From Candidatus Delongbacteria bacterium (GTDB taxonomy: Bacteria > CAIWAD01): DNA of 64,000 bases. The translations under genes were made by a program, and so were the position numbers. Each line of letters starts with the position of its first letter. The first letter of the stretch is position 1. Positions 1-64,000 of this stretch are shown here, piece after piece. The notes under the pieces were generated by a model, which saw only the letters and a list, made by a program, of their open reading frames with translations, was not told where the DNA came from and did no database searches. The stretch is from positions 96,001 to 160,000 of the forward strand of contig OY760505.1 of assembly GCA_963663545.1 (NCBI GenBank), written 5' to 3'.

Positions 1-91
1 TCCAGGTCCACAAGCCGGCTCACCCTGTCCCGATACTGCCCCGGTCGTATTATCTTACCCCGTTCAAGCCTAAGCAACAGGAGGACGTGGC

Positions 92-982
92 TTGTCTATC
101 CAGGAACGTGCGCTTAGCTGGTTCAAACGCGGCGCGGATGGCCAACGCAAATCGACGCCCAGTGCGGTGCCGGACGGCCTGTGGATTAAATGCAAACACT
201 GCGGACAGATTCTTTATCGCAAAGAAGTCGTGCGCAATCTGGATGTTTGTCCCCAGTGCAGCTTTCATATGCGCATCGGCAGCAGACGTTATGCCGAGAT
301 CCTTTTTGACGAAGGCAGCTTCCGTGAAATCGGCCAGGAGTACCGCAGCAAAGACTTTCTGAGTTTTGTCGACACCGAGTCCTACGCCCAGCGCTTGCAG
401 AAGGCCACGGCCAAAACCGGGTTGAACGACGCGGTCCTGTGCGGTCAAGCTACAATGCACGGTTTGCCTGTAGCAGCTGCGCTGATGGACTTCACTCATT
501 TCGGTGGAAGTGTAGGCAGTGTGGTGGGCGAGAAGATTGCCGCCGTACTCAGGCTGGCACTCAAAGAGAAACTGCCCGTGCTCATCCTCTCGGCTTCCGG
601 TGGCATGCGCATGCAGGAAGGCACCATGTCACTCATGCAGATGGCCAAGGTGAGCGCGCTGTTGACTCGCCTGGCGGATCAGCGGCTACCTTTCATCAGC
701 CTGCTCACCGATCCCACAACCGGTGGTACCTCGGCTTCTTTTGCCATGCTGGGCGATTTGATTCTGGCCGAGCCTGGAGCGCTGATCGGTTTCGCCGGAC
801 CCCGTGTGATCAAGCAGACCATTGGCGAAGATCTGCCGGAAGGCTTTCAGCGAGCCGAATTTCTGCTAGAACACGGATTTGTCGATCAGGTGCTGCCGCG
901 CGCAGAACTAAAGACGCGCATTCATGAACAGTTCTGCCTGCTCCTGAACCGCGACCCCGAGTTGCAGGAAGGTGCTTTGTGA
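92..982 (+). CDS. accD: Acetyl-CoA carboxylase carboxyltransferase beta subunit
   Basis: N-terminal zinc ribbon (WIKCKHC...VCPQC), GGSVGSVVGEK, SGGMRMQEG, DPTTGG, IGFAGPRVI and FQRAEFLLEHG motifs; TTG start after AGGAGG. Confidence 0.95.
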   Translation: MSIQERALSWFKRGADGQRKSTPSAVPDGLWIKCKHCGQILYRKEVVRNLDVCPQCSFHMRIGSRRYAEILFDEGSFREIGQEYRSKDFLSFVDTESYAQRLQKATAKTGLNDAVLCGQATMHGLPVAAALMDFTHFGGSVGSVVGEKIAAVLRLALKEKLPVLILSASGGMRMQEGTMSLMQMAKVSALLTRLADQRLPFISLLTDPTTGGTSASFAMLGDLILAEPGALIGFAGPRVIKQTIGEDLPEGFQRAEFLLEHGFVDQVLPRAELKTRIHEQFCLLLNRDPELQEGAL

Positions 983-1734
983 GGATTCTGCTGAGCAATG
1001 ACGATGGTTATCTCGCACCGGGCATTGCGGCTTTGTATCACGAACTTGCAGCGGAGCACGAGCTTCTGGTCAGTGCACCAGCAGGTGAGTGCAGTGCTAC
1101 CGGCCATGGCTTGACACTGCGCGAGCCATTGCGCGTGCGCAAACAGCAGGTGGGCGAGGGCCTTTTCTTTGGTGTTACGGGATTACCCGCCGATGCTGTG
1201 AAGTTTGGTCTGACCGTGCTCTGCGAGGATCGCCGGCCCGACCTGGTTATCTCTGGCATCAATCAGGGCGCCAACACAGGGCAGAACCTTTTTTATTCCG
1301 GTACGGTGGCCGCTGCCGCAGAGGGCGTGCTGGCGGGAGTTCCGGCAATCGCCATTTCGCTCGCGTCCTTCAAACAACGGGATTTCAGTGCGGCCGCCCG
1401 CGTCGCTGCTGGTCTTGTGCGTGAGTTTCAACAGCATCCCCTACCTGCCGATTGTCTGCTGAACGTCAACGTCCCAGAGGGGGAAGAACGGCAGTTCAAA
1501 GGCTATCGCCACGCGCGTATGGGCTATGCCCGCTTTCACGAGGTCTTCTACCGCCGCGAGGATCCCCAAGGGCGTGAATACTTCTGGCTCGATGGTGCGA
1601 AATCCGACCACGACAGTGATCCCGAGAGTGACGACCATTTGGTCCATCAGGGCTGGATCACGCTGACGCCGCTCAAGCTCGATCTGACCCATCCAGAGTG
1701 GAACACTCTGCTGAACTCCTGGAGACTTGGATGA
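979..1734 (+). CDS. surE: 5'/3'-nucleotidase SurE
   Basis: ILLSNDDG, SGINQGANTG, YSGTVAAA and ITLTPL motifs. Confidence 0.95.
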   Translation: MRILLSNDDGYLAPGIAALYHELAAEHELLVSAPAGECSATGHGLTLREPLRVRKQQVGEGLFFGVTGLPADAVKFGLTVLCEDRRPDLVISGINQGANTGQNLFYSGTVAAAAEGVLAGVPAIAISLASFKQRDFSAAARVAAGLVREFQQHPLPADCLLNVNVPEGEERQFKGYRHARMGYARFHEVFYRREDPQGREYFWLDGAKSDHDSDPESDDHLVHQGWITLTPLKLDLTHPEWNTLLNSWRLG

Positions 1735-3278
1735 AGGAAAGCCGCCAGATACTTGTGCTGGACTTCGGCTCGCAGTACACGCAGCTTATCGCGCGCAAAA
1801 TTCGCGAGCTTCACGTTGAAGCCCTGATTCTGCCGTGTGATACAAGCCTGGAGGAGTTGCACAGCTATCAGCCGCGCGGCGTTATTCTCTCCGGTGGTCC
1901 AGATTCAGTGTACGCCGAGGACGCACCGCGCTTGAGTTTCGAGCTCAAGGAGCTGGGGCTGCCCGTGCTGGGTATCTGTTATGGCATGCAGCTGGTGTGT
2001 CACAATCAAGGCGGGCGTGTGGCTCCCGGTGAGGGGCATCGCGAGTACGGTCTGGCCAAGCTTGCCCTGCGCAGCGACGATGCGCTGGTCAAAGGGATGC
2101 CGGAGGAGAGCCAGGTCTGGATGTCACACGGCGACAGTCTGCGTGCGCTTCCGGCGGGATTCGAAATCCTGGCGTCAACGGACAGCATCCCTTTTGCTGC
2201 AGTACATGGGCAGGAACTGCGTTTCTGGGGGGTTCAGTTTCATCCCGAAGTGCACCATTCCATTCACGGGCGCCAACTGCTCGAGAATTTCATTTTCAGC
2301 ATTTGTCGCTGCGAAGCCACCTGGACACCGGGCCGCTTCGTCGAGCGGCAGATCATGCAGATCCGTGCCCAAGTCGGCGGTAGTGCCAAGGTAATCTGTG
2401 GCGTTTCCGGCGGCGTGGACTCCACCGTGGCGGCCGCGCTGATTCATCGCGCCATCGGTCGCGATCTGACCTGCATCTTCGTTAACAATGGTCTGCTGCG
2501 CGCTGGCGAGTACGAAGCCGTGCAGCACATGTTTCGCGATAATCTGCAGATCAACCTGGTGGCAGTGGATGCCAGCGAGCTCTTTCTGGGGAGACTGAAA
2601 GGCATCAGCGAGCCCGAGCAGAAGCGCAAGATCATTGGTCACACCTTCATCGATGTTTTCGAGCAGGAGGCGGCCAAGCTCAAAGACGTGGAGTTCCTTG
2701 CTCAGGGAACGCTTTACCCGGATGTGATCGAGAGCGTGCAGCAGAAGGGGCCCAGCCAGACCATTAAAACGCACCACAATGTGGGCGGTTTACCCGCGCG
2801 ACTCAACTTCAAGCTCATCGAACCTTTGCGTGAGCTATTCAAAGATGAAGTACGTTCGGTAGGGGAAGAACTGGGGCTCCCGCATTCGATGCTGTGGCGC
2901 CATCCCTTCCCGGGGCCGGGGCTGGGAATTCGCATTCTGGGCGCCGTAACCGCAGAGCGCGTCGCCGTTCTGCAGCAGGCTGATCAGATTCTACTGGACG
3001 CCTTGCGTGAGAGCGGTTGGTATGATCGCTGCTGGCAGGCGCTGGCGGTGCTCCTGCCTGTGAGCAGTGTGGGCGTAATGGGCGACCAACGCACCTATGA
3101 AAATGTATTGGCGCTGCGCGTGGTGGACAGCACCGATGCTATGACGGCTGATTTTTCGCGACTCCCCTGGGAACTGCTAGGCCAAATCGCCAATCGAATC
3201 ATCAACCAGGTGACAGGCATCAATCGAGTTGTCTACGATATCAGTTCCAAACCACCCGCAACCATCGAGTGGGAATAA
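1731..3278 (+). CDS. guaA: GMP synthase (glutamine-hydrolysing)
   Basis: LDFGSQYTQLIAR, GICYGMQ, QFHPEV, SGGVDS, IKTHHNVGGLP and KPPATIEWE; ATG at 1731 overlaps the surE stop (ATGA). Confidence 0.97.
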   Translation: MKESRQILVLDFGSQYTQLIARKIRELHVEALILPCDTSLEELHSYQPRGVILSGGPDSVYAEDAPRLSFELKELGLPVLGICYGMQLVCHNQGGRVAPGEGHREYGLAKLALRSDDALVKGMPEESQVWMSHGDSLRALPAGFEILASTDSIPFAAVHGQELRFWGVQFHPEVHHSIHGRQLLENFIFSICRCEATWTPGRFVERQIMQIRAQVGGSAKVICGVSGGVDSTVAAALIHRAIGRDLTCIFVNNGLLRAGEYEAVQHMFRDNLQINLVAVDASELFLGRLKGISEPEQKRKIIGHTFIDVFEQEAAKLKDVEFLAQGTLYPDVIESVQQKGPSQTIKTHHNVGGLPARLNFKLIEPLRELFKDEVRSVGEELGLPHSMLWRHPFPGPGLGIRILGAVTAERVAVLQQADQILLDALRESGWYDRCWQALAVLLPVSSVGVMGDQRTYENVLALRVVDSTDAMTADFSRLPWELLGQIANRIINQVTGINRVVYDISSKPPATIEWE

Positions 3279-3304
3279 TCTGAACCGGAACCAGGAGAGG
3301 AAGC

Positions 3305-5125
3305 ATGTGCGGAATTGTTGGCTACATCGGAAAGAAGGATGCAATCCCCTTCCTGCTTGAGGGTTTGAAGCGCCTTGAGTACCGCGGATACGATTCCGCC
3401 GGCGTTGCCACTCTCAAGGAAGAGCTGGAAGTAATCAAGACCAAGGGCAAGATCAAAGACCTCGCCCGTCTGATTCCACTGCAGCACCACGCAAACGTGG
3501 GCATCGGCCACACGCGCTGGGCGACTCACGGAGAGCCAAGCACCATCAACGCTCATCCGCACGTAGCCGGTGAGGGCCGGCTCGCGCTGATTCATAATGG
3601 CATCATTGAGAATTACGCCACGCTGCGCGAGGAGCTTAAGCAGCAGGGCGTGACTTTTGTTAGCCAGACCGATACTGAGGTCCTCGCTCACTTGGTCAAT
3701 TTCTTTTACAAGGGCGACCTGGTCGCCGCCGTCCGCGAGGCACTGAGCCGCGTTGAGGGTGCCTACGGAATCGCCGTCTTGCATCGTGATCATCCGGACA
3801 TGATTGTCGTGGCACGCATGGGATCGCCGTTGTTGATCGGTTTGGGCGACGGCGAGAACTACATCAGCTCGGACAAGAACGCGCTTCTGGGACACAGTCA
3901 GCGCATGGTGATTCTTGAGGATGGCGAACTGGCCATCGTCACCGCTGATCGCGTAGATATCAGCACTTCCGATTCGCAAGTAGTTGAGCGCGACATCGTG
4001 GAGTTGGAAGAGGAACTCGAGAGCATTGATAAGGGTGAGTTTGCCCACTACATGCTCAAGGAAATCTTCGAACAACCCCGTACGATTAGCGACGCCTATG
4101 CAGGCCGTCTGCTGCCCGAAGAAGGTGGTGTGCGTCTAGGCGGACTGGGAACCGTAACCGAGCAGCTACTCAATGCGGAGCGTATCATCCTGACCGCATG
4201 TGGAACCAGTTGGCATGCGGCCATGGTTGCCGAGTATTTCATGGAAGAGTATCTGCGCGTGCCCGTTGAAGTGGAATACGCCAGTGAATTCCGCTACCGC
4301 AATCCGGTGCTGGACCGCAACACGGTTGTCATCGCCATCAGCCAGTCCGGTGAAACAGCCGACACCCTGGCTGCCATGAAGGAGGCCAAGCGCAAGGGCG
4401 CGCTTGTGCTGGGTATCTGCAATCGAGTTGGTAGCGCCATTGCACGTGAGAGCGAAGCCGGTGTCTATATTCACGCAGGACCCGAAATCGGCGTTGCTTC
4501 CACAAAGGCCTTCACCAGCCAGCTTGTGGTTCTGTTGCTGCTGACCATTCATCTGGCGCGACTGCGCAATATGGGCTACAACATGGGCCGCCAGTTGGTG
4601 GATGAATTGCGCAAACTGCCGGAAAAGGTGGAGCAAATCCTTGCCCAGTCAGCGGAGATAGCGCGCATCGCCAAGGATCTGGCGCATCACCAGAACGCCC
4701 TGTATCTGGGCCGCGGCTTGTTCTATCCCACCGCTTTGGAGGGTGCGCTCAAGCTCAAGGAGATCTCCTACGTCCATGCAGAGGGCTACCCGGCTGCAGA
4801 AATGAAGCATGGGCCGATCGCTCTGATCGACGAACAAATGCCGGTCGTGGTCATCGCCCCGCTGGATGACAACTACGACAAGGTGGTCTCGAATATTCAG
4901 GAAGTGCGCGCGCGCAAAGGCAAGGTGCTTGTCATTGCCACCCAGCTTGACCACAAGCTGCGCGAGCTGGCTCACGAAGTGATTCAGATCCCCGACGCCC
5001 ATCCCACTGTGATGCCCATTCTGGCGGTGATTCCGCTGCAGTTGCTCGCCTACTATATCGCCGTCGAGCGTGGCTGCGATGTGGACCAGCCACGCAATCT
5101 GGCCAAGAGCGTTACGGTGGAGTAA
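3305..5125 (+). CDS. glmS: Glutamine--fructose-6-phosphate aminotransferase
   Basis: MCGIVG N-terminus, LEYRGYDSAG, GHTRWATHG, SQSGETADT and C-terminal PRNLAKSVTVE. Confidence 0.98.
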   Translation: MCGIVGYIGKKDAIPFLLEGLKRLEYRGYDSAGVATLKEELEVIKTKGKIKDLARLIPLQHHANVGIGHTRWATHGEPSTINAHPHVAGEGRLALIHNGIIENYATLREELKQQGVTFVSQTDTEVLAHLVNFFYKGDLVAAVREALSRVEGAYGIAVLHRDHPDMIVVARMGSPLLIGLGDGENYISSDKNALLGHSQRMVILEDGELAIVTADRVDISTSDSQVVERDIVELEEELESIDKGEFAHYMLKEIFEQPRTISDAYAGRLLPEEGGVRLGGLGTVTEQLLNAERIILTACGTSWHAAMVAEYFMEEYLRVPVEVEYASEFRYRNPVLDRNTVVIAISQSGETADTLAAMKEAKRKGALVLGICNRVGSAIARESEAGVYIHAGPEIGVASTKAFTSQLVVLLLLTIHLARLRNMGYNMGRQLVDELRKLPEKVEQILAQSAEIARIAKDLAHHQNALYLGRGLFYPTALEGALKLKEISYVHAEGYPAAEMKHGPIALIDEQMPVVVIAPLDDNYDKVVSNIQEVRARKGKVLVIATQLDHKLRELAHEVIQIPDAHPTVMPILAVIPLQLLAYYIAVERGCDVDQPRNLAKSVTVE

Positions 5126-6711
5126 TGATGCTCATACTGCGAACCCCACTCGTCCTTTTGCTTGCACTGGTGCTGTTCTGCTCTGCAGGTGCTGCGCAGG
5201 AGCTCCGGCGAACGGTCAATGCGATTCGACTGGGGGAATCCCCGGAGCTGATTCAAACCCTTGTCGAGCAGGGGCAGGCGGCGGCGGGAGCTGACGCAAG
5301 TTCCTGGGATCTGCTAGAGTTGTGGCTGTGTTTGCAGCAGACGCCCGGAGCGGATTTTCAGTTTGCCTGGGAGCGTTATCATCGCAACTGGCCGCGTAGT
5401 CGCTATCTGGGATATGCCGATTACCTTCGTGCACAGAATTTTTTAGTGACGGAAGAGATACACGCTGGCGTGCGTCAGCTGCTCGAGCTCCAGAGCAGCC
5501 CCGAGCCCGCCCTGGCAGACCGCGCCGGACGATTGCTGGATCGGGTGCTGGAGGAGTCACTGGGCCGCGAGGCAATTGGCGCGCTTTCCCGCGAATACAC
5601 GCAAGGTGACGCGTGCAGGCAATGGCTGGACAACTGGCTGCAGACCCACAATCTACACTTTCGTCTGGCTGCCATTTTGCCGCTCAAGGGTGTCGACGCC
5701 GCCCTTGGACACCGATATCTCGCTGGCATGGAAACGGCCCTGGCGCTGGCCGACAGCAGCCTCGGCGCGTGGTCGCTTGAAGTTCACGATTGCGAATCGG
5801 ACCCGTTACGGGCACGGCAACAGGCGCACCAGATCGAAGCCGAAGGTGGCGTCGATTGTGTGCTGGTCCCAGGGGCACCGGTATATGCGGCTGCAGTGGC
5901 GGGTTGTTTGAGTCTACCCGTGCTTTTCCCCTGGTACGAGGGCGACAACCTGCTGGAAGCGGACCCCGACTTCTACCAGTTGAATTCGCGTCCCCGAACC
6001 CGTGCGGCGGCAATGGCGGACCTGGCCGTTGACAGTCTGCATGTAAAGCGCGTGATCACTCTGGCTCCCGCCACACGAAGTGGAAAACAGCTTGTGGACA
6101 GCCTTAGTACGCGCCTCATCGAACTGGATCCGGAAGTAGAGCTTGGGCCACCGCAGTGGTATTTCCCCGGTGCACAAGACATGCGCCGCCAGCTTGAAAA
6201 CCTGTCGATTTATGAGACAGCCTTCGATTCCCTGGATGCGGTGGTTGTTTTCTCGCGTCCGGAAGATGTGGCTGTGCTGGTACCGCAATTGGCCTATGCC
6301 GATCTGCAATGCACTGTGCTGGGCGATGCTTCGCTGATTAGTGCGCGGGATATCAAGGAACTGGGCACATTGTCCGACCAGCTGCTGGTTGTCAGCGACT
6401 GGTTGCCCAATCCGCGCAAGGCGGTGTGGGGCAGCTTCCTGGAAGAGTTTCGTCGTCGTGAGATGCGCAGCCCCGAGCTTGAAGAACAGCTGGCTTTTGA
6501 AAGCACGCGTCTGGCAACAGAAGTGGCTGAGCTGGCGCGGCGTTCCGGCGGCACATTTCGCAATTGCCTGGACACTGCCGATTTGCCTTCTGCATACGGT
6601 GGACGCATGATGCTGCGTGCGCGCAGCAATGGTCATTTATTGCTTCTACGTTGGGATGGCTGGGCTTTTCGCGCCATCGGTGGTATGGAGTTACAAGGGA
6701 TTGAGCGCTAA
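5125..6711 (+). CDS. Exported protein with helical N-terminus and type 1 periplasmic-binding-protein-like domain (LppC/LpoA-like)
   Basis: Signal peptide; C-terminal half begins LAAILPLKG...G...LAGMETAL, typical of PBP1-family domains; start overlaps glmS stop. Confidence 0.55.
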   Translation: MMLILRTPLVLLLALVLFCSAGAAQELRRTVNAIRLGESPELIQTLVEQGQAAAGADASSWDLLELWLCLQQTPGADFQFAWERYHRNWPRSRYLGYADYLRAQNFLVTEEIHAGVRQLLELQSSPEPALADRAGRLLDRVLEESLGREAIGALSREYTQGDACRQWLDNWLQTHNLHFRLAAILPLKGVDAALGHRYLAGMETALALADSSLGAWSLEVHDCESDPLRARQQAHQIEAEGGVDCVLVPGAPVYAAAVAGCLSLPVLFPWYEGDNLLEADPDFYQLNSRPRTRAAAMADLAVDSLHVKRVITLAPATRSGKQLVDSLSTRLIELDPEVELGPPQWYFPGAQDMRRQLENLSIYETAFDSLDAVVVFSRPEDVAVLVPQLAYADLQCTVLGDASLISARDIKELGTLSDQLLVVSDWLPNPRKAVWGSFLEEFRRREMRSPELEEQLAFESTRLATEVAELARRSGGTFRNCLDTADLPSAYGGRMMLRARSNGHLLLLRWDGWAFRAIGGMELQGIER

Positions 6712-7517
6712 TGCTGGAAGCAATCATACTGGGCATTGTCCAGGGACTCACTGAGTTTCTGCCCATCTCCAGTTCTGGACATTTGGTGCTGGGACAAGAG
6801 CTGCTGGGGGTTCTGGATCACGGATCCAAGGACGTGCTCTTCGAGGTCGTTCTTCATCTAGGAACGCTGGTCGCCGTGCTCGTCGCCTTGTGGCGTGACG
6901 TGCTCCGTTTGTTGCAAGCGCTTCTGCCTGGAAAACCGCAGGAAAAAGCGCCTGCGCGCAAGCTGATCTTGTGGATTTTCCTTTCGACCCTTCCCACCGG
7001 GCTCATCGGTTTTCTGCTGCGCGACCAGTTTGAGGCAGCCTTCACGCGGCCCTGGTTCGTCTCGGCCATGTTGTTGGTAACGGCGAGCATTCTGTTCATT
7101 GGCGATCGATTGCCGCGAAAGAACGTAGTGGCCGAAGAGCTCGGTCCCTTGCGCTCGCTATGGCTGGGAATCGCACAATCGCTTGCCATTCTACCCGGTG
7201 TCAGTCGCAGTGGAACAACTATTGTGGCGGGGATTGCCGCTGGCGCGAAGCCAGAAGAAGCCGCCCGTTACAGTTTTCTGATATCGATTCCCGCAGTACT
7301 GGGTGCTTTGGTATTGGAGTTGCCAGATCTGTTTGCTGGCACGGCCGCGCTGCGCTACAGCTCCATGGAGCTCCTCGTTGGATTTGCGGCCGCCGCCGTT
7401 GTGGGCTATCTGGCTTTGCAGTGGCTATTAGTGGCGGTACGCAAGCGCAACTTGAGCTGGTTCGCGCTTTACTGTGCCGTTGTTGGAGTGGTCGCTCTGA
7501 TCTGGAGCCTGAGCTGA
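6711..7517 (+). CDS. uppP: Undecaprenyl-diphosphate phosphatase
   Basis: LGIVQGLTEFLPISSSGHL and AILPGVSRSGTT motifs; multiple TM segments. Confidence 0.95.
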   Translation: MLEAIILGIVQGLTEFLPISSSGHLVLGQELLGVLDHGSKDVLFEVVLHLGTLVAVLVALWRDVLRLLQALLPGKPQEKAPARKLILWIFLSTLPTGLIGFLLRDQFEAAFTRPWFVSAMLLVTASILFIGDRLPRKNVVAEELGPLRSLWLGIAQSLAILPGVSRSGTTIVAGIAAGAKPEEAARYSFLISIPAVLGALVLELPDLFAGTAALRYSSMELLVGFAAAAVVGYLALQWLLVAVRKRNLSWFALYCAVVGVVALIWSLS

Positions 7518-8311
7518 TGCGTCCGCTAGTTGGAATCAGTCCCGAACGCGATGCCAGCCCGGAGCGCGAATTCAAGGCCGGCTGGGTGCTTGAATTGCTC
7601 ATCGATGAGTATGCGCACATGATCGCTCAGGCGGGCATGCAGCCCATCGTACTCAGTTCCGCAGCTGGTGTAACCGAGGAGCTGCTGGCACCCTTGGATG
7701 CAGTTGTCCTTTCCGGTGGTAGCGACCTTGATCCCAGCTATTGGAATGAGAAGCCTTTGCCGCCTGATCAGGGCGGTATCAATCTGATCGATACGGATAA
7801 TGTTGAGCGCACAGCCTTCGAACATCATTTGGTGCTGGGATGTCTGCGTCGTGGTATTCCCATGCTGGGAATTTGTCGTGGCTTGCAGCAACTCAACGTA
7901 AGTCTGGGCGGCAGTCTAGTGCAGGATCTGGAAGTGCAACGCGGTATCAGCGGCCATTATGAACGATTGAATCCCTGCCGGCTCGTGCACAATGTTTCTG
8001 CTGTTGTCGGTTCACCCTGGCCGAGCGAGCTGGAGACCACCTTTGCTGTTACCAGTACGCATCACCAGGCTGTTGATCGACCTGCCCGGGGACTGCGTGT
8101 GCTGGCGTGTGACACACAGGATGGCCTGATCGAGCTTCAGGAGCGCGATTCCGACTACGGACCTCTTTGCGAAGGAGATCGTGGCGCGCTGGTGTTGGCC
8201 ACGCAGTGGCATCCCGAGCGAATGGTCGGAAGTCCTAGCACGCAATGGCTGTTGGCGCGCTTATACAAGGCGGCAGCGGAAAGGGCAGAAGCACGGAGGA
8301 CCGGGGAGTGA
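7517..8311 (+). CDS. Gamma-glutamyl-gamma-aminobutyrate hydrolase family (peptidase C26, class I glutamine amidotransferase)
   Basis: LSGGSDLDP, GICRGLQ nucleophile elbow, THHQAV and QWHPE; start taken at ATG 7517 overlapping the uppP stop. Confidence 0.85.
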   Translation: MRPLVGISPERDASPEREFKAGWVLELLIDEYAHMIAQAGMQPIVLSSAAGVTEELLAPLDAVVLSGGSDLDPSYWNEKPLPPDQGGINLIDTDNVERTAFEHHLVLGCLRRGIPMLGICRGLQQLNVSLGGSLVQDLEVQRGISGHYERLNPCRLVHNVSAVVGSPWPSELETTFAVTSTHHQAVDRPARGLRVLACDTQDGLIELQERDSDYGPLCEGDRGALVLATQWHPERMVGSPSTQWLLARLYKAAAERAEARRTGE

Positions 8312-9312
8312 ACGCAATTCCCGGCGAGGGCGAGATTCGCGCCGGCAAGCTGGCACCCATTTACTTCCTGCACGGTGAAGAGGAGTACTTGCTGGAGGCA
8401 CAGCGAAAGCTCTTTTTCGACAACGTCGTTGACGAGAGCTTGGCGGCCTTCAATCGGGACAGCTTTCACGCGGAGGATCTGAAAGGCGAGGAGCTCTTTC
8501 GCCTTGCGGCCTCCTTTCCCATGATGGCCGAACGGAGGCTGGTACTCGTGCGCGGCTTGGAACGCGCATCGGCATCGCTGCTGGATCAGCTGTTGGTCTA
8601 CGTCGAAAACCCCAGTGAGACGACCTGTCTGGTCTTGTGCGCAGGCAAGGTGGATATGCGCAAAAAGACCTTCAAGACCCTGAAGGCAAAGACGCAAAGT
8701 CACGAGTACACCCGCCTGAAGGTGGATGAACTGCCGCAGTGGATGATCGCGCATCTGCAGCAGGCCGGATTCACCCTCACACGTCAGGATAGCCTGGTGT
8801 TGGCTGGACAGCTTGAGGGCGCCCCTTTGCGCATGGTCGTGGGCGAGCTGGACAAACTGATGCTGTTGGCGGAAGGCCAAGGACGCAGCCAGATCAATAG
8901 CGAGGATCTGGCTTGTGCGCTGGGCGTCGATGCCGAGGCAAGCCCTTTTCATTTTGCCGACGCGCTACTGGCGCGCAATCAGCGTGGCGCATTAGCGATT
9001 CTGAAACAGTTGCAAAACCGTCCCGACAGCGTGTACATCGTGTTGCCCACTCTGCATCGCAGCTTTGGACGACAGTGGTACATTGCAGGCATGAAACAAC
9101 GCGGAATGGGCTCCAAAGAAATCGCCGAGGGACTTGGTCTGACGGCATGGCAAGTGCGGGGTGCAATGACCCACACTGCGCGCTGGACTAGTTCTTCGCT
9201 GGCGCAGGCTTGTGACCTGCTGCTTGAGGCGGATTTTGCGGTAAAGGGCGGAAGTCCATTGAGTAGTAATGTGATCCTGACCAAACTGGTACTTGACTTA
9301 TGCCGGACCTGA
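8308..9312 (+). CDS. holA: DNA polymerase III delta subunit
   Basis: PIYFLHGEEEYL, SFPMMAERRLVLV, ELDKL and C-terminal EADFAVKGG; GTG start at 8308 after GGGGAG. Confidence 0.88.
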   Translation: MNAIPGEGEIRAGKLAPIYFLHGEEEYLLEAQRKLFFDNVVDESLAAFNRDSFHAEDLKGEELFRLAASFPMMAERRLVLVRGLERASASLLDQLLVYVENPSETTCLVLCAGKVDMRKKTFKTLKAKTQSHEYTRLKVDELPQWMIAHLQQAGFTLTRQDSLVLAGQLEGAPLRMVVGELDKLMLLAEGQGRSQINSEDLACALGVDAEASPFHFADALLARNQRGALAILKQLQNRPDSVYIVLPTLHRSFGRQWYIAGMKQRGMGSKEIAEGLGLTAWQVRGAMTHTARWTSSSLAQACDLLLEADFAVKGGSPLSSNVILTKLVLDLCRT

Positions 9313-9878
9313 AGGACAAAAGCGACGAGCAACTGGTGCTGGAGCTGCAGCAGGGGCGCATAGAGTATTACGACGTTCTGGTGGAACGCTACCAGCATCG
9401 GCTCTTTGGCTACCTCATGCAACTGGTTCGCGATCAGCAGTTGGCGGAGGACCTGCTACAGGAGACCTTTATCAGGCTCTACCAGCACTACAATAGCTAT
9501 CGCCCCATCGCCAAGTTCTCTACCTGGATTTACACCATTGCCACTAACCTGGTACGCAGCCACATGCGCCGACGCATGAAAATGACGACTGTGGACCTGG
9601 AACCGCGAGAAGCGGGTGACCGGCCCATTGAGTTGGCGGATGATGCCCCGGCAGTGGACGAGCTCGTTATGGGCCGCATGACAGTAGAGGCAGTGCGCGA
9701 TGCCATGGAGAAGCTGCCCGAGGAGTTTCGCCAAGTCATAATCCTGCGGGAGATCGAGGAACTTTCTTACGACGAAATTGTTGAAATCCTAAATCTGCCC
9801 CTTGGGACGGTGAAAAGCCGTATCAATCGTGCCAGGGGACGCCTGAAGGAACTGCTGGCGAAGGATTACAGGGAGTGA
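9300..9878 (+). CDS. ECF sigma-70 factor
   Basis: AEDLLQETF and FSTWIYTIATN (region 2); LSYDEIVEILNLPLGTVKSRINRAR (region 4). Confidence 0.93.
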   Translation: MPDLKDKSDEQLVLELQQGRIEYYDVLVERYQHRLFGYLMQLVRDQQLAEDLLQETFIRLYQHYNSYRPIAKFSTWIYTIATNLVRSHMRRRMKMTTVDLEPREAGDRPIELADDAPAVDELVMGRMTVEAVRDAMEKLPEEFRQVIILREIEELSYDEIVEILNLPLGTVKSRINRARGRLKELLAKDYRE

Positions 9879-9882
9879 TGCG

Positions 9883-10386
9883 ATGATGAAATGCAAGAAA
9901 GTTCGTGAAGAAGTCTGGGATTGGCTGATTGACGGCGATGACCATCCTGAAGCACAGGAAATCAAAGGCCACCTTGATCAGTGTAAAGGCTGCAGCAATG
10001 ATCGCCAGCAAGTGGAGTGCATCAAGGGTGTGCTGCACGAGTTGGGTGATCGCGCGCCGAGCAACCTGCACGAGCGATTGCACGCACGCATCCAGCAGCT
10101 CGATCAGGAAGCGCATTCGCAAGCGCGGACACGCGGAACAGGATGGCAGCGCTGGCTACGTCCAGCAGCGTATCTCGCTAGTGGCGCGGCGGCGGTTTTA
10201 GTTGTCGGTTTGTTTGTCGCCCCCCAGCAGCCCACTTCGATCCTGCCGGGAGCGAGCGGTGTTATTGCCGAGCGCCAATACAACGAGAACGACAGTCTGA
10301 ATGCCGCACCCCATGACCCCGCCCTGGAGGATGCTGCGCGCCTACAGGCCGTCAGTAGCCCGTCTTTGGAAAGCGGCGGGAATTGA
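9883..10386 (+). CDS. Zinc-binding (ZAS) anti-sigma factor
   Basis: HxxxCxxC (HLDQCKGC), one TM segment, directly downstream of the ECF sigma. Confidence 0.8.
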   Translation: MMKCKKVREEVWDWLIDGDDHPEAQEIKGHLDQCKGCSNDRQQVECIKGVLHELGDRAPSNLHERLHARIQQLDQEAHSQARTRGTGWQRWLRPAAYLASGAAAVLVVGLFVAPQQPTSILPGASGVIAERQYNENDSLNAAPHDPALEDAARLQAVSSPSLESGGN

Positions 10387-10458
10387 AGTATCTTCCAAGC
10401 CTTGTAATAAGTGGGTGAACGCTTCACCCACTTCTACTCAAGGCTGTGGAGGACGCAC

Positions 10459-11172
10459 ATGAAGGGCATCATCCTCGCCGGTGGTACCGGATCCCGCCTG
10501 CACCCCCTTACCAAAGTCACCAACAAGCATTTACTGCCCGTAGGCCGCGAGCCCATGATTTTTCACCCCGTACGCAAGCTGACGGAAGCCGGCATCAGCC
10601 AGATTCTGATCGTAACGGGCGTGGAACACATGGGCGATGTGGTCAACCTGTTGGGCAGTGGCCGTGACTTCGGCTGTCAGTTTACCTACAAGGTGCAGGA
10701 CGAAGCGGGAGGAATCGCACAGGCGTTGGGCTTGGCGGAGGAGTTTGTTGGCAGCCAGCGCATGGTGGTTCTGCTGGGCGACAACATCTTTGCCGATTCA
10801 TTGAAGTCGGTCGTCGATACCTTCGAAAACGAAGAAGCCGAGGCGCGCATCCTCTTGCGCCGAGTTCCCGATCCGGGACGCTATGGCGTGGCAGAAGTGG
10901 CCGGCGATCGTATTCTCTCCATTGAGGAAAAACCCGCTCATCCCAAGTCAGACCTGGCGGTGACCGGCGTTTACTTGTATCGTCCCGAGGTCTTTTCCAT
11001 TGTTCGCACGCTAAAACCTTCCGGGCGCGGCGAGTTGGAAATCACCGATGTGAATAACCATTTCATTCAGCGCGGAAGTCTGCGTTGGTCGCAGCTACAA
11101 GGTTGGTGGACCGATGCGGGGACTTTCGACTCGCTAGCATTGGCAAACAAACTTCTTGAGGAACAGGAATGA
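10459..11172 (+). CDS. Sugar-phosphate nucleotidyltransferase (glucose-1-phosphate thymidylyltransferase family, short form)
   Basis: MKGIILAGGTGSRLHPLT, NKHLLPV, LGDN, EEKP, SGRGELEITD and WTDAGT; ATG 10459 after GGAGG. Confidence 0.9.
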   Translation: MKGIILAGGTGSRLHPLTKVTNKHLLPVGREPMIFHPVRKLTEAGISQILIVTGVEHMGDVVNLLGSGRDFGCQFTYKVQDEAGGIAQALGLAEEFVGSQRMVVLLGDNIFADSLKSVVDTFENEEAEARILLRRVPDPGRYGVAEVAGDRILSIEEKPAHPKSDLAVTGVYLYRPEVFSIVRTLKPSGRGELEITDVNNHFIQRGSLRWSQLQGWWTDAGTFDSLALANKLLEEQE

Positions 11173-12470
11173 AGCTCACTGTCATCGGTACCGGATATGT
11201 CGGACTGGTTGCCGGCGTATGCTTTGCCGAAGTAGGCAACGATGTAACATGCGTGGATCTGGACCAGAGCAAGATTGATACCCTGAATCGGGGCGACATC
11301 CCTATTTACGAGCCTGGGCTACGCGAAACACTCGAGCGCGTCGTCCGCATGGGGCGTCTGCATTTCACCACCAGCACCGCTGATGCCATTCCCGGTTCCG
11401 ACGTGGCTTTCATCGCCGTCGGTACACCCCCAGACGAGGACGGAAGTGCTGACTTGCAGCATGTATTGGCAGCCGCAAGGGATATTGCCAGGGCTCAGGA
11501 CGGCTACCTGGTTGTGGTTGACAAGAGCACAGTACCCGTGGGTACCGCCGACAAAGTCCGCGAGGTGATGGCGCGTGAAGCTAAACACGAGTTTGACGTT
11601 GTCTCCAATCCCGAGTTCCTGAAGGAAGGCGCAGCCGTCAACGATTTCCTCAAGCCGGATCGAGTTGTGATCGGTGCCGACAACGAGCGCGCACGCGAGA
11701 TCATGCTGCAGCTCTACGGTCCTTTTGTGCGCACGGGCCATCCCATCATTACCATGGACGTGCACAGTGCCGAGCTCACCAAATATGCGGCCAACAGCCT
11801 GCTGGCAACGAAAATCTCCTTCATGAATGAAATCGCCCGGATCTGTGATCTGGTGGGGGCCAACGTGGATAGCGTGCGTCGCGGCATTGGCAGCGATAGT
11901 CGCATCGGTCCACAATTCCTATTTGCCGGCGCGGGATATGGCGGAAGCTGCTTCCCGAAGGACGTCAAGGCTATTGTCAAGACCTCAAAGAATCTTGGCT
12001 ATGAGTTCGAAATTCTCAATGCGGTCGAAAGCGTTAACGCCAAGCAGAAGCAGATCCTTGTAGACATGGCAAGGAAGACGGCGGGTGCAGATTTGAGCAG
12101 CAAGCGTGTCGTCTTGTGGGGGCTTTCGTTTAAGCCGCGCACCGATGATATGCGTGAAGCTCCCGCACTCGAGATTATCAAGGGGCTACACGAGATGGGT
12201 GCCGAAGTCGTGGCTTGGGATCCCGAGGCCATGAAGGAATGCCGCCGCCGTATTGGCGACACCATTACTTACGCGCCTACGCAATACGACGCTTTGAAGG
12301 ATGCCGATATCCTGATGCTGGTGACAGAGTGGTCGGACTTCCGCGAGCCGGATTTCAGCCGCATCCAGGAGCAGATGCGTGGGCGCCTGGTGCTGGATGG
12401 CCGCAATATCTGGGATCCTGCCAAGATGAAGTCGCTGGGCTTTGAGTATTACAGTATCGGCCGACCCTAG
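11169..12470 (+). CDS. ugd: UDP-glucose 6-dehydrogenase
   Basis: [38 protein letters not shown] and [10 protein letters not shown]. Confidence 0.93.
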
Positions 12471-12479
12471 GAACGCTGC

Positions 12480-13415
12480 ATGAGAATTCTGGTAACAGGT
12501 GGCGCCGGTTTCATCGGTAGCCACCTGTGTCGCCGCCTATTGGCGGATGGACACGAAGTCACTTGCCTGGATAACTTCTTTACAGGCAGCCGCGAAAACG
12601 TACTTCCTCTGCTGGAGGATCACCGCTTTGAACTGGTGCGTCACGACATCACCCAGCCCATTTTGCTGGAAGTGGATCAGATCTATAATCTGGCTTGTCC
12701 GGCATCGCCAGTTCACTACCAGTACAATCCGGTGAAGACCGTGAAGACCAGCGTGATGGGTGCCATCAACATGCTGGGGCTGGCAAAACGAGTACACGCG
12801 CGCATTCTACATAGCTCCACCAGCGAGGTCTACGGCGACCCGAAAGTGCATCCGCAGACGGAGGATTACTGGGGCAATGTAAATCCCATAGGCCTCCGAT
12901 CGTGCTACGATGAGGGCAAGCGTGTTGCTGAAACCCTGATGTTTGACTACCACCGTCAGAACAAGGTGGATATTCGTGTCATTCGCATCTTCAATACGTA
13001 TGGACCGCGCATGGCGCTCAACGACGGTCGCGTTGTTTCCAACTTTATTCTGCAGGCGCTGCGCGGAGAAGATATTACCGTCTACGGCGAGGGGCAGCAG
13101 ACGCGCAGTTTCCAATACGTGAGCGATCTGATCGAGGCGATGATTCGCATGATGCGGCAGGATGGTTTTATTGGGCCGGTGAATCTGGGTAACCCTATCG
13201 AGTTCACCATCCTTGAGCTGGCCGAGCTGGTGATCGAGATGACCGGAAGCGCGTCACGCATTCGCCACGAGCCACTCCCCGGTGATGACCCCAAGGTGCG
13301 CAAACCGGATATCAGCCTGGCTCGCGAAAAATTGAACTGGGAGCCCGAGGTTCAACTGCGCGAAGGGCTGTCCAAGACCATCGCCTACTTCGAGGACCAA
13401 CTGACACGAGCATGA
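12480..13415 (+). CDS. UDP-glucuronate decarboxylase (UDP-xylose synthase family)
   Basis: [53 protein letters not shown] and DGRVVSNFI. Confidence 0.9.
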
Positions 13416-15058
13416 AAGCAGGATTCGCATGCTACGCGTTGCTGCTTTTGATCACGGCCTGTGCGAGGATCGAGACCCCGCCCGGAGGGCCACCCGACCG
13501 GCAGGCACCGCGCGTGATCCATTCTCAACCAGAGAGTGGCAGCATCGGCGTTGTCACCGACGTTGTGTTTCGCATTCGCTTTGATGAGTGGGTAGACCGC
13601 GCTCGCACAACGGCAGACACTTATCTCAGTCCGTGGTTCGAACCAGGCTTGGAAACACACTGGTCCGGCAAGGAACTGGTGATCCGCCCTCGAGAGCCCT
13701 TACCCACCGGGCGTACCTGGTTGCTGGAGATCGGCACCGGCTGCAGAGACCTGGCAGGAAATCCTCTTGCCGAACCCTTTCAGCTTCTCTTTTCCACCGG
13801 CACTACCATCGATCGCGGCGCGGTGCATGGCACCGTCATTGGTGCAAAGGAAACCGCCAATGTGCAGGTTTGGGCCTGGCCTGCAGCGGAGACTCCCAGG
13901 CGGGCTTTTGCCGAATCGCCCTGGCGAACGCGCATTGACGCTACAGGAAGCTTTCGACTGGAGGCACTACCAGAGGGCGAGTATTTTCTTTTGGCTGTCG
14001 AAGACGCCGATCATGATGCGCGCTGGGATTTTCTAAGCGAATCCGCAGCGGTTCCACAGCGAGCTTGTAACACGGCGGATCCATTGCCGCTTCGTCTGCG
14101 ACTGAGCCCTGATCTTGGTTTGGATAGCCTGAGTCTGAAGAGCGTGATTGCACCTGATCCCTGGCACCTTTTGCTGCGTGCTGTACTGGAGCCGGTGCAG
14201 GATCGTGGTGTGCGTGTTACGGATCCTGAGCACTTGAAGCGCCTGCGCAAACAACAACTTCGGGCGTATCACGCCGATGGACACCAACTCATATTGTTGG
14301 ATCTGGCCGCAGTAGGCGATCAGTGGCTACTGGAGACTACACGCATGGACAGCCTGGGCGGCTTTTTGTTGGCGCCTGCGATTGGTGATACGCTGCAGAT
14401 TCCACCCGCAATGGCGGATACTGTGATCGCGCCTTTTGCCGGCCTTCCTCCGCAGAAGACAGACGAAGCTGGCGTGTTGGAGTGGCTTCCCCGGCGTGCA
14501 GTTCATGTGGACAGCAGTCTGCGCGCGCATCTATTTCAATCGGACGACAGTCTGGGGCGTGAGCTGCTCCCCGAGAGCGGTGGCGGTCTTCGTTTACGTT
14601 GGCAATTGGGCGACAGTCTGCGGCAGGCGCGCCTTGAACTGCCTGCCGGACTTCTGCGCCTCGCCGATGGCGGCCTATGGCCTGACAGCCTCTTAACCCT
14701 GCAGATCCAGTCCCCGCCGCGTGTATCACGCAAACATACAGGTGACGTTCAGTTGCTGATTCCCGGTATGGTCGACGACCGTCGTCGGCAGGGGTGGGTT
14801 CTCGTGAGCCGGCAAGGTGGAGAAGTTGTACGACAAGATCCCTTACACGATGAGGAGCTTCTACTGGAGAATGTTCCGGAGGGCTTCCTTACGTTCAGTC
14901 TCTTCCAGGATCGGAATCGTGATACACAATGGAATCCTGGTATTGTATCTCCTTTTGCAGCCGCTGAGCCGTGGATTCAACTCGCTGATACAGTTGAGGT
15001 GATCGCGGGTTGGCGACAGGAACGAAAAGTGCTTCACAGCCCGGAGGAGTGGGAATGA
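13412..15058 (+). CDS. Lipoprotein with Ig-like (Big_5-type) domain
   Basis: Lipobox LITAC followed by PPGGPPD..AP, FDEWV and DLAGN, as in FCB-group Ig-like lipoproteins. Confidence 0.65.
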
Positions 15059-16161
15059 CCAACAATACGTATGCGGTGATCATGGCAGGAGGCGTTGGTG
15101 CCCGTTTCTGGCCCCTGTCGCGCATGGAGCGCCCCAAGCAATTCCTGAGCGTCTTTGGCGAGCAGAGCCTGATCGAGGACACCGTGGATCGCCTGCGCAA
15201 GCGCATTGATCCGCAGCGCATTCTCATTATCACCAATCATTTGCACGAAGATCGTACCCGCGAACTGTTTCCCTGGCTGCCGCAAGACAATATCATCGGC
15301 GAGCCGATGGGACGTAATACAGCGGCCTGCGTCGCCCTGGCGGCTCTGATCCTCGCCGATCGCGATCCCGACGCGCGCATGATCGTGCTGCCTGCCGATC
15401 ATTTCATCGGCGACGAAGAGGAATTCCTCTGCACCCTCGAACGCGCCATTTCAGCCTGCCGCTCTGGGCACCTGGTCACCCTGGGCATTCAACCCACAAG
15501 TCCTGAAACCGGCTACGGCTACATTCAGCACGAAGCCGAAGAGTTGGCCCCGGGCATTCATCCTGTGCGCACTTTTGCCGAGAAGCCCAATTACGACACC
15601 GCGCTTCTGTTTCTGAAGAGCGGCGATTTCTTGTGGAACAGCGGCATCTTCATCTGGGAGGTGGAGGCGATCATCGATGGATTCGAACGCTGGCTGCCCG
15701 ATCTCTGGGAAGTGCTGCAGGAGCTGCGCCCTCACTTGACAAGCCCGCGTTTTCACGAAGTCCTGTTGGCGTGCTACCAGCGTCTGCAGCCAGTTTCCAT
15801 CGATATTGGCATCATGGAACCGGCTTCGCGTCAGAAGGGAAAAGTACGCGTGATACGTGCCAGCTTCCCCTGGAATGATGTTGGTACGTGGGCGGAAGTG
15901 TACCGCATGCGTGATAAGGACGAGTTGGGCAATGCCGTGCACAGCCTCAGTCGCGAGTTTGATAAGCCGCCGGTGATCATGATCGACTCAAATCAGAACC
16001 TGGTCATGACCGAACAGCGAGCGGTCGCGCTGGTGGGAATTCAAAAGGCCATCGTCATTGATACCGCAGACGCGCTGCTGGTGTGTCACCAGGATCATCA
16101 TCAGGACGTACGCCATGTGATCCAACGCTTGAAGGAAGACGGCTATCACGAATTGCTGTGA
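15055..16161 (+). CDS. manC: Mannose-1-phosphate guanylyltransferase
   Basis: VIMAGGVGARFWPLSR..PKQF, EPMGRNTA, LPADH, ETGYGYI, FAEKP, WNSGIF and WNDVGTW. Confidence 0.93.
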   Translation: MTNNTYAVIMAGGVGARFWPLSRMERPKQFLSVFGEQSLIEDTVDRLRKRIDPQRILIITNHLHEDRTRELFPWLPQDNIIGEPMGRNTAACVALAALILADRDPDARMIVLPADHFIGDEEEFLCTLERAISACRSGHLVTLGIQPTSPETGYGYIQHEAEELAPGIHPVRTFAEKPNYDTALLFLKSGDFLWNSGIFIWEVEAIIDGFERWLPDLWEVLQELRPHLTSPRFHEVLLACYQRLQPVSIDIGIMEPASRQKGKVRVIRASFPWNDVGTWAEVYRMRDKDELGNAVHSLSREFDKPPVIMIDSNQNLVMTEQRAVALVGIQKAIVIDTADALLVCHQDHHQDVRHVIQRLKEDGYHELL

Positions 16162-16221
16162 TACAATACTACCTGCCGCAGAGCGTAGCCCTTTTTGTAC
16201 ATCTTCGGTACTTTAGTAAGT

Positions 16222-16554
16222 ATGAATCGCAAGACGGAAACCCGGGAGGACCGGGCCCGGGAATTCCGGGAGCAGGAACTGCTGCGTGATCTGGAAGAAG
16301 CCGCCAGGCGTCTTGGGATACGCGTACGCACCGAACGAGGCACTTTCCGTTCGGATCTCTGCGAGGTCCAGGGTGAAAGCATGATCATTCTCAATCGCCG
16401 TCTGTCCACGGCAGACCGTGCCACAGTGCTGGCGCGCATTCTGTGTCGATTGGATCTTGAAGAAGTCCATTTGTCGCCAAGAACGAGGGAGTTTTTGGAA
16501 GAGTGTCGCCAGGAACCGGCCGGGGAATCGGGAAACCAGGGGGAAGAGGAATGA
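16222..16554 (+). CDS. Small hypothetical protein
   Basis: Intact ORF filling the gap between manC and the Crp gene, overlapping the Crp start; start uncertain. Confidence 0.6.
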   Translation: MNRKTETREDRAREFREQELLRDLEEAARRLGIRVRTERGTFRSDLCEVQGESMIILNRRLSTADRATVLARILCRLDLEEVHLSPRTREFLEECRQEPAGESGNQGEEE

Positions 16555-17234
16555 CCGATCCGCTGTTTTTACGCAGTGTCCTGCTTTTTGAGGACCTTGA
16601 AGACGCCGACTTGATCAAAGTGGCCGATCGCTTGTCAGCCAAACGCTATCGAAAAAATAATCTGATCATTTTCGAAGAGGATGAGGGCCGCACGCTCTAC
16701 ATCATTCGTAGTGGGCGGGTTAAAATCTCGCGGGTCAATACCTCTGGCGAAGAAGTGATTCTAGCCATCCTGGGACCCAGCGATTTCTTCGGCGAACTAT
16801 CCATTATTGATGCGGGCCCGCGCAGTGCAACGGTGACTTCACTGGAAGAGGTGGAGCTCTTGGGATTGCGCGGTGAAGACTTTTTCGACCTGATTCGCGC
16901 CTTTCCGCAAATTGCCATTTCACTGCTCAAGCTCATGGCAACACGTTTGCGCCGCACCGACGCCCATCTGGTGTCCTTGTCCACGTTGGATGCGCGCGGA
17001 CGTGTGATTGCCACTCTGCGCAATCTCGCCACTGATCTGGGCTGCAACGACGGTGAGGACACGCTGCTGTTGTCCAATCTGCCGCTTCAACGTGACCTTG
17101 CCTCCATCGCAGGAACGAGCCGCGAAACCATGTCCCGCCTGCTGACGAAGCTCGAGCAGGAAGGTTGGCTCGAGCGAGTGGGGCAGGACCTCCGCATCAA
17201 ACGATATAGTGAGTTTCAACGCCTGCGCGCTTGA
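16551..17234 (+). CDS. Crp/Fnr family transcriptional regulator
   Basis: cNMP-binding domain (FFGELSII...PRSAT) and HTH (QRDLASIAGTSRETMSRLL). Confidence 0.93.
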   Translation: MTDPLFLRSVLLFEDLEDADLIKVADRLSAKRYRKNNLIIFEEDEGRTLYIIRSGRVKISRVNTSGEEVILAILGPSDFFGELSIIDAGPRSATVTSLEEVELLGLRGEDFFDLIRAFPQIAISLLKLMATRLRRTDAHLVSLSTLDARGRVIATLRNLATDLGCNDGEDTLLLSNLPLQRDLASIAGTSRETMSRLLTKLEQEGWLERVGQDLRIKRYSEFQRLRA

Positions 17235-17270
17235 GGCTGCGGGCGCCTTACACAACCAAAAGAGATCTGC

Positions 17271-19442
17271 ATGAGCGATCAATCCAAACCAAAACAGGAC
17301 AAGCTCTTTGCCGAGTTTCCTCCCAGCACCTATGCCGAGTGGAAAACCGAAGCAGAAGCTTCACTCAAGGGAGCGCCCTTTGAGAAAGTCCTGCATACGC
17401 GCACGCCTGAGGGAGTGGAACTCAGGCCCTTGTATTACAAAGACGACTTGGCGGAATTGCCGCACCTGGACAAATCCGGTGTGTCACTGCCAACAACCGC
17501 AGGGCGACGTCCAGCGGGTCCTCCCAACACCTGGTGGGTGCGTCAGCGGCTTGCGGCCGTTGACCCCGTCGAGTTCAATCGCATCCTGAAGCTCGACATG
17601 GCCCGTGGTCAGAATTCCATTGCCCTCTCGCTGGATCGCTGGAGCCGCCGCGGTGCAGATCCGCTGACCACGGGTTCGGCGGAAGCCAACATCGATCAGC
17701 AGTCTTTCATGGACACTTGTTTCACGCACATCAACCTGGTAACGAAGCTGTTTGAGGATGTGGATCTGCGCGATGTGCCTCTTTCCATTGACCCGGGCAG
17801 TTCCAGTGTGCAGACCGTGGCAATGCTGCTGGCACTCTGTCAACGCAACGATTGGTTGCCCAGCCGTTTGCGCCTGGATCTGGAAACCGACTTTTTCAGT
17901 CAACTAGCCTTGACTGGATCCCTGCCCAGGTCTTTCGCCGTCTTGCTGCCGCCGCTGGCCGATCTTTTCAAACTGGCCGACGAAGAGCACACCGATTGGG
18001 GACTGCTGCGTGTTTCCGGCGTTTGCTGGCACGAAGCGGGTGCGAGCGCGGTGCAGGAGCTGGCCGTGGTTCTGGCCGCTGGCGCAGAGAATTTCCGTTT
18101 GCTGGGCGATGCCGGTGTTAGCATAGATTCCATTGCCCGTCGCACGCGCATGAGCCTTGGCCTGGGGCGCGATCTTTTCATGCAAGTCGCCAAGATCCGC
18201 GCTGCGCGCCTGCTGTGGGCCAATCTCTGCCAGGGCTTTGACGTTGACGCTTCGCATCATCAGATTCCCATTCATGCACAGGGTTCTTCGGTGTATCACA
18301 CGCGCCGCGATCCCTGGACGAATCTGCTGCGGGATACCGTGCAGGCTTTTGCCGGTGCTGTTGGTGGAGCCGATAGCATGCACTGTAGCACCATGGCGGA
18401 TGGCCTGGGTGTTCCCAATGACTTCCAGCGACGCATGGCCCGCAACACGCAAGTGATCCTGAAGGAAGAAGCGCATCTGGACAAGGTTTTGGACCCTGCC
18501 GCGGGTTCATGGTACATCGAGAACCTGACGGATTCACTTGCCCGCAGCGCCTGGGAACGCTTCCAGGAACTCGAGCAGCTAGGCGGTCTCTTTGCCGCCA
18601 TGCGCCGCGGTGTTCCCCAACAGTGGATGGCCGCTTGTCGCGAAGAACGTCGTAGCGGTATTGCCAGTCGCCGCGAAGTGCTGGTGGGCACCAACAAGTA
18701 TCCGCTTCTGAACGAAGAGCCGGTTGCTTTCGAGCTGCCGGATACTTTCAACCTGCGCTCTGTGACGACGCATGATCAGCAGACGCCGCGCGGTGATACA
18801 TGGCGCAGAGAGTTGAAACTGGCAGCAGAGCACACAGGACCCGCGCGCATTCGTCAGCTGGCACGTGCCCTGAACGCGGGCGCCGCACTATACGAGATCA
18901 GCGATCTGGTTTGGGCAGGCAGCGCCGACGATGCTCTGGGCGAGGCCGTTACTCCCGTTGCGCTTCAGCGTGCTTCCGAAGAAATGGAGCATCTGCGCGA
19001 TCAAGCCGATCGTTACATGGCGGACAACGATAATCAGCGCCCCAGCGTATTCTTGGCCAATATGGGCCCGTTGAAGCAGCACAAGGCGCGTGCGGATTTC
19101 AGTCGTGGCTTCCTTGAATGCGGTGGTTTTGAAGTTCTTTCCCCCGCAGGTTTTGCAACGCCGCAGGCGGCTGCGGAAGCTGCTGCAAAAACAGCGGCCT
19201 GTGCGGTGGTGTTGTGTTCCACCGACGATACCTACGCTGAACTTGCCGGACCTTTTGTGGACGCCCTACGCAAGCTGGAGCAAGAGGGAGGCCAGATGCG
19301 CCGCCTGATTTTGCTGGCGGGATATCCCAAGGATCAGGTCCACGATCTGATCGACGCCGGCGTGGAGGAGTTCATTCATCTCAAGGCGGATCTACCCGCC
19401 GTTTTGGATCACCTGTTCAATCGACTGGGGGTGCAATCATGA
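17271..19442 (+). CDS. mutA: Methylmalonyl-CoA mutase small (non-catalytic) subunit
   Basis: [37 protein letters not shown] and VGTNKYP; C-terminal domain lacks DxHxxG. Confidence 0.88.
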
Positions 19443-21589
19443 GCAAGAAGCCTGATTTCACGACCCTTCCTTATGCACCACCCAAATTTCTCTCTCGCTC
19501 CACCGGCACGGTCTGGAATACGCCGGAGCAGGTAAAAGTGAAGCCTGCCTATACCGACGCCGACCTGCAGGAATTGGAACACCTGGACTACACGGCGGGT
19601 CTGCCGCCCTATCTGCGCGGCCCCTATCCGACCATGTATGTATCACGACCCTGGACGGTGCGCCAGTATGCCGGCTTCAGTACAGCCGAAGAGTCCAACG
19701 CCTTCTACCGTCGCAACCTGGCGGCTGGCCAGAAAGGGCTTTCGATCGCCTTTGATCTGGCCACTCACCGCGGTTATGATTCTGATCATCCCCGCGTAGT
19801 GGGCGATGTGGGCAAGGCGGGTGTAGCCATCGATTCCATTTTGGACATGCGCATTCTTTTCGATCAGATTCCGCTGGACCAGATGTCGGTTTCGATGACC
19901 ATGAACGGTGCGGTGCTGCCCATCATGGCACTCTATATCGTAGCCGCAGAAGAGCAGGGCGTCAGCCGTGAGAAGCTGGCGGGGACCATTCAGAACGACA
20001 TCCTCAAAGAGTTCATGGTCCGTAATACCTACATCTACCCACCTGAACCCTCGATGCGCATCATCGGCGACATCTTCCGCTATTGCAGCGAAGAGATGCC
20101 CAAGTTCAACTGCATCTCCATCTCCGGCTACCACATGCAGGAGGCGGGTGCTACCGCCGATATCGAACTTGCCTACACACTGGCGGACGGTCTGGAGTAC
20201 CTGCGCACGGGTATTCGCGCTGGCCTAACGGTAGATCAGTTCGCACCGCGTCTGAGCTTCTTCTGGGCCATCGGTATGAACTACTTCATGGAAGTGGCCA
20301 AGATGCGTGCTGCGCGACTGCTTTGGGCCAAACTGGTGAAGCAGTTCGATCCCAAGAATCCCAAATCGATGAGCCTGCGCACCCACAGCCAGACTTCTGG
20401 CTGGTCGCTGACGGAGCAGGACCCCTTCAATAATGTGGCCCGCACAACCATTGAGGCCCTGGGTGCCGCACTGGGACACACGCAGTCGCTGCACACCAAT
20501 TCGCTTGACGAGGCCATTGCCCTGCCAACGGATTTCAGTGCCCGCATTGCGCGTAACACACAGCTGCTCTTGCAGGAAGAGACGGGAATCTGCCGCGTTG
20601 TCGATCCCTGGGGGGGCAGCTATTACGTCGAGCATCTGACCAACGACCTGGCGCATCGCGCCTGGGAGCTGATTCAGGAAGTGGAAGAGCTGGGGGGCAT
20701 GGCCAAAGCCATCGAGTCCGGTCTACCCAAAATGCGCATCGAAGAAGCCGCCGCTCGTCGTCAAGCGCGCATCGACGCTGGCAAGGATACTATCGTAGGC
20801 CTGAACAAGTACCGGCTGGAACAAGAAGATCCCGTCGAGATCCTCGAAGTGGACAATTCCGCCGTGCGCGAAGCGCAGATTGCCCGTTTGAACAAACTGC
20901 GCGCCGAGCGAGACAAGGATGAGGTTCAGAGCTGCCTGAAGGCACTAAGCAACTGTGCCGCCGATCCCGCAGGCGAGGGCAATCTGCTGGATCTGGCCGT
21001 CAAGGCGGTGCGCGCCCGTGCCAGCCTGGGCGAAATCAGTGATGCCTTGGAAGAGGTCTACGGACGTCACCGCGCTACTCAGCGCAGCATCGCCGGTGTA
21101 TATTCCAGTGAGGCGAGCGAGATGGATAATTTCCAGCGCGTACGTCAGATGTGCCAGAAATTCGAAGAGCTGGAAGGCCGCAGGCCGCGCATTCTGGTGG
21201 TCAAGCTGGGACAGGACGGCCACGACCGCGGCGCCAAGGTCGTTAGCACGGCTTATGCTGATATGGGCTTCGACGTGGACGTGGGTCCGCTTTTCCAGAC
21301 GCCGGAAGAAGCCGCGCGTCAGGCGGTGGAGAACGACGTTCACATCGTGGGCATGAGTTCTCTGGCCGCAGGACACAAAACTCTGCTGCCACAGCTGATG
21401 GCTGAGCTGAAGAAGCTGGGCCGCGATGATATCATGGTCATCGCAGGTGGTGTGATTCCGGCTCAGGATTACGAGTTCCTTTACGAAGCGGGCGCGGCCT
21501 GCATCTTCGGCCCCGGCACGGTCATTCCCGATGCCGCGCTGGATATGCTGTGCAAGCTGGCTACCAGTTTGGAACTCGAGCTGGAGTAA
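19439..21589 (+). CDS. scpA: Methylmalonyl-CoA mutase large (B12-binding) subunit
   Basis: [40 protein letters not shown] and B12 motif GQDGHDRG. Confidence 0.97.
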
Positions 21590-21610
21590 CGCAGAGAAAC
21601 AGACGCTGAC

Positions 21611-21650
21611 GAGGAGGGCGGTTTGCCGCCCTCTTCCTTTCCGCAAAGGA
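21611..21650 (+). promoter_or_regulatory. Intergenic stem-loops between scpA and meaB
   Basis: GAGGGCGG-TTTG-CCGCCCTC (21614-21633) followed by TCCTTT-CCGC-AAAGGA (21635-21650). Confidence 0.5.
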
Positions 21651-21658
21651 CTCCTCCC

Positions 21659-22663
21659 GTGACACAACAGCGCCCTCGTCGTGGGCCCGGATTGGATCAG
21701 CTTGAGCAAGGGTTGCGTGCTGGCGACCGTGGCATGCTGGCTCGTGCCATTACGTTGGTGGAGAGTCGCCGTGAGATCGATGCGCTGGACGCCGCCGAAC
21801 TGCTGCGGCGAGTACAGGACTCGCCGAGCCGTGCGCTGCGTCTTGGAGTAACCGGACCACCCGGTGCAGGAAAAAGCACGCTGATCGACGCCCTCGGTTG
21901 TCGTCTTGTGGACAACGGGCATCGCGTGGCCGTGCTTGCGGTAGATCCCAGCAGTACACTTTCGGGCGGCTCGATCCTTGGCGATAAAACGCGCATGGAG
22001 CAGCTTTCACAGCGCCAAGAGGCCTTTATTCGACCCTCACCATCGGCGGGATCTTTGGGAGGAGTGGCTCGCCGTACGCGCGAAAGCCTGCGTTTCTGCG
22101 AGGTGGCCGGCTACGATGTGGTCATCGTCGAGACCGTAGGTGTAGGCCAAAGTGAAGTCCAGGTGCGCCAACTCTGCGATGTCTTTCTCTTGATCCTACT
22201 GGCGGGTTCGGGTGATGATCTGCAAGGCATCAAGCGCGGCATCATGGAATTGGCCGATCTGCATTGCATCAACAAGGCCGATGGTGAGAACAAACATGCC
22301 GCGTTGAAGGCGCAGAGTGATTTTGGCACCGCCGTCCACATGCTTCCGCCGCTGCATCCAGGGTGGTCTCCACCGGTGATGACGGCCTCCGCAATGACCG
22401 GCGAAGGGCTTGGCGAGCTATGGGAGAAGATTTCTGCCTGCTACGCCTTTCTGAGCGAGCACGAACTGCTGGCCGAGCTTCGCCGTGAGCAGGAACTCTA
22501 CTGGTTCGAACAGCAGCTGCAAGAGCGCGTTCTGGCCGCCTTTTTCGCCCGACCCGAGATTGCGGGCAGTCTGGGTGAGCTGCGCCAGCAAGTGGAGCAG
22601 GGGCAATTGCCAGCGGAAGTCGCCGTGCATCGCCTGCTGCACCCTACCGCGACTCAGTTGTAG
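21659..22663 (+). CDS. meaB: Methylmalonyl-CoA mutase-associated GTPase MeaB
   Basis: GVTGPPGAGKST, VDPSS..SGGSILGDKTRM, FIRPSPS, ETVGVGQSE and NKAD; GTG start at 21659 chosen after AAAGGA. Confidence 0.93.
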   Translation: MTQQRPRRGPGLDQLEQGLRAGDRGMLARAITLVESRREIDALDAAELLRRVQDSPSRALRLGVTGPPGAGKSTLIDALGCRLVDNGHRVAVLAVDPSSTLSGGSILGDKTRMEQLSQRQEAFIRPSPSAGSLGGVARRTRESLRFCEVAGYDVVIVETVGVGQSEVQVRQLCDVFLLILLAGSGDDLQGIKRGIMELADLHCINKADGENKHAALKAQSDFGTAVHMLPPLHPGWSPPVMTASAMTGEGLGELWEKISACYAFLSEHELLAELRREQELYWFEQQLQERVLAAFFARPEIAGSLGELRQQVEQGQLPAEVAVHRLLHPTATQL

Positions 22664-22793
22664 GGTAGCGCCTGCCGCAGGAACGCGGCAAGCTTTTCCC
22701 GGTAGGGCGGCCTCTGCCGCTTCGCGGGTTTTGTCTACGGCATAATCCTTGGCTAAGCCTAGAAATTTCAACAGGTGAGAACTCCTGAACTTC

Positions 22794-22809
22794 TGGCATT
22801 CCAATTGCT
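22794..22809 (+). promoter_or_regulatory. Putative sigma-54 (-24/-12) promoter
   Basis: TGGCATTCCAATTGCT = TGGCA-N6-TTGCT with exact GG-N10-GC spacing, about 30 bp upstream of the ATG at 22839. Confidence 0.6.
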
Positions 22810-22838
22810 ATTCCTCCGCTGAGCAGAATGGAGGACGC

Positions 22839-23156
22839 ATGAATTTTTACACGAACGATCTAGTACGCTCCCGACTGAAGACGGAAAAGAAACCGCCTGA
22901 TCACATTCCCAAATACCAGACTTTTGAAGCCAAACTCTCCATCCTTCTGACGGCGGAGCAGCACAAGTTCCTCGAGGATACGGTGGCCACGATCATGCGC
23001 AACCGTCGCGATAAGCGCGAGCGGATCACCAAGAACAGCGTGCTGCGCGTGCTCGTGGATTTCATGCAAACCCTTGATGTTGACCTTGAAAACGTGCCGG
23101 ACGAGAAGGAGTTAATGAAGCGCGTCTTCATAGCGCGACTGAACAAAATGCTCTGA
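22839..23156 (+). CDS. Small basic protein, possible ribbon-helix-helix DNA-binding protein
   Basis: Strong RBS GGAGG; strand-helix-helix pattern KLSILLT-AEQHKFLEDTVATI...ITKNSVLRVLVD; fold is inferred. Confidence 0.55.
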   Translation: MNFYTNDLVRSRLKTEKKPPDHIPKYQTFEAKLSILLTAEQHKFLEDTVATIMRNRRDKRERITKNSVLRVLVDFMQTLDVDLENVPDEKELMKRVFIARLNKML

Positions 23157-23238
23157 AGCCAGTGCTAGAGCGGCTTGAGACAAATTTGACACCGCTCTGC
23201 AGCTAAAGCAAGTTTATTGCACTTAGCCATATTCCCGG

Positions 23239-24102
23239 TTGCGTGGAACTGGCGGATTTGATAGCATTCCCCTGAATCCAATTCGTACGGGGAATGCAGT
23301 GTCCGCTCACTTGTGGAATCGAGAACAGTCCGTCGCCACAGCCAGCAGCGGCGCAGGTCAGCAGCGCTTTCCTGCCCGTGCGCGCTTTCGTGGATTGCTT
23401 TTCGTTCCCGCCGAGCAGGATGATGCTCTGCACGAAGATCCGCTACTTCGCGCCATCGAGCGCCTGCGCGCTACCGATGACACCGTTTTCCGTAAAGCTG
23501 CCGAGAATCCTTTGCCGAATCCTGGTGTGGCAAACGCCCTCCGGCGCATGGACGATCGTTTGCACTGGCTGCGCAATCTGCTGGATCAATCCGCTGAAAG
23601 CGTCACAAGCTACGGTGTAGTTGATGAGAAGCCGGTGGATGCAACTGTCGAACCCGATGCCATTCTGGAAAGAACTCCCAAGCTCACAGAGCCCATCGCG
23701 CAATCACCCGAGCCGCATTTCTCGAGTCAGGAGTTGCGCTTGGAGCAGCTTCTGCACGATTACTTCAGCGAATGGCGTCTGATGAGCGAAGACGAGGAAC
23801 GTGATCCATCCGCTCAATTGCAGGCTTTTGCCCATTCGATCTACATGGAGCAATTGCTCCAGCACTTCCAACTTCCCTTTCTGTTGCTCAGTCAGGATCT
23901 ACGCATTCTGCAGTACTCGCTCACCGCGACGCGACACCTTGCGCTGAAGGGGCTGCAGCTTGGTAGCAGTCTTGCCACGCGATTGCGCGTCTCACCTGCC
24001 GAATCCACTTCATGTCTGCTTTCCGACGAGGATGGCGCCACCACATGGTCCATCCACTGCTGCGCCGTAGGAAATGGACGCCTAGTCATTTTACCCGAGT
24101 AA
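23239..24102 (+). CDS. Hypothetical protein
   Basis: 287-codon ORF filling the gap; no recognised motif; start uncertain. Confidence 0.5.
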   Translation: MRGTGGFDSIPLNPIRTGNAVSAHLWNREQSVATASSGAGQQRFPARARFRGLLFVPAEQDDALHEDPLLRAIERLRATDDTVFRKAAENPLPNPGVANALRRMDDRLHWLRNLLDQSAESVTSYGVVDEKPVDATVEPDAILERTPKLTEPIAQSPEPHFSSQELRLEQLLHDYFSEWRLMSEDEERDPSAQLQAFAHSIYMEQLLQHFQLPFLLLSQDLRILQYSLTATRHLALKGLQLGSSLATRLRVSPAESTSCLLSDEDGATTWSIHCCAVGNGRLVILPE

Positions 24103-24169
24103 TATTGACAGGATTAAGTTAGCTTGGCCGAAATTTTGCAAACGGTTCTCCAGAGGAGGATTTCCCCAT

Positions 24170-26929
24170 ATGCTGCCGAAAACCCTGCGACTCCTGAGCC
24201 TGTTGCTGCTGATTCGACTACTTCCCGCAGTCCCCGCCATGCCCGGTTGGTGCGAGGGTGATGCCGCGGGCGTTTCTTTCCGTTTCCACCAATACGGTGA
24301 CGAGTTCTACGCCTGGGCCGAAAGTGAAGACGGCTACACGCTACTGATGGACCAGCAAGGGAGTTGGGTTTACGCGCTTCCTGCGGCTGACGGTAGCTTG
24401 CGCCAAAGTGGCCAGGTTTATTTTCCTGGCGATGCATCCGCTCCTGCCTCTGCGCGCGGCTTGCGACCTGACTCCGATTGGCTGAGGACTTATGTGGGCG
24501 CGATGCGCGCACAACGGGACGCTATGTCTGCGCGTGTACGCAACGAGCGGGTTGAAGGCGAATGGAACGTGCTGCTGATCCTGATCCACTATCCAGACCA
24601 GAGTACGCAGGTCAGCTCCGAGGCCTTTGAGGCCATGATGAATGAGCCGGGCTACATGGATATCGGTTCCTTTCGCGACTTCTACCTAGACCAGAGCTAT
24701 GGTCGTTTTGGCACGACGCACACCGTGACGCAGTGGTACACGGCGACGCACGAACACGACTACTATGGATATAACGTGGGCTATTGGGCTGCTCAGGAAT
24801 TGATTGCCGAGGCTGTAGAGGCCGCCGATGCAGCAGTCGACTTTGCTGATTTCGACAATAACGGTGACGGCTACGTGGATGGCCTGATGGTTGTGCACAG
24901 CGGCCACGGCGCTGAAGAGGGGGATGAGACCAATATCTGGTCTCACCGTTGGAGCATTCCCGCGATCCAGGTGGATGGCGTCCTTGTAAGCGACTACACC
25001 ATGCAACCTGAATTGCAGAGCCAGCACATGGCGCGCATTGGTGTGTATGTGCACGAGTTCGGCCATAACCTGGGTCTGCCGGACCTGTACGATACCGATT
25101 ATTCCAGTTCGGGTGTAGGTTCCTGGTGCGTCATGTCGGGCGGTTCCTGGGGCGGAGCCGCAGGCGGTAATGCTGCGCGCCCTGTTTCCTTCAGCGCCTG
25201 GTGCCGCTACTTCTTGGGCTGGGCCACTGTTACGACCACGCAAACAGAGCTGGCCGATTATCCGCTAGTGGCAAAGGCATACAGCGATGAATTGATCAAG
25301 CTCACTCTACCCAGCGCACCGACACAGTATTTCCTGGTTGAAAACCGTCAGCGGCTGAAATGGGACCTCAATACGGCTGGTCCCGGCCTGCTGATTTGGC
25401 ATGTGGATGAAGACCGCTGGAGCAATGAAGACGAGAGCCATCCGCACGTAGACCTTGAGCAAGCTGACGGTACACGTGACTTGAACAACAATGGTGCCGA
25501 CGATGCTGGCGATCCCTTTCCTGGCAGTACGCTTAATCGCGACTTCTGCGAGACCTCGCTGCCTTCCAGTTGCCCTTACAGCCTCGCAAGCAGTCCGGTC
25601 AGCATTCGCAACATTCCCGATGCCGCCGACACGATGATCTGCAGCTTCTTCCAGGATTTTTCCCATCAGGATCTGGAGCAGGAGTCCTGGCTGATTCCCG
25701 CGGACGATGGCGGCGACAATTGGCTTGATCCCGGTGAAGAGGGTGAGCTGAGCTTGTACTTGATGAATCACGGCAGCGACATCGAAAGCCTCGAGTTACG
25801 GCTGCGTGTCCCCGCCGGATTCACCGTGTTGGATAGCCTCTGGACGGGCAGCGGCCTGGAGGCAGATGAGAGCTTTGATACCTCCGATGCGCCCTTCAGG
25901 CTTGCCGTGGATGCCGCATTGACTCCCGGTCACTACGAGTTCACCTTGTGGTCCCTTGACGACGGCGGATGGGAGCAGGAAATCCCGGTGTACGTTGTCA
26001 TCGGTCGTGCCAGCGTGCTGGTGGTCAATACCGATTCTTCCGCGCCTGAGAATAGCGCATACTTCCTTGATGTACTGGCACAGTCCGGCTTGAGTTGGGA
26101 GAGCCGCTGCCTGAGCGGAAACACGCTGGTGCCGGTGGATCTGCCCTCCTATGAGCGGGTGATTTACTTCACAGGCACCGAAGAAGAGCCGCTATCGAAC
26201 GATGAGCGCGACGATCTGCAGGAGTACGTATACAGCGGCGGCAAGCTGATTCTGAGTGGCCAGCACCTGGTGGACGATACCGATGCCGATTTCCTTGCCC
26301 TCATCGGAGCAACCCCCAACGTGCTCCACAATGATGGCTTGATCCTTGAAGGCGTCGATGCGAGCCCCTTGTTCTGGTCCGATTTACGCTTGCTGCTGTT
26401 TGGCGGAAATGGGGCCTGGAACCAGGAGTTGCCAACCTTGACCCTGCAGGCCACAACGGGCGTGCCGCTCCTGAACTGGCAGGATGGCTTGGCAGCCTCG
26501 GTTGCCATGGATCACGGCACGAACCAGGGCAGAGTCATCACCTGTGCCTTCAGCCTGGAATCGATTCACGCAGGTGGTTCTTTCCGGCCGCTGGGGGACG
26601 TGATCAATCCAATGCTGGCCTGGCTCGAGGACGGTACCGGCGTCGATGAGCCCGTCACGCAACCCGAGGCGATGGAAGTGCACCTGGCTCCCAATCCTTT
26701 CAATCCCGTCAGCAATCTCTTCTACACCTTGCCGCAGGCGGGGGAGAGTCAGTTGCGTATCTATAATCTGCGCGGCCAACTTGTTCTGCAGCTTTCGCCC
26801 GGTGTGTTGCCGGCGGGCAGCGGATTCCTGAAGGTCGACCTGAGTTCCTCCTCCAGCGGTCTCTATTTCCTCGTGCTGGAGGTGAAAGGCCAGGGAAGTG
26901 CTGTGACACGAGCCATGTTGCTGCGCTAA
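24170..26929 (+). CDS. Secreted M6 family (immune inhibitor A-like) metalloprotease with C-terminal sorting domain
   Basis: Signal peptide; VHEFGHNLGLPDLYD zinc motif, WCVMSGGSW, YFLVENRQ and GLLIWHVD; C-terminal PNPFNP...IYNLRGQLV...SGLYF. Confidence 0.88.
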   Translation: MLPKTLRLLSLLLLIRLLPAVPAMPGWCEGDAAGVSFRFHQYGDEFYAWAESEDGYTLLMDQQGSWVYALPAADGSLRQSGQVYFPGDASAPASARGLRPDSDWLRTYVGAMRAQRDAMSARVRNERVEGEWNVLLILIHYPDQSTQVSSEAFEAMMNEPGYMDIGSFRDFYLDQSYGRFGTTHTVTQWYTATHEHDYYGYNVGYWAAQELIAEAVEAADAAVDFADFDNNGDGYVDGLMVVHSGHGAEEGDETNIWSHRWSIPAIQVDGVLVSDYTMQPELQSQHMARIGVYVHEFGHNLGLPDLYDTDYSSSGVGSWCVMSGGSWGGAAGGNAARPVSFSAWCRYFLGWATVTTTQTELADYPLVAKAYSDELIKLTLPSAPTQYFLVENRQRLKWDLNTAGPGLLIWHVDEDRWSNEDESHPHVDLEQADGTRDLNNNGADDAGDPFPGSTLNRDFCETSLPSSCPYSLASSPVSIRNIPDAADTMICSFFQDFSHQDLEQESWLIPADDGGDNWLDPGEEGELSLYLMNHGSDIESLELRLRVPAGFTVLDSLWTGSGLEADESFDTSDAPFRLAVDAALTPGHYEFTLWSLDDGGWEQEIPVYVVIGRASVLVVNTDSSAPENSAYFLDVLAQSGLSWESRCLSGNTLVPVDLPSYERVIYFTGTEEEPLSNDERDDLQEYVYSGGKLILSGQHLVDDTDADFLALIGATPNVLHNDGLILEGVDASPLFWSDLRLLLFGGNGAWNQELPTLTLQATTGVPLLNWQDGLAASVAMDHGTNQGRVITCAFSLESIHAGGSFRPLGDVINPMLAWLEDGTGVDEPVTQPEAMEVHLAPNPFNPVSNLFYTLPQAGESQLRIYNLRGQLVLQLSPGVLPAGSGFLKVDLSSSSSGLYFLVLEVKGQGSAVTRAMLLR

Positions 26930-26974
26930 CCGGACCAGCATGTCTTAGCGAGTATCACGCAGGCAGTCAGGCTA

Positions 26975-27000
26975 AAAGCAGGGCTGCCTGCTTTGTTGTT
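26975..27000 (+). terminator. Probable rho-independent terminator
   Basis: AAAGCAGG-GCTG-CCTGCTTT followed by GTTGTT, 45 bp after the protease stop. Confidence 0.6.
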
Positions 27001-27161
27001 CGCGGCTTTTCTCGTGTATGCCTTGCAATTGGGCCCTTGGGTTATCGAAATTAACCGAACCCTACTCCTGACAGCGAAGGAGTGGTACTACGCCTTGCCG
27101 GCGCGCTTCAAGTCTTGACCTTGGACAGGTCGCGCGACGCCGCTGCAATCTGGAGATTCCA

Positions 27162-29462
27162 ATGAGGCATGGGCCCTACCTGCGATTGAGTCTGTTTCTG
27201 TTCCTCGCACTGCTGCTGACCGGATGCGCCTATTTCAACACATACTACAACGCCGATCAGGCCTATGAAGAGGGCTTGAAAAAAGCGCGCGAAAGCACCA
27301 CACAGCAGGCGGGTGCCAGCGAGTTCAGCAATTGTCTTGAGATCTCGTCCAAGCTCTTGCAGTTCTATCCGGATTCCCGCTGGGTCGACAACACGATTCT
27401 GTTGATAGCGAAATGCTACGTGCAAACAGGCCAGTATCATCGCGCCATACGCAAGATTGACGAGCTGGAGAATCGCTTTCCCAAGTCGAAGCTGCTTCCC
27501 GAAGCCCGTGCCTTTCGAGCTCAGGCCTTGCTGGGGCTGGACCGACGTGACGAAGCGCGTACCGTACTGGCTTCGATGATTCCCGAAAACCTGCGCCGTG
27601 AGGTGCGCATCGAGTACTATCGGACCTGGGCAAAACTCTACCGCAGCGAGAAGAACTGGAGCCGCCTGGTCGAGGTGCAGCAGAGCCTGCTGAAGTTGGC
27701 CAAGAGCCGTGTGACAAAGGGCGAGATCAACGCGGAAATCGGCAAGACCTACGAAACACTGGGACAGTACGAGGATGCCGTACGCCACTATTCCGCCGTG
27801 CGTCGCCTGCGTCCGGGTAAACGCATTCAGCTTGAATCAGAATTGGGCGCGATAGACAACTTGATTCGTATGCAGCGTTTCACGCGCGCCGCTTCACGAC
27901 TGAAGCGTTTGAAGAAGGACGAACGCTATTTCGATGATCTGCATCGCATTGACCTGCGCGAAGGAAATCTACTGATTGCGCAGGGCGAGGTGGAAGCGGC
28001 CATGCAGAGCTATCAAGACATGTTGAAGAATCACGCCAATACCGTCAGCTCGTCGGGTGCGGCCTATGCCATTGCGCAAGTCTACCTCCTGCGTCTGGAT
28101 AATCCCGATTCGGCCAAAGTGTACTACGAGCGCTGCAAGCGTGAACAGGGCAATAGCCAGTGGGCTGATTCGGTGGCGGCGCGGCTCGAATTGGTCAACG
28201 CCTACAGCGGTCGACTGCGCGAAGTTGTCCGGCTGGATAGTCTGATAGATGACACCGCCATTCGGCTGATTCCGGATTCTGCCTATGTGCGCTCGGTGTG
28301 GGCGCAGCTTCCCGATTTATACTTGCAGGCGCGCGCTGACAGTGCCCATCAGGACACGCTACGCTTACTGCAGGAGGTCGACAGTCTGCAGAGCGCTGAA
28401 GCGGATAGTACGATTGATCTGGCCACGCTGCTTCAGCGCCGTGCTCGCGAGGATAGTCTGCGCATCGCGGAGGAGGAGGACCTGAGCCGCACACCAACGC
28501 GGCGACGCCTGTTCCAGCGTTCCCGGCGTCAGCGCGAGAAGGAACAGGCCGATAGCCTGGCCGCCGCACACATCGCCGACAGTCTAGCGGCTCTGGTGGC
28601 TACAGGGTTGCGTCGCACGCAGGATTCACTGCTGGTGCACGCAGTACTGGATACAGCTCGATGGGAGATCGCCGTTGATTCTGCCGCCATTCTCAGCGAA
28701 CGTGACAGTTTGTTTCGAGCGGAGTATGAAGAACGCTACATGTTGGCCGAGCTTTACCTCTACAAGCTGGAACAGGATGAGAAGGCCGACAGCTTGATTC
28801 GCGTGTTGGTGGCGGATTCCTTGCTGGCCACCGAATCACAAGCCGGACGAAGCCTTTATGCCTTGGGGACAATTCGAATTGCACGACAGGGCGATAGCTT
28901 GGCGGGTAGCAATTTGTATCACGAACTGATCGACCGCTATCCTCTCACCAATACAGCTGGTGCCGCCCGCGAATGGCTGGGGCTTCCCCCTGAAATTACC
29001 GTCGCCGATAGCGCGAGGGTGCTTTTGGAAATAGCCGAGGCTGCGCGTGATACGCTTTGGGACCCAACCGCTATCATGGCCGCCTACGATACTGTGATAC
29101 AAACCTTTCCCGAAACAGAGCAGGCACGGCAGGCCAATGTGGCGGCGGGCTTGATCGCGTGGGAGTGGCTGGGGAATCGTAGTCTGGCCACGCCCTACTT
29201 TGAGCAAGCCCTGCGCTTTGATGCGGAGCATCCGGGCAACGCGCTTCTGCTACGCCTGCTTGGCCGTACGAGCGTCGAAGTGGCCGTAGCGGAGGAGGAC
29301 ATGGAGCAGACGCCGGAAATCGATCTGGCGGAAGCACTGGTTGACGCAGACGGTCGCTATTATCAGGACGCGCACCTCGATCTCGAGCACCAACTTGAAA
29401 ACCTGCGGCAGCGCTTTCAACAGATGGGCGGTCGCCTACATTTGCAACGGATTCTACATTGA
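27162..29462 (+). CDS. TPR-repeat lipoprotein
   Basis: Lipobox LTGC then AYFNTYYNA; multiple TPR-like helices (YPDSRWVD, FPKSKL, YPLT, FPET). Confidence 0.75.
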   Translation: MRHGPYLRLSLFLFLALLLTGCAYFNTYYNADQAYEEGLKKARESTTQQAGASEFSNCLEISSKLLQFYPDSRWVDNTILLIAKCYVQTGQYHRAIRKIDELENRFPKSKLLPEARAFRAQALLGLDRRDEARTVLASMIPENLRREVRIEYYRTWAKLYRSEKNWSRLVEVQQSLLKLAKSRVTKGEINAEIGKTYETLGQYEDAVRHYSAVRRLRPGKRIQLESELGAIDNLIRMQRFTRAASRLKRLKKDERYFDDLHRIDLREGNLLIAQGEVEAAMQSYQDMLKNHANTVSSSGAAYAIAQVYLLRLDNPDSAKVYYERCKREQGNSQWADSVAARLELVNAYSGRLREVVRLDSLIDDTAIRLIPDSAYVRSVWAQLPDLYLQARADSAHQDTLRLLQEVDSLQSAEADSTIDLATLLQRRAREDSLRIAEEEDLSRTPTRRRLFQRSRRQREKEQADSLAAAHIADSLAALVATGLRRTQDSLLVHAVLDTARWEIAVDSAAILSERDSLFRAEYEERYMLAELYLYKLEQDEKADSLIRVLVADSLLATESQAGRSLYALGTIRIARQGDSLAGSNLYHELIDRYPLTNTAGAAREWLGLPPEITVADSARVLLEIAEAARDTLWDPTAIMAAYDTVIQTFPETEQARQANVAAGLIAWEWLGNRSLATPYFEQALRFDAEHPGNALLLRLLGRTSVEVAVAEEDMEQTPEIDLAEALVDADGRYYQDAHLDLEHQLENLRQRFQQMGGRLHLQRILH

Positions 29463-30250
29463 TACAGCGTACGACGACAACCCTGACAGTGCGGGAAAAT
29501 CGCCTTCTGGGTGGTGATTTGTATCTGCTCAGTCTAGCTGCACCCGCGGGTACAAGCCCGCAGTTTCATTTTCACGCGGGCCAGTTTGCCGAGCTGAAAG
29601 TGGCGGGCAAGGTGCTGCCACGCCCCTTTTCCATTCTACCCTCAACTGAGCGTGATACATTGCGCTTTCTGATCAAACGTGTAGGCGCAGGAACACAGTA
29701 TTTCTGCGGCTTGCGCGCCGGTGACGAGCTGGGATGCACCTGGCCTCTCGGCTCGCACTTTGACGTAGCACGTATCAACTCCGAAGTCCTGCTGGTCGGT
29801 GGAGGTGTTGGTGTAGCCCCCATGCTGGCAGCTTTTGATGAGCTTAGCAGGCATGAGCGTCCTGCACCGGCACTCTTCGGTTTTCGCAGTGGAGCGGAGG
29901 CAAATGCGGTCGCCGAGTTGATTCCAGATAGCTGTGATACGCTGCTGGTCACGGAAGACGGAAGTCTTGGCTTGCGTGGACGGGTAACCGATCCCCTTCA
30001 GGATCGCCTGCCCGGTCTTCCCCCGGATGCCGTGGTGCTCTGTTGCGGGCCGGACCCAATGATGAAAGCCGTTGCCGCCATGTGTCACAAGCACGGGTTG
30101 CGCTGCTTGCTAAGTCTTGAAACCTACATGGGCTGCGGTGTGGGCATCTGCGCCGGTTGTGCTGTCAAGCGCAAAGAGAACGAAGGATGGTATCTCTGCT
30201 GTCAGCATGGTCCCGTCTTTGAGGCTTCCCTATTGGAGGAGTACCGGTGA
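29459..30250 (+). CDS. pyrK: Dihydroorotate dehydrogenase electron transfer subunit
   Basis: RPFSI, GGGVGVAP, CGPDPMM and [2Fe-2S] motif MGCGVGICAGC...CQHGPVF. Confidence 0.93.
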   Translation: MIQRTTTTLTVRENRLLGGDLYLLSLAAPAGTSPQFHFHAGQFAELKVAGKVLPRPFSILPSTERDTLRFLIKRVGAGTQYFCGLRAGDELGCTWPLGSHFDVARINSEVLLVGGGVGVAPMLAAFDELSRHERPAPALFGFRSGAEANAVAELIPDSCDTLLVTEDGSLGLRGRVTDPLQDRLPGLPPDAVVLCCGPDPMMKAVAAMCHKHGLRCLLSLETYMGCGVGICAGCAVKRKENEGWYLCCQHGPVFEASLLEEYR

Positions 30251-31161
30251 GTGAGATGCGTACCTCGATCGGCACCCTTGGCCTGCGAAATCCAATCACC
30301 TTGGCCTCAGGAACCTGTGGCTTTGGCCAGGAGCTTGCTGATTTTGTCGACTTCGATACTCTGGGCGGCATCTTCACAAAAGCAGTAACACAAGAGGTGC
30401 GCCCCGGTAACCCCATGCCGCGTCTGGCAGAGACCGAACACGGGTTGCTGAACTCCATCGGTCTGGCGAATCCGGGCCTGGCGGGGTTTCTTCGTGATCG
30501 CCTTCCCTGGTTGCAGGCACAGTCGTGTGCTGTATTGGTTAACGTTGCAGGACGCTGCCCCGAAGAGTACATGGCCGTGCTTGAGGCCCTGAACGATCAG
30601 CCTGGGATCGACGGTATTGAATTGAATGTCAGCTGCCCTAATGTTCGCGAGGGCGGCATCGCCTTCGGTACCGACCCGGATGTATTTTCCAGGTTGGTGC
30701 GTCAGGCGCGCGAGGTGTATCACGGCTTGCTTGTTGTCAAAATGACACCTCAGGTCAGTAGTGTATCACGCATGGCGGCCTTGGCCGAAGACTACGGAGC
30801 AGATGCACTGAGCATGATTAACACCATTCCGGGGATGGCCATTGATGTCCACACGCGGCGTCCTCGTACCGTAACGAACACCAGCGGCTACAGCGGCCCA
30901 GGTATCAAGCCGGTAGCTGTGGCCCAGGTCTGGCAGGCAAGCCGGGCCTGCAAGCTGCCCATTGTAGGTATCGGCGGTATCACATGTGTCACAGATGTAA
31001 TCGAGTTCCTGTTGGCGGGAGCCTCTGCCGTTCAAGTGGGGACAGCGAGCTTCCGTGATCCGGATCTTGCTGCGCGTCTTGTCATCGAGTTGAACCAGTG
31101 GTGCGATGAACAGGGCGTGAAGGAGGTAATGGAGTTGATCGGAGCTGTTCGTCCCTGGTGA
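30247..31161 (+). CDS. pyrD: Dihydroorotate dehydrogenase (class 1B)
   Basis: NPITLASGT, NSIGLANPG, ELNVSCPNV, SGPGIKP and AGASAVQVGT; follows pyrK. Confidence 0.95.
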   Translation: MSEMRTSIGTLGLRNPITLASGTCGFGQELADFVDFDTLGGIFTKAVTQEVRPGNPMPRLAETEHGLLNSIGLANPGLAGFLRDRLPWLQAQSCAVLVNVAGRCPEEYMAVLEALNDQPGIDGIELNVSCPNVREGGIAFGTDPDVFSRLVRQAREVYHGLLVVKMTPQVSSVSRMAALAEDYGADALSMINTIPGMAIDVHTRRPRTVTNTSGYSGPGIKPVAVAQVWQASRACKLPIVGIGGITCVTDVIEFLLAGASAVQVGTASFRDPDLAARLVIELNQWCDEQGVKEVMELIGAVRPW

Positions 31162-31226
31162 TACATTTCACTTTAACCTGATACCAGCACACTATTAGAT
31201 TCTCCTCAACCATGGGGAGATCGATC

Positions 31227-33959
31227 ATGCTGTCATCCAAGTTTACGCGGATGCTGCTGCTCGCACTGCTGACTCTGACGCATAACATCCTGGCACAGAT
31301 GATTCTGGACGAAAGTTTCAATCACGGCGGCGCCCTGCCCGAAGGCTGGAGCGTGCAATCTATATCGCGCACCACGGCCTGGGCGCCCGTTCTGCAAGGT
31401 GGCACGGACTGGGCCTTGCAGTGCGGTCAGGGTCCCTTTGAACTGCCGGCAAGCGAATGGTTAATCTCGCCGATCCTGGATCTTGACGAATGCGAAATCC
31501 TGACTCTGAGCTGTATCACCGATTTCCAGCAAGATCAGTGCACGGCAACCTTGCGTCTCAGTACCAATGGTGGTTCAAGTTGGAGCAGCTACTACAGCTT
31601 TAGCCCGGACAGTGCCAGTGTGCACCTCGAGGGGATTCCCCTGGCGGGAGTCGGACAAGCGCGTCTCGCTTTTGTGCTAACGGGGCAGTTTGCCAACGCA
31701 AACGCTAGTTGGCTTCTCGACGATATCTGTCTGCAGAACACCTACGGGCCGGATCTGGAAGCGCCGCGTATCAGCAATCCCATCCCCACCCAACCGCCGC
31801 AGACGCTGCATACGATGGATCTGGAAATCGGTTGCACGATCATTGATCGCAGTATCGTAGACGCAAGCAGCGTTTCCTATCGCTTGGACAGCAACGGAGA
31901 CATGGACTACGAGGACCCGGGCGAGGGGTGGCAGCTGATTCCGGGTTTGGCGGACGCTGAAACACTGAATGTCGTTCTGGCCTTCACCAGTCCACAGGAA
32001 ATCGCCTGCATGTTCTTCGAATTCCGTGCCGCCGATCTTAGCCCGGACAACAGCGAAATGGCCTATAGCGGCACTTTGCATCAAGAGGGCGTCGCGGATG
32101 ACTGGTATCTCTGTGTTCTAGTCGAGGAGGAGGCACCGGCCTTTGGCGCGGCTTTTCCAGGATCGCAGCCGGAGCCTGCCTGGACCAGTGCCGACAGCGT
32201 ACAGGTAGGCGTGCGTGTTACAGACGCGGGGTGGTGGGTGGATGCGAGCACACTAGCCTGGCGACTGGATGCGAACGCCGATGGCGAGTACAGCGGTACT
32301 GCGGAGCAGTGGCAAACTCTGGACGGCTATGAGGATGCTGCTGATATCACCCTCCGGCAATGGCTGCACCCCGCTGCAGATGGTGTTTACAGCGTAGAAT
32401 GGCGCGCGTGGGACAGGAATGGTTCCGGACCTGGATACAGCATGACGCAGGAAGGAATCGCCGACGATGTTGTGATACGCGTTGATCGTACGCCACCGCC
32501 AGCAACAATCCTCTATGTGCAATCCACCGGTGAGAGTGAGACACACTTGCTGTTCGCGCCCAGTAGCGAGGCGCATTTCTCACGCTACGAGTTATACCTC
32601 TCTAGCGACAGCCTGGTCAGCACAAGTGACCAGCTCTGGAGCGTCAATCAGGACCCGGCCCTCGCGCAACGTGATACATGGAGCACAGCGGTGACCGGGC
32701 TGGAGATGGGGCATCGCTACTGGCTGGCAATGCGTGTGCGTGACCTGGCTGGCAATGTTAGTCCATGGTCGAATCGCGTGAGCGTGCTCACGGAGGGATT
32801 CGCACCTCGTCCAATTATCGATCTGCGTGTGGAACGCGCCGGTGGGCCCTGGAAGCTCGTCTGGTCGGTGCCTTACTTTGATGTGGCGGGTGGAAGCCAC
32901 GTCTGCATTGACCACTACGAAATCCACGCGTCGGATAGCCCCTGGTTCACCATCGACAACGATACGTGGATTGCCAATAGCACTGTGCCCTGGTTCAACT
33001 TGGCAGCGCCGACGGGAGGCAGCGTTTTTTACCAGGTCCTCAGCGTAGGGGCGGGAGACGGCCTTCTGGGCCTGGATCGTGTACTCATCCCCGCCGGAAG
33101 CTTCACCATGGGGCACCCTGCCGTGGACGAGTTACCGCATAGCGTGCAGCTACCCGCTTATACCATCGACCGCTGTGAGGTCACAAATGCGGGCTATGCC
33201 GAGCTCCTCAACTACGCCCTGGACAACAGCTTGTTCAATCTAGTGGCGGATGCGAGCGCCGTGTATTCGCGCGAAGGGCATCTACTGATTGATCTCACAC
33301 GTAGCGATACTGGTTTGTATTACAGTGATGGAGTTGTCCTTGTCTATGGTGGCAAGGAGGATTATCCCGCGCACGTCAGCTGGTTCGGCGCAGCCTGCTG
33401 TTGTGACTGGTTGAGCGCTGCAGCCGCAAGACCGCTATTCTACGATGGTGATTATTCGGTCTCCGCTGAACACAATCCTTATACAAGCGGCAGTTACCGT
33501 CTTCCCACAGAAGCCGAGTGGGAACGAGCAGCCCGCGGTGACACAGATATGCGAGTTTTTCCCTGGGGTGATACATTCAACATGGAGATCAACGGCGTGA
33601 CACAACACGCCAATGTCCTGGGATCAGCCGATGGCTTCAACGGGGATGCGCCCGTGGGCAGCTTTCCTACGGGAGTCAGTCCCTGGGGTTGCCTCGATAT
33701 GGCGGGCAGCGCATGGGAGTGGACCAACGATTGGTGCTGCGAGGAATACACAGGCGCTGATGTCGAGCCTTTTGGCGCGGAATCCGGGAGTCAGCGTGTG
33801 ACACGAGGAGGTGCGTGGAACTACCTCTACACGCTATCGCAAGTATCACGCCGCGGACAAAACCTGCCAGCCAACGCAAGTGGTAACGATGGCTTTCGCA
33901 TCGTTCAACTCACTCAGGGGAGCGTCAGAATGCGGAACTCGACATCCGCCACGCCCTGA
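31227..33959 (+). CDS. Exported multidomain protein with Fn3-like region and C-terminal FGE-sulfatase (SUMF1) domain
   Basis: Signal peptide; IPAGSFTMG, EVTN, YRLPTEAEWERAARG, DMAGSAWEW and RGGAW...GFRIV; start 31212 or 31227. Confidence 0.8.
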   Translation: MLSSKFTRMLLLALLTLTHNILAQMILDESFNHGGALPEGWSVQSISRTTAWAPVLQGGTDWALQCGQGPFELPASEWLISPILDLDECEILTLSCITDFQQDQCTATLRLSTNGGSSWSSYYSFSPDSASVHLEGIPLAGVGQARLAFVLTGQFANANASWLLDDICLQNTYGPDLEAPRISNPIPTQPPQTLHTMDLEIGCTIIDRSIVDASSVSYRLDSNGDMDYEDPGEGWQLIPGLADAETLNVVLAFTSPQEIACMFFEFRAADLSPDNSEMAYSGTLHQEGVADDWYLCVLVEEEAPAFGAAFPGSQPEPAWTSADSVQVGVRVTDAGWWVDASTLAWRLDANADGEYSGTAEQWQTLDGYEDAADITLRQWLHPAADGVYSVEWRAWDRNGSGPGYSMTQEGIADDVVIRVDRTPPPATILYVQSTGESETHLLFAPSSEAHFSRYELYLSSDSLVSTSDQLWSVNQDPALAQRDTWSTAVTGLEMGHRYWLAMRVRDLAGNVSPWSNRVSVLTEGFAPRPIIDLRVERAGGPWKLVWSVPYFDVAGGSHVCIDHYEIHASDSPWFTIDNDTWIANSTVPWFNLAAPTGGSVFYQVLSVGAGDGLLGLDRVLIPAGSFTMGHPAVDELPHSVQLPAYTIDRCEVTNAGYAELLNYALDNSLFNLVADASAVYSREGHLLIDLTRSDTGLYYSDGVVLVYGGKEDYPAHVSWFGAACCCDWLSAAAARPLFYDGDYSVSAEHNPYTSGSYRLPTEAEWERAARGDTDMRVFPWGDTFNMEINGVTQHANVLGSADGFNGDAPVGSFPTGVSPWGCLDMAGSAWEWTNDWCCEEYTGADVEPFGAESGSQRVTRGGAWNYLYTLSQVSRRGQNLPANASGNDGFRIVQLTQGSVRMRNSTSATP

Positions 33960-34363
33960 TCGAGATAGCCGAGGCGTCGGGCAGCCTCGTAGCTCAAGTC
34001 CAGTACACGCCCACTTTTAAAGGGGCCACGATCGTTGACGACAACCTCGACTCTTTTGTCGTTGGCAAGATTGCGTACTTGAATCCATGTTCCCAAGGGA
34101 AGACTGCGATGTGCCGCACTCATGCCGTGCATATCAAAGGTTTCGCCGCTCGCGGTAGGGCGTCCGTGAAAATCGGCCCCATACCAGCTCGCCTTTCCGC
34201 GTAGAACCTGGTTCGCCTTGTACCCGCCGTTGTCACCACTGCCCTGCACCGATCCTGTACTGCGTTGCCCGTCGTCCGGATTGCTGGTAAAGCGCGGAGC
34301 CGGAGTACACGCGATCAACAAGAACAGCAGCGACAGCAGAAGAAGTGGTGTACCACGCTTCAT
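33914..34363 (-). CDS. rlpA: Septal ring lytic transglycosylase RlpA family lipoprotein
   Basis: Lipobox LIAC; GKASWYG, TASGE, AAHRSLP, NDRGPF and DLSYEAA. Confidence 0.92.
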   Translation of the reverse strand: MKRGTPLLLLSLLFLLIACTPAPRFTSNPDDGQRSTGSVQGSGDNGGYKANQVLRGKASWYGADFHGRPTASGETFDMHGMSAAHRSLPLGTWIQVRNLANDKRVEVVVNDRGPFKSGRVLDLSYEAARRLGYLDQGVADVEFRILTLP

Positions 34364-34953
34364 CTCAGTGCTCCCGTAGTACGTAGTAGCAGGTAGATCC
34401 TGGCCAGATGCTCAACTTGTTCCGACAGATGAAAGGCATCCAGCAGGGAAGAAGTGCTGTAACACAGCATCCCGTGACGCTCTAAAAGTAAAGCGCGGTG
34501 CTTAGCAAGCAGAGGGCGAGCAGTGTAATACAACTCGTCACTGCCTGCGGGAGCCCAAGGCACCAGACCCACGCTACCAAAGGCTTGAGCCGCTTCGGGC
34601 AGGGCTGTTGTGTCCAGTCCCTCGGCCAAGGCGGAACACGCTGTTGCATGCGGCGAATGCGTGTGTATCACAGCTTGAGTTTCCGGCATCAGCCGGTAGA
34701 CGCCCGTGTGAAGGGCTACTTCGCTTGTTGCCCGCAGCGATCCCGAATCTTGCTTACCGTTCAGATCAATCTCAACAATGTCCGTGGGAGCAAGCATCCC
34801 TTTGCAGAGACCGGCGGGGGTAATCAACAGATGTGATTCACGACCGTGCTGTACGCGCAAACTAAGATTACCCTCATAGCCTGCAATGTGGCCGCGTTCC
34901 CAGAGCAAACGGCCTGTATCACAGATAAGCTGGCGCTCATGCGGATGGCGCAT
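34360..34953 (-). CDS. Class II aldolase/adducin family protein
   Basis: EGNLS, ITPAG, TSEVALH, VIHTHSP and LLERHG; start at ATG 34953 overlapping the upstream stop. Confidence 0.88.
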   Translation of the reverse strand: MRHPHERQLICDTGRLLWERGHIAGYEGNLSLRVQHGRESHLLITPAGLCKGMLAPTDIVEIDLNGKQDSGSLRATSEVALHTGVYRLMPETQAVIHTHSPHATACSALAEGLDTTALPEAAQAFGSVGLVPWAPAGSDELYYTARPLLAKHRALLLERHGMLCYSTSSLLDAFHLSEQVEHLARIYLLLRTTGALR

Positions 34954-37304
34954 CAGAACTCCCGCGAAATGCCAACCCAGAAGCGACGCGCACTCTGGTA
35001 GTAAGTGATCAACTCTGCATCGGCAGACAGTGCCGTACGCGTGACCTTGCCCCAAACCGGATGCTCACTGTCCCACACATTGCGACAGCCTGTTCCGATC
35101 CTCCAGCTCTGAACCTTCAGGGAGAGTGCAAGATCCAATTGGCTTCCACCGCCAATAACGACATCGTCCAGGATGCCGATCGAGAGCTTCGTTTCCGTCC
35201 ACCAACTATGCGTTACCGTGGATGTCAGCTCGGCGCTGGCAACCCTGAGTTTCCAATCCAGGCTGGAAACTCCGCGCCACTCGGGTTCGCCGGGCGGCAC
35301 TTCATCTTCCAGATCGACATAGACGATGGATCCATCACCTAAGGGCAGGCGTCCCCATTGTCCATACTTGCCGCCGCGCCAGCACAAAGACGAACGCAAA
35401 CACAGACCAGCAATGCGCGGGCTTTCGGCCCACAGATCGTTGGCGTAGACGAGAAGATGATCGCCATTGACGCGTGCTTGTGTCACGCCGGATTCACCTT
35501 CCGATGCAACAACCCATTCCATCAAGTCGCAGTTGCGGTCCTCGACAAAGACACGCAGACCGGCAAAGCGATATCGCGCCTGATACTGATAGCGTGTGAC
35601 CACGGGATTAACGAGCAGACTGCTACTGCCTTCGTCGGTGATATAGTCTTCAAGCAAGGGCCAGCCACCGTGCCACACGCCCTCGTCGACAACCGCATCG
35701 CCGATGTAGTCTTCAGGGTAGCCACTCTGATCCCACCATTCTTCAGGAGCAAAGGGCTGGCGCCGACGACTGAAGGAAAGCTCGTTAACAAGACCGGCCC
35801 AGCGGTGACGCAACGCGAGTCCAGGATCCAGGCTTTGCAGGTCTTCTTCGAAGCGCAGGCTGGCCAGATTGATTGTGCGGAATTCGCCTTCGCGCAAACG
35901 CTCAAAACTGTAATAGGTATATCGCAAGGCAACATCCGCATCCAACTCAAATCCATAGCCAAGCGAATACACGTCGCGGAGACGGCCTCCAAACTGCAGG
36001 ATACGCTCGTGGGTCGAATACCAGGGATCCTCCGGGTAGTCGGCAATGCCGGCGTTTTCCGGTCCGGACAAAAGGCTGCCGTCATCGTTGCGCGTGATAC
36101 TGCGCATATAGAAGTCACCGCGCAAGAGACCGCGACTATGCGTCTGTTGCATCCCGGCGTTCAGGCCAAATTCCAGTTGTCTTGCCTCGCGGACTGTGTG
36201 ATACCAAGCTTCTTCGTAGCTGATGCTTTCGCCGCTCCAGTTGCCACGCCGCGCCGTGTAATCAAACTCCCGAGCGTTCCAGTCCTCGGTTCTTACTGCG
36301 AGGTGTGCGCCTGTCTCGAAGCGCAGCTCCGTTGTTGGCGAGTACCCTGCTGTAACACGGTACAAGAACTGCTGTTGCTCTTCTTCGATATCCGCCAAGT
36401 CAAGCGCCATCACACGACGTGATACAAGATTGGCGTCACCCCTTTCCCAGTCCGCTTGGCTACGGTTGAACTCGAGCGACTGCTGCAACAACACCTTGGG
36501 GAAGATGTGTTGATGGCTGATTCCCGCGTTCAGCCTTTGGCGAGGATCACCGCCATCGGTCCTGCTGAGCAGGCGTGTTGCCTCAAGGCTCAGGTGATCG
36601 AGCAGACCGGAAGCCACATGCAGGAGAAGATCCTGCTCCTGAAAACCATGGTTGCCCGCACTGAGGCTCGCACGTCCATGCTCGAGGGTGGGAATGCGCT
36701 CGCGAAGGGGATCCTCAACAAAAAGAGCCGTGTTTCCACTTGACCAGGTGAAACCGGGAGACCAATTGTCAAGCGCGTAGGCGGGGGAATTCCAAAGCTC
36801 AACTGAGCGCGACCACGGTGTGTCACGGCGCAACCCGCCGATGTAGAGCTCTTCGCTGGTATGCAAAGGATCGCTACCGGTGTGATCCACGATACCGTCC
36901 TGATCAAGATCGAAACTGCGCACAACCGGTAGCCAGGCGGGTAAAAGCTGAAGCTGATACTCGTCCGAGCCTACACACAAATCATGATCGCTGATTAACT
37001 GTAGCGGAAAGCGCACATCGTTCATGATGTTGAACGACTCCCGTCGCGGAAGGTAGCCGTGACACAGAACAATCATCTCGTGCGGCCCGCAATGCAGACT
37101 ATCGCGTGACCAGTTTCCGCCTTCGTCTGTGACACAACGGAGTCCGTCGTTAAAGATGACTTGCGCCCCTTGAAGTGGAACGCCTTGTGCATTGGAAATA
37201 GTACCCCAGAAGCGAAACAACTCATCATGGCTTGTTGCCAAGCCCGCAGCGAGTAAAACCTGTGTCAATAGAAATGCGGAGAGAGTAAAGGTTAGGGTTT
37301 TCAT
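34953..37304 (-). CDS. Outer-membrane beta-barrel protein (TonB-dependent-receptor-like) with N-terminal carboxypeptidase-regulatory-like domain
   Basis: Signal peptide; GTISNAQGVPLQGAQV N-domain; amphipathic strands and C-terminal RRFWVGISREF. Confidence 0.6.
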   Translation of the reverse strand: MKTLTFTLSAFLLTQVLLAAGLATSHDELFRFWGTISNAQGVPLQGAQVIFNDGLRCVTDEGGNWSRDSLHCGPHEMIVLCHGYLPRRESFNIMNDVRFPLQLISDHDLCVGSDEYQLQLLPAWLPVVRSFDLDQDGIVDHTGSDPLHTSEELYIGGLRRDTPWSRSVELWNSPAYALDNWSPGFTWSSGNTALFVEDPLRERIPTLEHGRASLSAGNHGFQEQDLLLHVASGLLDHLSLEATRLLSRTDGGDPRQRLNAGISHQHIFPKVLLQQSLEFNRSQADWERGDANLVSRRVMALDLADIEEEQQQFLYRVTAGYSPTTELRFETGAHLAVRTEDWNAREFDYTARRGNWSGESISYEEAWYHTVREARQLEFGLNAGMQQTHSRGLLRGDFYMRSITRNDDGSLLSGPENAGIADYPEDPWYSTHERILQFGGRLRDVYSLGYGFELDADVALRYTYYSFERLREGEFRTINLASLRFEEDLQSLDPGLALRHRWAGLVNELSFSRRRQPFAPEEWWDQSGYPEDYIGDAVVDEGVWHGGWPLLEDYITDEGSSSLLVNPVVTRYQYQARYRFAGLRVFVEDRNCDLMEWVVASEGESGVTQARVNGDHLLVYANDLWAESPRIAGLCLRSSLCWRGGKYGQWGRLPLGDGSIVYVDLEDEVPPGEPEWRGVSSLDWKLRVASAELTSTVTHSWWTETKLSIGILDDVVIGGGSQLDLALSLKVQSWRIGTGCRNVWDSEHPVWGKVTRTALSADAELITYYQSARRFWVGISREF

Positions 37305-37396
37305 GAGCACAAGATAGCGAAGAACAGGCTCTGGGGCTTCGTTCGAAACTTGCTAGATTCTACACCGTGAATCACGCTATCACAAACTCCGGCCGC

Positions 37397-38200
37397 ATGG
37401 CCCCCAAACCCCTCGCCTTGATTTGTGGTGCCTCTTCGGGCATCGGTCGTGCGCTGTCGATCGAGGCTGCCCACCGTGGAATGGATTGCCTATTGGTGGC
37501 GCGCAGCGGTGAACGCTTGCTGGAATTGAAAACGCGCATCGAGCGCGAGGCGCCGGTGATGGCAACCATCCTTCAGGCCGACCTCTCACGAAGCGAAGGG
37601 CGCAGCGATCTACTGGAACTGATCCGCTACTGTGAGCTGAAGCCGGACCTGCTGGTTCTGTCCGCAGGAATGCTGGTCGCAGACAGCGTGTTGGCACAGA
37701 ACGCCAGCTTGCGCGGTCAGATGCACGACCTTCACATCAGGGCATGTAACGAGCTCATCCACGACCTGCTACCCGTGATGCAGAAGGAGGAAAATGGCTA
37801 CGTGCTGCTGATTTCCTCGCTTTCGGCGCTGGTTCCGTTGCCGGGATTTGCTGCCTACAGCGCAAGCAAAGCCTATCAGCTTTCACTGGGTCTCGCACTT
37901 GCGCCCGAGCTCGAATGCAAGGGCATTCACCTCTGCGTCTGTGCGCCAGGCCTGGTAGATACACCCCTTTTTGAACACGGGGGACTTCCGCGACCGCCAC
38001 ATGGGCTGCGCGCGGAAGAGGTTGCGCGGTCTGCGCTCAAGGCGGTTTTTGCCCGACGTCGCCTACTCATGCTCCCCTGGCGTTCTTCCTTGCGTAATCG
38101 TTTTTTCTGGCTGTTGCCTGAGTTTCTGCAGGCGCGCGTGTTACGCAATCTAGCATCCCGTATCACGGATTGGCAGAAACAAACGGAAGCTCATTTGTGA
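37397..38200 (+). CDS. Short-chain dehydrogenase/reductase
   Basis: GASSGIG, ADLS, ISS, YSASK and PGLVDT; start 37367 or 37397. Confidence 0.9.
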   Translation: MAPKPLALICGASSGIGRALSIEAAHRGMDCLLVARSGERLLELKTRIEREAPVMATILQADLSRSEGRSDLLELIRYCELKPDLLVLSAGMLVADSVLAQNASLRGQMHDLHIRACNELIHDLLPVMQKEENGYVLLISSLSALVPLPGFAAYSASKAYQLSLGLALAPELECKGIHLCVCAPGLVDTPLFEHGGLPRPPHGLRAEEVARSALKAVFARRRLLMLPWRSSLRNRFFWLLPEFLQARVLRNLASRITDWQKQTEAHL

Positions 38201-38225
38201 TACAAATAGATGTGATACAAATAGA
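38196..38225 (+). repeat. Perfect 15-bp tandem duplication TGTGATACAAATAGA x2
   Basis: 38196-38210 and 38211-38225 are identical; the first copy contains the SDR stop codon. Confidence 0.9.
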
Positions 38226-38285
38226 AACGGTACGTCGTCGAGGCTGGTGCTAGTTTCCAGGTATCAGGAGAAAGGAAGGACCCCA

Positions 38286-38528
38286 ATGGCCAGCGAGTTG
38301 TTGCAAAGCCTGCAGAAACGTTTAGCTGAGCATGGCAAGGGAAACCTAGATCCCGCTCAAGCAAAACAGGAATTGGAGCTACTGCTATCCGCCACCGAGC
38401 GCATGCTTAACAATCTGCACCTCGATTTCGAAGTCCCAACAAGTGACCCGGGATTGCTGGAAATGCACGTGGCCCTGCTGGAGTTGCGTTCAGCGACGAA
38501 TAACCTGATCAGCGACTTACAAGTGTAG
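38286..38528 (+). CDS. Small helical hypothetical protein
   Basis: ATG after GGAAGGA; 80 aa, Leu/Glu-rich; followed by a terminator. Confidence 0.6.
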   Translation: MASELLQSLQKRLAEHGKGNLDPAQAKQELELLLSATERMLNNLHLDFEVPTSDPGLLEMHVALLELRSATNNLISDLQV

Positions 38529-38531
38529 AAC

Positions 38532-38560
38532 AAAAAACCCCGCAAGTGCGGGGTTTCTTA
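38532..38560. terminator. Bidirectional rho-independent terminator
   Basis: AAAAAACCCCGC-AAGT-GCGGGGTTTCTT between the convergent small ORF and the tRNA. Confidence 0.85.
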
Positions 38561-38633
<73 letters not shown>

Positions 38634-38709
38634 AGATCTGCTGTGTCAAACAGCAGACACCCAATATAGCCTTTCGAATATTGGATGTCAAGCACGCCAG
38701 CTTCAGCCC

Positions 38710-39375
38710 TTAGGCCTTACGGTGGAAGCCAATGCGATCGTAAGGATTAACAATGCTGGTCAGCGCGTTCTGCCAATGGCTGTTGATCCGCTTGATGTAG
38801 CGCACATAGAGTACCAAACGCACCTGCTGCTTCGCTTCCAAATTGTGTACCTGACCCGTGGCCATCTGACGTGCAATCTCGTCACAGTCGCGATTGATCC
38901 AGTCGGCGCCGCGCAGCAACATGGCCGCAGCTTCGTAATCCTCGCCAACTAGAGCCTGACGACCGCGGGGAAGAAGCTCTTCGAAAACCGCGTGTTCGAT
39001 CTTGGCCAGCATCTCTTCAAAACCACCCGTTGCAATGGGCTCGCGGCTCTGCCTGGCCATGGTGGACATGTTCTTGGCATAGTCGCCGACGCGCTCGATG
39101 TCGACAACGATGCTGGTAAGCACGAGCGCGGGGTAGAGGTTTTGCTTGGCACCCATGTTCAAGTGCGCAACAACGCCGCGACGCACCTCGGCCAGTTTGC
39201 GATTGACCATCTTGTCCAACATCTCGATATCGAGCTTGCTGGCTTTGCCGCTGCGGACTTCCTTCCAGGCAGCCAAGGCCATAGACTCAACGTCTTCTAG
39301 CATGCTATTGGCCAGCTTGATGGATTCGCTCAGCATCTCTTCCTTGCTGAAGAGCTTATTGATCAGGTTAGGCAT
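38710..39375 (-). CDS. PhoU-domain protein
   Basis: LDKMVN..AEVRR and IVVDIERVGDYAKN; paralog of 39414-40076. Confidence 0.85.
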   Translation of the reverse strand: MPNLINKLFSKEEMLSESIKLANSMLEDVESMALAAWKEVRSGKASKLDIEMLDKMVNRKLAEVRRGVVAHLNMGAKQNLYPALVLTSIVVDIERVGDYAKNMSTMARQSREPIATGGFEEMLAKIEHAVFEELLPRGRQALVGEDYEAAAMLLRGADWINRDCDEIARQMATGQVHNLEAKQQVRLVLYVRYIKRINSHWQNALTSIVNPYDRIGFHRKA

Positions 39376-39413
39376 AGTCCGGGATCCAATCCATTCACAG
39401 TCTGCAGTTTCGA

Positions 39414-40076
39414 CTAGAAATCGCGCTTGAAGCCAATGCGATCAAAGGGATTCACCACGCTGGTCAGCATGTTGCTCCAGTGGCTCGAAATTCGCTTCAA
39501 GTAACGCAGGTAGAGGGTCAGGCAGACCTGATCCTTGGCGCTAAGGGTGCATTCGCAATCCCCAGCCGTTAGTTTCTCGGTGATGCGATCCACCAGGCGT
39601 CCCACCCAGCGGGTCTCGTGAATCAGACGCGCAGATTCACTCTTGTCGGAATTCAAGAAAGCCTGCCGTCCCTTGGGAAGCAACTCGTCCACGACTGCTT
39701 TTTCAATGCGCAGCACCTTTTTCTCGTAGATGTCCGCGTGCAGGCGACCAGGGTGATCCTTGGCCAGCTCGACGATGTTCTTGGCGTAATCACCGACGCG
39801 TTCGATGTCAATGATAATGCTGGTAAGCACCAGTGCGGAGTAGACGTTGTCCGTACCCACAACGGCAAGGTGCGTGAACACCTTGCGGCGCACTTCCGAC
39901 TCGAAGCGATTGACCGCCTTGTCCATCTCCAGCACATCGATGTCCATCGTGGTGTCTTCGCGCTTGCGAAGGCTGATGGTGGCCGCGCGTACCATGACCT
40001 CGACGTTTTCCAGCATCTTGCTGGTGTCAGCCAAGGCTTGATCCAGCAGGCTTTCTTTGTTGAAAAAGCTCAGCAT
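39414..40076 (-). CDS. PhoU-domain protein
   Basis: MDKAVNRFESEVRR, IIIDIERVGDYAKN and RYLKRISSH. Confidence 0.87.
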   Translation of the reverse strand: MLSFFNKESLLDQALADTSKMLENVEVMVRAATISLRKREDTTMDIDVLEMDKAVNRFESEVRRKVFTHLAVVGTDNVYSALVLTSIIIDIERVGDYAKNIVELAKDHPGRLHADIYEKKVLRIEKAVVDELLPKGRQAFLNSDKSESARLIHETRWVGRLVDRITEKLTAGDCECTLSAKDQVCLTLYLRYLKRISSHWSNMLTSVVNPFDRIGFKRDF

Positions 40077-40083
40077 CCTATCC

Positions 40084-41199
40084 TCACTTGGTCAGAAAGA
40101 TGATGGTCAAGGGCAATACGATGAACACGATCAGGATATAGGCAAAGGGCACCAGCCGGTTCCGGACAGAGTACTTGGCAAGAAGATCAGCCAGGAAGAT
40201 CGGTACACGGCGAATAGGCCAGATGATAACCGTACCCATGAGATTGAAGAGGAAATGCACAAGTGCAATGGCAACGGCGTTTGCGTCCGTTGTCACCAGC
40301 GACGCCATCAGCGCAGTGACCGTGGTTCCGATGTTGGCCCCCAGCGTATAGGGGAAAATCTGCTGAATATTCAAAATTCCCGCGCCCGCCAGCGGCACAA
40401 CCAGGCTGGTGGTAATGGAGCTGGATTGCACCATCGCCGTGATACCAAGCCCGAGCAGAAGTGCCTTGTAAGCATGGTTGAACAGCTTCTCTTGGAACCA
40501 GGTATCAACGCGCCCCATGAAAAGCTTCTTCAGCACCTTGGTCAGCAGAGTAATGGAGCTGAAAAGCAGCACCATGGCGATAATCAGACAAACCCAGGGA
40601 TTGTGGCTGACGGTATCGGTAATAAAGTGTACAGCCGGTTTGACGATCATTTTCAGCGGACTGCCCAGCTTGATACCACCGGCATTTTCCAGCAGAAAGG
40701 CGATCTTATGGCCGAACTTATCCAGTATACCGAAGGCAATTTCGAGGGGGAAGAAGATCAGCACCGCCAGTAGATTGAACATGTCATGTACAGTACTGGC
40801 AGCAAAAGCTCGCTGAAACTCGCGCGGATTGCCGATGTGGCCAAGGGACACCAGTGTGTTGGTAATACTGGTACCGATGTTGGCACCCATTACAATGGGA
40901 ACCGCCAAGGGGAAAGCCAGTGTGCCAGACGCCACCATACCCACGACCATGCTAGTTGTTGCCGAGGACGATTGCATCAGTGAGGTAGCTGCAATACCAA
41001 TAAACAGCGAGACGAAAGGATTCTTCGTCAAGTGCATTAACGATGTGGCGAGATCCTTGCCGAAAAGCTTAATGGATGAAGCCAGTAGCTCAATGGATAG
41101 GAAAAAGCAGTACAGCACCAGGGCCAACAGCAGCAGATTCAGAATCAACCGCAAAAGGGGATTCTGACCCGATTCGGCTGGAGCATTGGGTGAGTTCAT
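40084..41199 (-). CDS. Na+/phosphate cotransporter (NptA/SLC34 family)
   Basis: Two QSSS repeats each followed by GANIGT; start uncertain (41199 chosen). Confidence 0.92.
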   Translation of the reverse strand: MNSPNAPAESGQNPLLRLILNLLLLALVLYCFFLSIELLASSIKLFGKDLATSLMHLTKNPFVSLFIGIAATSLMQSSSATTSMVVGMVASGTLAFPLAVPIVMGANIGTSITNTLVSLGHIGNPREFQRAFAASTVHDMFNLLAVLIFFPLEIAFGILDKFGHKIAFLLENAGGIKLGSPLKMIVKPAVHFITDTVSHNPWVCLIIAMVLLFSSITLLTKVLKKLFMGRVDTWFQEKLFNHAYKALLLGLGITAMVQSSSITTSLVVPLAGAGILNIQQIFPYTLGANIGTTVTALMASLVTTDANAVAIALVHFLFNLMGTVIIWPIRRVPIFLADLLAKYSVRNRLVPFAYILIVFIVLPLTIIFLTK

Positions 41200-41392
41200 G
41201 GAATCAGGCACCTCAGTTGTATCACACTCGCTTTTCAGCGGATGCAACCTACATGAGAATGGTTAAATCCATGTTAGCGAATCGCTGCGGCAAGTAGAAA
41301 TCGTCACGCCAACATTCGTAATTCAAGTTCGCAACAGCCAAGTAATAAAGGGGCGCAGGGGAAAGCCCCGTGTTATCGAGTCCCGAATCGTA

Positions 41393-41420
41393 AGTTTACA
41401 TAATATCTATTATATGCACT
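41393..41420 (-). other. XerC/XerD dif-like chromosome dimer resolution site
   Basis: Reverse strand AGTGCATATAA-TAGATA-TTATGTAAACT: 11-6-11 layout, left arm close to the E. coli XerC arm GGTGCGCATAA, right arm equal to the B. subtilis arm TTATGTAAACT as recalled; AT-rich intergenic island. Confidence 0.85.
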
Positions 41421-41436
41421 CATAAGTGAACGAAGC

Positions 41437-41634
41437 CTAGAGCAGTTTTCCCGTTGGAGACATGTTCGGCGGCGGGCTTTCGCCGTGCTCGTTGAGATAC
41501 TGAAGGCGTTTGCACGTGGGTTGCCCCAGCTCGCTATGGCAGTACATGTTGACCCAGCCGCGCTTTACGACTTCGCTGTCACCACTGAACTCTTTGAAGA
41601 AGCCACAGCGATGGATGATTGGACACTCGAACAT
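41437..41634 (-). CDS. Small four-cysteine protein (65 aa)
   Basis: RBS AGGAG; pattern C-x5-C-GFF...YC-x8-CKR...PPPNMSPTG. Confidence 0.7.
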   Translation of the reverse strand: MFECPIIHRCGFFKEFSGDSEVVKRGWVNMYCHSELGQPTCKRLQYLNEHGESPPPNMSPTGKLL

Positions 41635-41725
41635 GAAGGCTCCTGATAGGTAAACATAAGCAAACACTTGTTGCCATTATCGTCAATTTCAGCTTTGGAA
41701 TTAGCGCCTCTCGCTATTCTCAAAG

Positions 41726-42727
41726 CTAAGGCTGGCGATACTGGATCTGGTAGAATAAATCCCATTGGCCCTCGTGGAATTCGCTCCAGACGAGGTATAA
41801 ATCGTTCGCTGTTTCAAAAACGCATGGGGTTCGTTGCGGAACTGCTGCTTCTGCAAAATACGGCATCACTTCACCGAAATCGGCGTCAGCGGCAAACAGG
41901 ACCGATGCAAGTTGTTCGTAACGACCAGGAAGGATCCAGTGATGAGAAAGATTGACGGGCCGCCCGTAAACCCCTCGATCTGCCGCCAAGAGACGCTGAT
42001 CCTGGCCACTACTCGGATCCATGAGATGGAGGGCGCCATCACCGGCACGGTACACGAGGGTTCCATCGGCCATGGGTAAAGGCGCTGTTTCGTCTTCTCC
42101 TGCCGTAATCTGACGAAGTTCATCGCTGCGCAGGCTGTAGAAAAAGATAGCGCTACGGCGCTCTTCGTCTTCGATTTGCAAGCGCTCGTCGACACGATCG
42201 GATACGAAGTAAATGCCTTCGCCATCGGGCGAGAAGCGCGGAAACCAGTCGTCAGCACCATGCTGGGCGACAATGCGACGTTCCTTGCCCTCGGGAGACA
42301 TCAGCAAAATGTCGCGGGGCGGGGCCTGCATTGCCGTCGCCGGGGCGACGGTGCATAGCACACGGCGACCATCGGGCGAAAAGCTCGGATCCTCTTCGTT
42401 CTCTGGAGAATCTGTGATACGCGTCATCGTACCGCTTGCCAGGTGAATGCGATACAGCTCCCAGTTGCCGTCGCCGTTACTCTGGTAAACAATGTCACTG
42501 CTGCCGGGAATTCCCATGGGTGCGAGCTGATCTGAGCTTGAAAAAGTCAGCTGTTGCACTTGCAGGTTCTGCTGGGTTTGAAGCCATGGGCTCAGCGCCG
42601 AGACCGTTTCCTGTTGGTCGGTGGTCTTTGTACCACTGCGGCCGCCGGAGCAGGCTTGCAATAGTACCAACGCACCAAGCGGAAGCGCACAGGTAATGCG
42701 TCTTGTGAATCTGGACATCTTCTCCAT
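41726..42727 (-). CDS. TolB-like / PD40 beta-propeller lipoprotein
   Basis: Lipobox LQAC; repeats PSFSPDGRR, PRFSPDGEGIYFVSDR and DGNWELY; start uncertain. Confidence 0.78.
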   Translation of the reverse strand: MEKMSRFTRRITCALPLGALVLLQACSGGRSGTKTTDQQETVSALSPWLQTQQNLQVQQLTFSSSDQLAPMGIPGSSDIVYQSNGDGNWELYRIHLASGTMTRITDSPENEEDPSFSPDGRRVLCTVAPATAMQAPPRDILLMSPEGKERRIVAQHGADDWFPRFSPDGEGIYFVSDRVDERLQIEDEERRSAIFFYSLRSDELRQITAGEDETAPLPMADGTLVYRAGDGALHLMDPSSGQDQRLLAADRGVYGRPVNLSHHWILPGRYEQLASVLFAADADFGEVMPYFAEAAVPQRTPCVFETANDLYLVWSEFHEGQWDLFYQIQYRQP

Positions 42728-42733
42728 CCGCAA

Positions 42734-43873
42734 TTAGAATGTCTGGCGCAGCGCCGTCTGGAACTGACGAATAATCAGCAGTGCCTCAGCCCCACTGACG
42801 GTATCGGTTAGCCCAAAGCGTCCAGTCCGCAAATCGGCTTCCATAATGCCTCTGCTCGTACACACGGCTACGGCATTGTAGGCGGGATGACTGGAAGGAA
42901 CATCGGGGAACATGCTTTGCTCGCCGAAATGCTTGCTTGTCAGTCCGGGGTCATTGCTGATAATCGCCAGCAGATTGGTGATCAGCATGGCGTAGGAGGC
43001 GCGTGTCACTTTCTCTTCTGGAGCGAAGCCACCATCGGGCATCAATTCCATGCCGCCAGCCAGCACAACATCACGAATCCAACTTGCAGCCCAGTGTTGG
43101 TCAACGTCATTGGGCATACGAGTCGAGGTGGCGCTAGCACCAGCGCTGCCAGGAGCCTGAAAACCGCCATAGCCCTGCGCGGGTTTATGCTGTTCAAGGA
43201 TCTCGGGCAGTTTTAGCTCTTCTACCAGTAGCACGGCCAAATCGGCGCGATCAATCGCCGGCTCCAGGGCAATCTTGCTGCTGACGCGAGTACCAGGACG
43301 CGCGCGGAGAATTGTGCTGCACAGCGCCATACGCTCGTCGGCTTTGCCCGCAAGATCACCGCGGAACGCGATCACCTTGGCGAATTCAGCATTGGCCTCG
43401 GCGAAGTCCAGGTGCGCGAGCATGGCCTCGGCACGATAGAAGCTGATTTCCTCGCTGTTTGCGCCACTTTGTCCCGCTGCGCGATCAAAGTCCTTCAGGG
43501 CACGCTCGAACCACTCAGCGTCCTTTTGCACAAGGGTTTCCACGCGCCCGAGATAAGTATAGGCCTGCCAGCGGTTGTCGGCAACGTCAACGGCTTTGTG
43601 TGCTGCGCGCAGGCCCTCTTCTCCATTGCCCTGAGAAGCAAACCACAATCCCTTGACGGACCAGGCGAGGAAGTAGTTGCCTTCCATATTCAATGCGCGG
43701 TCCAGTTCGCGTCCAGCGTCTTCCCACATGCCGCGATCCATCAAACGCAGCGCTTGATCCACGTGTGTCTGCGGTGTGTCCAGCACGGACTCCTGCTTGA
43801 TCATCTGCTTGCCGCAGCTCACCAGGAGGATCAGCGACAACAGCCAGAGACTCAGGCCTTTGCGGGTCTTCAT
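42734..43873 (-). CDS. TPR plus S-layer homology (SLH) domain lipoprotein
   Basis: Lipobox LVSC; TPR helices; SLH motifs DVDQHWA...PDGGFAPEEKVTRA and FPDVPSSHPAY...GIM...F...VSGAEA; ATG 43873 after AAGGAGG. Confidence 0.8.
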   Translation of the reverse strand: MKTRKGLSLWLLSLILLVSCGKQMIKQESVLDTPQTHVDQALRLMDRGMWEDAGRELDRALNMEGNYFLAWSVKGLWFASQGNGEEGLRAAHKAVDVADNRWQAYTYLGRVETLVQKDAEWFERALKDFDRAAGQSGANSEEISFYRAEAMLAHLDFAEANAEFAKVIAFRGDLAGKADERMALCSTILRARPGTRVSSKIALEPAIDRADLAVLLVEELKLPEILEQHKPAQGYGGFQAPGSAGASATSTRMPNDVDQHWAASWIRDVVLAGGMELMPDGGFAPEEKVTRASYAMLITNLLAIISNDPGLTSKHFGEQSMFPDVPSSHPAYNAVAVCTSRGIMEADLRTGRFGLTDTVSGAEALLIIRQFQTALRQTF

Positions 43874-43887
43874 TTTTCCTCCTTGAG

Positions 43888-44709
43888 TTACTCGAGCACG
43901 AACAACACCCTGCACTCGCGCAGGAAGGTCAGATTTTCGCTCAACGCGTGCAGGATCTTGCCCTGCTCGTCATCCACGACAACATCGGATCCATTGGTGC
44001 CCTGCGCCTTCTTCGCCTTGACTACAAGTGGGCGCTCGCCAATGCGATCCTGCTGGCCGCGCGCCTGTTCCAGGTCACGCACGTAGCCAACCATGCCATA
44101 TTGCATGGCCCAGTCACGATCTACCCAAGTGTTCCCGTAGATCTCGCTGCCCGATTCGCTCAGGATACGCGGTGCAAGGGCGGGGTGCACACTGAGCCCG
44201 CGACAATCAACAATCAGCCCGGTGTATTTGGCCGTGCTTGGTTCCAGATCGCTGTACTGTACGGGCATGACAGCGCCCTCGGCAAAGGCCATCTCGCCAA
44301 TCAACACATCGTTGAACTGGGGACCCAGGATCATCTCGACATTCAGCTCAATGGAACCATCGCTCATGTAAACGGGCTCGCCCACATCGCGGAAATTGCT
44401 GCAGACACCGCGAATCTCAGTTGTAATGCGGTCGTTGCTGAGCATGAAATTCTCGACGGTCGTCTCGGAGGTCAGAATCATGCCTTCAACCGTTTCAATG
44501 ATTTGCCGCAGTGCGTCCGCCCGGGCTGCGCGAATCTGACCGGCACGACCTCCTACCGGACTGGGCATGGCGATGCCCTTGGTTCGCACCACACGCTGTT
44601 CCCAGTCGATGCTGCCCACTCCTGTGTTCTGCACAATCTGGGCGGTCGCCGCCAAAACCAACAGGCCAAAGGCCAACGGGGCAATGGCGCGTCGCAAGAT
44701 CGACCTCAT
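43888..44709 (-). CDS. Exported protein, LPP20-like N-terminal region
   Basis: Signal peptide; IDWEQ...RAARADALRQI..VEG and YTGLIVDCRGL...ALAPRI patterns. Confidence 0.55.
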   Translation of the reverse strand: MRSILRRAIAPLAFGLLVLAATAQIVQNTGVGSIDWEQRVVRTKGIAMPSPVGGRAGQIRAARADALRQIIETVEGMILTSETTVENFMLSNDRITTEIRGVCSNFRDVGEPVYMSDGSIELNVEMILGPQFNDVLIGEMAFAEGAVMPVQYSDLEPSTAKYTGLIVDCRGLSVHPALAPRILSESGSEIYGNTWVDRDWAMQYGMVGYVRDLEQARGQQDRIGERPLVVKAKKAQGTNGSDVVVDDEQGKILHALSENLTFLRECRVLFVLE

Positions 44710-45647
44710 GGTTTCCCTCCTTGATGCCCGTCACCGGCCGGGGTAGCTGGTGTTTTGCTTCGGGCGCTATTCCTGGCCTGGTTCCATTGAATCCAGGGAT
44801 CCTGTTCTTGGTTGTCGGCAGCACTGAAAGCACCCGCTGCGGTTACCCGCCCTTGAGCGTCCAGTACTACCTGCTGCATGGCGCCCACAATGACAAGCCA
44901 ATCTTCCAGACTGACCTGGTGCGGTCCCGCGACCGGAACCGGTCCGGCCACGGTGTGTGGTGCCTGAGCGTTTGCCGGCGATTGCAAGCGTGATCCCAAC
45001 TCCTCAGCGCGCACGGGTTGCCCGGTCTTCAACGCCTCCGGACTTGCCGCCAACTGAACCTCGCCGTGATACACGCGAACCAAAGCTCCCGTGCGCTGAT
45101 CCTGTCGAATGCGCAAGCCCGTACCTGTGATCGCCGCGCCCACAAGACCGCTACTGATTTCGAACTGATCTGCCTCTTCCAGGCCATTCAATTCGGCCCA
45201 GATCTCGCCCTCTTCAATGAAGATATCGCTGGTGTGTCCCGTTTGCGTATCCGCGCGGTCTGCGTGCAAATCGGCCTGTTCCTCTTGCAGCTTGCGCAGG
45301 TCCAGCGTTGTTAGGGGGGCCAGCCGAATAAGGTTGTCATCGCCCAGGTCAATCTCGGCGCGACTGCGCTCGACTGTGCGAACGCGATCGCCGCCATTTA
45401 CACGCGAATGCAGATCCGCATTCCTCCAATCGGCATCGGCAGGAGGCATGCGCAAGAGCCGCCCGTCCAGATAGCTGACCTCGCCGCCACCTGACTCAGG
45501 TTGTGCAGCCAGACTATCGGCATCCTGCGGGTTCCGTGACGGCTCCTGTTCCATGCCGCGTACATGATCGAAAACCTGCGCGCACGCCAATGCTGCCAGC
45601 ACGCATGGACCGGCGAGTACTGCACTTGCACGGGTGAATCTGCTCAT
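44706..45647 (-). CDS. FecR-domain exported protein
   Basis: GDRVRT...SRAEI...IRLAPLT, EEGEIW, AAITGT and VRVYHGEV pattern. Confidence 0.7.
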   Translation of the reverse strand: MSRFTRASAVLAGPCVLAALACAQVFDHVRGMEQEPSRNPQDADSLAAQPESGGGEVSYLDGRLLRMPPADADWRNADLHSRVNGGDRVRTVERSRAEIDLGDDNLIRLAPLTTLDLRKLQEEQADLHADRADTQTGHTSDIFIEEGEIWAELNGLEEADQFEISSGLVGAAITGTGLRIRQDQRTGALVRVYHGEVQLAASPEALKTGQPVRAEELGSRLQSPANAQAPHTVAGPVPVAGPHQVSLEDWLVIVGAMQQVVLDAQGRVTAAGAFSAADNQEQDPWIQWNQARNSARSKTPATPAGDGHQGGKP

Positions 45648-45730
45648 GGAAGGATATCCAACTGTACTGACTTGCTCATGGGACGAAACTCAGAGTAACG
45701 AATCGTCGCTCTGCGATCAAGCATCCCGTA

Positions 45731-46387
45731 CTACTTGCCTGTAGCACGAAGAATTTCAAAGCCATTTGCGAGTGGATTGTGTTTGAACAGCCAGGAGCCA
45801 GAAACCAGTACATCGGCTCCCGCAGTCACACACTCGGCACCATGTACTTCATCAATACCACCATCCACCTGAATTAGAGCCTCGCAACCAGCCTCCTGCA
45901 ACAGGGCGCGCGTCTGACGAATCTTGTGCAGCATGGCCGGTAGAAAGCGCTGACCGCCGAATCCCGGGTTGACGGTCATCAGAAGCACCATGTCCAGTTT
46001 GCTCGCCAGATAGCGCAGCGGAGCTGGATCGGTGGCCGGATTCAATGCAATGGCCGCACGCTTACCCGCATCACGGATCAGTCCAAGCAACCGGTCCGGG
46101 TGGTGGCTGGCTTCCAGATGAAAGGAGACGAGATCGGCGCCCGCGTCCAGAAAGGGCTGCACGAAGTCCTCGGGACGACTCACCATCAAGTGACAATCCA
46201 ACATCAGCGGGGTGTTTGCACGTAGCGCGCGTACCAGGCCGGGCCCATAACTCAGGTTGGGTACAAAGTGACCGTCCATGATGTCCAGATGCAACATGTC
46301 CGCGTCTGCGGCTTCGCAGGCGGCCAGTTGTTCACCCAGACGAAAGAGATCGGCAGACAGGAAGGAAGGGGCGATCATGGGCCTCAT
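45731..46387 (-). CDS. rpe: Ribulose-phosphate 3-epimerase
   Basis: IAPSFLSAD, HLDIMDGHFVPN, DCHLMV, MTVNPGFGGQ and QVDGG. Confidence 0.97.
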   Translation of the reverse strand: MRPMIAPSFLSADLFRLGEQLAACEAADADMLHLDIMDGHFVPNLSYGPGLVRALRANTPLMLDCHLMVSRPEDFVQPFLDAGADLVSFHLEASHHPDRLLGLIRDAGKRAAIALNPATDPAPLRYLASKLDMVLLMTVNPGFGGQRFLPAMLHKIRQTRALLQEAGCEALIQVDGGIDEVHGAECVTAGADVLVSGSWLFKHNPLANGFEILRATGK

Positions 46388-47136
46388 GGTTTTTCTCCCT
46401 TCACCCAAAGCTCAAGTTCACTACCGGGAGCTACGTGGCTCCCCGCGACGGGCTCTTGGCGTCGAATGCCGGCTTCGGCTTTTGCATCCAGTATGAGATG
46501 GGTTTTGCCAACGCGCAGCCCGTGTCGCGCCAGCAGATCTCTCGCCTGGGCGAGGCTCTTGCCGAGCAAGCCCGGCACCGGAACACTTGTCGGCTCAGGT
46601 CCAAGACTGAGGGTCACGCCAAGACGCTCCCCCGCCAGCAGCGAATCTCCGGCGGAAGGATTGTGCGCCAGAACGATGCCTGCTACCTGCAGCGAATCAT
46701 AGCGGAAGTGGATACGCGTGCTGTCGACGCCCAGCCCCAGATCCGCCAGGCTACTGGCAAAGCGCCGCTCGGTTGTGCCGCGCAAGTCGGGCAGGATGAT
46801 ATAGCGGCCACCGGCACACACCGTCAAGTAGACGCGTCGTCCCTCCTTGGTGGCACCACCCGCGCGCGGAAACTGCTCCATAACCTGGCCGTTGTGATAC
46901 ACGCCTGTTGGATCGGGCTTCTCGCGTTCAACGAGAGCGTGAAAACCAGCTCGGCGAAGGGTGAGTTGGGCCGCGGCAAGATCCTGCCCCACCACATCGG
47001 GTGTGACACATTCATGGCCGTGTCGCGTGTAAAGCGGCATGAGGATGTTGTCGACGCCCAGCAGAATCAGTACTCCGCCCAGGCTCAGAAGACCGATTGC
47101 AGCAATCAGTCGCAGTGTCCTTTTCCAGGCCGCCAC
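46384..47136 (-). CDS. PASTA-domain membrane protein
   Basis: N-terminal TM; three PASTA repeats (PDVVG, PDLRG, PGLLG); GTG start after AGGGAG. Confidence 0.85.
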   Translation of the reverse strand: MAAWKRTLRLIAAIGLLSLGGVLILLGVDNILMPLYTRHGHECVTPDVVGQDLAAAQLTLRRAGFHALVEREKPDPTGVYHNGQVMEQFPRAGGATKEGRRVYLTVCAGGRYIILPDLRGTTERRFASSLADLGLGVDSTRIHFRYDSLQVAGIVLAHNPSAGDSLLAGERLGVTLSLGPEPTSVPVPGLLGKSLAQARDLLARHGLRVGKTHLILDAKAEAGIRRQEPVAGSHVAPGSELELWVKGEKP

Positions 47137-47137
47137 G

Positions 47138-48427
47138 CTATTTGCTCTCCCTTCGAGCGAGGGCCACTGCCCAGGCACCGCCCGCACCCAGTTGTAATTG
47201 CCAGGGAATCCAGGTCCATGCCGCGTCTCCATCGCGAAACTCAGCGGGAACCGCGTCCTGGACAATGTACCAATCGGAATGAGTATTCAGGAAGGCGTGA
47301 ATCTGCTCGCGGTTCTCGCGCGGATCCAGGCTGCATGTGCTGTAAACAAGGCGTCCGCCGGGACACACCAGATCGGCGGCGTGATGCAGTAGCTCCGCTT
47401 GCTGGGCCAGCACGCTCTTCGTCACCGGATCTGTATCACGCAAAAGCATGTCTGGACGATGGATGGCGCTGCCCGAGCCCGAACAGGGAGCATCCAACAG
47501 CACGCACTGCCAGCTGCCTTCCACCTTGCGGCCATCGGCATGAATCACGCGCTTGCCCGCAAGTCGACGCTCAAGCTCGCGTGCGCGCCCCTTGTCGGCT
47601 TCCACCAGCGTAAGTTCCGCTGTGGGCAGTTGGTCCGCAATGGCCAACGCTTTGCCGCCGGGAGCAGCGCAGAGGTCCAGGAGGGTCTGCGCTCCGCTGG
47701 CAACCGCAAGTTGTACCGCGCCCGATGTGCTCAAATCCTGCACGTGGCAGCGACCGTCGCGCAAAGGGGCAAAGGCCTCCATGCCTCCGGTGGGCAACTG
47801 GGAAAGCGCGAACCAGGCGCCCTGCTGTACTGCCTGCACGTCCAGAGCGGCAAGCTCAGCCAGAAGCTGCTCCTCCGTCCAGCGCGTCGTTTCGCGACGC
47901 ATCCAGAGGCGGCGCTGCCCGCGCCAGCGGCCTAGTGCGTCTACGATTTCCTCAAGAGTACCAACCCCGTGGGCATGCATCAGCTTTTGCATCCAAAGGG
48001 GAAGGCCGTGTACAACACGAAGGTAGTCGGCGTCGGTCGAAAACTCAGTGCGCAAAGGCTCCACCGGCTTACGCAGGTAGCTACGAAGCACGCCGTTGAC
48101 CAGGCCGCGCTCGCGCGCGTCACACTCAGCTAGCGCCGCCAGTAGAGTGTCGACGACTGCGTGGGGCGCATGCCCGCAGCGCAGGCGGTAGAAGCCCAGA
48201 CGCAAAGCCTGCTTGAGCAAGCTGCGGGGCCGATGGCGCACGAAGCGATCCATGACCCAGTCCAGCAGGCGCCGTTCTTCCACGACTCCGCGCAACAGGG
48301 CGGTTGCCTCGGGGCGTCGTGAGGCAGCGAGCCCGGCCAGCAGGCCGGGCTGCACTTTTTCCAACCAGGCACCGGCGTCAATGCGCGCCAGTGCGGTCAG
48401 TACTTTTCGTTGGTCTTCAGGACTCAC
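47138..48427 (-). CDS. rsmB: 16S rRNA m5C967 methyltransferase RsmB (NusB-like plus SAM domain)
   Basis: GLVNGVLR, VQD, DLCAAPGGK, DAPCSGSG and YSTCS; start uncertain. Confidence 0.85.
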   Translation of the reverse strand: MSPEDQRKVLTALARIDAGAWLEKVQPGLLAGLAASRRPEATALLRGVVEERRLLDWVMDRFVRHRPRSLLKQALRLGFYRLRCGHAPHAVVDTLLAALAECDARERGLVNGVLRSYLRKPVEPLRTEFSTDADYLRVVHGLPLWMQKLMHAHGVGTLEEIVDALGRWRGQRRLWMRRETTRWTEEQLLAELAALDVQAVQQGAWFALSQLPTGGMEAFAPLRDGRCHVQDLSTSGAVQLAVASGAQTLLDLCAAPGGKALAIADQLPTAELTLVEADKGRARELERRLAGKRVIHADGRKVEGSWQCVLLDAPCSGSGSAIHRPDMLLRDTDPVTKSVLAQQAELLHHAADLVCPGGRLVYSTCSLDPRENREQIHAFLNTHSDWYIVQDAVPAEFRDGDAAWTWIPWQLQLGAGGAWAVALARRESK

Positions 48428-49265
48428 ATTCTGCTTCCGTGCAAATCCAGTCCGCCTCGACGCGCACCTGATCATGGCGCGGGTCGAAGCAGTCCAGGAT
48501 GGACTGTACGCGTGCTTCCTCGCAAGCGTTGAGCTCTTCTTCCACCAGCTTGATTTCGTATTCCTTCTCGAAGCCGCGGGTGAGGGCTTCGGCCAAGGTG
48601 CGAAAGTCCGGCAGCGGATCCATGGCTTCGCGCAACCAGGAGGTGGATTCCTCCAGCTTGTGGCGTGCCTTGTCCTGCATGGCGGCATCGTCAAAGAAGA
48701 GCTCGCTGATTAGATGGTGGTCGCGATCCAGAATCAGGCTACCGTGCTGCATGATGCCGCAGCGCATCTGTCGTTGCGCACTGCCGATCAGCTTGCGACC
48801 GTCATATAGCACCTCGCTCTGAGCCGTAGCGGCGAAACAGATGCCACCCAGCTCCTTGCGATAGGCGGCTGCCAGGTCGATCTTGCGACTTTCCAGCTCA
48901 ACAGGAACACCAAGCTCCGTCAAGCCATTGACCAGCGCGCGGTTGATGCGATTGTAGGCTTCGGGCAGGCTGCGCGTGTACAGCGGCGAGGCCACCGGAA
49001 TGGAAACGCAGTAGGTCAGCTCGCGCGCATGTAACACGGCACGGCCTCCGGTTTCGCGTCGAACCACCTTGATGCCACGCTCCTTGCAGCGGCGCGCCAA
49101 TTCCTCGTCGAAGCGCTGATTGTGTCCCAGCGTCATCGCTGGAGGCTGCCAGGAGTAAAAGCGAACGCTGATAGGCAGACCTGTGGTGCGCACTAGCATA
49201 GCGTCGACGGCCATGTTCCAGCTACCGTCACGCTCGGGGTGCATAAGAACTCGTCCCTGGGTCAT
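48417..49265 (-). CDS. Lipoate-protein ligase A / octanoyltransferase LipM family
   Basis: NMAVD, RFYSW, VVRRETGGRAVLH, KLIGSAQ and QHGS. Confidence 0.9.
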   Translation of the reverse strand: MTQGRVLMHPERDGSWNMAVDAMLVRTTGLPISVRFYSWQPPAMTLGHNQRFDEELARRCKERGIKVVRRETGGRAVLHARELTYCVSIPVASPLYTRSLPEAYNRINRALVNGLTELGVPVELESRKIDLAAAYRKELGGICFAATAQSEVLYDGRKLIGSAQRQMRCGIMQHGSLILDRDHHLISELFFDDAAMQDKARHKLEESTSWLREAMDPLPDFRTLAEALTRGFEKEYEIKLVEEELNACEEARVQSILDCFDPRHDQVRVEADWICTEAECES

Positions 49266-49407
49266 AGTGATTTTTCCCCGGCTCCGACATCTCGAGCGAC
49301 TCGCTCGGGGTGCATAAGAACTCGTCCCTGGGTCATAGTGATTCTTCCCCGGCTCCGACATCTCGAGCGACTCGCTCGGGGTGCATAAGAACTCGTCCCT
49401 GGGTCAT
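49231..49407. repeat. Tandem array, 71-bp period: 35-bp unit x3 alternating with 36-bp unit x2
   Basis: CGCTCGGGGTGCATAAGAACTCGTCCCTGGGTCAT at 49231, 49302 and 49373; AGTGATT(T/C)TTCCCCGGCTCCGACATCTCGAGCGACT at 49266 and 49337. Confidence 0.95.
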
Positions 49408-50186
49408 CCGCGAATGATACCCCGTTCTGACGCAGTAATGAAGGCATGGATCAGGCGTGCGTCCTCGTCCATCTCCACCAGCCCGGCCAATTCGGCCAGT
49501 GCCAGGCTGACATTCTGGCTGTTCTTGCCGAAGAACAGCCGGTACATACGCTTGATACGGCGCTGACGTTCCGCGTCGAATCCCCGCCGCGCCAAGCCGA
49601 CGGAATTGAGCCCGCAGTAGCGCAAGGGATTATCGTTGGCCATGATGTAGGGGGGCACATCCTTGCCGACTGCGGTAGCGCCGCCGATGAAGGCATGACT
49701 GCCGATGCGCACGAATTGATGCGCGACACTGGTGCCACCCATGATCACGTTGTCGCCCACTTTGACATGGCCTGCGAGCTGCACGCCGTTAGAGAAAATG
49801 CAGCCGTCGCCGATCTGGCAATCGTGGGCAACGTGTACGTAGGCCATCAAGAGGCAGCCAGCGCCGACTCGTGTCACAAGCGCTTCTTCCGTAGCACGGG
49901 CAAGGGTCACATACTCGCGTATCACGGTGCGCGCGCCTACTTCCAGGCTGGTCTCTTCGCCGTGATACTTCAGATCCTGTGGAAGACAACCGACGGAAGC
50001 GGCGTGATACACCTGCACTTCAGCACCAAGGCGTGATCCCCAGCAGATCTGCGCCTGCGGTCCGATGCGGCAGCCGTCGCCCAGCACCACGTTGTCTTCG
50101 ATGACCGCGTAGGGACCGATTTGCACATCCTTGCCCAGCTGCGCCCCGGGATCAATGACCGCACTGGGGTGGATCAGCGGATTCAT
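49404..50186 (-). CDS. lpxA: UDP-N-acetylglucosamine O-acyltransferase
   Basis: IHPSAVID hexapeptide repeats, PQDLKY, HVAHDC, LAGHV, HQFVRIG and GLNSVGL.RRGF. Confidence 0.96.
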   Translation of the reverse strand: MNPLIHPSAVIDPGAQLGKDVQIGPYAVIEDNVVLGDGCRIGPQAQICWGSRLGAEVQVYHAASVGCLPQDLKYHGEETSLEVGARTVIREYVTLARATEEALVTRVGAGCLLMAYVHVAHDCQIGDGCIFSNGVQLAGHVKVGDNVIMGGTSVAHQFVRIGSHAFIGGATAVGKDVPPYIMANDNPLRYCGLNSVGLARRGFDAERQRRIKRMYRLFFGKNSQNVSLALAELAGLVEMDEDARLIHAFITASERGIIRG

Positions 50187-51574
50187 TTGTCTACCACCGA
50201 AGCCATCATCTCGGCACTGCAGACCAGTTCGCCATCCACATAAGCCTTGCCTTCCATGGTGCAGATACCGCGTTTGTTGCGCAGCATGTTCAGCTCCATC
50301 ACGAGCTGGTCACCGGGTTTGACGGGCTTACGGAAGCGCACCTTGTCCAAGCCGACGAAGTAGACGACTTTTTCCTCAGGGTGATCCACGGAATTCAGCA
50401 GCAGGATGCCTCCCGTCTGGCCCATTGCCTCAACAATCAGCACACCCGGCATAATGGGATGTCCCGGAAAGTGCCCTGGAAAGAAGGGCTCATTCGTTGT
50501 GACACATTTGATGCCGCGCACAAATTCACCGGGCTTGAGCTCCGTGATACGATCGACCAGCAGAAAGGGATAACGGTGCGGCAGAATGCGCTCGATGGCC
50601 GCTGCGTCAAAGACAACACTGCCCGTGATACGCTGCTGATACTCCTTCTGCAGGCTCTGCTTGACCGCTTCCTGCTTGAGCATCTTGACCAGTGCCACAT
50701 GGCTGGTGTGTCCGCCGCGTGCCGCCAGGACGTGGGCTTTCAGCGGTTGTCCCAACAAGCAAAGGTCACCGGCCAGATCCAGCACCTTGTGTCTCACGGG
50801 CTCGTTGTAGAAGCGCTGCTGGACATTGTTGAGAATGCCGTTGGCTTCGACGACGATTTCCTGGTTGTGGTAGCCGAAGGCGTCCTTCAGTCGCTCGACC
50901 TCGTCGTTGTCCGACAGATCGGCGAAGATCAGCGCGCTGTCCAGGCCTCCGCCGCGAATCAGGTTGCGCTCTTTCATCGCCAACAATTCTGAGAGGAAGC
51001 AGAAGGTGCGCGCCGGAACGAACTCCTCCTCGAACTCCTCCCAGCCGTACATGGACGTGTACTGCGTGCCCAATGCTGGATTCTGGTAATCGACCATGTA
51101 GGTGACACGGAATTCCTCACTGGGAAAAACCACGATGTCCACGCCCGAATCGTCGTGATACACGATGGTGGAATCCAGCTCGAGGAAGTTGCGTTCGACG
51201 GGGAACTCCTGAATGCCAGCTTCCTTCAGCGCCTCAAAAAAGGGTAGGCTGCTGCCGTCCAGGATGGGGGGCTCCGGTCCAGTGAGCTCGATCAGACAAT
51301 TGTCGATGCCCAGTCCGGCCAGTGCGGCCAACAGATGCTCGACGGTGTGCACTTTCACTCCGTCAACGGCAATCACGGTACCGCGATCGGTGGAAATGAC
51401 ATTGGCCACATCCACAGGGATATCCAACGTTCTTCCCTCGACCTCGCGACGAAAGACCAGCCCCTCGCCCGGACCGGCCGGATTGAAGGTAGCGCGGCAG
51501 AGCTCGCCCGTATGCAGGCCGCTGCCTTCCACCGAAACCGCGCGCGCAACGCTGCGCTGCATCTTGTACATCAT
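50183..51574 (-). CDS. lpxC-fabZ: Bifunctional LpxC / FabZ
   Basis: LpxC: GLHTG, TVEHLLAAL, ARTF and EPVRHKVLD; FabZ: LPHRYPFLLVD and FFPGHFPGHPIMPGVL. Confidence 0.96.
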   Translation of the reverse strand: MMYKMQRSVARAVSVEGSGLHTGELCRATFNPAGPGEGLVFRREVEGRTLDIPVDVANVISTDRGTVIAVDGVKVHTVEHLLAALAGLGIDNCLIELTGPEPPILDGSSLPFFEALKEAGIQEFPVERNFLELDSTIVYHDDSGVDIVVFPSEEFRVTYMVDYQNPALGTQYTSMYGWEEFEEEFVPARTFCFLSELLAMKERNLIRGGGLDSALIFADLSDNDEVERLKDAFGYHNQEIVVEANGILNNVQQRFYNEPVRHKVLDLAGDLCLLGQPLKAHVLAARGGHTSHVALVKMLKQEAVKQSLQKEYQQRITGSVVFDAAAIERILPHRYPFLLVDRITELKPGEFVRGIKCVTTNEPFFPGHFPGHPIMPGVLIVEAMGQTGGILLLNSVDHPEEKVVYFVGLDKVRFRKPVKPGDQLVMELNMLRNKRGICTMEGKAYVDGELVCSAEMMASVVDK

Positions 51575-51578
51575 AAGC

Positions 51579-52628
51579 CTAGTCCTCTTTGTCCTGCGTC
51601 CCGCCGTTCAGGCTGCGCTCAAGACGCTTGACCCTCCGCAGCAGCTCGGGTAGCTTTGGCATGGCGGCGCTGATACGCAAAAATTCGCGCACCTCCACAG
51701 CGGGGAATCCGGCCACCTGCGCACCCGCAGGCTGAGCACTGACTACGCCGCTGTTACCACCGACGCGAACACCATCGCCGAGCTGAATATGCCCGTTGAC
51801 GGCCACCTGGCCGCCCAATTGCACACCCGCGCCAATGGTCGCGGAGCCTGCGATGCCGGTCTGAGCTGCGATGACGGTGCCGCGTCCCACGCGCACGTTG
51901 TGTCCCAGCTGCACCAGATTGTCCAGTTTGCTGCCAGCGGCTACAACCGTGGCCTCCATGGTCGCACGGTCAATGCAGGTATTGGCGCCTACCTCCACGT
52001 CGTCTTCGAGGATGACAATGCCAGCCTGGGGAATCTTGCGATAACCGCCGTTGCCGTCGGGGGCAAAACCAAAGCCCTCGGCGCCGATGACCGCGCCATT
52101 CTGCAGCACAACACGGTTCCCCAGACGACAGGCTTCACGCACCTGGACGCCGCCATGTAAAAGACAATGCGAGCCGATTTGCACTCCTGCGTAGAGGACG
52201 CAGTTGCCAATCAGGCGCGTGTGGGCGCCAATGACGACGTCCGCCTCGACAATGCAATGGGGACCGATCCAGGCTGTGGGATCCACTTGCGCACTCGCAT
52301 CAATGACAGCACTGGCATGACTCCCGTGGCGCTCATCCACCGGAACCGGATGAAAAAGTTCAAGCGCTCGGGCAAAATCCAGGTAGGGATCATTGCTGAT
52401 CAGGGCTGCACAGCTTGTTGGCAGTAAGGGCGCAACGTCCTCCAAAATGAGAACAGCGCCCGCATGGGTCTGAGTGACAAGGTCCTGATAGCGGGGGTTG
52501 GCCAGAAAACTCAGATGCTCCGCCGTAGCCTTCTCCAGGCCGGCGGGGCCAGTAATCTGTCGCTCTCCGTCTCCCGTGTACTTCAGTCCAAGTCGCTCCG
52601 CCAGCTCAGCCAGGCGGAAAGTGGGCAT
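51579..52628 (-). CDS. lpxD: UDP-3-O-acyl-glucosamine N-acyltransferase
   Basis: LSFLANPRY, GFGFA, KIPQAG, GANTCIDRA and KLDNLVQLGHN. Confidence 0.96.
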   Translation of the reverse strand: MPTFRLAELAERLGLKYTGDGERQITGPAGLEKATAEHLSFLANPRYQDLVTQTHAGAVLILEDVAPLLPTSCAALISNDPYLDFARALELFHPVPVDERHGSHASAVIDASAQVDPTAWIGPHCIVEADVVIGAHTRLIGNCVLYAGVQIGSHCLLHGGVQVREACRLGNRVVLQNGAVIGAEGFGFAPDGNGGYRKIPQAGIVILEDDVEVGANTCIDRATMEATVVAAGSKLDNLVQLGHNVRVGRGTVIAAQTGIAGSATIGAGVQLGGQVAVNGHIQLGDGVRVGGNSGVVSAQPAGAQVAGFPAVEVREFLRISAAMPKLPELLRRVKRLERSLNGGTQDKED

Positions 52629-53167
52629 CAGTTTTCACCCTGCAACTTATTGAGGATGCGCTCATTCAGATTCACGTCAATGGCGTCTTCGGCCACGTAG
52701 ACAACGACCGGTACAGAGTTGTCGAGGATCAGGTCGTAGCCCTCCTCCTCTGCCACCTGCTGAATGGCCTCGTTGACGCGCTCGATCAGCGGCTCCATCA
52801 CTTCCTGATTGCGGGTGTAAAAGCGACCCGATTCTTCGGAATAGATGGAAGACCGGAATTCTTCCAGCTCGGCAATCTTGCGATCGATCTTGGCGCGTTG
52901 CTCACTGCGTGCGGTGGGCGAGAGAGCGTTTTCCTGCAGCCTGAAGTCTTCCAGCTCTGCCTGGATCTCCGCCTCGCGGTTGCCGATCTGGCGATCCCAG
53001 TCCTGCTTTTCATCCTGCAGAATGCCCATGGCCTGGCGATACTCGTTGAAGTTGGCCAGAATCTGATCGGAGTTGATGACACCGACTTTCAAATCCTTCG
53101 CTTGAGCAATTCCCACGGAAAGCAGCAGAGCCAACAGCAAAAACAGACGGGTACATGCAGTCTTCAT
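52628..53167 (-). CDS. skp: OmpH/Skp periplasmic chaperone
   Basis: Signal peptide, KVGVIN, coiled coil, GYDLILD; lies between bamA and lpxD. Confidence 0.9.
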   Translation of the reverse strand: MKTACTRLFLLLALLLSVGIAQAKDLKVGVINSDQILANFNEYRQAMGILQDEKQDWDRQIGNREAEIQAELEDFRLQENALSPTARSEQRAKIDRKIAELEEFRSSIYSEESGRFYTRNQEVMEPLIERVNEAIQQVAEEEGYDLILDNSVPVVVYVAEDAIDVNLNERILNKLQGEN

Positions 53168-53194
53168 GCAAGGTCCTTTTGAACTGTGTCGGGG

Positions 53195-55504
53195 CTAGAA
53201 TTCCCGACCAAACTGGAAATGGAACTGCCAATCGCCTTTTCGCAGGCCGGTGGCAGAGTCGATTCGATCAAATCCGTAGGCATAGTCCAGGCCAATCAAG
53301 CCGATCATCGGCATGTAAAGACGCATGCCTAGGCCCGCACTGTGATACAAGTCGTTCAGCGATGCGCTGTGCAGGTTCTTCCACACGTTGCCCGCTTCGT
53401 AGAAACAGAGGCCGTAAATGGTCGGGTTGGGCAGCAACTGCAGGCGCACTTCCGTGCCCAGCTTTGTCATCACACGACCGCCATCTTCACCGGTGCCCAC
53501 GCTGCGATCAGAATAACCGCGCAGCGCCGTGCCCAGACTCATGCCGCTACCGCCCATAAAAAAGCGCTTGATCCAGGGAACGCTGCCGCCTTCGTGCAGG
53601 GCGTCCACCACACCTGCTTCCATAACGGTGTAGGTAATCAATTTGCTCAGGAATGTGCTGTAGGAGCGTGCCTCAATGGTGTACTTGTGGAAATCCTGAT
53701 CGCCCTGCAACAGGCCACCACCGAACTCACTCTGCAGACGCAGCGTGCTACCGTTTTGCGGGAACTCGGCATGATCACGGCTGTCACGGGTAAGCGCGAT
53801 GGCCAGCGTGCTGGCAATCTGCGGCTCGTCTTCAATAATGCCACGGCGCTCAAGGTCGTCACGCGCGTCTTCGTCAAAGTTGGTGTAAAGGCTCTCTTCC
53901 AGACGGTAGGTACTGGAGACGCGGAAATAGTTGTCCGGCCAATTGAGGCGACGCCCCAAGGTCACGCTACCACCGCGCAACCGCTGGTCGAAATCCCAGC
54001 TGTAGGAGCGTGTGCGCTGGATGTCGAAGATCTTGAAGCCCGCCAGGATGGGACGATCCATCAGGAAGGGCTCCTGGAATTCCAGCGAGAGACTGCGGTA
54101 GTCCTCGGCAAACTGCCAGTCGAAGATCAGCTTCTGCCCGTTACCCATCAGGTTGTTCAGCGTGAAGCCCAGCGAGCCCACCAGACCATCCTGCTCGCTG
54201 TAGCCGGCAGACATGTTGATCTGATCCGTGTTCTTCTCGCGCACCTCAATGGTTAAATCCACCTCGTCTTCGCCCGCGATGTCCACTTGCGGCATCGGCT
54301 GATCGAAGTAGTTGAGGATGGTAATATCGCGCAGACTTCGACGCAGACGAGCAACGTCGAATGTATCACCGGGATGCAGGCTCATTTCGCGACGCAACAC
54401 CTTGTCTTTGGTCTTGTCGTTGCCGACGAAGTCCACGCGATGAACGCTGAAAATGTTGCCTTCGGTGATTTGAAACTCCAGGTCAATGACACTATCGCCA
54501 CGCGGCACTTCCACTGGTTCGATGCGCGCTTGAATGTAGCCACGGTTGTAATACAAATCGTGCAGGCCTTCCTGCATGCTGCGCTCAAACTTCTTCAGAC
54601 TGTAGACGTCGCCTTCGCGAAAGAGCAATTGGCTGGTAAGGAAGTCGCTGGCAAAAACCGTGTTGCCTTTCCAGGTGATTGCGCCGAAGTAGTACTGGTT
54701 GCCTTCGTAGACGCGCAAAAACACTTTCAGATTGCCCGACACATCGTCAACGTAGACGCTGTCCGCCGTGATACGTGCATCGCGGTAGCCCTCGTTGCGC
54801 AGAAACTCGACAATGCGGTCTTTGTCTTCTTCGTAAGCATCGGCGTCAAATTTGCCCGAGCGAAAAATGCGCCGCGGGCGTGTTTTTTTCATGCGATGAA
54901 TCAGCTTGCTGTCGCGGAAGACGACGTTGCCTTCGACAATTACCTCGTCAATGCGTACACGGCGCCCCTCGTCCACGTTCACCAGCAGCGTTCCGCGACC
55001 GTCGGCGACATCGACCACATCCACGTCGACCTGGGCCATTCGATAGCTCTCTTTGGCGTAGGCCTGTAGCAGCTCTTGCTTAATCTTGTAGAGATCCAGT
55101 CCGGTAGCCGGCTGCTCGAGGGTAATGTGCTCATCGACAATTTCGCGAATACGCGAGGTGCGCAACTTGTCGTTCCCCTGGATTTCTACCGCGCTGATCC
55201 GGGGCAATTCCTCGACAAGAATTTCCATGTAGATGCCATCGGGAAGCTCGCGCGTGAGCAGCACCTCCACACTGGAAAAACGGCCCAGATCCCAAAGCTG
55301 GCGGATGGCGTGTTGCACATCTTCACCGCTAACGGGTTGGCCCGTGCGCAAGCCGCTGTTGATGCGGATCAGGTTTTCGTCGGTGGTAGTGTTTCCACTA
55401 ACCGTGATCCCAAGCAGGGTTGTGTTTCGTTCGGTCTCCGTCTGGGCCAGCAAAAGAAGCGGTAACACCAGGAGGAGCAGGAAGCGGACGAGGCAATGAC
55501 GCAT
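53195..55504 (-). CDS. bamA: Outer membrane protein assembly factor BamA
   Basis: Multiple POTRA domains (GNDKTKDKVLRRE), barrel with LRGY, C-terminal FHFQFGREF. Confidence 0.95.
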   Translation of the reverse strand: MRHCLVRFLLLLVLPLLLLAQTETERNTTLLGITVSGNTTTDENLIRINSGLRTGQPVSGEDVQHAIRQLWDLGRFSSVEVLLTRELPDGIYMEILVEELPRISAVEIQGNDKLRTSRIREIVDEHITLEQPATGLDLYKIKQELLQAYAKESYRMAQVDVDVVDVADGRGTLLVNVDEGRRVRIDEVIVEGNVVFRDSKLIHRMKKTRPRRIFRSGKFDADAYEEDKDRIVEFLRNEGYRDARITADSVYVDDVSGNLKVFLRVYEGNQYYFGAITWKGNTVFASDFLTSQLLFREGDVYSLKKFERSMQEGLHDLYYNRGYIQARIEPVEVPRGDSVIDLEFQITEGNIFSVHRVDFVGNDKTKDKVLRREMSLHPGDTFDVARLRRSLRDITILNYFDQPMPQVDIAGEDEVDLTIEVREKNTDQINMSAGYSEQDGLVGSLGFTLNNLMGNGQKLIFDWQFAEDYRSLSLEFQEPFLMDRPILAGFKIFDIQRTRSYSWDFDQRLRGGSVTLGRRLNWPDNYFRVSSTYRLEESLYTNFDEDARDDLERRGIIEDEPQIASTLAIALTRDSRDHAEFPQNGSTLRLQSEFGGGLLQGDQDFHKYTIEARSYSTFLSKLITYTVMEAGVVDALHEGGSVPWIKRFFMGGSGMSLGTALRGYSDRSVGTGEDGGRVMTKLGTEVRLQLLPNPTIYGLCFYEAGNVWKNLHSASLNDLYHSAGLGMRLYMPMIGLIGLDYAYGFDRIDSATGLRKGDWQFHFQFGREF

Positions 55505-55644
55505 GCGTAGTAGTCGCTTGATCTTGAACTAATGATTCGATCGAACTTCACAAGATAGGGCCGCCGTAGCACAATGCCAAAGGCAACGCGACTCCAACGT
55601 GCCAGAACAGCACAATGTTTCCTTGTTCTAAGGAAGGAGGTGTC

Positions 55645-56385
55645 TTAGCGCAGACTCTGCGAAAGCAGTAGTTGACCCGCGAGTACCGGCAGCGCGGTTT
55701 CAACACGCAGGATGCGCTCGCCCAGATGGATGGGATGGAAGCCCAGCGAACGAAGCAGCTCGACTTCGAAAGGCACCCAGCCGCCTTCTGGGCCAAGCGC
55801 GATGCAGGCAGGACCGCCACGAAGTAGATCCTCCCGCGTCAGTGTGTCACGGCTCCCCGGGTGCGGAAGGAGACGCAGCGCATTGGCGGGAAGCAACTGC
55901 GGGAGCCAGTCCTCGACGGCTTGACGAAAACGGTCGACGAGAACGATCTGCGGTTGTCGTACGCAGCCGGCCTGCATCAGACCGTCCTGCAAATGACGAC
56001 GCCATTCTCCGTCGACGAGTAGTTTGCTCTGAAAAAAGGATTTCTCTACTCGTGCACTACGGCAGAGCAACAAGCGTGATACACCAAGTTGGGGTAGTGC
56101 GAAAAGTACTTTACGCAAGGTTTGTGGACGCGGCAGGGCCAGTAAAAGCGTGAGTTGAGGATCTGCTTCGGGCGTTGCTTCTCTGCGATAGGCCAGTAGT
56201 GCGTGAGAGGAATCCAGCTCCAGTACTTCGACGCTTCCCCGTGAGCGATTCAGGACTCCCGCGCGCAATGTGTCACCGACCTTGGCAGAAAGCACTCTGC
56301 GCAGGTGTTCCAGACGGGGGTCTCCCTGCAGTAGCAGACAGCGACCTTCCTGTGGTTCACCCGCCTCAAAGAGAAGCAGATTCAT
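55645..56385 (-). CDS. rsmE: 16S rRNA m3U1498 methyltransferase RsmE
   Basis: HLRRVL, LGPEGGW and LGERILRVETA SPOUT motifs. Confidence 0.9.
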   Translation of the reverse strand: MNLLLFEAGEPQEGRCLLLQGDPRLEHLRRVLSAKVGDTLRAGVLNRSRGSVEVLELDSSHALLAYRREATPEADPQLTLLLALPRPQTLRKVLFALPQLGVSRLLLCRSARVEKSFFQSKLLVDGEWRRHLQDGLMQAGCVRQPQIVLVDRFRQAVEDWLPQLLPANALRLLPHPGSRDTLTREDLLRGGPACIALGPEGGWVPFEVELLRSLGFHPIHLGERILRVETALPVLAGQLLLSQSLR

Positions 56386-56390
56386 GGGAA

Positions 56391-57806
56391 TTACTCGTCT
56401 TCTTCGTCCAGCATCAGCGCCTGACGCGCCGTGCTTAGATCGAGGAACTGCGGAATACGCACCGAGAAGGTGCTGCCTTCGCCCAGCTCTGAAAGCAGTT
56501 CGACGCGTCCGTCAAGCAGTCCGACAAGACGGCTCGTGATCGCAAGTCCCAGCCCTGTGCCCGTGTGAGAGCTTTGGCCGGAGCTACTTCCTTGGCGGAA
56601 GCGTTCGAAGATGAGGTCTTGTTCTTCCTTGCGGATACCGATGCCTGTATCACACACTTCAATCAGCACCGTGCCCTCGCGAACGGCGATGCTCAGGGTT
56701 ACGCTACCCTTTTGCGTGAACTTGATCGCATTGCCCAGCAGGTTGATCAGGATACGCTCGATTTTCGCGCGGTCGCTTACGGTCTGTAGCTGCTCGGGGA
56801 GTTCAGCCTTTAACTCCAGGCCCCCCTCTTGTGCTAGTGCTTCAATCTGGACCACGACCTCACGGCAGACGGCGCTGACATCGATGTGCTCCAGATCCAC
56901 GCGCATGCGGCCCGCTTCCAGGCGTGAGTAGTCCAGGATGTTGTTGATCAGCTTGAGCTGGTTGCGCGACGAGGTCAGCACGCGTTCGAGGCTCATGCGC
57001 TGGCGATCGTTCAGGTTCTGATCGCGTAAAACGATGCGCGTGTAGCCTTGAATTGCATTTAGCGGCGTACGTAGCTCGTGGCTGACGGAGCTCAAAAACT
57101 CGTTTTTCAGCCTGCGCGCTTCCTCCGCCTTGGCCTGGGCCAAGGTGAGCGCACGTTGCATGCTTTGGCTTTCGCGCTCGGCTTCTCGTAGTTCGGCGGT
57201 CAATCGCAACAACTGCTCACGCTGCAGCGAGAGAGTCTCTTCGGATTGTTGCACAGAATGCATGTAGCGCAAGCGCATGGAACACTCGCGCACCGTGTCA
57301 TGCAAAGACAGAATGGCCTTGGTGTCGATTTCCTGGTCTGCACGCAAGCCGCACAGTAGAATTCCGGTTTCGGGGCTGTAGCTGAGCATGGAAATGGCCA
57401 GCAAAACGGCAATCTTTCGCTCACGCAGGAAAGCAACGGCGCTTTCACCCTTTACCAGATCGGCGCTAAAGGCCAGCAGTGGCTCTCCTTCAAAGTCGGG
57501 TACGGCAGATCGCAACTCCTCGCTCACGACAAAGGAAACCGGGTCTTCGTCCTGAAACAGGTCGCGTTTGGCGTAAGAGCTGTTCGCGTTGTCCGGCAGG
57601 AAATCAAGGAATGCAGGCTGGATCAACTCGCGAGTTACTCCAAGCACACTCCGCATGTGTCCCACTTCGTCACTGCCCATATCCGCCACGATTTCAAGAC
57701 GCTGAGCGTATTGATGACGTAGCGAAAGCACATTGGCGGCGTATTCAGGAAGTGGGATGATTCCGTGTGTTCTGCTCTTCGTGTCCTGCTCAACTGGCGG
57801 ATTCAT
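56391..57806 (-). CDS. Soluble sensor histidine kinase
   Basis: FLSSVSHELRTPLNAI (H box), NLLGNAIKFT (N), DTGIGI (G1), IFERF (F) and GTGLGLAI (G2). Confidence 0.93.
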   Translation of the reverse strand: MNPPVEQDTKSRTHGIIPLPEYAANVLSLRHQYAQRLEIVADMGSDEVGHMRSVLGVTRELIQPAFLDFLPDNANSSYAKRDLFQDEDPVSFVVSEELRSAVPDFEGEPLLAFSADLVKGESAVAFLRERKIAVLLAISMLSYSPETGILLCGLRADQEIDTKAILSLHDTVRECSMRLRYMHSVQQSEETLSLQREQLLRLTAELREAERESQSMQRALTLAQAKAEEARRLKNEFLSSVSHELRTPLNAIQGYTRIVLRDQNLNDRQRMSLERVLTSSRNQLKLINNILDYSRLEAGRMRVDLEHIDVSAVCREVVVQIEALAQEGGLELKAELPEQLQTVSDRAKIERILINLLGNAIKFTQKGSVTLSIAVREGTVLIEVCDTGIGIRKEEQDLIFERFRQGSSSGQSSHTGTGLGLAITSRLVGLLDGRVELLSELGEGSTFSVRIPQFLDLSTARQALMLDEEDE

Positions 57807-59236
57807 AGAGGCTCGTTCTCCGGATCCTTAAACCGTCTCGCCTGCAACAATCTGATAATGGCCGTCAACTCATCCAGATTGTCTGAAGCCGCATCCAAGC
57901 GTGCGTCCAAATCCTGGCTCGCTGGCTCGATTCCGTCGATCAACTGGGTACACGAGTTCAGCGCCGGCAGCAGGCGTCGCAGAGCGTTATCGACTACTTC
58001 GTTGGCCGCATCCAGTCGGCGCAGCTCAAGATTCTCCAGTCGCAGACGATGCAGCCGCATGCGCGAACGAATGCGCAGAACCAACTCTTCCATCTGGAAG
58101 GGACGCACCAGCACATCATCCACACCATTGCGCAAGAGCTCGATGCCGGGTACGTTGGCGCCGATTTCCAGCGGTGTCGGCAATACAGCAAGCACCGGCG
58201 GGCAGGGGCAGTTTTCCTTTCTCTTCAATTGCGCAATAGCGTCTTGGGCACGCTCGATTTGATCAGGAATCGCCAGTAGAACCAGCCAGGGCTGCTCGTC
58301 CTTCTTGAGTTCGCTCATTGTGACGACGCTGATATCGTGTCGCGCAAGATCCTCGGCCAAACTTCTACCCGTGCCAAGTTGATCAATCATCAACACTCTG
58401 CCATCCGCTAGCGTTCGCGGTGCGGCTGCCGTAGGCGAGCCCTCAGGTGACTCTTCCTGAGCTGTGGAGTCAGCGTTACTGAAAACAGGGCAGGTCTTCT
58501 CAGCCGCTTCTTCTTTCTTGCCGTGAATGTTGACGATGTAAAGCCCGCAGGCGTAGTCTTCCAGTTCCACGCGCTGCAATTTGGTCATCTTGTCGGCCAA
58601 AGAGCGCGTTTTCAGCAGGCAGCTGCGTATCTGCTCCAGGCGATCGCGGATCCCTTCCGCCTGCAAGCGTCCGCTGCGCACGCCACTCTGCAGAAGCTGC
58701 AAGTAGCCCGAGGCTCCTGCCAACGGCTGGGACAACTCATGGGCGGCAGCGCCTACCATGGCAACCTGTGTCTGATGCCGCGTTATCACATCACGTTCGC
58801 GCTCAAGCTGCAGAATGCGCAACTGCACTTCGACACGAGCCAACACTTCTTCGATATCAAATGGCTTCACTAGGTAGTCGTCGGCACCACGGCCAAAGCC
58901 TATGGTTTTGTCGCCCAGCTCGCCTTTGGCCGTCAGCAAGATGATGGGCATGCGCGCCCATTTCTCATTTGCTTTGATGACGCGGGTCAGCTCAAAGCCG
59001 TCCATGCCCGGCATCATGACATCCAGCAGACCCAGATCAGCGGGTTCGCGCTCGAGCACTTTCAGGGCCTCTTCGGCATTGGCCGCCGTCAGCACCCTGT
59101 AGCCGCGATCCTCCAACTCGATCTGCAGGAGATCCACGTTGAAAGGCTCGTCGTCAACAACGAGGATTGTGGACGGTCCTTCCTGCTTGGGCAATTCGGG
59201 TTCGTCCTGCTGAAAATGGGCATCGATATCGATCAC
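57803..59236 (-). CDS. Response regulator with HisKA-like helix pair and a second degenerate receiver
   Basis: VVDDE..LLDVMMP..LTAK..YLVKPF; AAHELSQPL; later GVDDVLVRPF; no HATPase motifs seen. Confidence 0.82.
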   Translation of the reverse strand: MIDIDAHFQQDEPELPKQEGPSTILVVDDEPFNVDLLQIELEDRGYRVLTAANAEEALKVLEREPADLGLLDVMMPGMDGFELTRVIKANEKWARMPIILLTAKGELGDKTIGFGRGADDYLVKPFDIEEVLARVEVQLRILQLERERDVITRHQTQVAMVGAAAHELSQPLAGASGYLQLLQSGVRSGRLQAEGIRDRLEQIRSCLLKTRSLADKMTKLQRVELEDYACGLYIVNIHGKKEEAAEKTCPVFSNADSTAQEESPEGSPTAAAPRTLADGRVLMIDQLGTGRSLAEDLARHDISVVTMSELKKDEQPWLVLLAIPDQIERAQDAIAQLKRKENCPCPPVLAVLPTPLEIGANVPGIELLRNGVDDVLVRPFQMEELVLRIRSRMRLHRLRLENLELRRLDAANEVVDNALRRLLPALNSCTQLIDGIEPASQDLDARLDAASDNLDELTAIIRLLQARRFKDPENEPL

Positions 59237-60132
59237 GGGGTCCGCCTTACCACTCGTGCGCCGCGACGCGTGATACGAATCTCACCCCGACCTGAGTCGG
59301 GAGCGAATTCCTGTTGAGCCTGGTTGATCTGCAGGCGCAGGTCCTCGATTCTTTCGACGATCAAGGTGAGTTGCCGATCGCAGACCACGTCAATGGCTGA
59401 ATCCGCCCGCAGAATTCCGTTGTAATACAAACTGTCTTCTGAGAAGAGCATGACCGCACCGGGCAGGGTCAGCGAAAGGTGCGAGAGATAGTCGTCTTCG
59501 CTACTAAGCACCATCGTGCCGCTTCCTTCGGCTATTGGCGTCTCTTCAATTCGCTCATGACCAGTGGGATCGCTCGTGCAGGAGCGCACGCCCAGGACCA
59601 GCCAGATCAGCAACCCCGCCAGGATCACTGCGGGAAGGAAAAAGAGCGTCTTAACCCAACTGGGCAGCACGCCCCAGAAAGTGGGGATGCGATGCTCGTC
59701 CTCCGTCGGCTGCCAATCGTGCGCCAGAGGTCCCCCTGGTTGGCGACCTCCGTCCAAGGGCAGTTTTCCCTGAGTTCCGCTGGGCGCCGCGTGAGTCATG
59801 CCCTGGCCCGCTTCACGCAGTTCGCGTACGACAGAATCGGCCTGGGGCGCAGGAGCTTCGCTGATGGTCGCTGTTGGAGGCCGGTAATTCAGCTCGCCAA
59901 AGCGCTTCATCACCTTCTCAAGATTCATGCCGACGGCGTCAGCGTAATTGCGGAGGAAACCCGGCAGATAGGCGAAAGGGATTTGTTCCCATCGACCCGC
60001 CTCCAGCGCCTCGAGATAGAAGCGGGAGATATGCGTCTCCTCCGCTACCTGCTCGAGCGAAATGCGCTGGTACTCGCGAGCTTCGCGCAAGTCCTTGATG
60101 AAAGCCACAATGTTACTGTTCTGGTCCGCCAT
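59233..60132 (-). CDS. RodZ-like HTH membrane protein
   Basis: LREARE..ISLEQVAEETHI..YLEALEAG..GFLRNYA, linker, single TM helix. Confidence 0.82.
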   Translation of the reverse strand: MADQNSNIVAFIKDLREAREYQRISLEQVAEETHISRFYLEALEAGRWEQIPFAYLPGFLRNYADAVGMNLEKVMKRFGELNYRPPTATISEAPAPQADSVVRELREAGQGMTHAAPSGTQGKLPLDGGRQPGGPLAHDWQPTEDEHRIPTFWGVLPSWVKTLFFLPAVILAGLLIWLVLGVRSCTSDPTGHERIEETPIAEGSGTMVLSSEDDYLSHLSLTLPGAVMLFSEDSLYYNGILRADSAIDVVCDRQLTLIVERIEDLRLQINQAQQEFAPDSGRGEIRITRRGARVVRRTP

Positions 60133-60153
60133 AGAAGCAAGGTACAAAGTTGT

Positions 60154-60774
60154 TTAGTTCCTGTCACACTCCAGGGCGAAGCCTAGCAGTGTTCTCCACA
60201 GATGTGATACAGGTAGTCCCATCACGTTGAAGTAGCACCCCTCGAGCCCGGCCACCAGTAGTGCGCCCAATTCCTGAATTCCGTAAGAGCCGGCCTTGTC
60301 CATCGGCTCACCCGACTCTACATAGGCTTCGATTTCGGCGCACGAGAGCGGGTGAAAGGTAACACCTGTGATACATGCTTCGCTGGTTTTTGTGATACCA
60401 CCGCTTAGGGAGTCTTGATAATGCAAGCAGTAGCCCGTATACACTTCGTGCCTACGCCCCGCCAGGCGCGACAGCATGCGAATGGCATCCTCACGGTCGC
60501 GCGGCTTGCCCAGAATCTCGCCATCGATGACCACAATAGTGTCTGCCGAGATGATAATGCTACCCGGCGTTTGCTCCGCTACCGGACGTCCTTTGAGCTC
60601 GGCGAGCTCCAACACGAGACCGCGGGGATCAAGGTGTCCGGTGTGATCCTCGTCGACAGGAATCGTGATCACACGGAACTCAAGACCGATACGAGTCAGC
60701 AACTCTTTTCGGCGGGGGCTACCTGAGGCCAGCACCAGTGGTGGAAGCGGGGGATGAATGGAAGCCTGTGTCAC
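60154..60774 (-). CDS. maf: Maf family nucleoside triphosphate pyrophosphatase
   Basis: LASGSPRRKELL, ADTIV, ILGKP, DKAGSYGIQ and NVMGLP; GTG start overlaps the UbiA stop. Confidence 0.95.
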   Translation of the reverse strand: MTQASIHPPLPPLVLASGSPRRKELLTRIGLEFRVITIPVDEDHTGHLDPRGLVLELAELKGRPVAEQTPGSIIISADTIVVIDGEILGKPRDREDAIRMLSRLAGRRHEVYTGYCLHYQDSLSGGITKTSEACITGVTFHPLSCAEIEAYVESGEPMDKAGSYGIQELGALLVAGLEGCYFNVMGLPVSHLWRTLLGFALECDRN

Positions 60775-61649
60775 AAAAGGTCTCCTACTAGCGCAGCGAT
60801 GAGAAAGCTGAGGACGCCCATCAGCATCGCCAGGCGCAAACGATGAATCAAGGCCGCGAGCCGCTCTTTGACCGGGCCTCCGCCGCGAAGCAAATCCCAC
60901 AACAACAGGACTCCGACGCCAGCGCAGAACAGCAGTGCCACACGCTCTGGCACGCTGCGCTCAGCAAAGAGTCCGTAGCCGATGGCGTAAAGCGGTGCCT
61001 GCACCAGGAACAGCGCACCCACCTGGGAAAGCTCTCGTTTGTCCAACAATGCGGCCAGACTCTTGCGTCCTACCCGTTGGTCGGCGTCCATGTCCTGCGC
61101 GTCCTTCAATAGCTCCCGCGACATGCTAAGTACGAAAGCCAGAAAGGCTACGTCCCAGGCTGCGCGCAGACTACCTCTCACCAGGGCCCCCAGGAGCAGG
61201 CTGGCACCGCAGAGCGCGGCCACCACCAGATTGGCAATACCGGGAATCTTCACCAGCAGAAAAGCGTAGCTGGCGAGTATCAGTAGGCAAGCCAGCACAA
61301 AAACACCCGGCGCGAATGGCAGCAACAAGGCCAGAGATGCAGCCAAAGCCGCAAAGAGCGAAGCAGCGATCCAGACTTGTTTCCGTCGCAGGGCGCCACT
61401 GGGTAGGGCGCGCTCGCTATGGGCGATACGGTCCAGCTTCTCATCCGCCAGATCGTTCCATAGGTTTCCCGCTGCCAGGGCACACGCACAGGATAGTGCC
61501 GCCACCCACACATGCGCGCTGAGCAGCGCCTGTCCGCCCATGGCCAGCACAGCGCCTGTGTGCACTGCCAGAAATGCGATCAGCAGATTGGGTGGTCGCA
61601 GACTGCGCCAGAAGGCCGATAGACGAGTTATAGATGCGGGTATGCTCAT
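60771..61649 (-). CDS. UbiA-family prenyltransferase (DGGGP-synthase-like)
   Basis: RPPN, GNLWNDLAD..LD...RALPSG and RELLKDAQDMDAD; multiple TM segments. Confidence 0.8.
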   Translation of the reverse strand: MSIPASITRLSAFWRSLRPPNLLIAFLAVHTGAVLAMGGQALLSAHVWVAALSCACALAAGNLWNDLADEKLDRIAHSERALPSGALRRKQVWIAASLFAALAASLALLLPFAPGVFVLACLLILASYAFLLVKIPGIANLVVAALCGASLLLGALVRGSLRAAWDVAFLAFVLSMSRELLKDAQDMDADQRVGRKSLAALLDKRELSQVGALFLVQAPLYAIGYGLFAERSVPERVALLFCAGVGVLLLWDLLRGGGPVKERLAALIHRLRLAMLMGVLSFLIAALVGDLL

Positions 61650-61659
61650 TTGTGATCCA

Positions 61660-63378
61660 TCAAAACCGGGTCAGCAGTCGCAGGTGCAGCATTCCGCGAC
61701 TCAGTTTCGTGCTTTCGCCCAGTGCGTACTGTAGCTCAAGTTGTCCACCGGCCGCCGGCAGTACCAGGGCCACTCCGCGCCCATGAGTTCGCTGATTGGT
61801 CGCCGACGGCGTGTTCCAGATCAGACTGTCCCAAAACACGGCAACACGGCTGCGCGGCCCAAGCAGGTAGCGTAGCTCGAGTTGACCTAACAGCCAGGAC
61901 TCGGCAAACAGCGATTGCTCGCGCCATCCGCGCGGACCAGCAGTGCCGCCCAAAGTAAAAAACTCATCCACGGGTAGAGTGCCGTCCCCACTCAATAGTC
62001 CCCCGCCCAGACTTGGCTGAAGCACTACACGTGGCCTCAGCGGATACCAGAGCTTCAGCCGCATCTGTTGCCGGTTCAGCGTACTTGATTCTCCCAGCGG
62101 AGGCAGGTTTTTGTACTCTTTCGTCTGGCGTTGAATACGCTCCCAGCCCAGCGAAGCCATCCAGCCCAGACGCGGATTTCGCGGATCATCACGTCGATCA
62201 GCCTCGATACCACCTCCCAGAACCAGGCTACTGGAACGGTCCACTCTGCGCATGACGCGCCCATTCAGGCTGTCCGGCAGTACTTCCTGCTGATAAAGGG
62301 ACGCCGACAGACTGAGCCATAACAGCAGGTCATAGTCCAGCTCGATACCCGCCGAGCGTTTCAGCCAAGAACTATCCTGGATCTGCTGCCGCATCTCCAG
62401 CGAGGCCGCCAGCGGTTGCCCGAAGAGAAAGGGCTCACGGTACTTGAACTGCAATTCCTGTGATACACCGTCGGGGCGGCTTCCTAGAAGATTCAGCCGA
62501 CGCCCGGTTCCCAGAATGTTATCCAGGTCGAGTTGCAGATGGAAAGCGAAGCGGCTGCCTTTCTCGTCCGTATCCGGAATCAATCCCGCCATGCCGTCAA
62601 AATGGTAGGCGGGTAGTTCGTCTAGCTCGACCAGGACGAGTTCGCCCTCAGGGCCACGGCACAGAGTAGGCCCCTGCACCTGCTGGAACCAGCCCGTTGC
62701 CAACAGACGGCGATTTGCATCACGCGCTCGCACCGGATCCCAGCGCATGCCCTCCTTGAGACGACTCAGGCGCAGCAGTGTTGACTCACGACTCATCTTC
62801 TGTCCGCGAAAGAGAACGCGCTGCAATAGCACCGGGTCGATGTGACTGAGCTGGAAATCCAGTTCCAGGCTAAGATCCTCGCCTGCGGGCCACAGACGCA
62901 TTTCACGCAGGCTGAGTGTGCTTAGGGCGCGGCCTTCTTGTTCGAGGTGATACAAGATCTCGTCGATTGCCTGCAGGAGCCGCGCTCCGTTTACGGGGCG
63001 TCCCTCACGGAACCAGCGTGATACAGGCGGAAAGTCGACCGGAGCACCGTCGATCTTTACGCGTCCCAGCAGGAGTTGCTTCCCCTCGTCCAGAGTGAGA
63101 GACACGATGCGCAGGGTGTGCTCGGCTGCGCAGACACTGTCCACATGTAAACTGCAGAAAGGATAACCCTCTACGGCGTAGACATCCAGCAGACTGTCTC
63201 CCAGGGCCAACCATTCGGATTGACTCATTGTATCACCGGCATGCAGCAATTCCCGCAGGCGGGATGTGCTGAAGTACTTACTACCCGTGATACGCAGGTC
63301 CGCGTTGACCGTGATACTCGACGCGAAGACCCCGTTCAGGACAATCAACATGAAGACTATGTGATACAGCATGCGCAT
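61660..63378 (-). CDS. BamA/TamA (Omp85) family outer membrane protein
   Basis: POTRA-like segments, NILGTGR, LGG..PRGW and C-terminal Phe. Confidence 0.75.
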   Translation of the reverse strand: MRMLYHIVFMLIVLNGVFASSITVNADLRITGSKYFSTSRLRELLHAGDTMSQSEWLALGDSLLDVYAVEGYPFCSLHVDSVCAAEHTLRIVSLTLDEGKQLLLGRVKIDGAPVDFPPVSRWFREGRPVNGARLLQAIDEILYHLEQEGRALSTLSLREMRLWPAGEDLSLELDFQLSHIDPVLLQRVLFRGQKMSRESTLLRLSRLKEGMRWDPVRARDANRRLLATGWFQQVQGPTLCRGPEGELVLVELDELPAYHFDGMAGLIPDTDEKGSRFAFHLQLDLDNILGTGRRLNLLGSRPDGVSQELQFKYREPFLFGQPLAASLEMRQQIQDSSWLKRSAGIELDYDLLLWLSLSASLYQQEVLPDSLNGRVMRRVDRSSSLVLGGGIEADRRDDPRNPRLGWMASLGWERIQRQTKEYKNLPPLGESSTLNRQQMRLKLWYPLRPRVVLQPSLGGGLLSGDGTLPVDEFFTLGGTAGPRGWREQSLFAESWLLGQLELRYLLGPRSRVAVFWDSLIWNTPSATNQRTHGRGVALVLPAAGGQLELQYALGESTKLSRGMLHLRLLTRF

Positions 63379-64000
63379 CAGAAGAAAGCCTGTATCTGCG
63401 CCCGTGCCGTGTGAATGGCGGGGCGGTCCGGGAGTTGATTCATACGCCAGGAAAGAGTCAGTCGCGATTGTCTGCCAAGTTGAAAACTCCCCTCAAGTCC
63501 CGTGCGCAACGTGCGCCCCACGCGCCCTCCGCTTAACAGCTCATAGGGCAGTACATCTTCATCGGACCAGACCTGCTGCAAACTACAGTCGGCACGCAGT
63601 GTACCCCTTTCTCCCGGACGCCACTCCAGCACGGGGTGCAAGGTGGCGCGTCGTCCTCGCTGTTGCTGGTTTTCCTCGATGCCCTGTTCCAGATCCAGAT
63701 CCGTGCGCAGGCTTAGGCTCTTGGTCAGCTCGCGATCCCATTGGGTGCTGATCATCCAGGCGCGCACCCGGCGGTCGGATTCCGGATAAGCCGGGTAGGT
63801 TTTGCGCTGCACGCGCAGGCTAAGTTCGAGTGAGTAACGATTGGCACCGTGCCGCCAACGGGCGCGCAGTGCACTTTTACGCAGCAGACCCCGCAGTGGA
63901 TTCACTAGCTGAAGCTGATCCAGGCTGTGCTGTTCTTCGTAGCGCAGGCGCCAACTCAGGCTTTTCTCACCACCGGGACGCCATTCTAGATCCTGCCCAA
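63378..64000 (-). CDS. C-terminal part of a probable outer-membrane beta-barrel protein (5' end outside window)
   Basis: Frame stays open from 63378 to the window edge; amphipathic strands; ends QIQAFF. Confidence 0.6.
   Translation of the reverse strand, partial: GQDLEWRPGGEKSLSWRLRYEEQHSLDQLQLVNPLRGLLRKSALRARWRHGANRYSLELSLRVQRKTYPAYPESDRRVRAWMISTQWDRELTKSLSLRTDLDLEQGIEENQQQRGRRATLHPVLEWRPGERGTLRADCSLQQVWSDEDVLPYELLSGGRVGRTLRTGLEGSFQLGRQSRLTLSWRMNQLPDRPAIHTARAQIQAFF

What the first reader, a model, noticed from the sequence alone, without database searches (positions are those of the whole stretch)
1035..63367. Highly iterated heptamer GTGATAC/GTATCAC (degenerate palindrome GTRWYAC) across the window
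Seen: by eye I count about 61 exact copies, roughly 41 GTGATAC and 20 GTATCAC on the + strand. Examples: 1035, 1837, 14385, 14723, 14919, 16158, 29047, 29094, 30717, 30763, 30977, 36094, 36198, 38197, 38212, 49919, 49962, 50004, 60204, 60368, 60392, 62947, 63018, 63230, 63287, 63311, 63361. There are also many GTGACAC/GTGTCAC and GTAACAC/GTGTTAC variants, often flanked as Y...R (TGTGATACA). A rough mononucleotide expectation at an assumed 60% GC is about 6 copies, so enrichment is roughly tenfold. Copies occur in different reading frames, in intergenic DNA and in both orientations. Known: dispersed over-represented words include cyanobacterial HIP1 (GCGATCGC), Neisseria/Pasteurellaceae uptake sequences and E. 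coli matS (GTGACRNYGTCAC); this word equals none of them, though it resembles a matS half-site. Inference: a lineage-specific genomic signal (nucleoid-organising protein site, methylation-linked iterated motif or uptake sequence) that I do not recognise as described.
Basis: partly seen in the sequence, partly recalled or inferred. Interest (0 to 1): 0.85.

Follow-up and report, generated by a model that had tools for sequence, protein, structure and literature searches.

The report
Hyper-abundant DNA word GTGATAC
A seven-letter DNA word, GTGATAC, occurs about once every 750 letters across this uncultured bacterium's chromosome and in most of its relatives; it resembles the 'self' words known from DNA-uptake sequences and the cyanobacterial HIP1 word, but its purpose here has not been shown.

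Summary
The window holds 62 copies of GTGATAC (41 on +, 21 on -) against 3.5 expected. Inside genes there are 51 against 9.7 +/- 2.9 in codon-preserving shuffles. It is the commonest 7-mer in the window. Genome-wide there are 4,934 copies, 17-fold over a motif-masked null. Copies fall in all five stop-free frames, at similar coding and intergenic density, with no strand polarity.

The whole family GTRWYAC is enriched, with consensus YGTGATACA. The word is found across the phylum but varies: 2- to 13-fold in seven of the eight relatives sampled by k-mers, and none in one nested genus. One genus adds a GTATAC dialect. Sites are not conserved in position (3 of 169), avoid conserved residues, and inflate the encoded tripeptides 1.8-fold. 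Non-native DNA lacks the word.

The best reading (about 0.4) is a USS/DUS/HIP1-like self word kept up by a continuing whole-word fixation bias, probably linked to DNA uptake and recombination. No candidate gene tracks the word: C5 methylase, Vsr, a conserved N6/N4 methylase, the pilus cluster, ComEC, DprA, RecBCD/AddAB. This scan already noted the word elsewhere in this genome (e1-1522067). I found no paper reporting it.

The parts
1035..63367 (.). All 62 exact copies of GTGATAC/GTATCAC in the window
   Evidence: Starts, + strand word GTGATAC: 1837, 14385, 14919, 15850, 16158, 18793, 29047, 29094, 29652, 29934, 31158, 32472, 32671, 33568, 36094, 36198, 36419, 38197, 38212, 40439, 42414, 45066, 46894, 49962, 50004, 50544, 50625, 51155, 53342, 54768, 56076, 59270, 60204, 60368, 60392, 62460, 62947, 63018, 63287, 63311, 63361. 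Starts, - strand: 1035, 14266, 14723, 18293, 19640, 26952, 28916, 30717, 30763, 30977, 31513, 33843, 34665, 34916, 38160, 41219, 47433, 49919, 54363, 56647, 63230. With the variants GTRWYAC there are 107 sites.
1844..14265 (.). 12.4-kb stretch without any exact copy (6 family variants only), in ordinary housekeeping genes of normal GC and GC3
   Evidence: the gap is among the 15 longest in the genome; GC 0.577; glmS, uppP/bacA, holA, a sigma/anti-sigma pair, nucleotide-sugar genes. GC3 0.61-0.70, which is typical. The syntenic stretch of G002 is also poor (4 family words in about 11.7 kb against 30 in the next 17.6 kb). That of G004 is not. Unexplained.
16158..16164 (+). Copy whose internal TGA is the stop codon of the gene 15010-16161 (nucleotidyl transferase)
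   Evidence: Genome-wide, 47 of 1,101 TGA stops lie in GTGATAC, the commonest context.
31158..31164 (+). Copy whose TGA is the stop codon of the dihydroorotate dehydrogenase gene 30247-31161
38197..38203 (+). Copy whose TGA is the stop codon of the short-chain dehydrogenase gene 37367-38200; part of a cluster of 4 family words at 38138-38218
49871..50010 (.). Cluster of 4 family words (3 exact copies) inside the lpxA-like gene 49404-50186
63230..63367 (.). Cluster of 4 exact copies in the 5' part of the Omp85-family gene 61660-63378 (7 copies in this gene)

Best explanation
GTGATAC (consensus YGTGATACA; tolerated variants GTRWYAC) is a DNA-level 'self' word of this small, uncultured phylum. 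Its abundance is not inherited site by site. It is replenished continuously by a process that favours fixation of any mutation completing the whole word, wherever the protein or intergenic DNA tolerates it. The most likely source of that bias is sequence-preferring DNA uptake and/or recombination during natural transformation. Under that model, fragments carrying the word are taken up or recombined more often, so the word spreads by molecular drive, as with USS in Pasteurellaceae, DUS in Neisseriaceae and, per recent reports, HIP1 in cyanobacteria. Shown here: the word is real, DNA-level, lineage-wide, turning over, absent from non-native DNA, and strong enough to alter protein sequences. Inferred: that the bias acts through uptake or recombination. 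The recognising protein is unknown. My confidence in the descriptive part is about 0.95. The 0.4 given below is for the uptake/recombination mechanism.
For: (1) Whole-word, DNA-level enrichment. There are 4,934 copies, 17-fold over a motif-masked Markov null and 6-fold over synonymous shuffles. All five stop-free frames are used about evenly: 712/688/705 and 921/1,217. Density is 1.35/kb in coding and 1.13/kb in intergenic DNA. (2) Asymmetric consensus but equal numbers on both strands (2,507/2,427), and 53% on the leading strand although 79% of genes are co-oriented with replication. USS and DUS show this combination. (3) The one-mutation neighbours form a graded, matrix-like profile: positions 1, 2 and 7 strict, positions 3-6 tolerant. 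No single neighbour is strongly depleted, as expected if a protein reads the whole word. (4) Turnover. At aligned orthologous sites the relative has the same word in 0 of 25, 2 of 22, 0 of 35, 1 of 41 and 0 of 46 cases. In the nested genus g6 the word has decayed to O/E 0.8-1.6. (5) Behaviours listed for uptake sequences in the abstract of Findlay and Redfield 2009 are met. Encoded tripeptides are inflated 1.76-fold (7,264 against 4,117). Tyr-His ranks first of 400 dipeptides. Sites lie at poorly conserved residues (22 of 169 identical windows against a 22.7% background). Non-native DNA lacks the word: 10 copies in the last 155 kb, which carries a second, 40%-identical xseA. (6) Dialects follow phylogeny, as in Frye 2013 (abstract). 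The G003+G001 clade shifts to GTATAC (1,798 sites against 128 control) and GTGACAC. (7) The transformation core is encoded in G000: a type IV pilus cluster with secretin, PilB and PilT, plus ComEC, DprA and a ComEA-like gene.
Against: There are no uptake or transformation data, and the organism is uncultured. Every competence gene tested is equally present in the motif-free genus g6, including each gene of the collinear pilus cluster. No gene loss therefore explains the loss of the word. The core is only 7 bp with weak flanks, shorter than USS or DUS. The word is not enriched in intergenic DNA and does not form inverted terminator pairs (within 100 bp: 381 same, 176 divergent, 144 convergent). 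Spacing is overdispersed, with long native gaps (75 gaps over 5 kb against 6.5 expected). The family is a degenerate palindrome, and the G003 dialect GTATAC is a perfect 6-bp palindrome. That is the typical shape of sites read by dimeric proteins or type II methyltransferases. All behaviours under (5) would follow from any whole-word drive, not only from uptake.
Confidence: 0.4

Rival explanations
1. The word is the binding site of an abundant chromosomal protein (nucleoid structuring or condensation, as Xu et al. 2018 proposed for HIP1). Selection keeps up a density of sites, not particular sites.
For: The family GTRWYAC is a degenerate palindrome of the GT-N3-AC type, and G003 uses GTATAC, which fits a dimeric reader with half-sites GTR/YAC. 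Coding and intergenic DNA have the same density and all frames are used evenly, which looks more like a set density than like filling of the least constrained DNA. Density falls 1.4-fold from origin to terminus (rho -0.57).
Against: Long native stretches have no copy (12.4 kb in this window; 75 gaps over 5 kb against 6.5 expected), and spacing is overdispersed (index 1.34). Periodicity at 10-90 kb is not significant against a block-shuffle null (p = 0.16). A whole genus does without the word. No candidate protein is identified.
Confidence: 0.2
2. HIP-like, methylation-linked word: an orphan methyltransferase marks the word, and the mark (not uptake as such) is what selection or repair acts on.
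For: A beta-class N6A/N4C methyltransferase of unknown specificity is conserved in all 12 genomes of the phylum. The GTATAC dialect looks like a type II site. Per the abstracts, HIP1 is read by two methylases and acts in a methylation-dependent way.
Against: That methylase is as well conserved in the motif-free genus (61-70% identity) as in motif-rich G002 and G004 (66-68%). C5 methylases occur in 5 of 12 genomes and Vsr in 4 of 12, without relation to the word, and Vsr is absent from G000. Type I and Dam-class enzymes are scattered. The favoured word is not a palindrome. No modification data could be obtained.
Confidence: 0.15
3. A context-specific mutation or very-short-patch repair bias creates the word, as Vsr/Dcm does for CCWGG.
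For: Variants linked to the word by transitions at positions 3 and 5 are also enriched 4- to 6-fold. That would suit G:T or A:C mismatch intermediates.
Against: No Vsr in G000 or in family f2. No single precursor word is strongly depleted; non-family neighbours have O/E 0.64-2.3. A bias at one position cannot build a 7-bp word from all sides. The hybrid GTGATAC outnumbers both perfect palindromes GTGWCAC and GTAWTAC (4,934 against 1,994 and 539), the opposite of repair towards a palindromic methylation site.
Confidence: 0.07
4. A Chi-like recombination hotspot read by RecBCD or AddAB.
For: The HIP1 preprint (abstract) suggests a Chi-like effect for another hyper-abundant word. G000 encodes RecC and RecB.
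Against: There is no replication polarity (53% leading), whereas GCGGTGG-type words in the same genome, such as GCTGGTGG, are 73% polar. The same GTGATACA is enriched in family f1, which has RecC in 9 of 9 genomes, and in family f2, which lacks RecC in 3 of 3 and has an AddAB-like pair. Genus g6 keeps RecC without the word.
Confidence: 0.04
5. By-product of codon usage or peptide composition, of a dispersed repeat element, or of assembly or base-calling error.
For: Density depends on GC3 (1.87 to 0.79 per kb across quintiles). The genome is a single-contig metagenome assembly.
Against: Synonymous shuffles give 6-fold fewer copies. Intergenic density is similar. There is no information beyond one base on either side, so it is not a REP or MITE. 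The word recurs in separately assembled relatives. Contigs of four runs from two studies reproduce window 26501-46500 with 0 differences in all long pieces.
Confidence: 0.01

Closest known systems
DNA uptake sequences: USS of Pasteurellaceae and DUS of Neisseriaceae (abstracts of Findlay and Redfield 2009, PMC2817400, and Frye et al. 2013, PMC3630211, read; Treangen 2008, PMC2397512, seen in listing only)
   Same: About one copy per kb, with an asymmetric word found equally on both strands. Present in coding DNA in several frames. Encoded peptides roughly doubled. Placed at poorly conserved residues. Lacking in foreign DNA. Shared by related species, with dialects that follow phylogeny. Competence genes are present.
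   Different: The core is only 7 bp (USS 9 bp plus flanks and DUS 10-12 bp are lengths I recall, not from a call). The tolerated variants form a degenerate palindrome. There is no intergenic or terminator preference. Frames are used evenly instead of following preferred codons. Uptake preference is untested, and competence is unknown in this phylum.
HIP1 (GCGATCGC) and alternate HIPs of cyanobacteria (abstracts of Xu et al. 2018, PMC5861425; Rodriguez-Cruz et al. 2026, PMC13756078; Kamoku and Nielsen 2024 preprint; Elhai 2015, PMC4390886, abstract start and a term search only)
   Same: A phylum-wide hyper-abundant short word in all frames. Some lineages have lost it and others use an alternative word. 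The function is long unresolved, and a link to transformation is under discussion.
   Different: HIP1 is a perfect GC-rich palindrome containing known methylase sites. Its sites are reported as positionally conserved and 10-90 kb periodic. Here the word is asymmetric, sites are not conserved at genus-level distance (3 of 169), periodicity is not significant, and no methylase tracks the word.
Chi sites and KOPS (polar words; properties recalled, not from a call)
   Same: Short over-represented words read by DNA-processing machines.
   Different: Those are strongly skewed to the leading strand. This word is 53% leading and does not follow the RecBCD/AddAB split.
matS/MatP of enterobacteria
   Same: The family member GTGAC.. 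resembles a matS half-site, and the window happens to span the replication terminus.
   Different: 0 full matS sites and no MatP gene in G000. The word is spread over the whole chromosome and is slightly rarer near the terminus.

Membership tests
DNA uptake sequences (USS/DUS) | Competent cells take up or are transformed by DNA carrying the word in preference to DNA without it | not testable with these tools
DNA uptake sequences (USS/DUS) | Hundreds to thousands of copies, about 1 per kb, both orientations, throughout the native genome | tested here: met
   4,934 copies, split 2,507/2,427; 1 per 754 bp
DNA uptake sequences (USS/DUS) | Shared by related species, with dialects that follow phylogeny | tested here: met
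   Both families of the phylum carry GTGATACA. The G003+G001 clade shifts to GTATAC and GTGACAC. There is one nested loss.
DNA uptake sequences (USS/DUS) | Lacking in recently acquired DNA; located at poorly conserved residues; encoded peptides inflated about 2-fold | tested here: met
   non-native 140-155 kb; 13% against 22.7%; 1.76-fold; Tyr-His ranks first
DNA uptake sequences (USS/DUS) | Transformation machinery encoded, and its presence follows the word | tested here: inconclusive
   Present in G000, but equally in the motif-free genus: ComEC 11 of 12, secretin 11 of 12, PilB/T 12 of 12, DprA 12 of 12, and the pilus cluster is collinear gene for gene.
HIP1-type highly iterated palindromes | Perfect palindrome | tested here: not met
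   GTGATAC is not its own reverse complement and its flanks are asymmetric. Only the degenerate family GTRWYAC, and the G003 dialect GTATAC, are palindromic.
HIP1-type highly iterated palindromes | Cognate orphan methyltransferases whose presence follows the word | tested here: not met
   C5 methylase in 5 of 12 and Vsr in 4 of 12, unrelated to the word. The conserved N6/N4 enzyme is in 12 of 12, including motif-free genomes. Type I and Dam-class enzymes are scattered. Enzyme specificities are unknown.
HIP1-type highly iterated palindromes | Sites conserved in position between species | tested here: not met
   Same word at 3 of 169 aligned comparisons. Note that the relatives are distant (about 52% amino-acid identity), so conservation over shorter spans is not excluded.
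HIP1-type highly iterated palindromes | Periodic distribution at 10-90 kb | tested here: not met
   The best period is 68.5 kb, which is nominally above a bin-shuffle null. However, 16% of 500 block-shuffles reach it.
Chi-like hotspot | Orientation bias with replication, and dependence on the RecBCD or AddAB type | tested here: not met
   53% leading. The word is the same in the RecBCD family and the AddAB family.
matS/MatP | 13-bp palindrome confined to the Ter region, with a MatP gene | tested here: not met
   0 full sites; no MatP
REP/MITE-type dispersed repeats | Conserved sequence or hairpin beyond the core | tested here: not met
   Information content is about 0 beyond positions -1 and +7.
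VSP-repair-driven word (Dcm/Vsr type) | Vsr with a cognate C5 methylase, and a depleted T-for-C precursor word | tested here: not met
   No Vsr in G000; no strongly depleted neighbour

The most novel reading that the evidence does not exclude
GTGATAC is the uptake/recombination 'self' word of a whole uncultured phylum. That would be an independent origin of sequence-specific transformation outside Proteobacteria and Cyanobacteria. Its genus-level dialects include a change of half-site spacing (GTATAC), and one recent complete loss would allow the recognising factor to be found by comparing sister genomes.
Probability: 0.35. Interest if true: 0.8.

Novelty: new variant of a known kind. Interest (0 to 1): 0.62.

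Why it matters
Only a few lineages are known to write a short self word thousands of times into their genomes: Pasteurellaceae, Neisseriaceae and cyanobacteria. How such words arise and what reads them is still debated. This case adds a phylum with three natural contrasts:
- a very strong user (17-fold);
- a sister genus that has lost the word completely while keeping all known competence genes;
- a clade that has shifted to a word with a different spacing.

These contrasts are what is needed to find the reader protein by comparative genomics, and to test whether uptake, methylation or chromosome structure is the cause.

There are also practical uses. The word marks native against foreign or mis-binned DNA in assemblies of this phylum. 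It also distorts codon usage, peptide content and even stop-codon contexts, which matters for annotation and for models of sequence evolution.

Tried and rejected
1. Polarising gains and losses with close relatives. The metagenome scan with the window's TPR protein found no close relative (best 38% amino-acid identity, 42 loci, none enriched).
2. Natural variation. Four runs from two studies hold the stretch, but every long piece is identical to the window (0 differences). The lower word shares of X3 and X4 reflect patchy coverage, not divergence, so no polymorphism test was possible.
3. Gene-content correlates of the word. All of the following were non-discriminating: C5 methylase, Vsr, N6/N4 methylase, type I and Dam-class methylases, ComEC, secretin, PilB/T, DprA, ComEA-like HHH, pilin N-methyl domain, RecC, PDDEXK nucleases, and gene-by-gene comparison of the pilus cluster.
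4. A replacement word in the motif-free genus. None was found in 467 kb of G005 or 226 kb of G006; the top words there are CAGCAG-type words at 2- to 4-fold, which are also common in the other genomes.
5. GC content as the cause of the loss. G006 (66% GC) has O/E 0.8, but G004 (67% GC) has 8.8.
6. GC3 as the cause of the window's 12.4-kb gap. Its genes have ordinary GC3.
7. Inverted pairs, helical phasing and periodicity. None was found.
8. Density against protein conservation among the 52 window ORFs. The correlation is weak and not significant (rho -0.22, p = 0.12).
9. Naming the taxon. The genome-contig scan with methylmalonyl-CoA mutase returned only distant phyla at 70-78% identity.
10. 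GCGCGCAG, the runner-up word in the window, is only 2-fold enriched (22 against 10.6).

Full report
**Observation**

The window holds 62 exact copies of GTGATAC counted on both strands, 41 as GTGATAC and 21 as GTATCAC on the + strand. Dinucleotide-preserving shuffles give 3.5 +/- 1.8, and none of 100 reaches 62.
- Codon-preserving shuffles of the 50 called window genes give 9.7 +/- 2.9 copies (maximum 22 of 500) against 51 observed inside genes. For the family GTRWYAC they give 28.4 +/- 4.9 against 91.
- No other 7-mer compares. GTGATAC is first by raw count in the window. It is also first of all 7-mers in the genome by Markov-3 O/E (7.7). It is followed only by its own shifted versions and family members, and unrelated words reach about 2.1-2.4.

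**Genome-wide anatomy**

The window is G000:C1:96001-160000 of a single 3,721,866-bp contig of 56.7% GC.
- The genome has 4,934 copies, one per 754 bp, split 2,507/2,427 between strands.
- With the family masked out of the null, the native 3.56 Mb holds 4,923 copies against 291-297 expected, or 17-fold.
- Only the bases next to the core carry information. Position -1 is C 42%, T 31%, A 5%; position +7 is A 64%, G 22%. The consensus is the asymmetric YGTGATACA, and nothing further out is conserved, so it is not a REP or MITE.
- All members of GTRWYAC are enriched: GTGATAC 4,934, GTGACAC/GTGTCAC 1,994, GTGTTAC/GTAACAC 1,155, GTAATAC/GTATTAC 539, together 8,622. The hybrid GTGATAC far exceeds both perfect palindromes.
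- The other one-mutation neighbours form a graded profile. Positions 1, 2 and 7 are strict and positions 3-6 are tolerant. No single precursor is strongly depleted.

**Relation to genes**

I used a crude gene caller of my own (2,378 genes, 84% of the genome).
- Coding DNA has 1.35 copies per kb and the rest has 1.13.
- All five frames without a stop are used about evenly (712/688/705 for the antisense word, 921/1,217 for the sense word). The sixth frame contains TGA and is empty.
- Synonymous shuffles give 701 +/- 25 against 4,243.
- The proteome bears the mark. Tyr-His is the most over-represented of 400 dipeptides (1,177 against 743), and 827 of them are spelled TATCAC although TAT is the minority codon. 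The 31 tripeptides that the word encodes are inflated 1.76-fold overall (7,264 against 4,117).
- The word's TGA serves as the stop codon of 47 of 1,101 TGA-ending genes, the commonest context. With the family variants, 108 of 2,377 genes end inside such a word. Three window genes end in GTGATAC itself (15010-16161, 30247-31161, 37367-38200), and 60771-61649 ends in the variant GTGACAC.
- Density falls with GC3, from 1.87 to 0.79 per kb across quintiles.

**Distribution along the chromosome**

- Cumulative GC skew places the terminus at genome position 130,000, about window 34,000, where the genes also converge. The origin is near 1.95 Mb.
- The word is 53% on the leading strand although 79% of genes are co-oriented with replication. 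By contrast, GCTGGTGG is 73% and TGGAGGAG 93% leading in the same genome.
- Neighbouring copies show no preferred orientation (within 100 bp: 381 same, 176 divergent, 144 convergent) and no phasing.
- Spacing is overdispersed, with 75 gaps over 5 kb against 6.5 expected.
- Periodicity at 10-90 kb is not significant against a block-shuffle null (p = 0.16).
- Density declines 1.4-fold from origin to terminus.
- One of the longest gaps lies in this window (1844-14265). It covers ordinary housekeeping genes of normal GC and GC3. The matching stretch is also poor in G002 but not in G004. I cannot explain it.
- The last 140-155 kb of the contig has GC 0.46-0.49 and only 10 copies. It carries a second xseA that is 40% identical to the native copy, so it is non-native DNA or a chimeric join.

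**Relatives**

The held collection has 12 genomes of this phylum, in two families. My attempt to verify the name failed.
- Whole-genome counts of the word against its reversed control: G000 4,934/168, G002 3,176/133, G004 1,870/68, G003 1,032/102, G001 539/61, G009 1,515/189, G010 1,563/117, G011 911/106 (67% complete).
- In genus g6 the counts are 226/43, 79/48, 62/88 and 188/32.
- 19 genomes of other phyla are at background.
- GC ranges from 51% to 71%, so I also computed Markov-2 O/E on fetched DNA: G002 12.8, G004 8.8, G003 6.9, G010 4.1, G009 2.2, G001 2.1, G005 1.6, G006 0.8. GTGATACA is the top 8-mer in both G009 and G010.
- G003 carries a second word, GTATAC, at 1,798 sites against 128 for the control. 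G002 (488/123) and G001 (320/82) show it weakly, and G000 (213/193) not at all. G001 prefers GTGACAC.
- No replacement word was seen in 467 kb of G005 or 226 kb of G006.
- A tree was built from 7 pilus-cluster proteins (2,558 columns, 10 genomes; G007 and G011 were not fetched). It gives ((G009,G010),((G003,G001),(G004,G000,(G002,(G006,(G005,G008)))))) with full support for all but one fork.
- The loss in g6 is therefore a single derived event inside the word-rich clade, and the shifted dialects form one clade.

**Turnover**

The relatives are 65-78% identical in DNA and about 52% in protein. Of the 57 copies in the 52 window ORFs that I listed, those that align without gaps carry the same word in the relative in 0 of 25 (G002), 2 of 22 (G004), 0 of 35 (G003), 1 of 41 (G001) and 0 of 46 (G005) cases. 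Three-residue windows at the word are identical to the relative in 22 of 169 cases (13%) against 22.7% for all other windows (p about 0.002; the relatives are not independent). The word is thus renewed continuously and settles where proteins are free to vary.

**Search for the machinery**

None of the gene families tested follows the word.
- C5 methylase is in 5 of 12 genomes and Vsr in 4 of 12. Vsr is absent from G000, and both are absent from family f2 and G004.
- A beta-class N6A/N4C methylase is in 12 of 12. It is 54-70% identical to G000's in the 9 relatives where I recovered it, including 61-70% in g6.
- Type I and Dam-class enzymes are scattered.
- ComEC is in 11 of 12, secretin in 11 of 12, PilB/T in 12 of 12 and DprA in 12 of 12.
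- ComEA-like and pilin genes are in 5 of 5 genomes tested.
- Every gene of the collinear pilus cluster has an orthologue in g6.
- RecC is in 9 of 9 genomes of family f1, including g6, and in 0 of 3 of family f2, which has an AddAB-like pair instead. Both families share the word.
- There is no MatP and no full matS site.

**Reading**

A codon or peptide effect, a repeat element, an assembly artefact, Chi/KOPS, matS and a Vsr-type repair bias are each contradicted by a direct test.

What remains is a whole-word fixation bias that acts on native DNA of the lineage. The behaviours found are those listed for uptake sequences in the abstracts of Findlay and Redfield 2009 and Frye et al. 2013:
- peptide inflation;
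- placement at poorly conserved residues;
- absence from foreign DNA;
- dialects that follow phylogeny;
- an asymmetric word without strand bias.

The abstracts of recent HIP1 papers move that word towards the same function. I therefore rank uptake/recombination-linked drive first (about 0.4). A chromosomal binding-site reading comes next (0.2), then a methylation-linked one (0.15).

- the 7-bp core is short;
- there is no intergenic preference;
- native DNA has long gaps;
- the family has a palindromic shape;
- all competence genes persist in the genus that lost the word.

**Novelty**

Full-text searches found no paper containing GTGATAC or GTATCAC as a word. One irrelevant paper combined GTATAC with over-representation. 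Elhai 2015 makes no mention of GTATAC (term search). The 21 papers naming Delongbacteria do so only in passing (listing). This scan noted the same word before in another window of this genome (e1-1522067) and a motif-free patch elsewhere (e1-354012). I re-tested the first claim independently and found a second such patch.

Noticed in passing
window about 32000-36000 (genome position 130,000): The replication terminus lies in the window. Cumulative GC skew peaks here and the genes switch from the + strand to the - strand. No dif site was looked for.
   Followed up: partly
G000:C1:3,580,000-3,721,866 (outside the window): About 140 kb of GC 0.46-0.49 with almost no copies of the word. It carries rnfC, a second xseA (40% identical to the native one at 176.6 kb), sigma-54 activators, a type I hsdM and an IS66-like transposase. 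It is either a large foreign island or a chimeric join in the assembly.
   Followed up: partly
G005 (5 or more places, e.g. C29:3450-4091) and G006 (C65:140769-141404, C37:66840-67475): The motif-free genus carries several copies of an ORF of about 875 aa with an N-terminal Dam-class (D12) methylase domain. G000, G002 and G004 have only weak hits. This is a gain that coincides with loss of the word; its meaning is unknown.
   Followed up: no
whole genome G000: The palindromes GGGCCC, GCCGGC and CGGCCG and their extensions are among the most depleted 7-mers (O/E 0.3-0.4), as are words containing AAGTT/AACTT. This may reflect avoidance of restriction sites.
   Followed up: no
whole genome G000: Strongly leading-strand-biased words exist, such as TGGAGGAG at 93% (227/18) and GCTGGTGG at 73% (563/211). 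They are candidates for KOPS- or Chi-like signals, but are confounded by the 79% co-orientation of genes.
   Followed up: no
phylum-wide: Family f1 encodes RecBCD (RecC in 9 of 9 genomes). Family f2 lacks RecC (0 of 3) and has a pair of AddAB-like ORFs of about 970-1,100 aa.
   Followed up: partly
window 1844-14265: A 12.4-kb run of core genes without one exact copy, with normal GC and GC3, partly shared with G002. Together with the patch of note e1-354012, motif-poor native stretches seem to include nucleotide-sugar and envelope genes.
   Followed up: partly
window 38561-38633 (- strand): The window's single tRNA gene (Rfam 71.9 bits). Many unrelated contigs pile up on it in the read lay.
   Followed up: no
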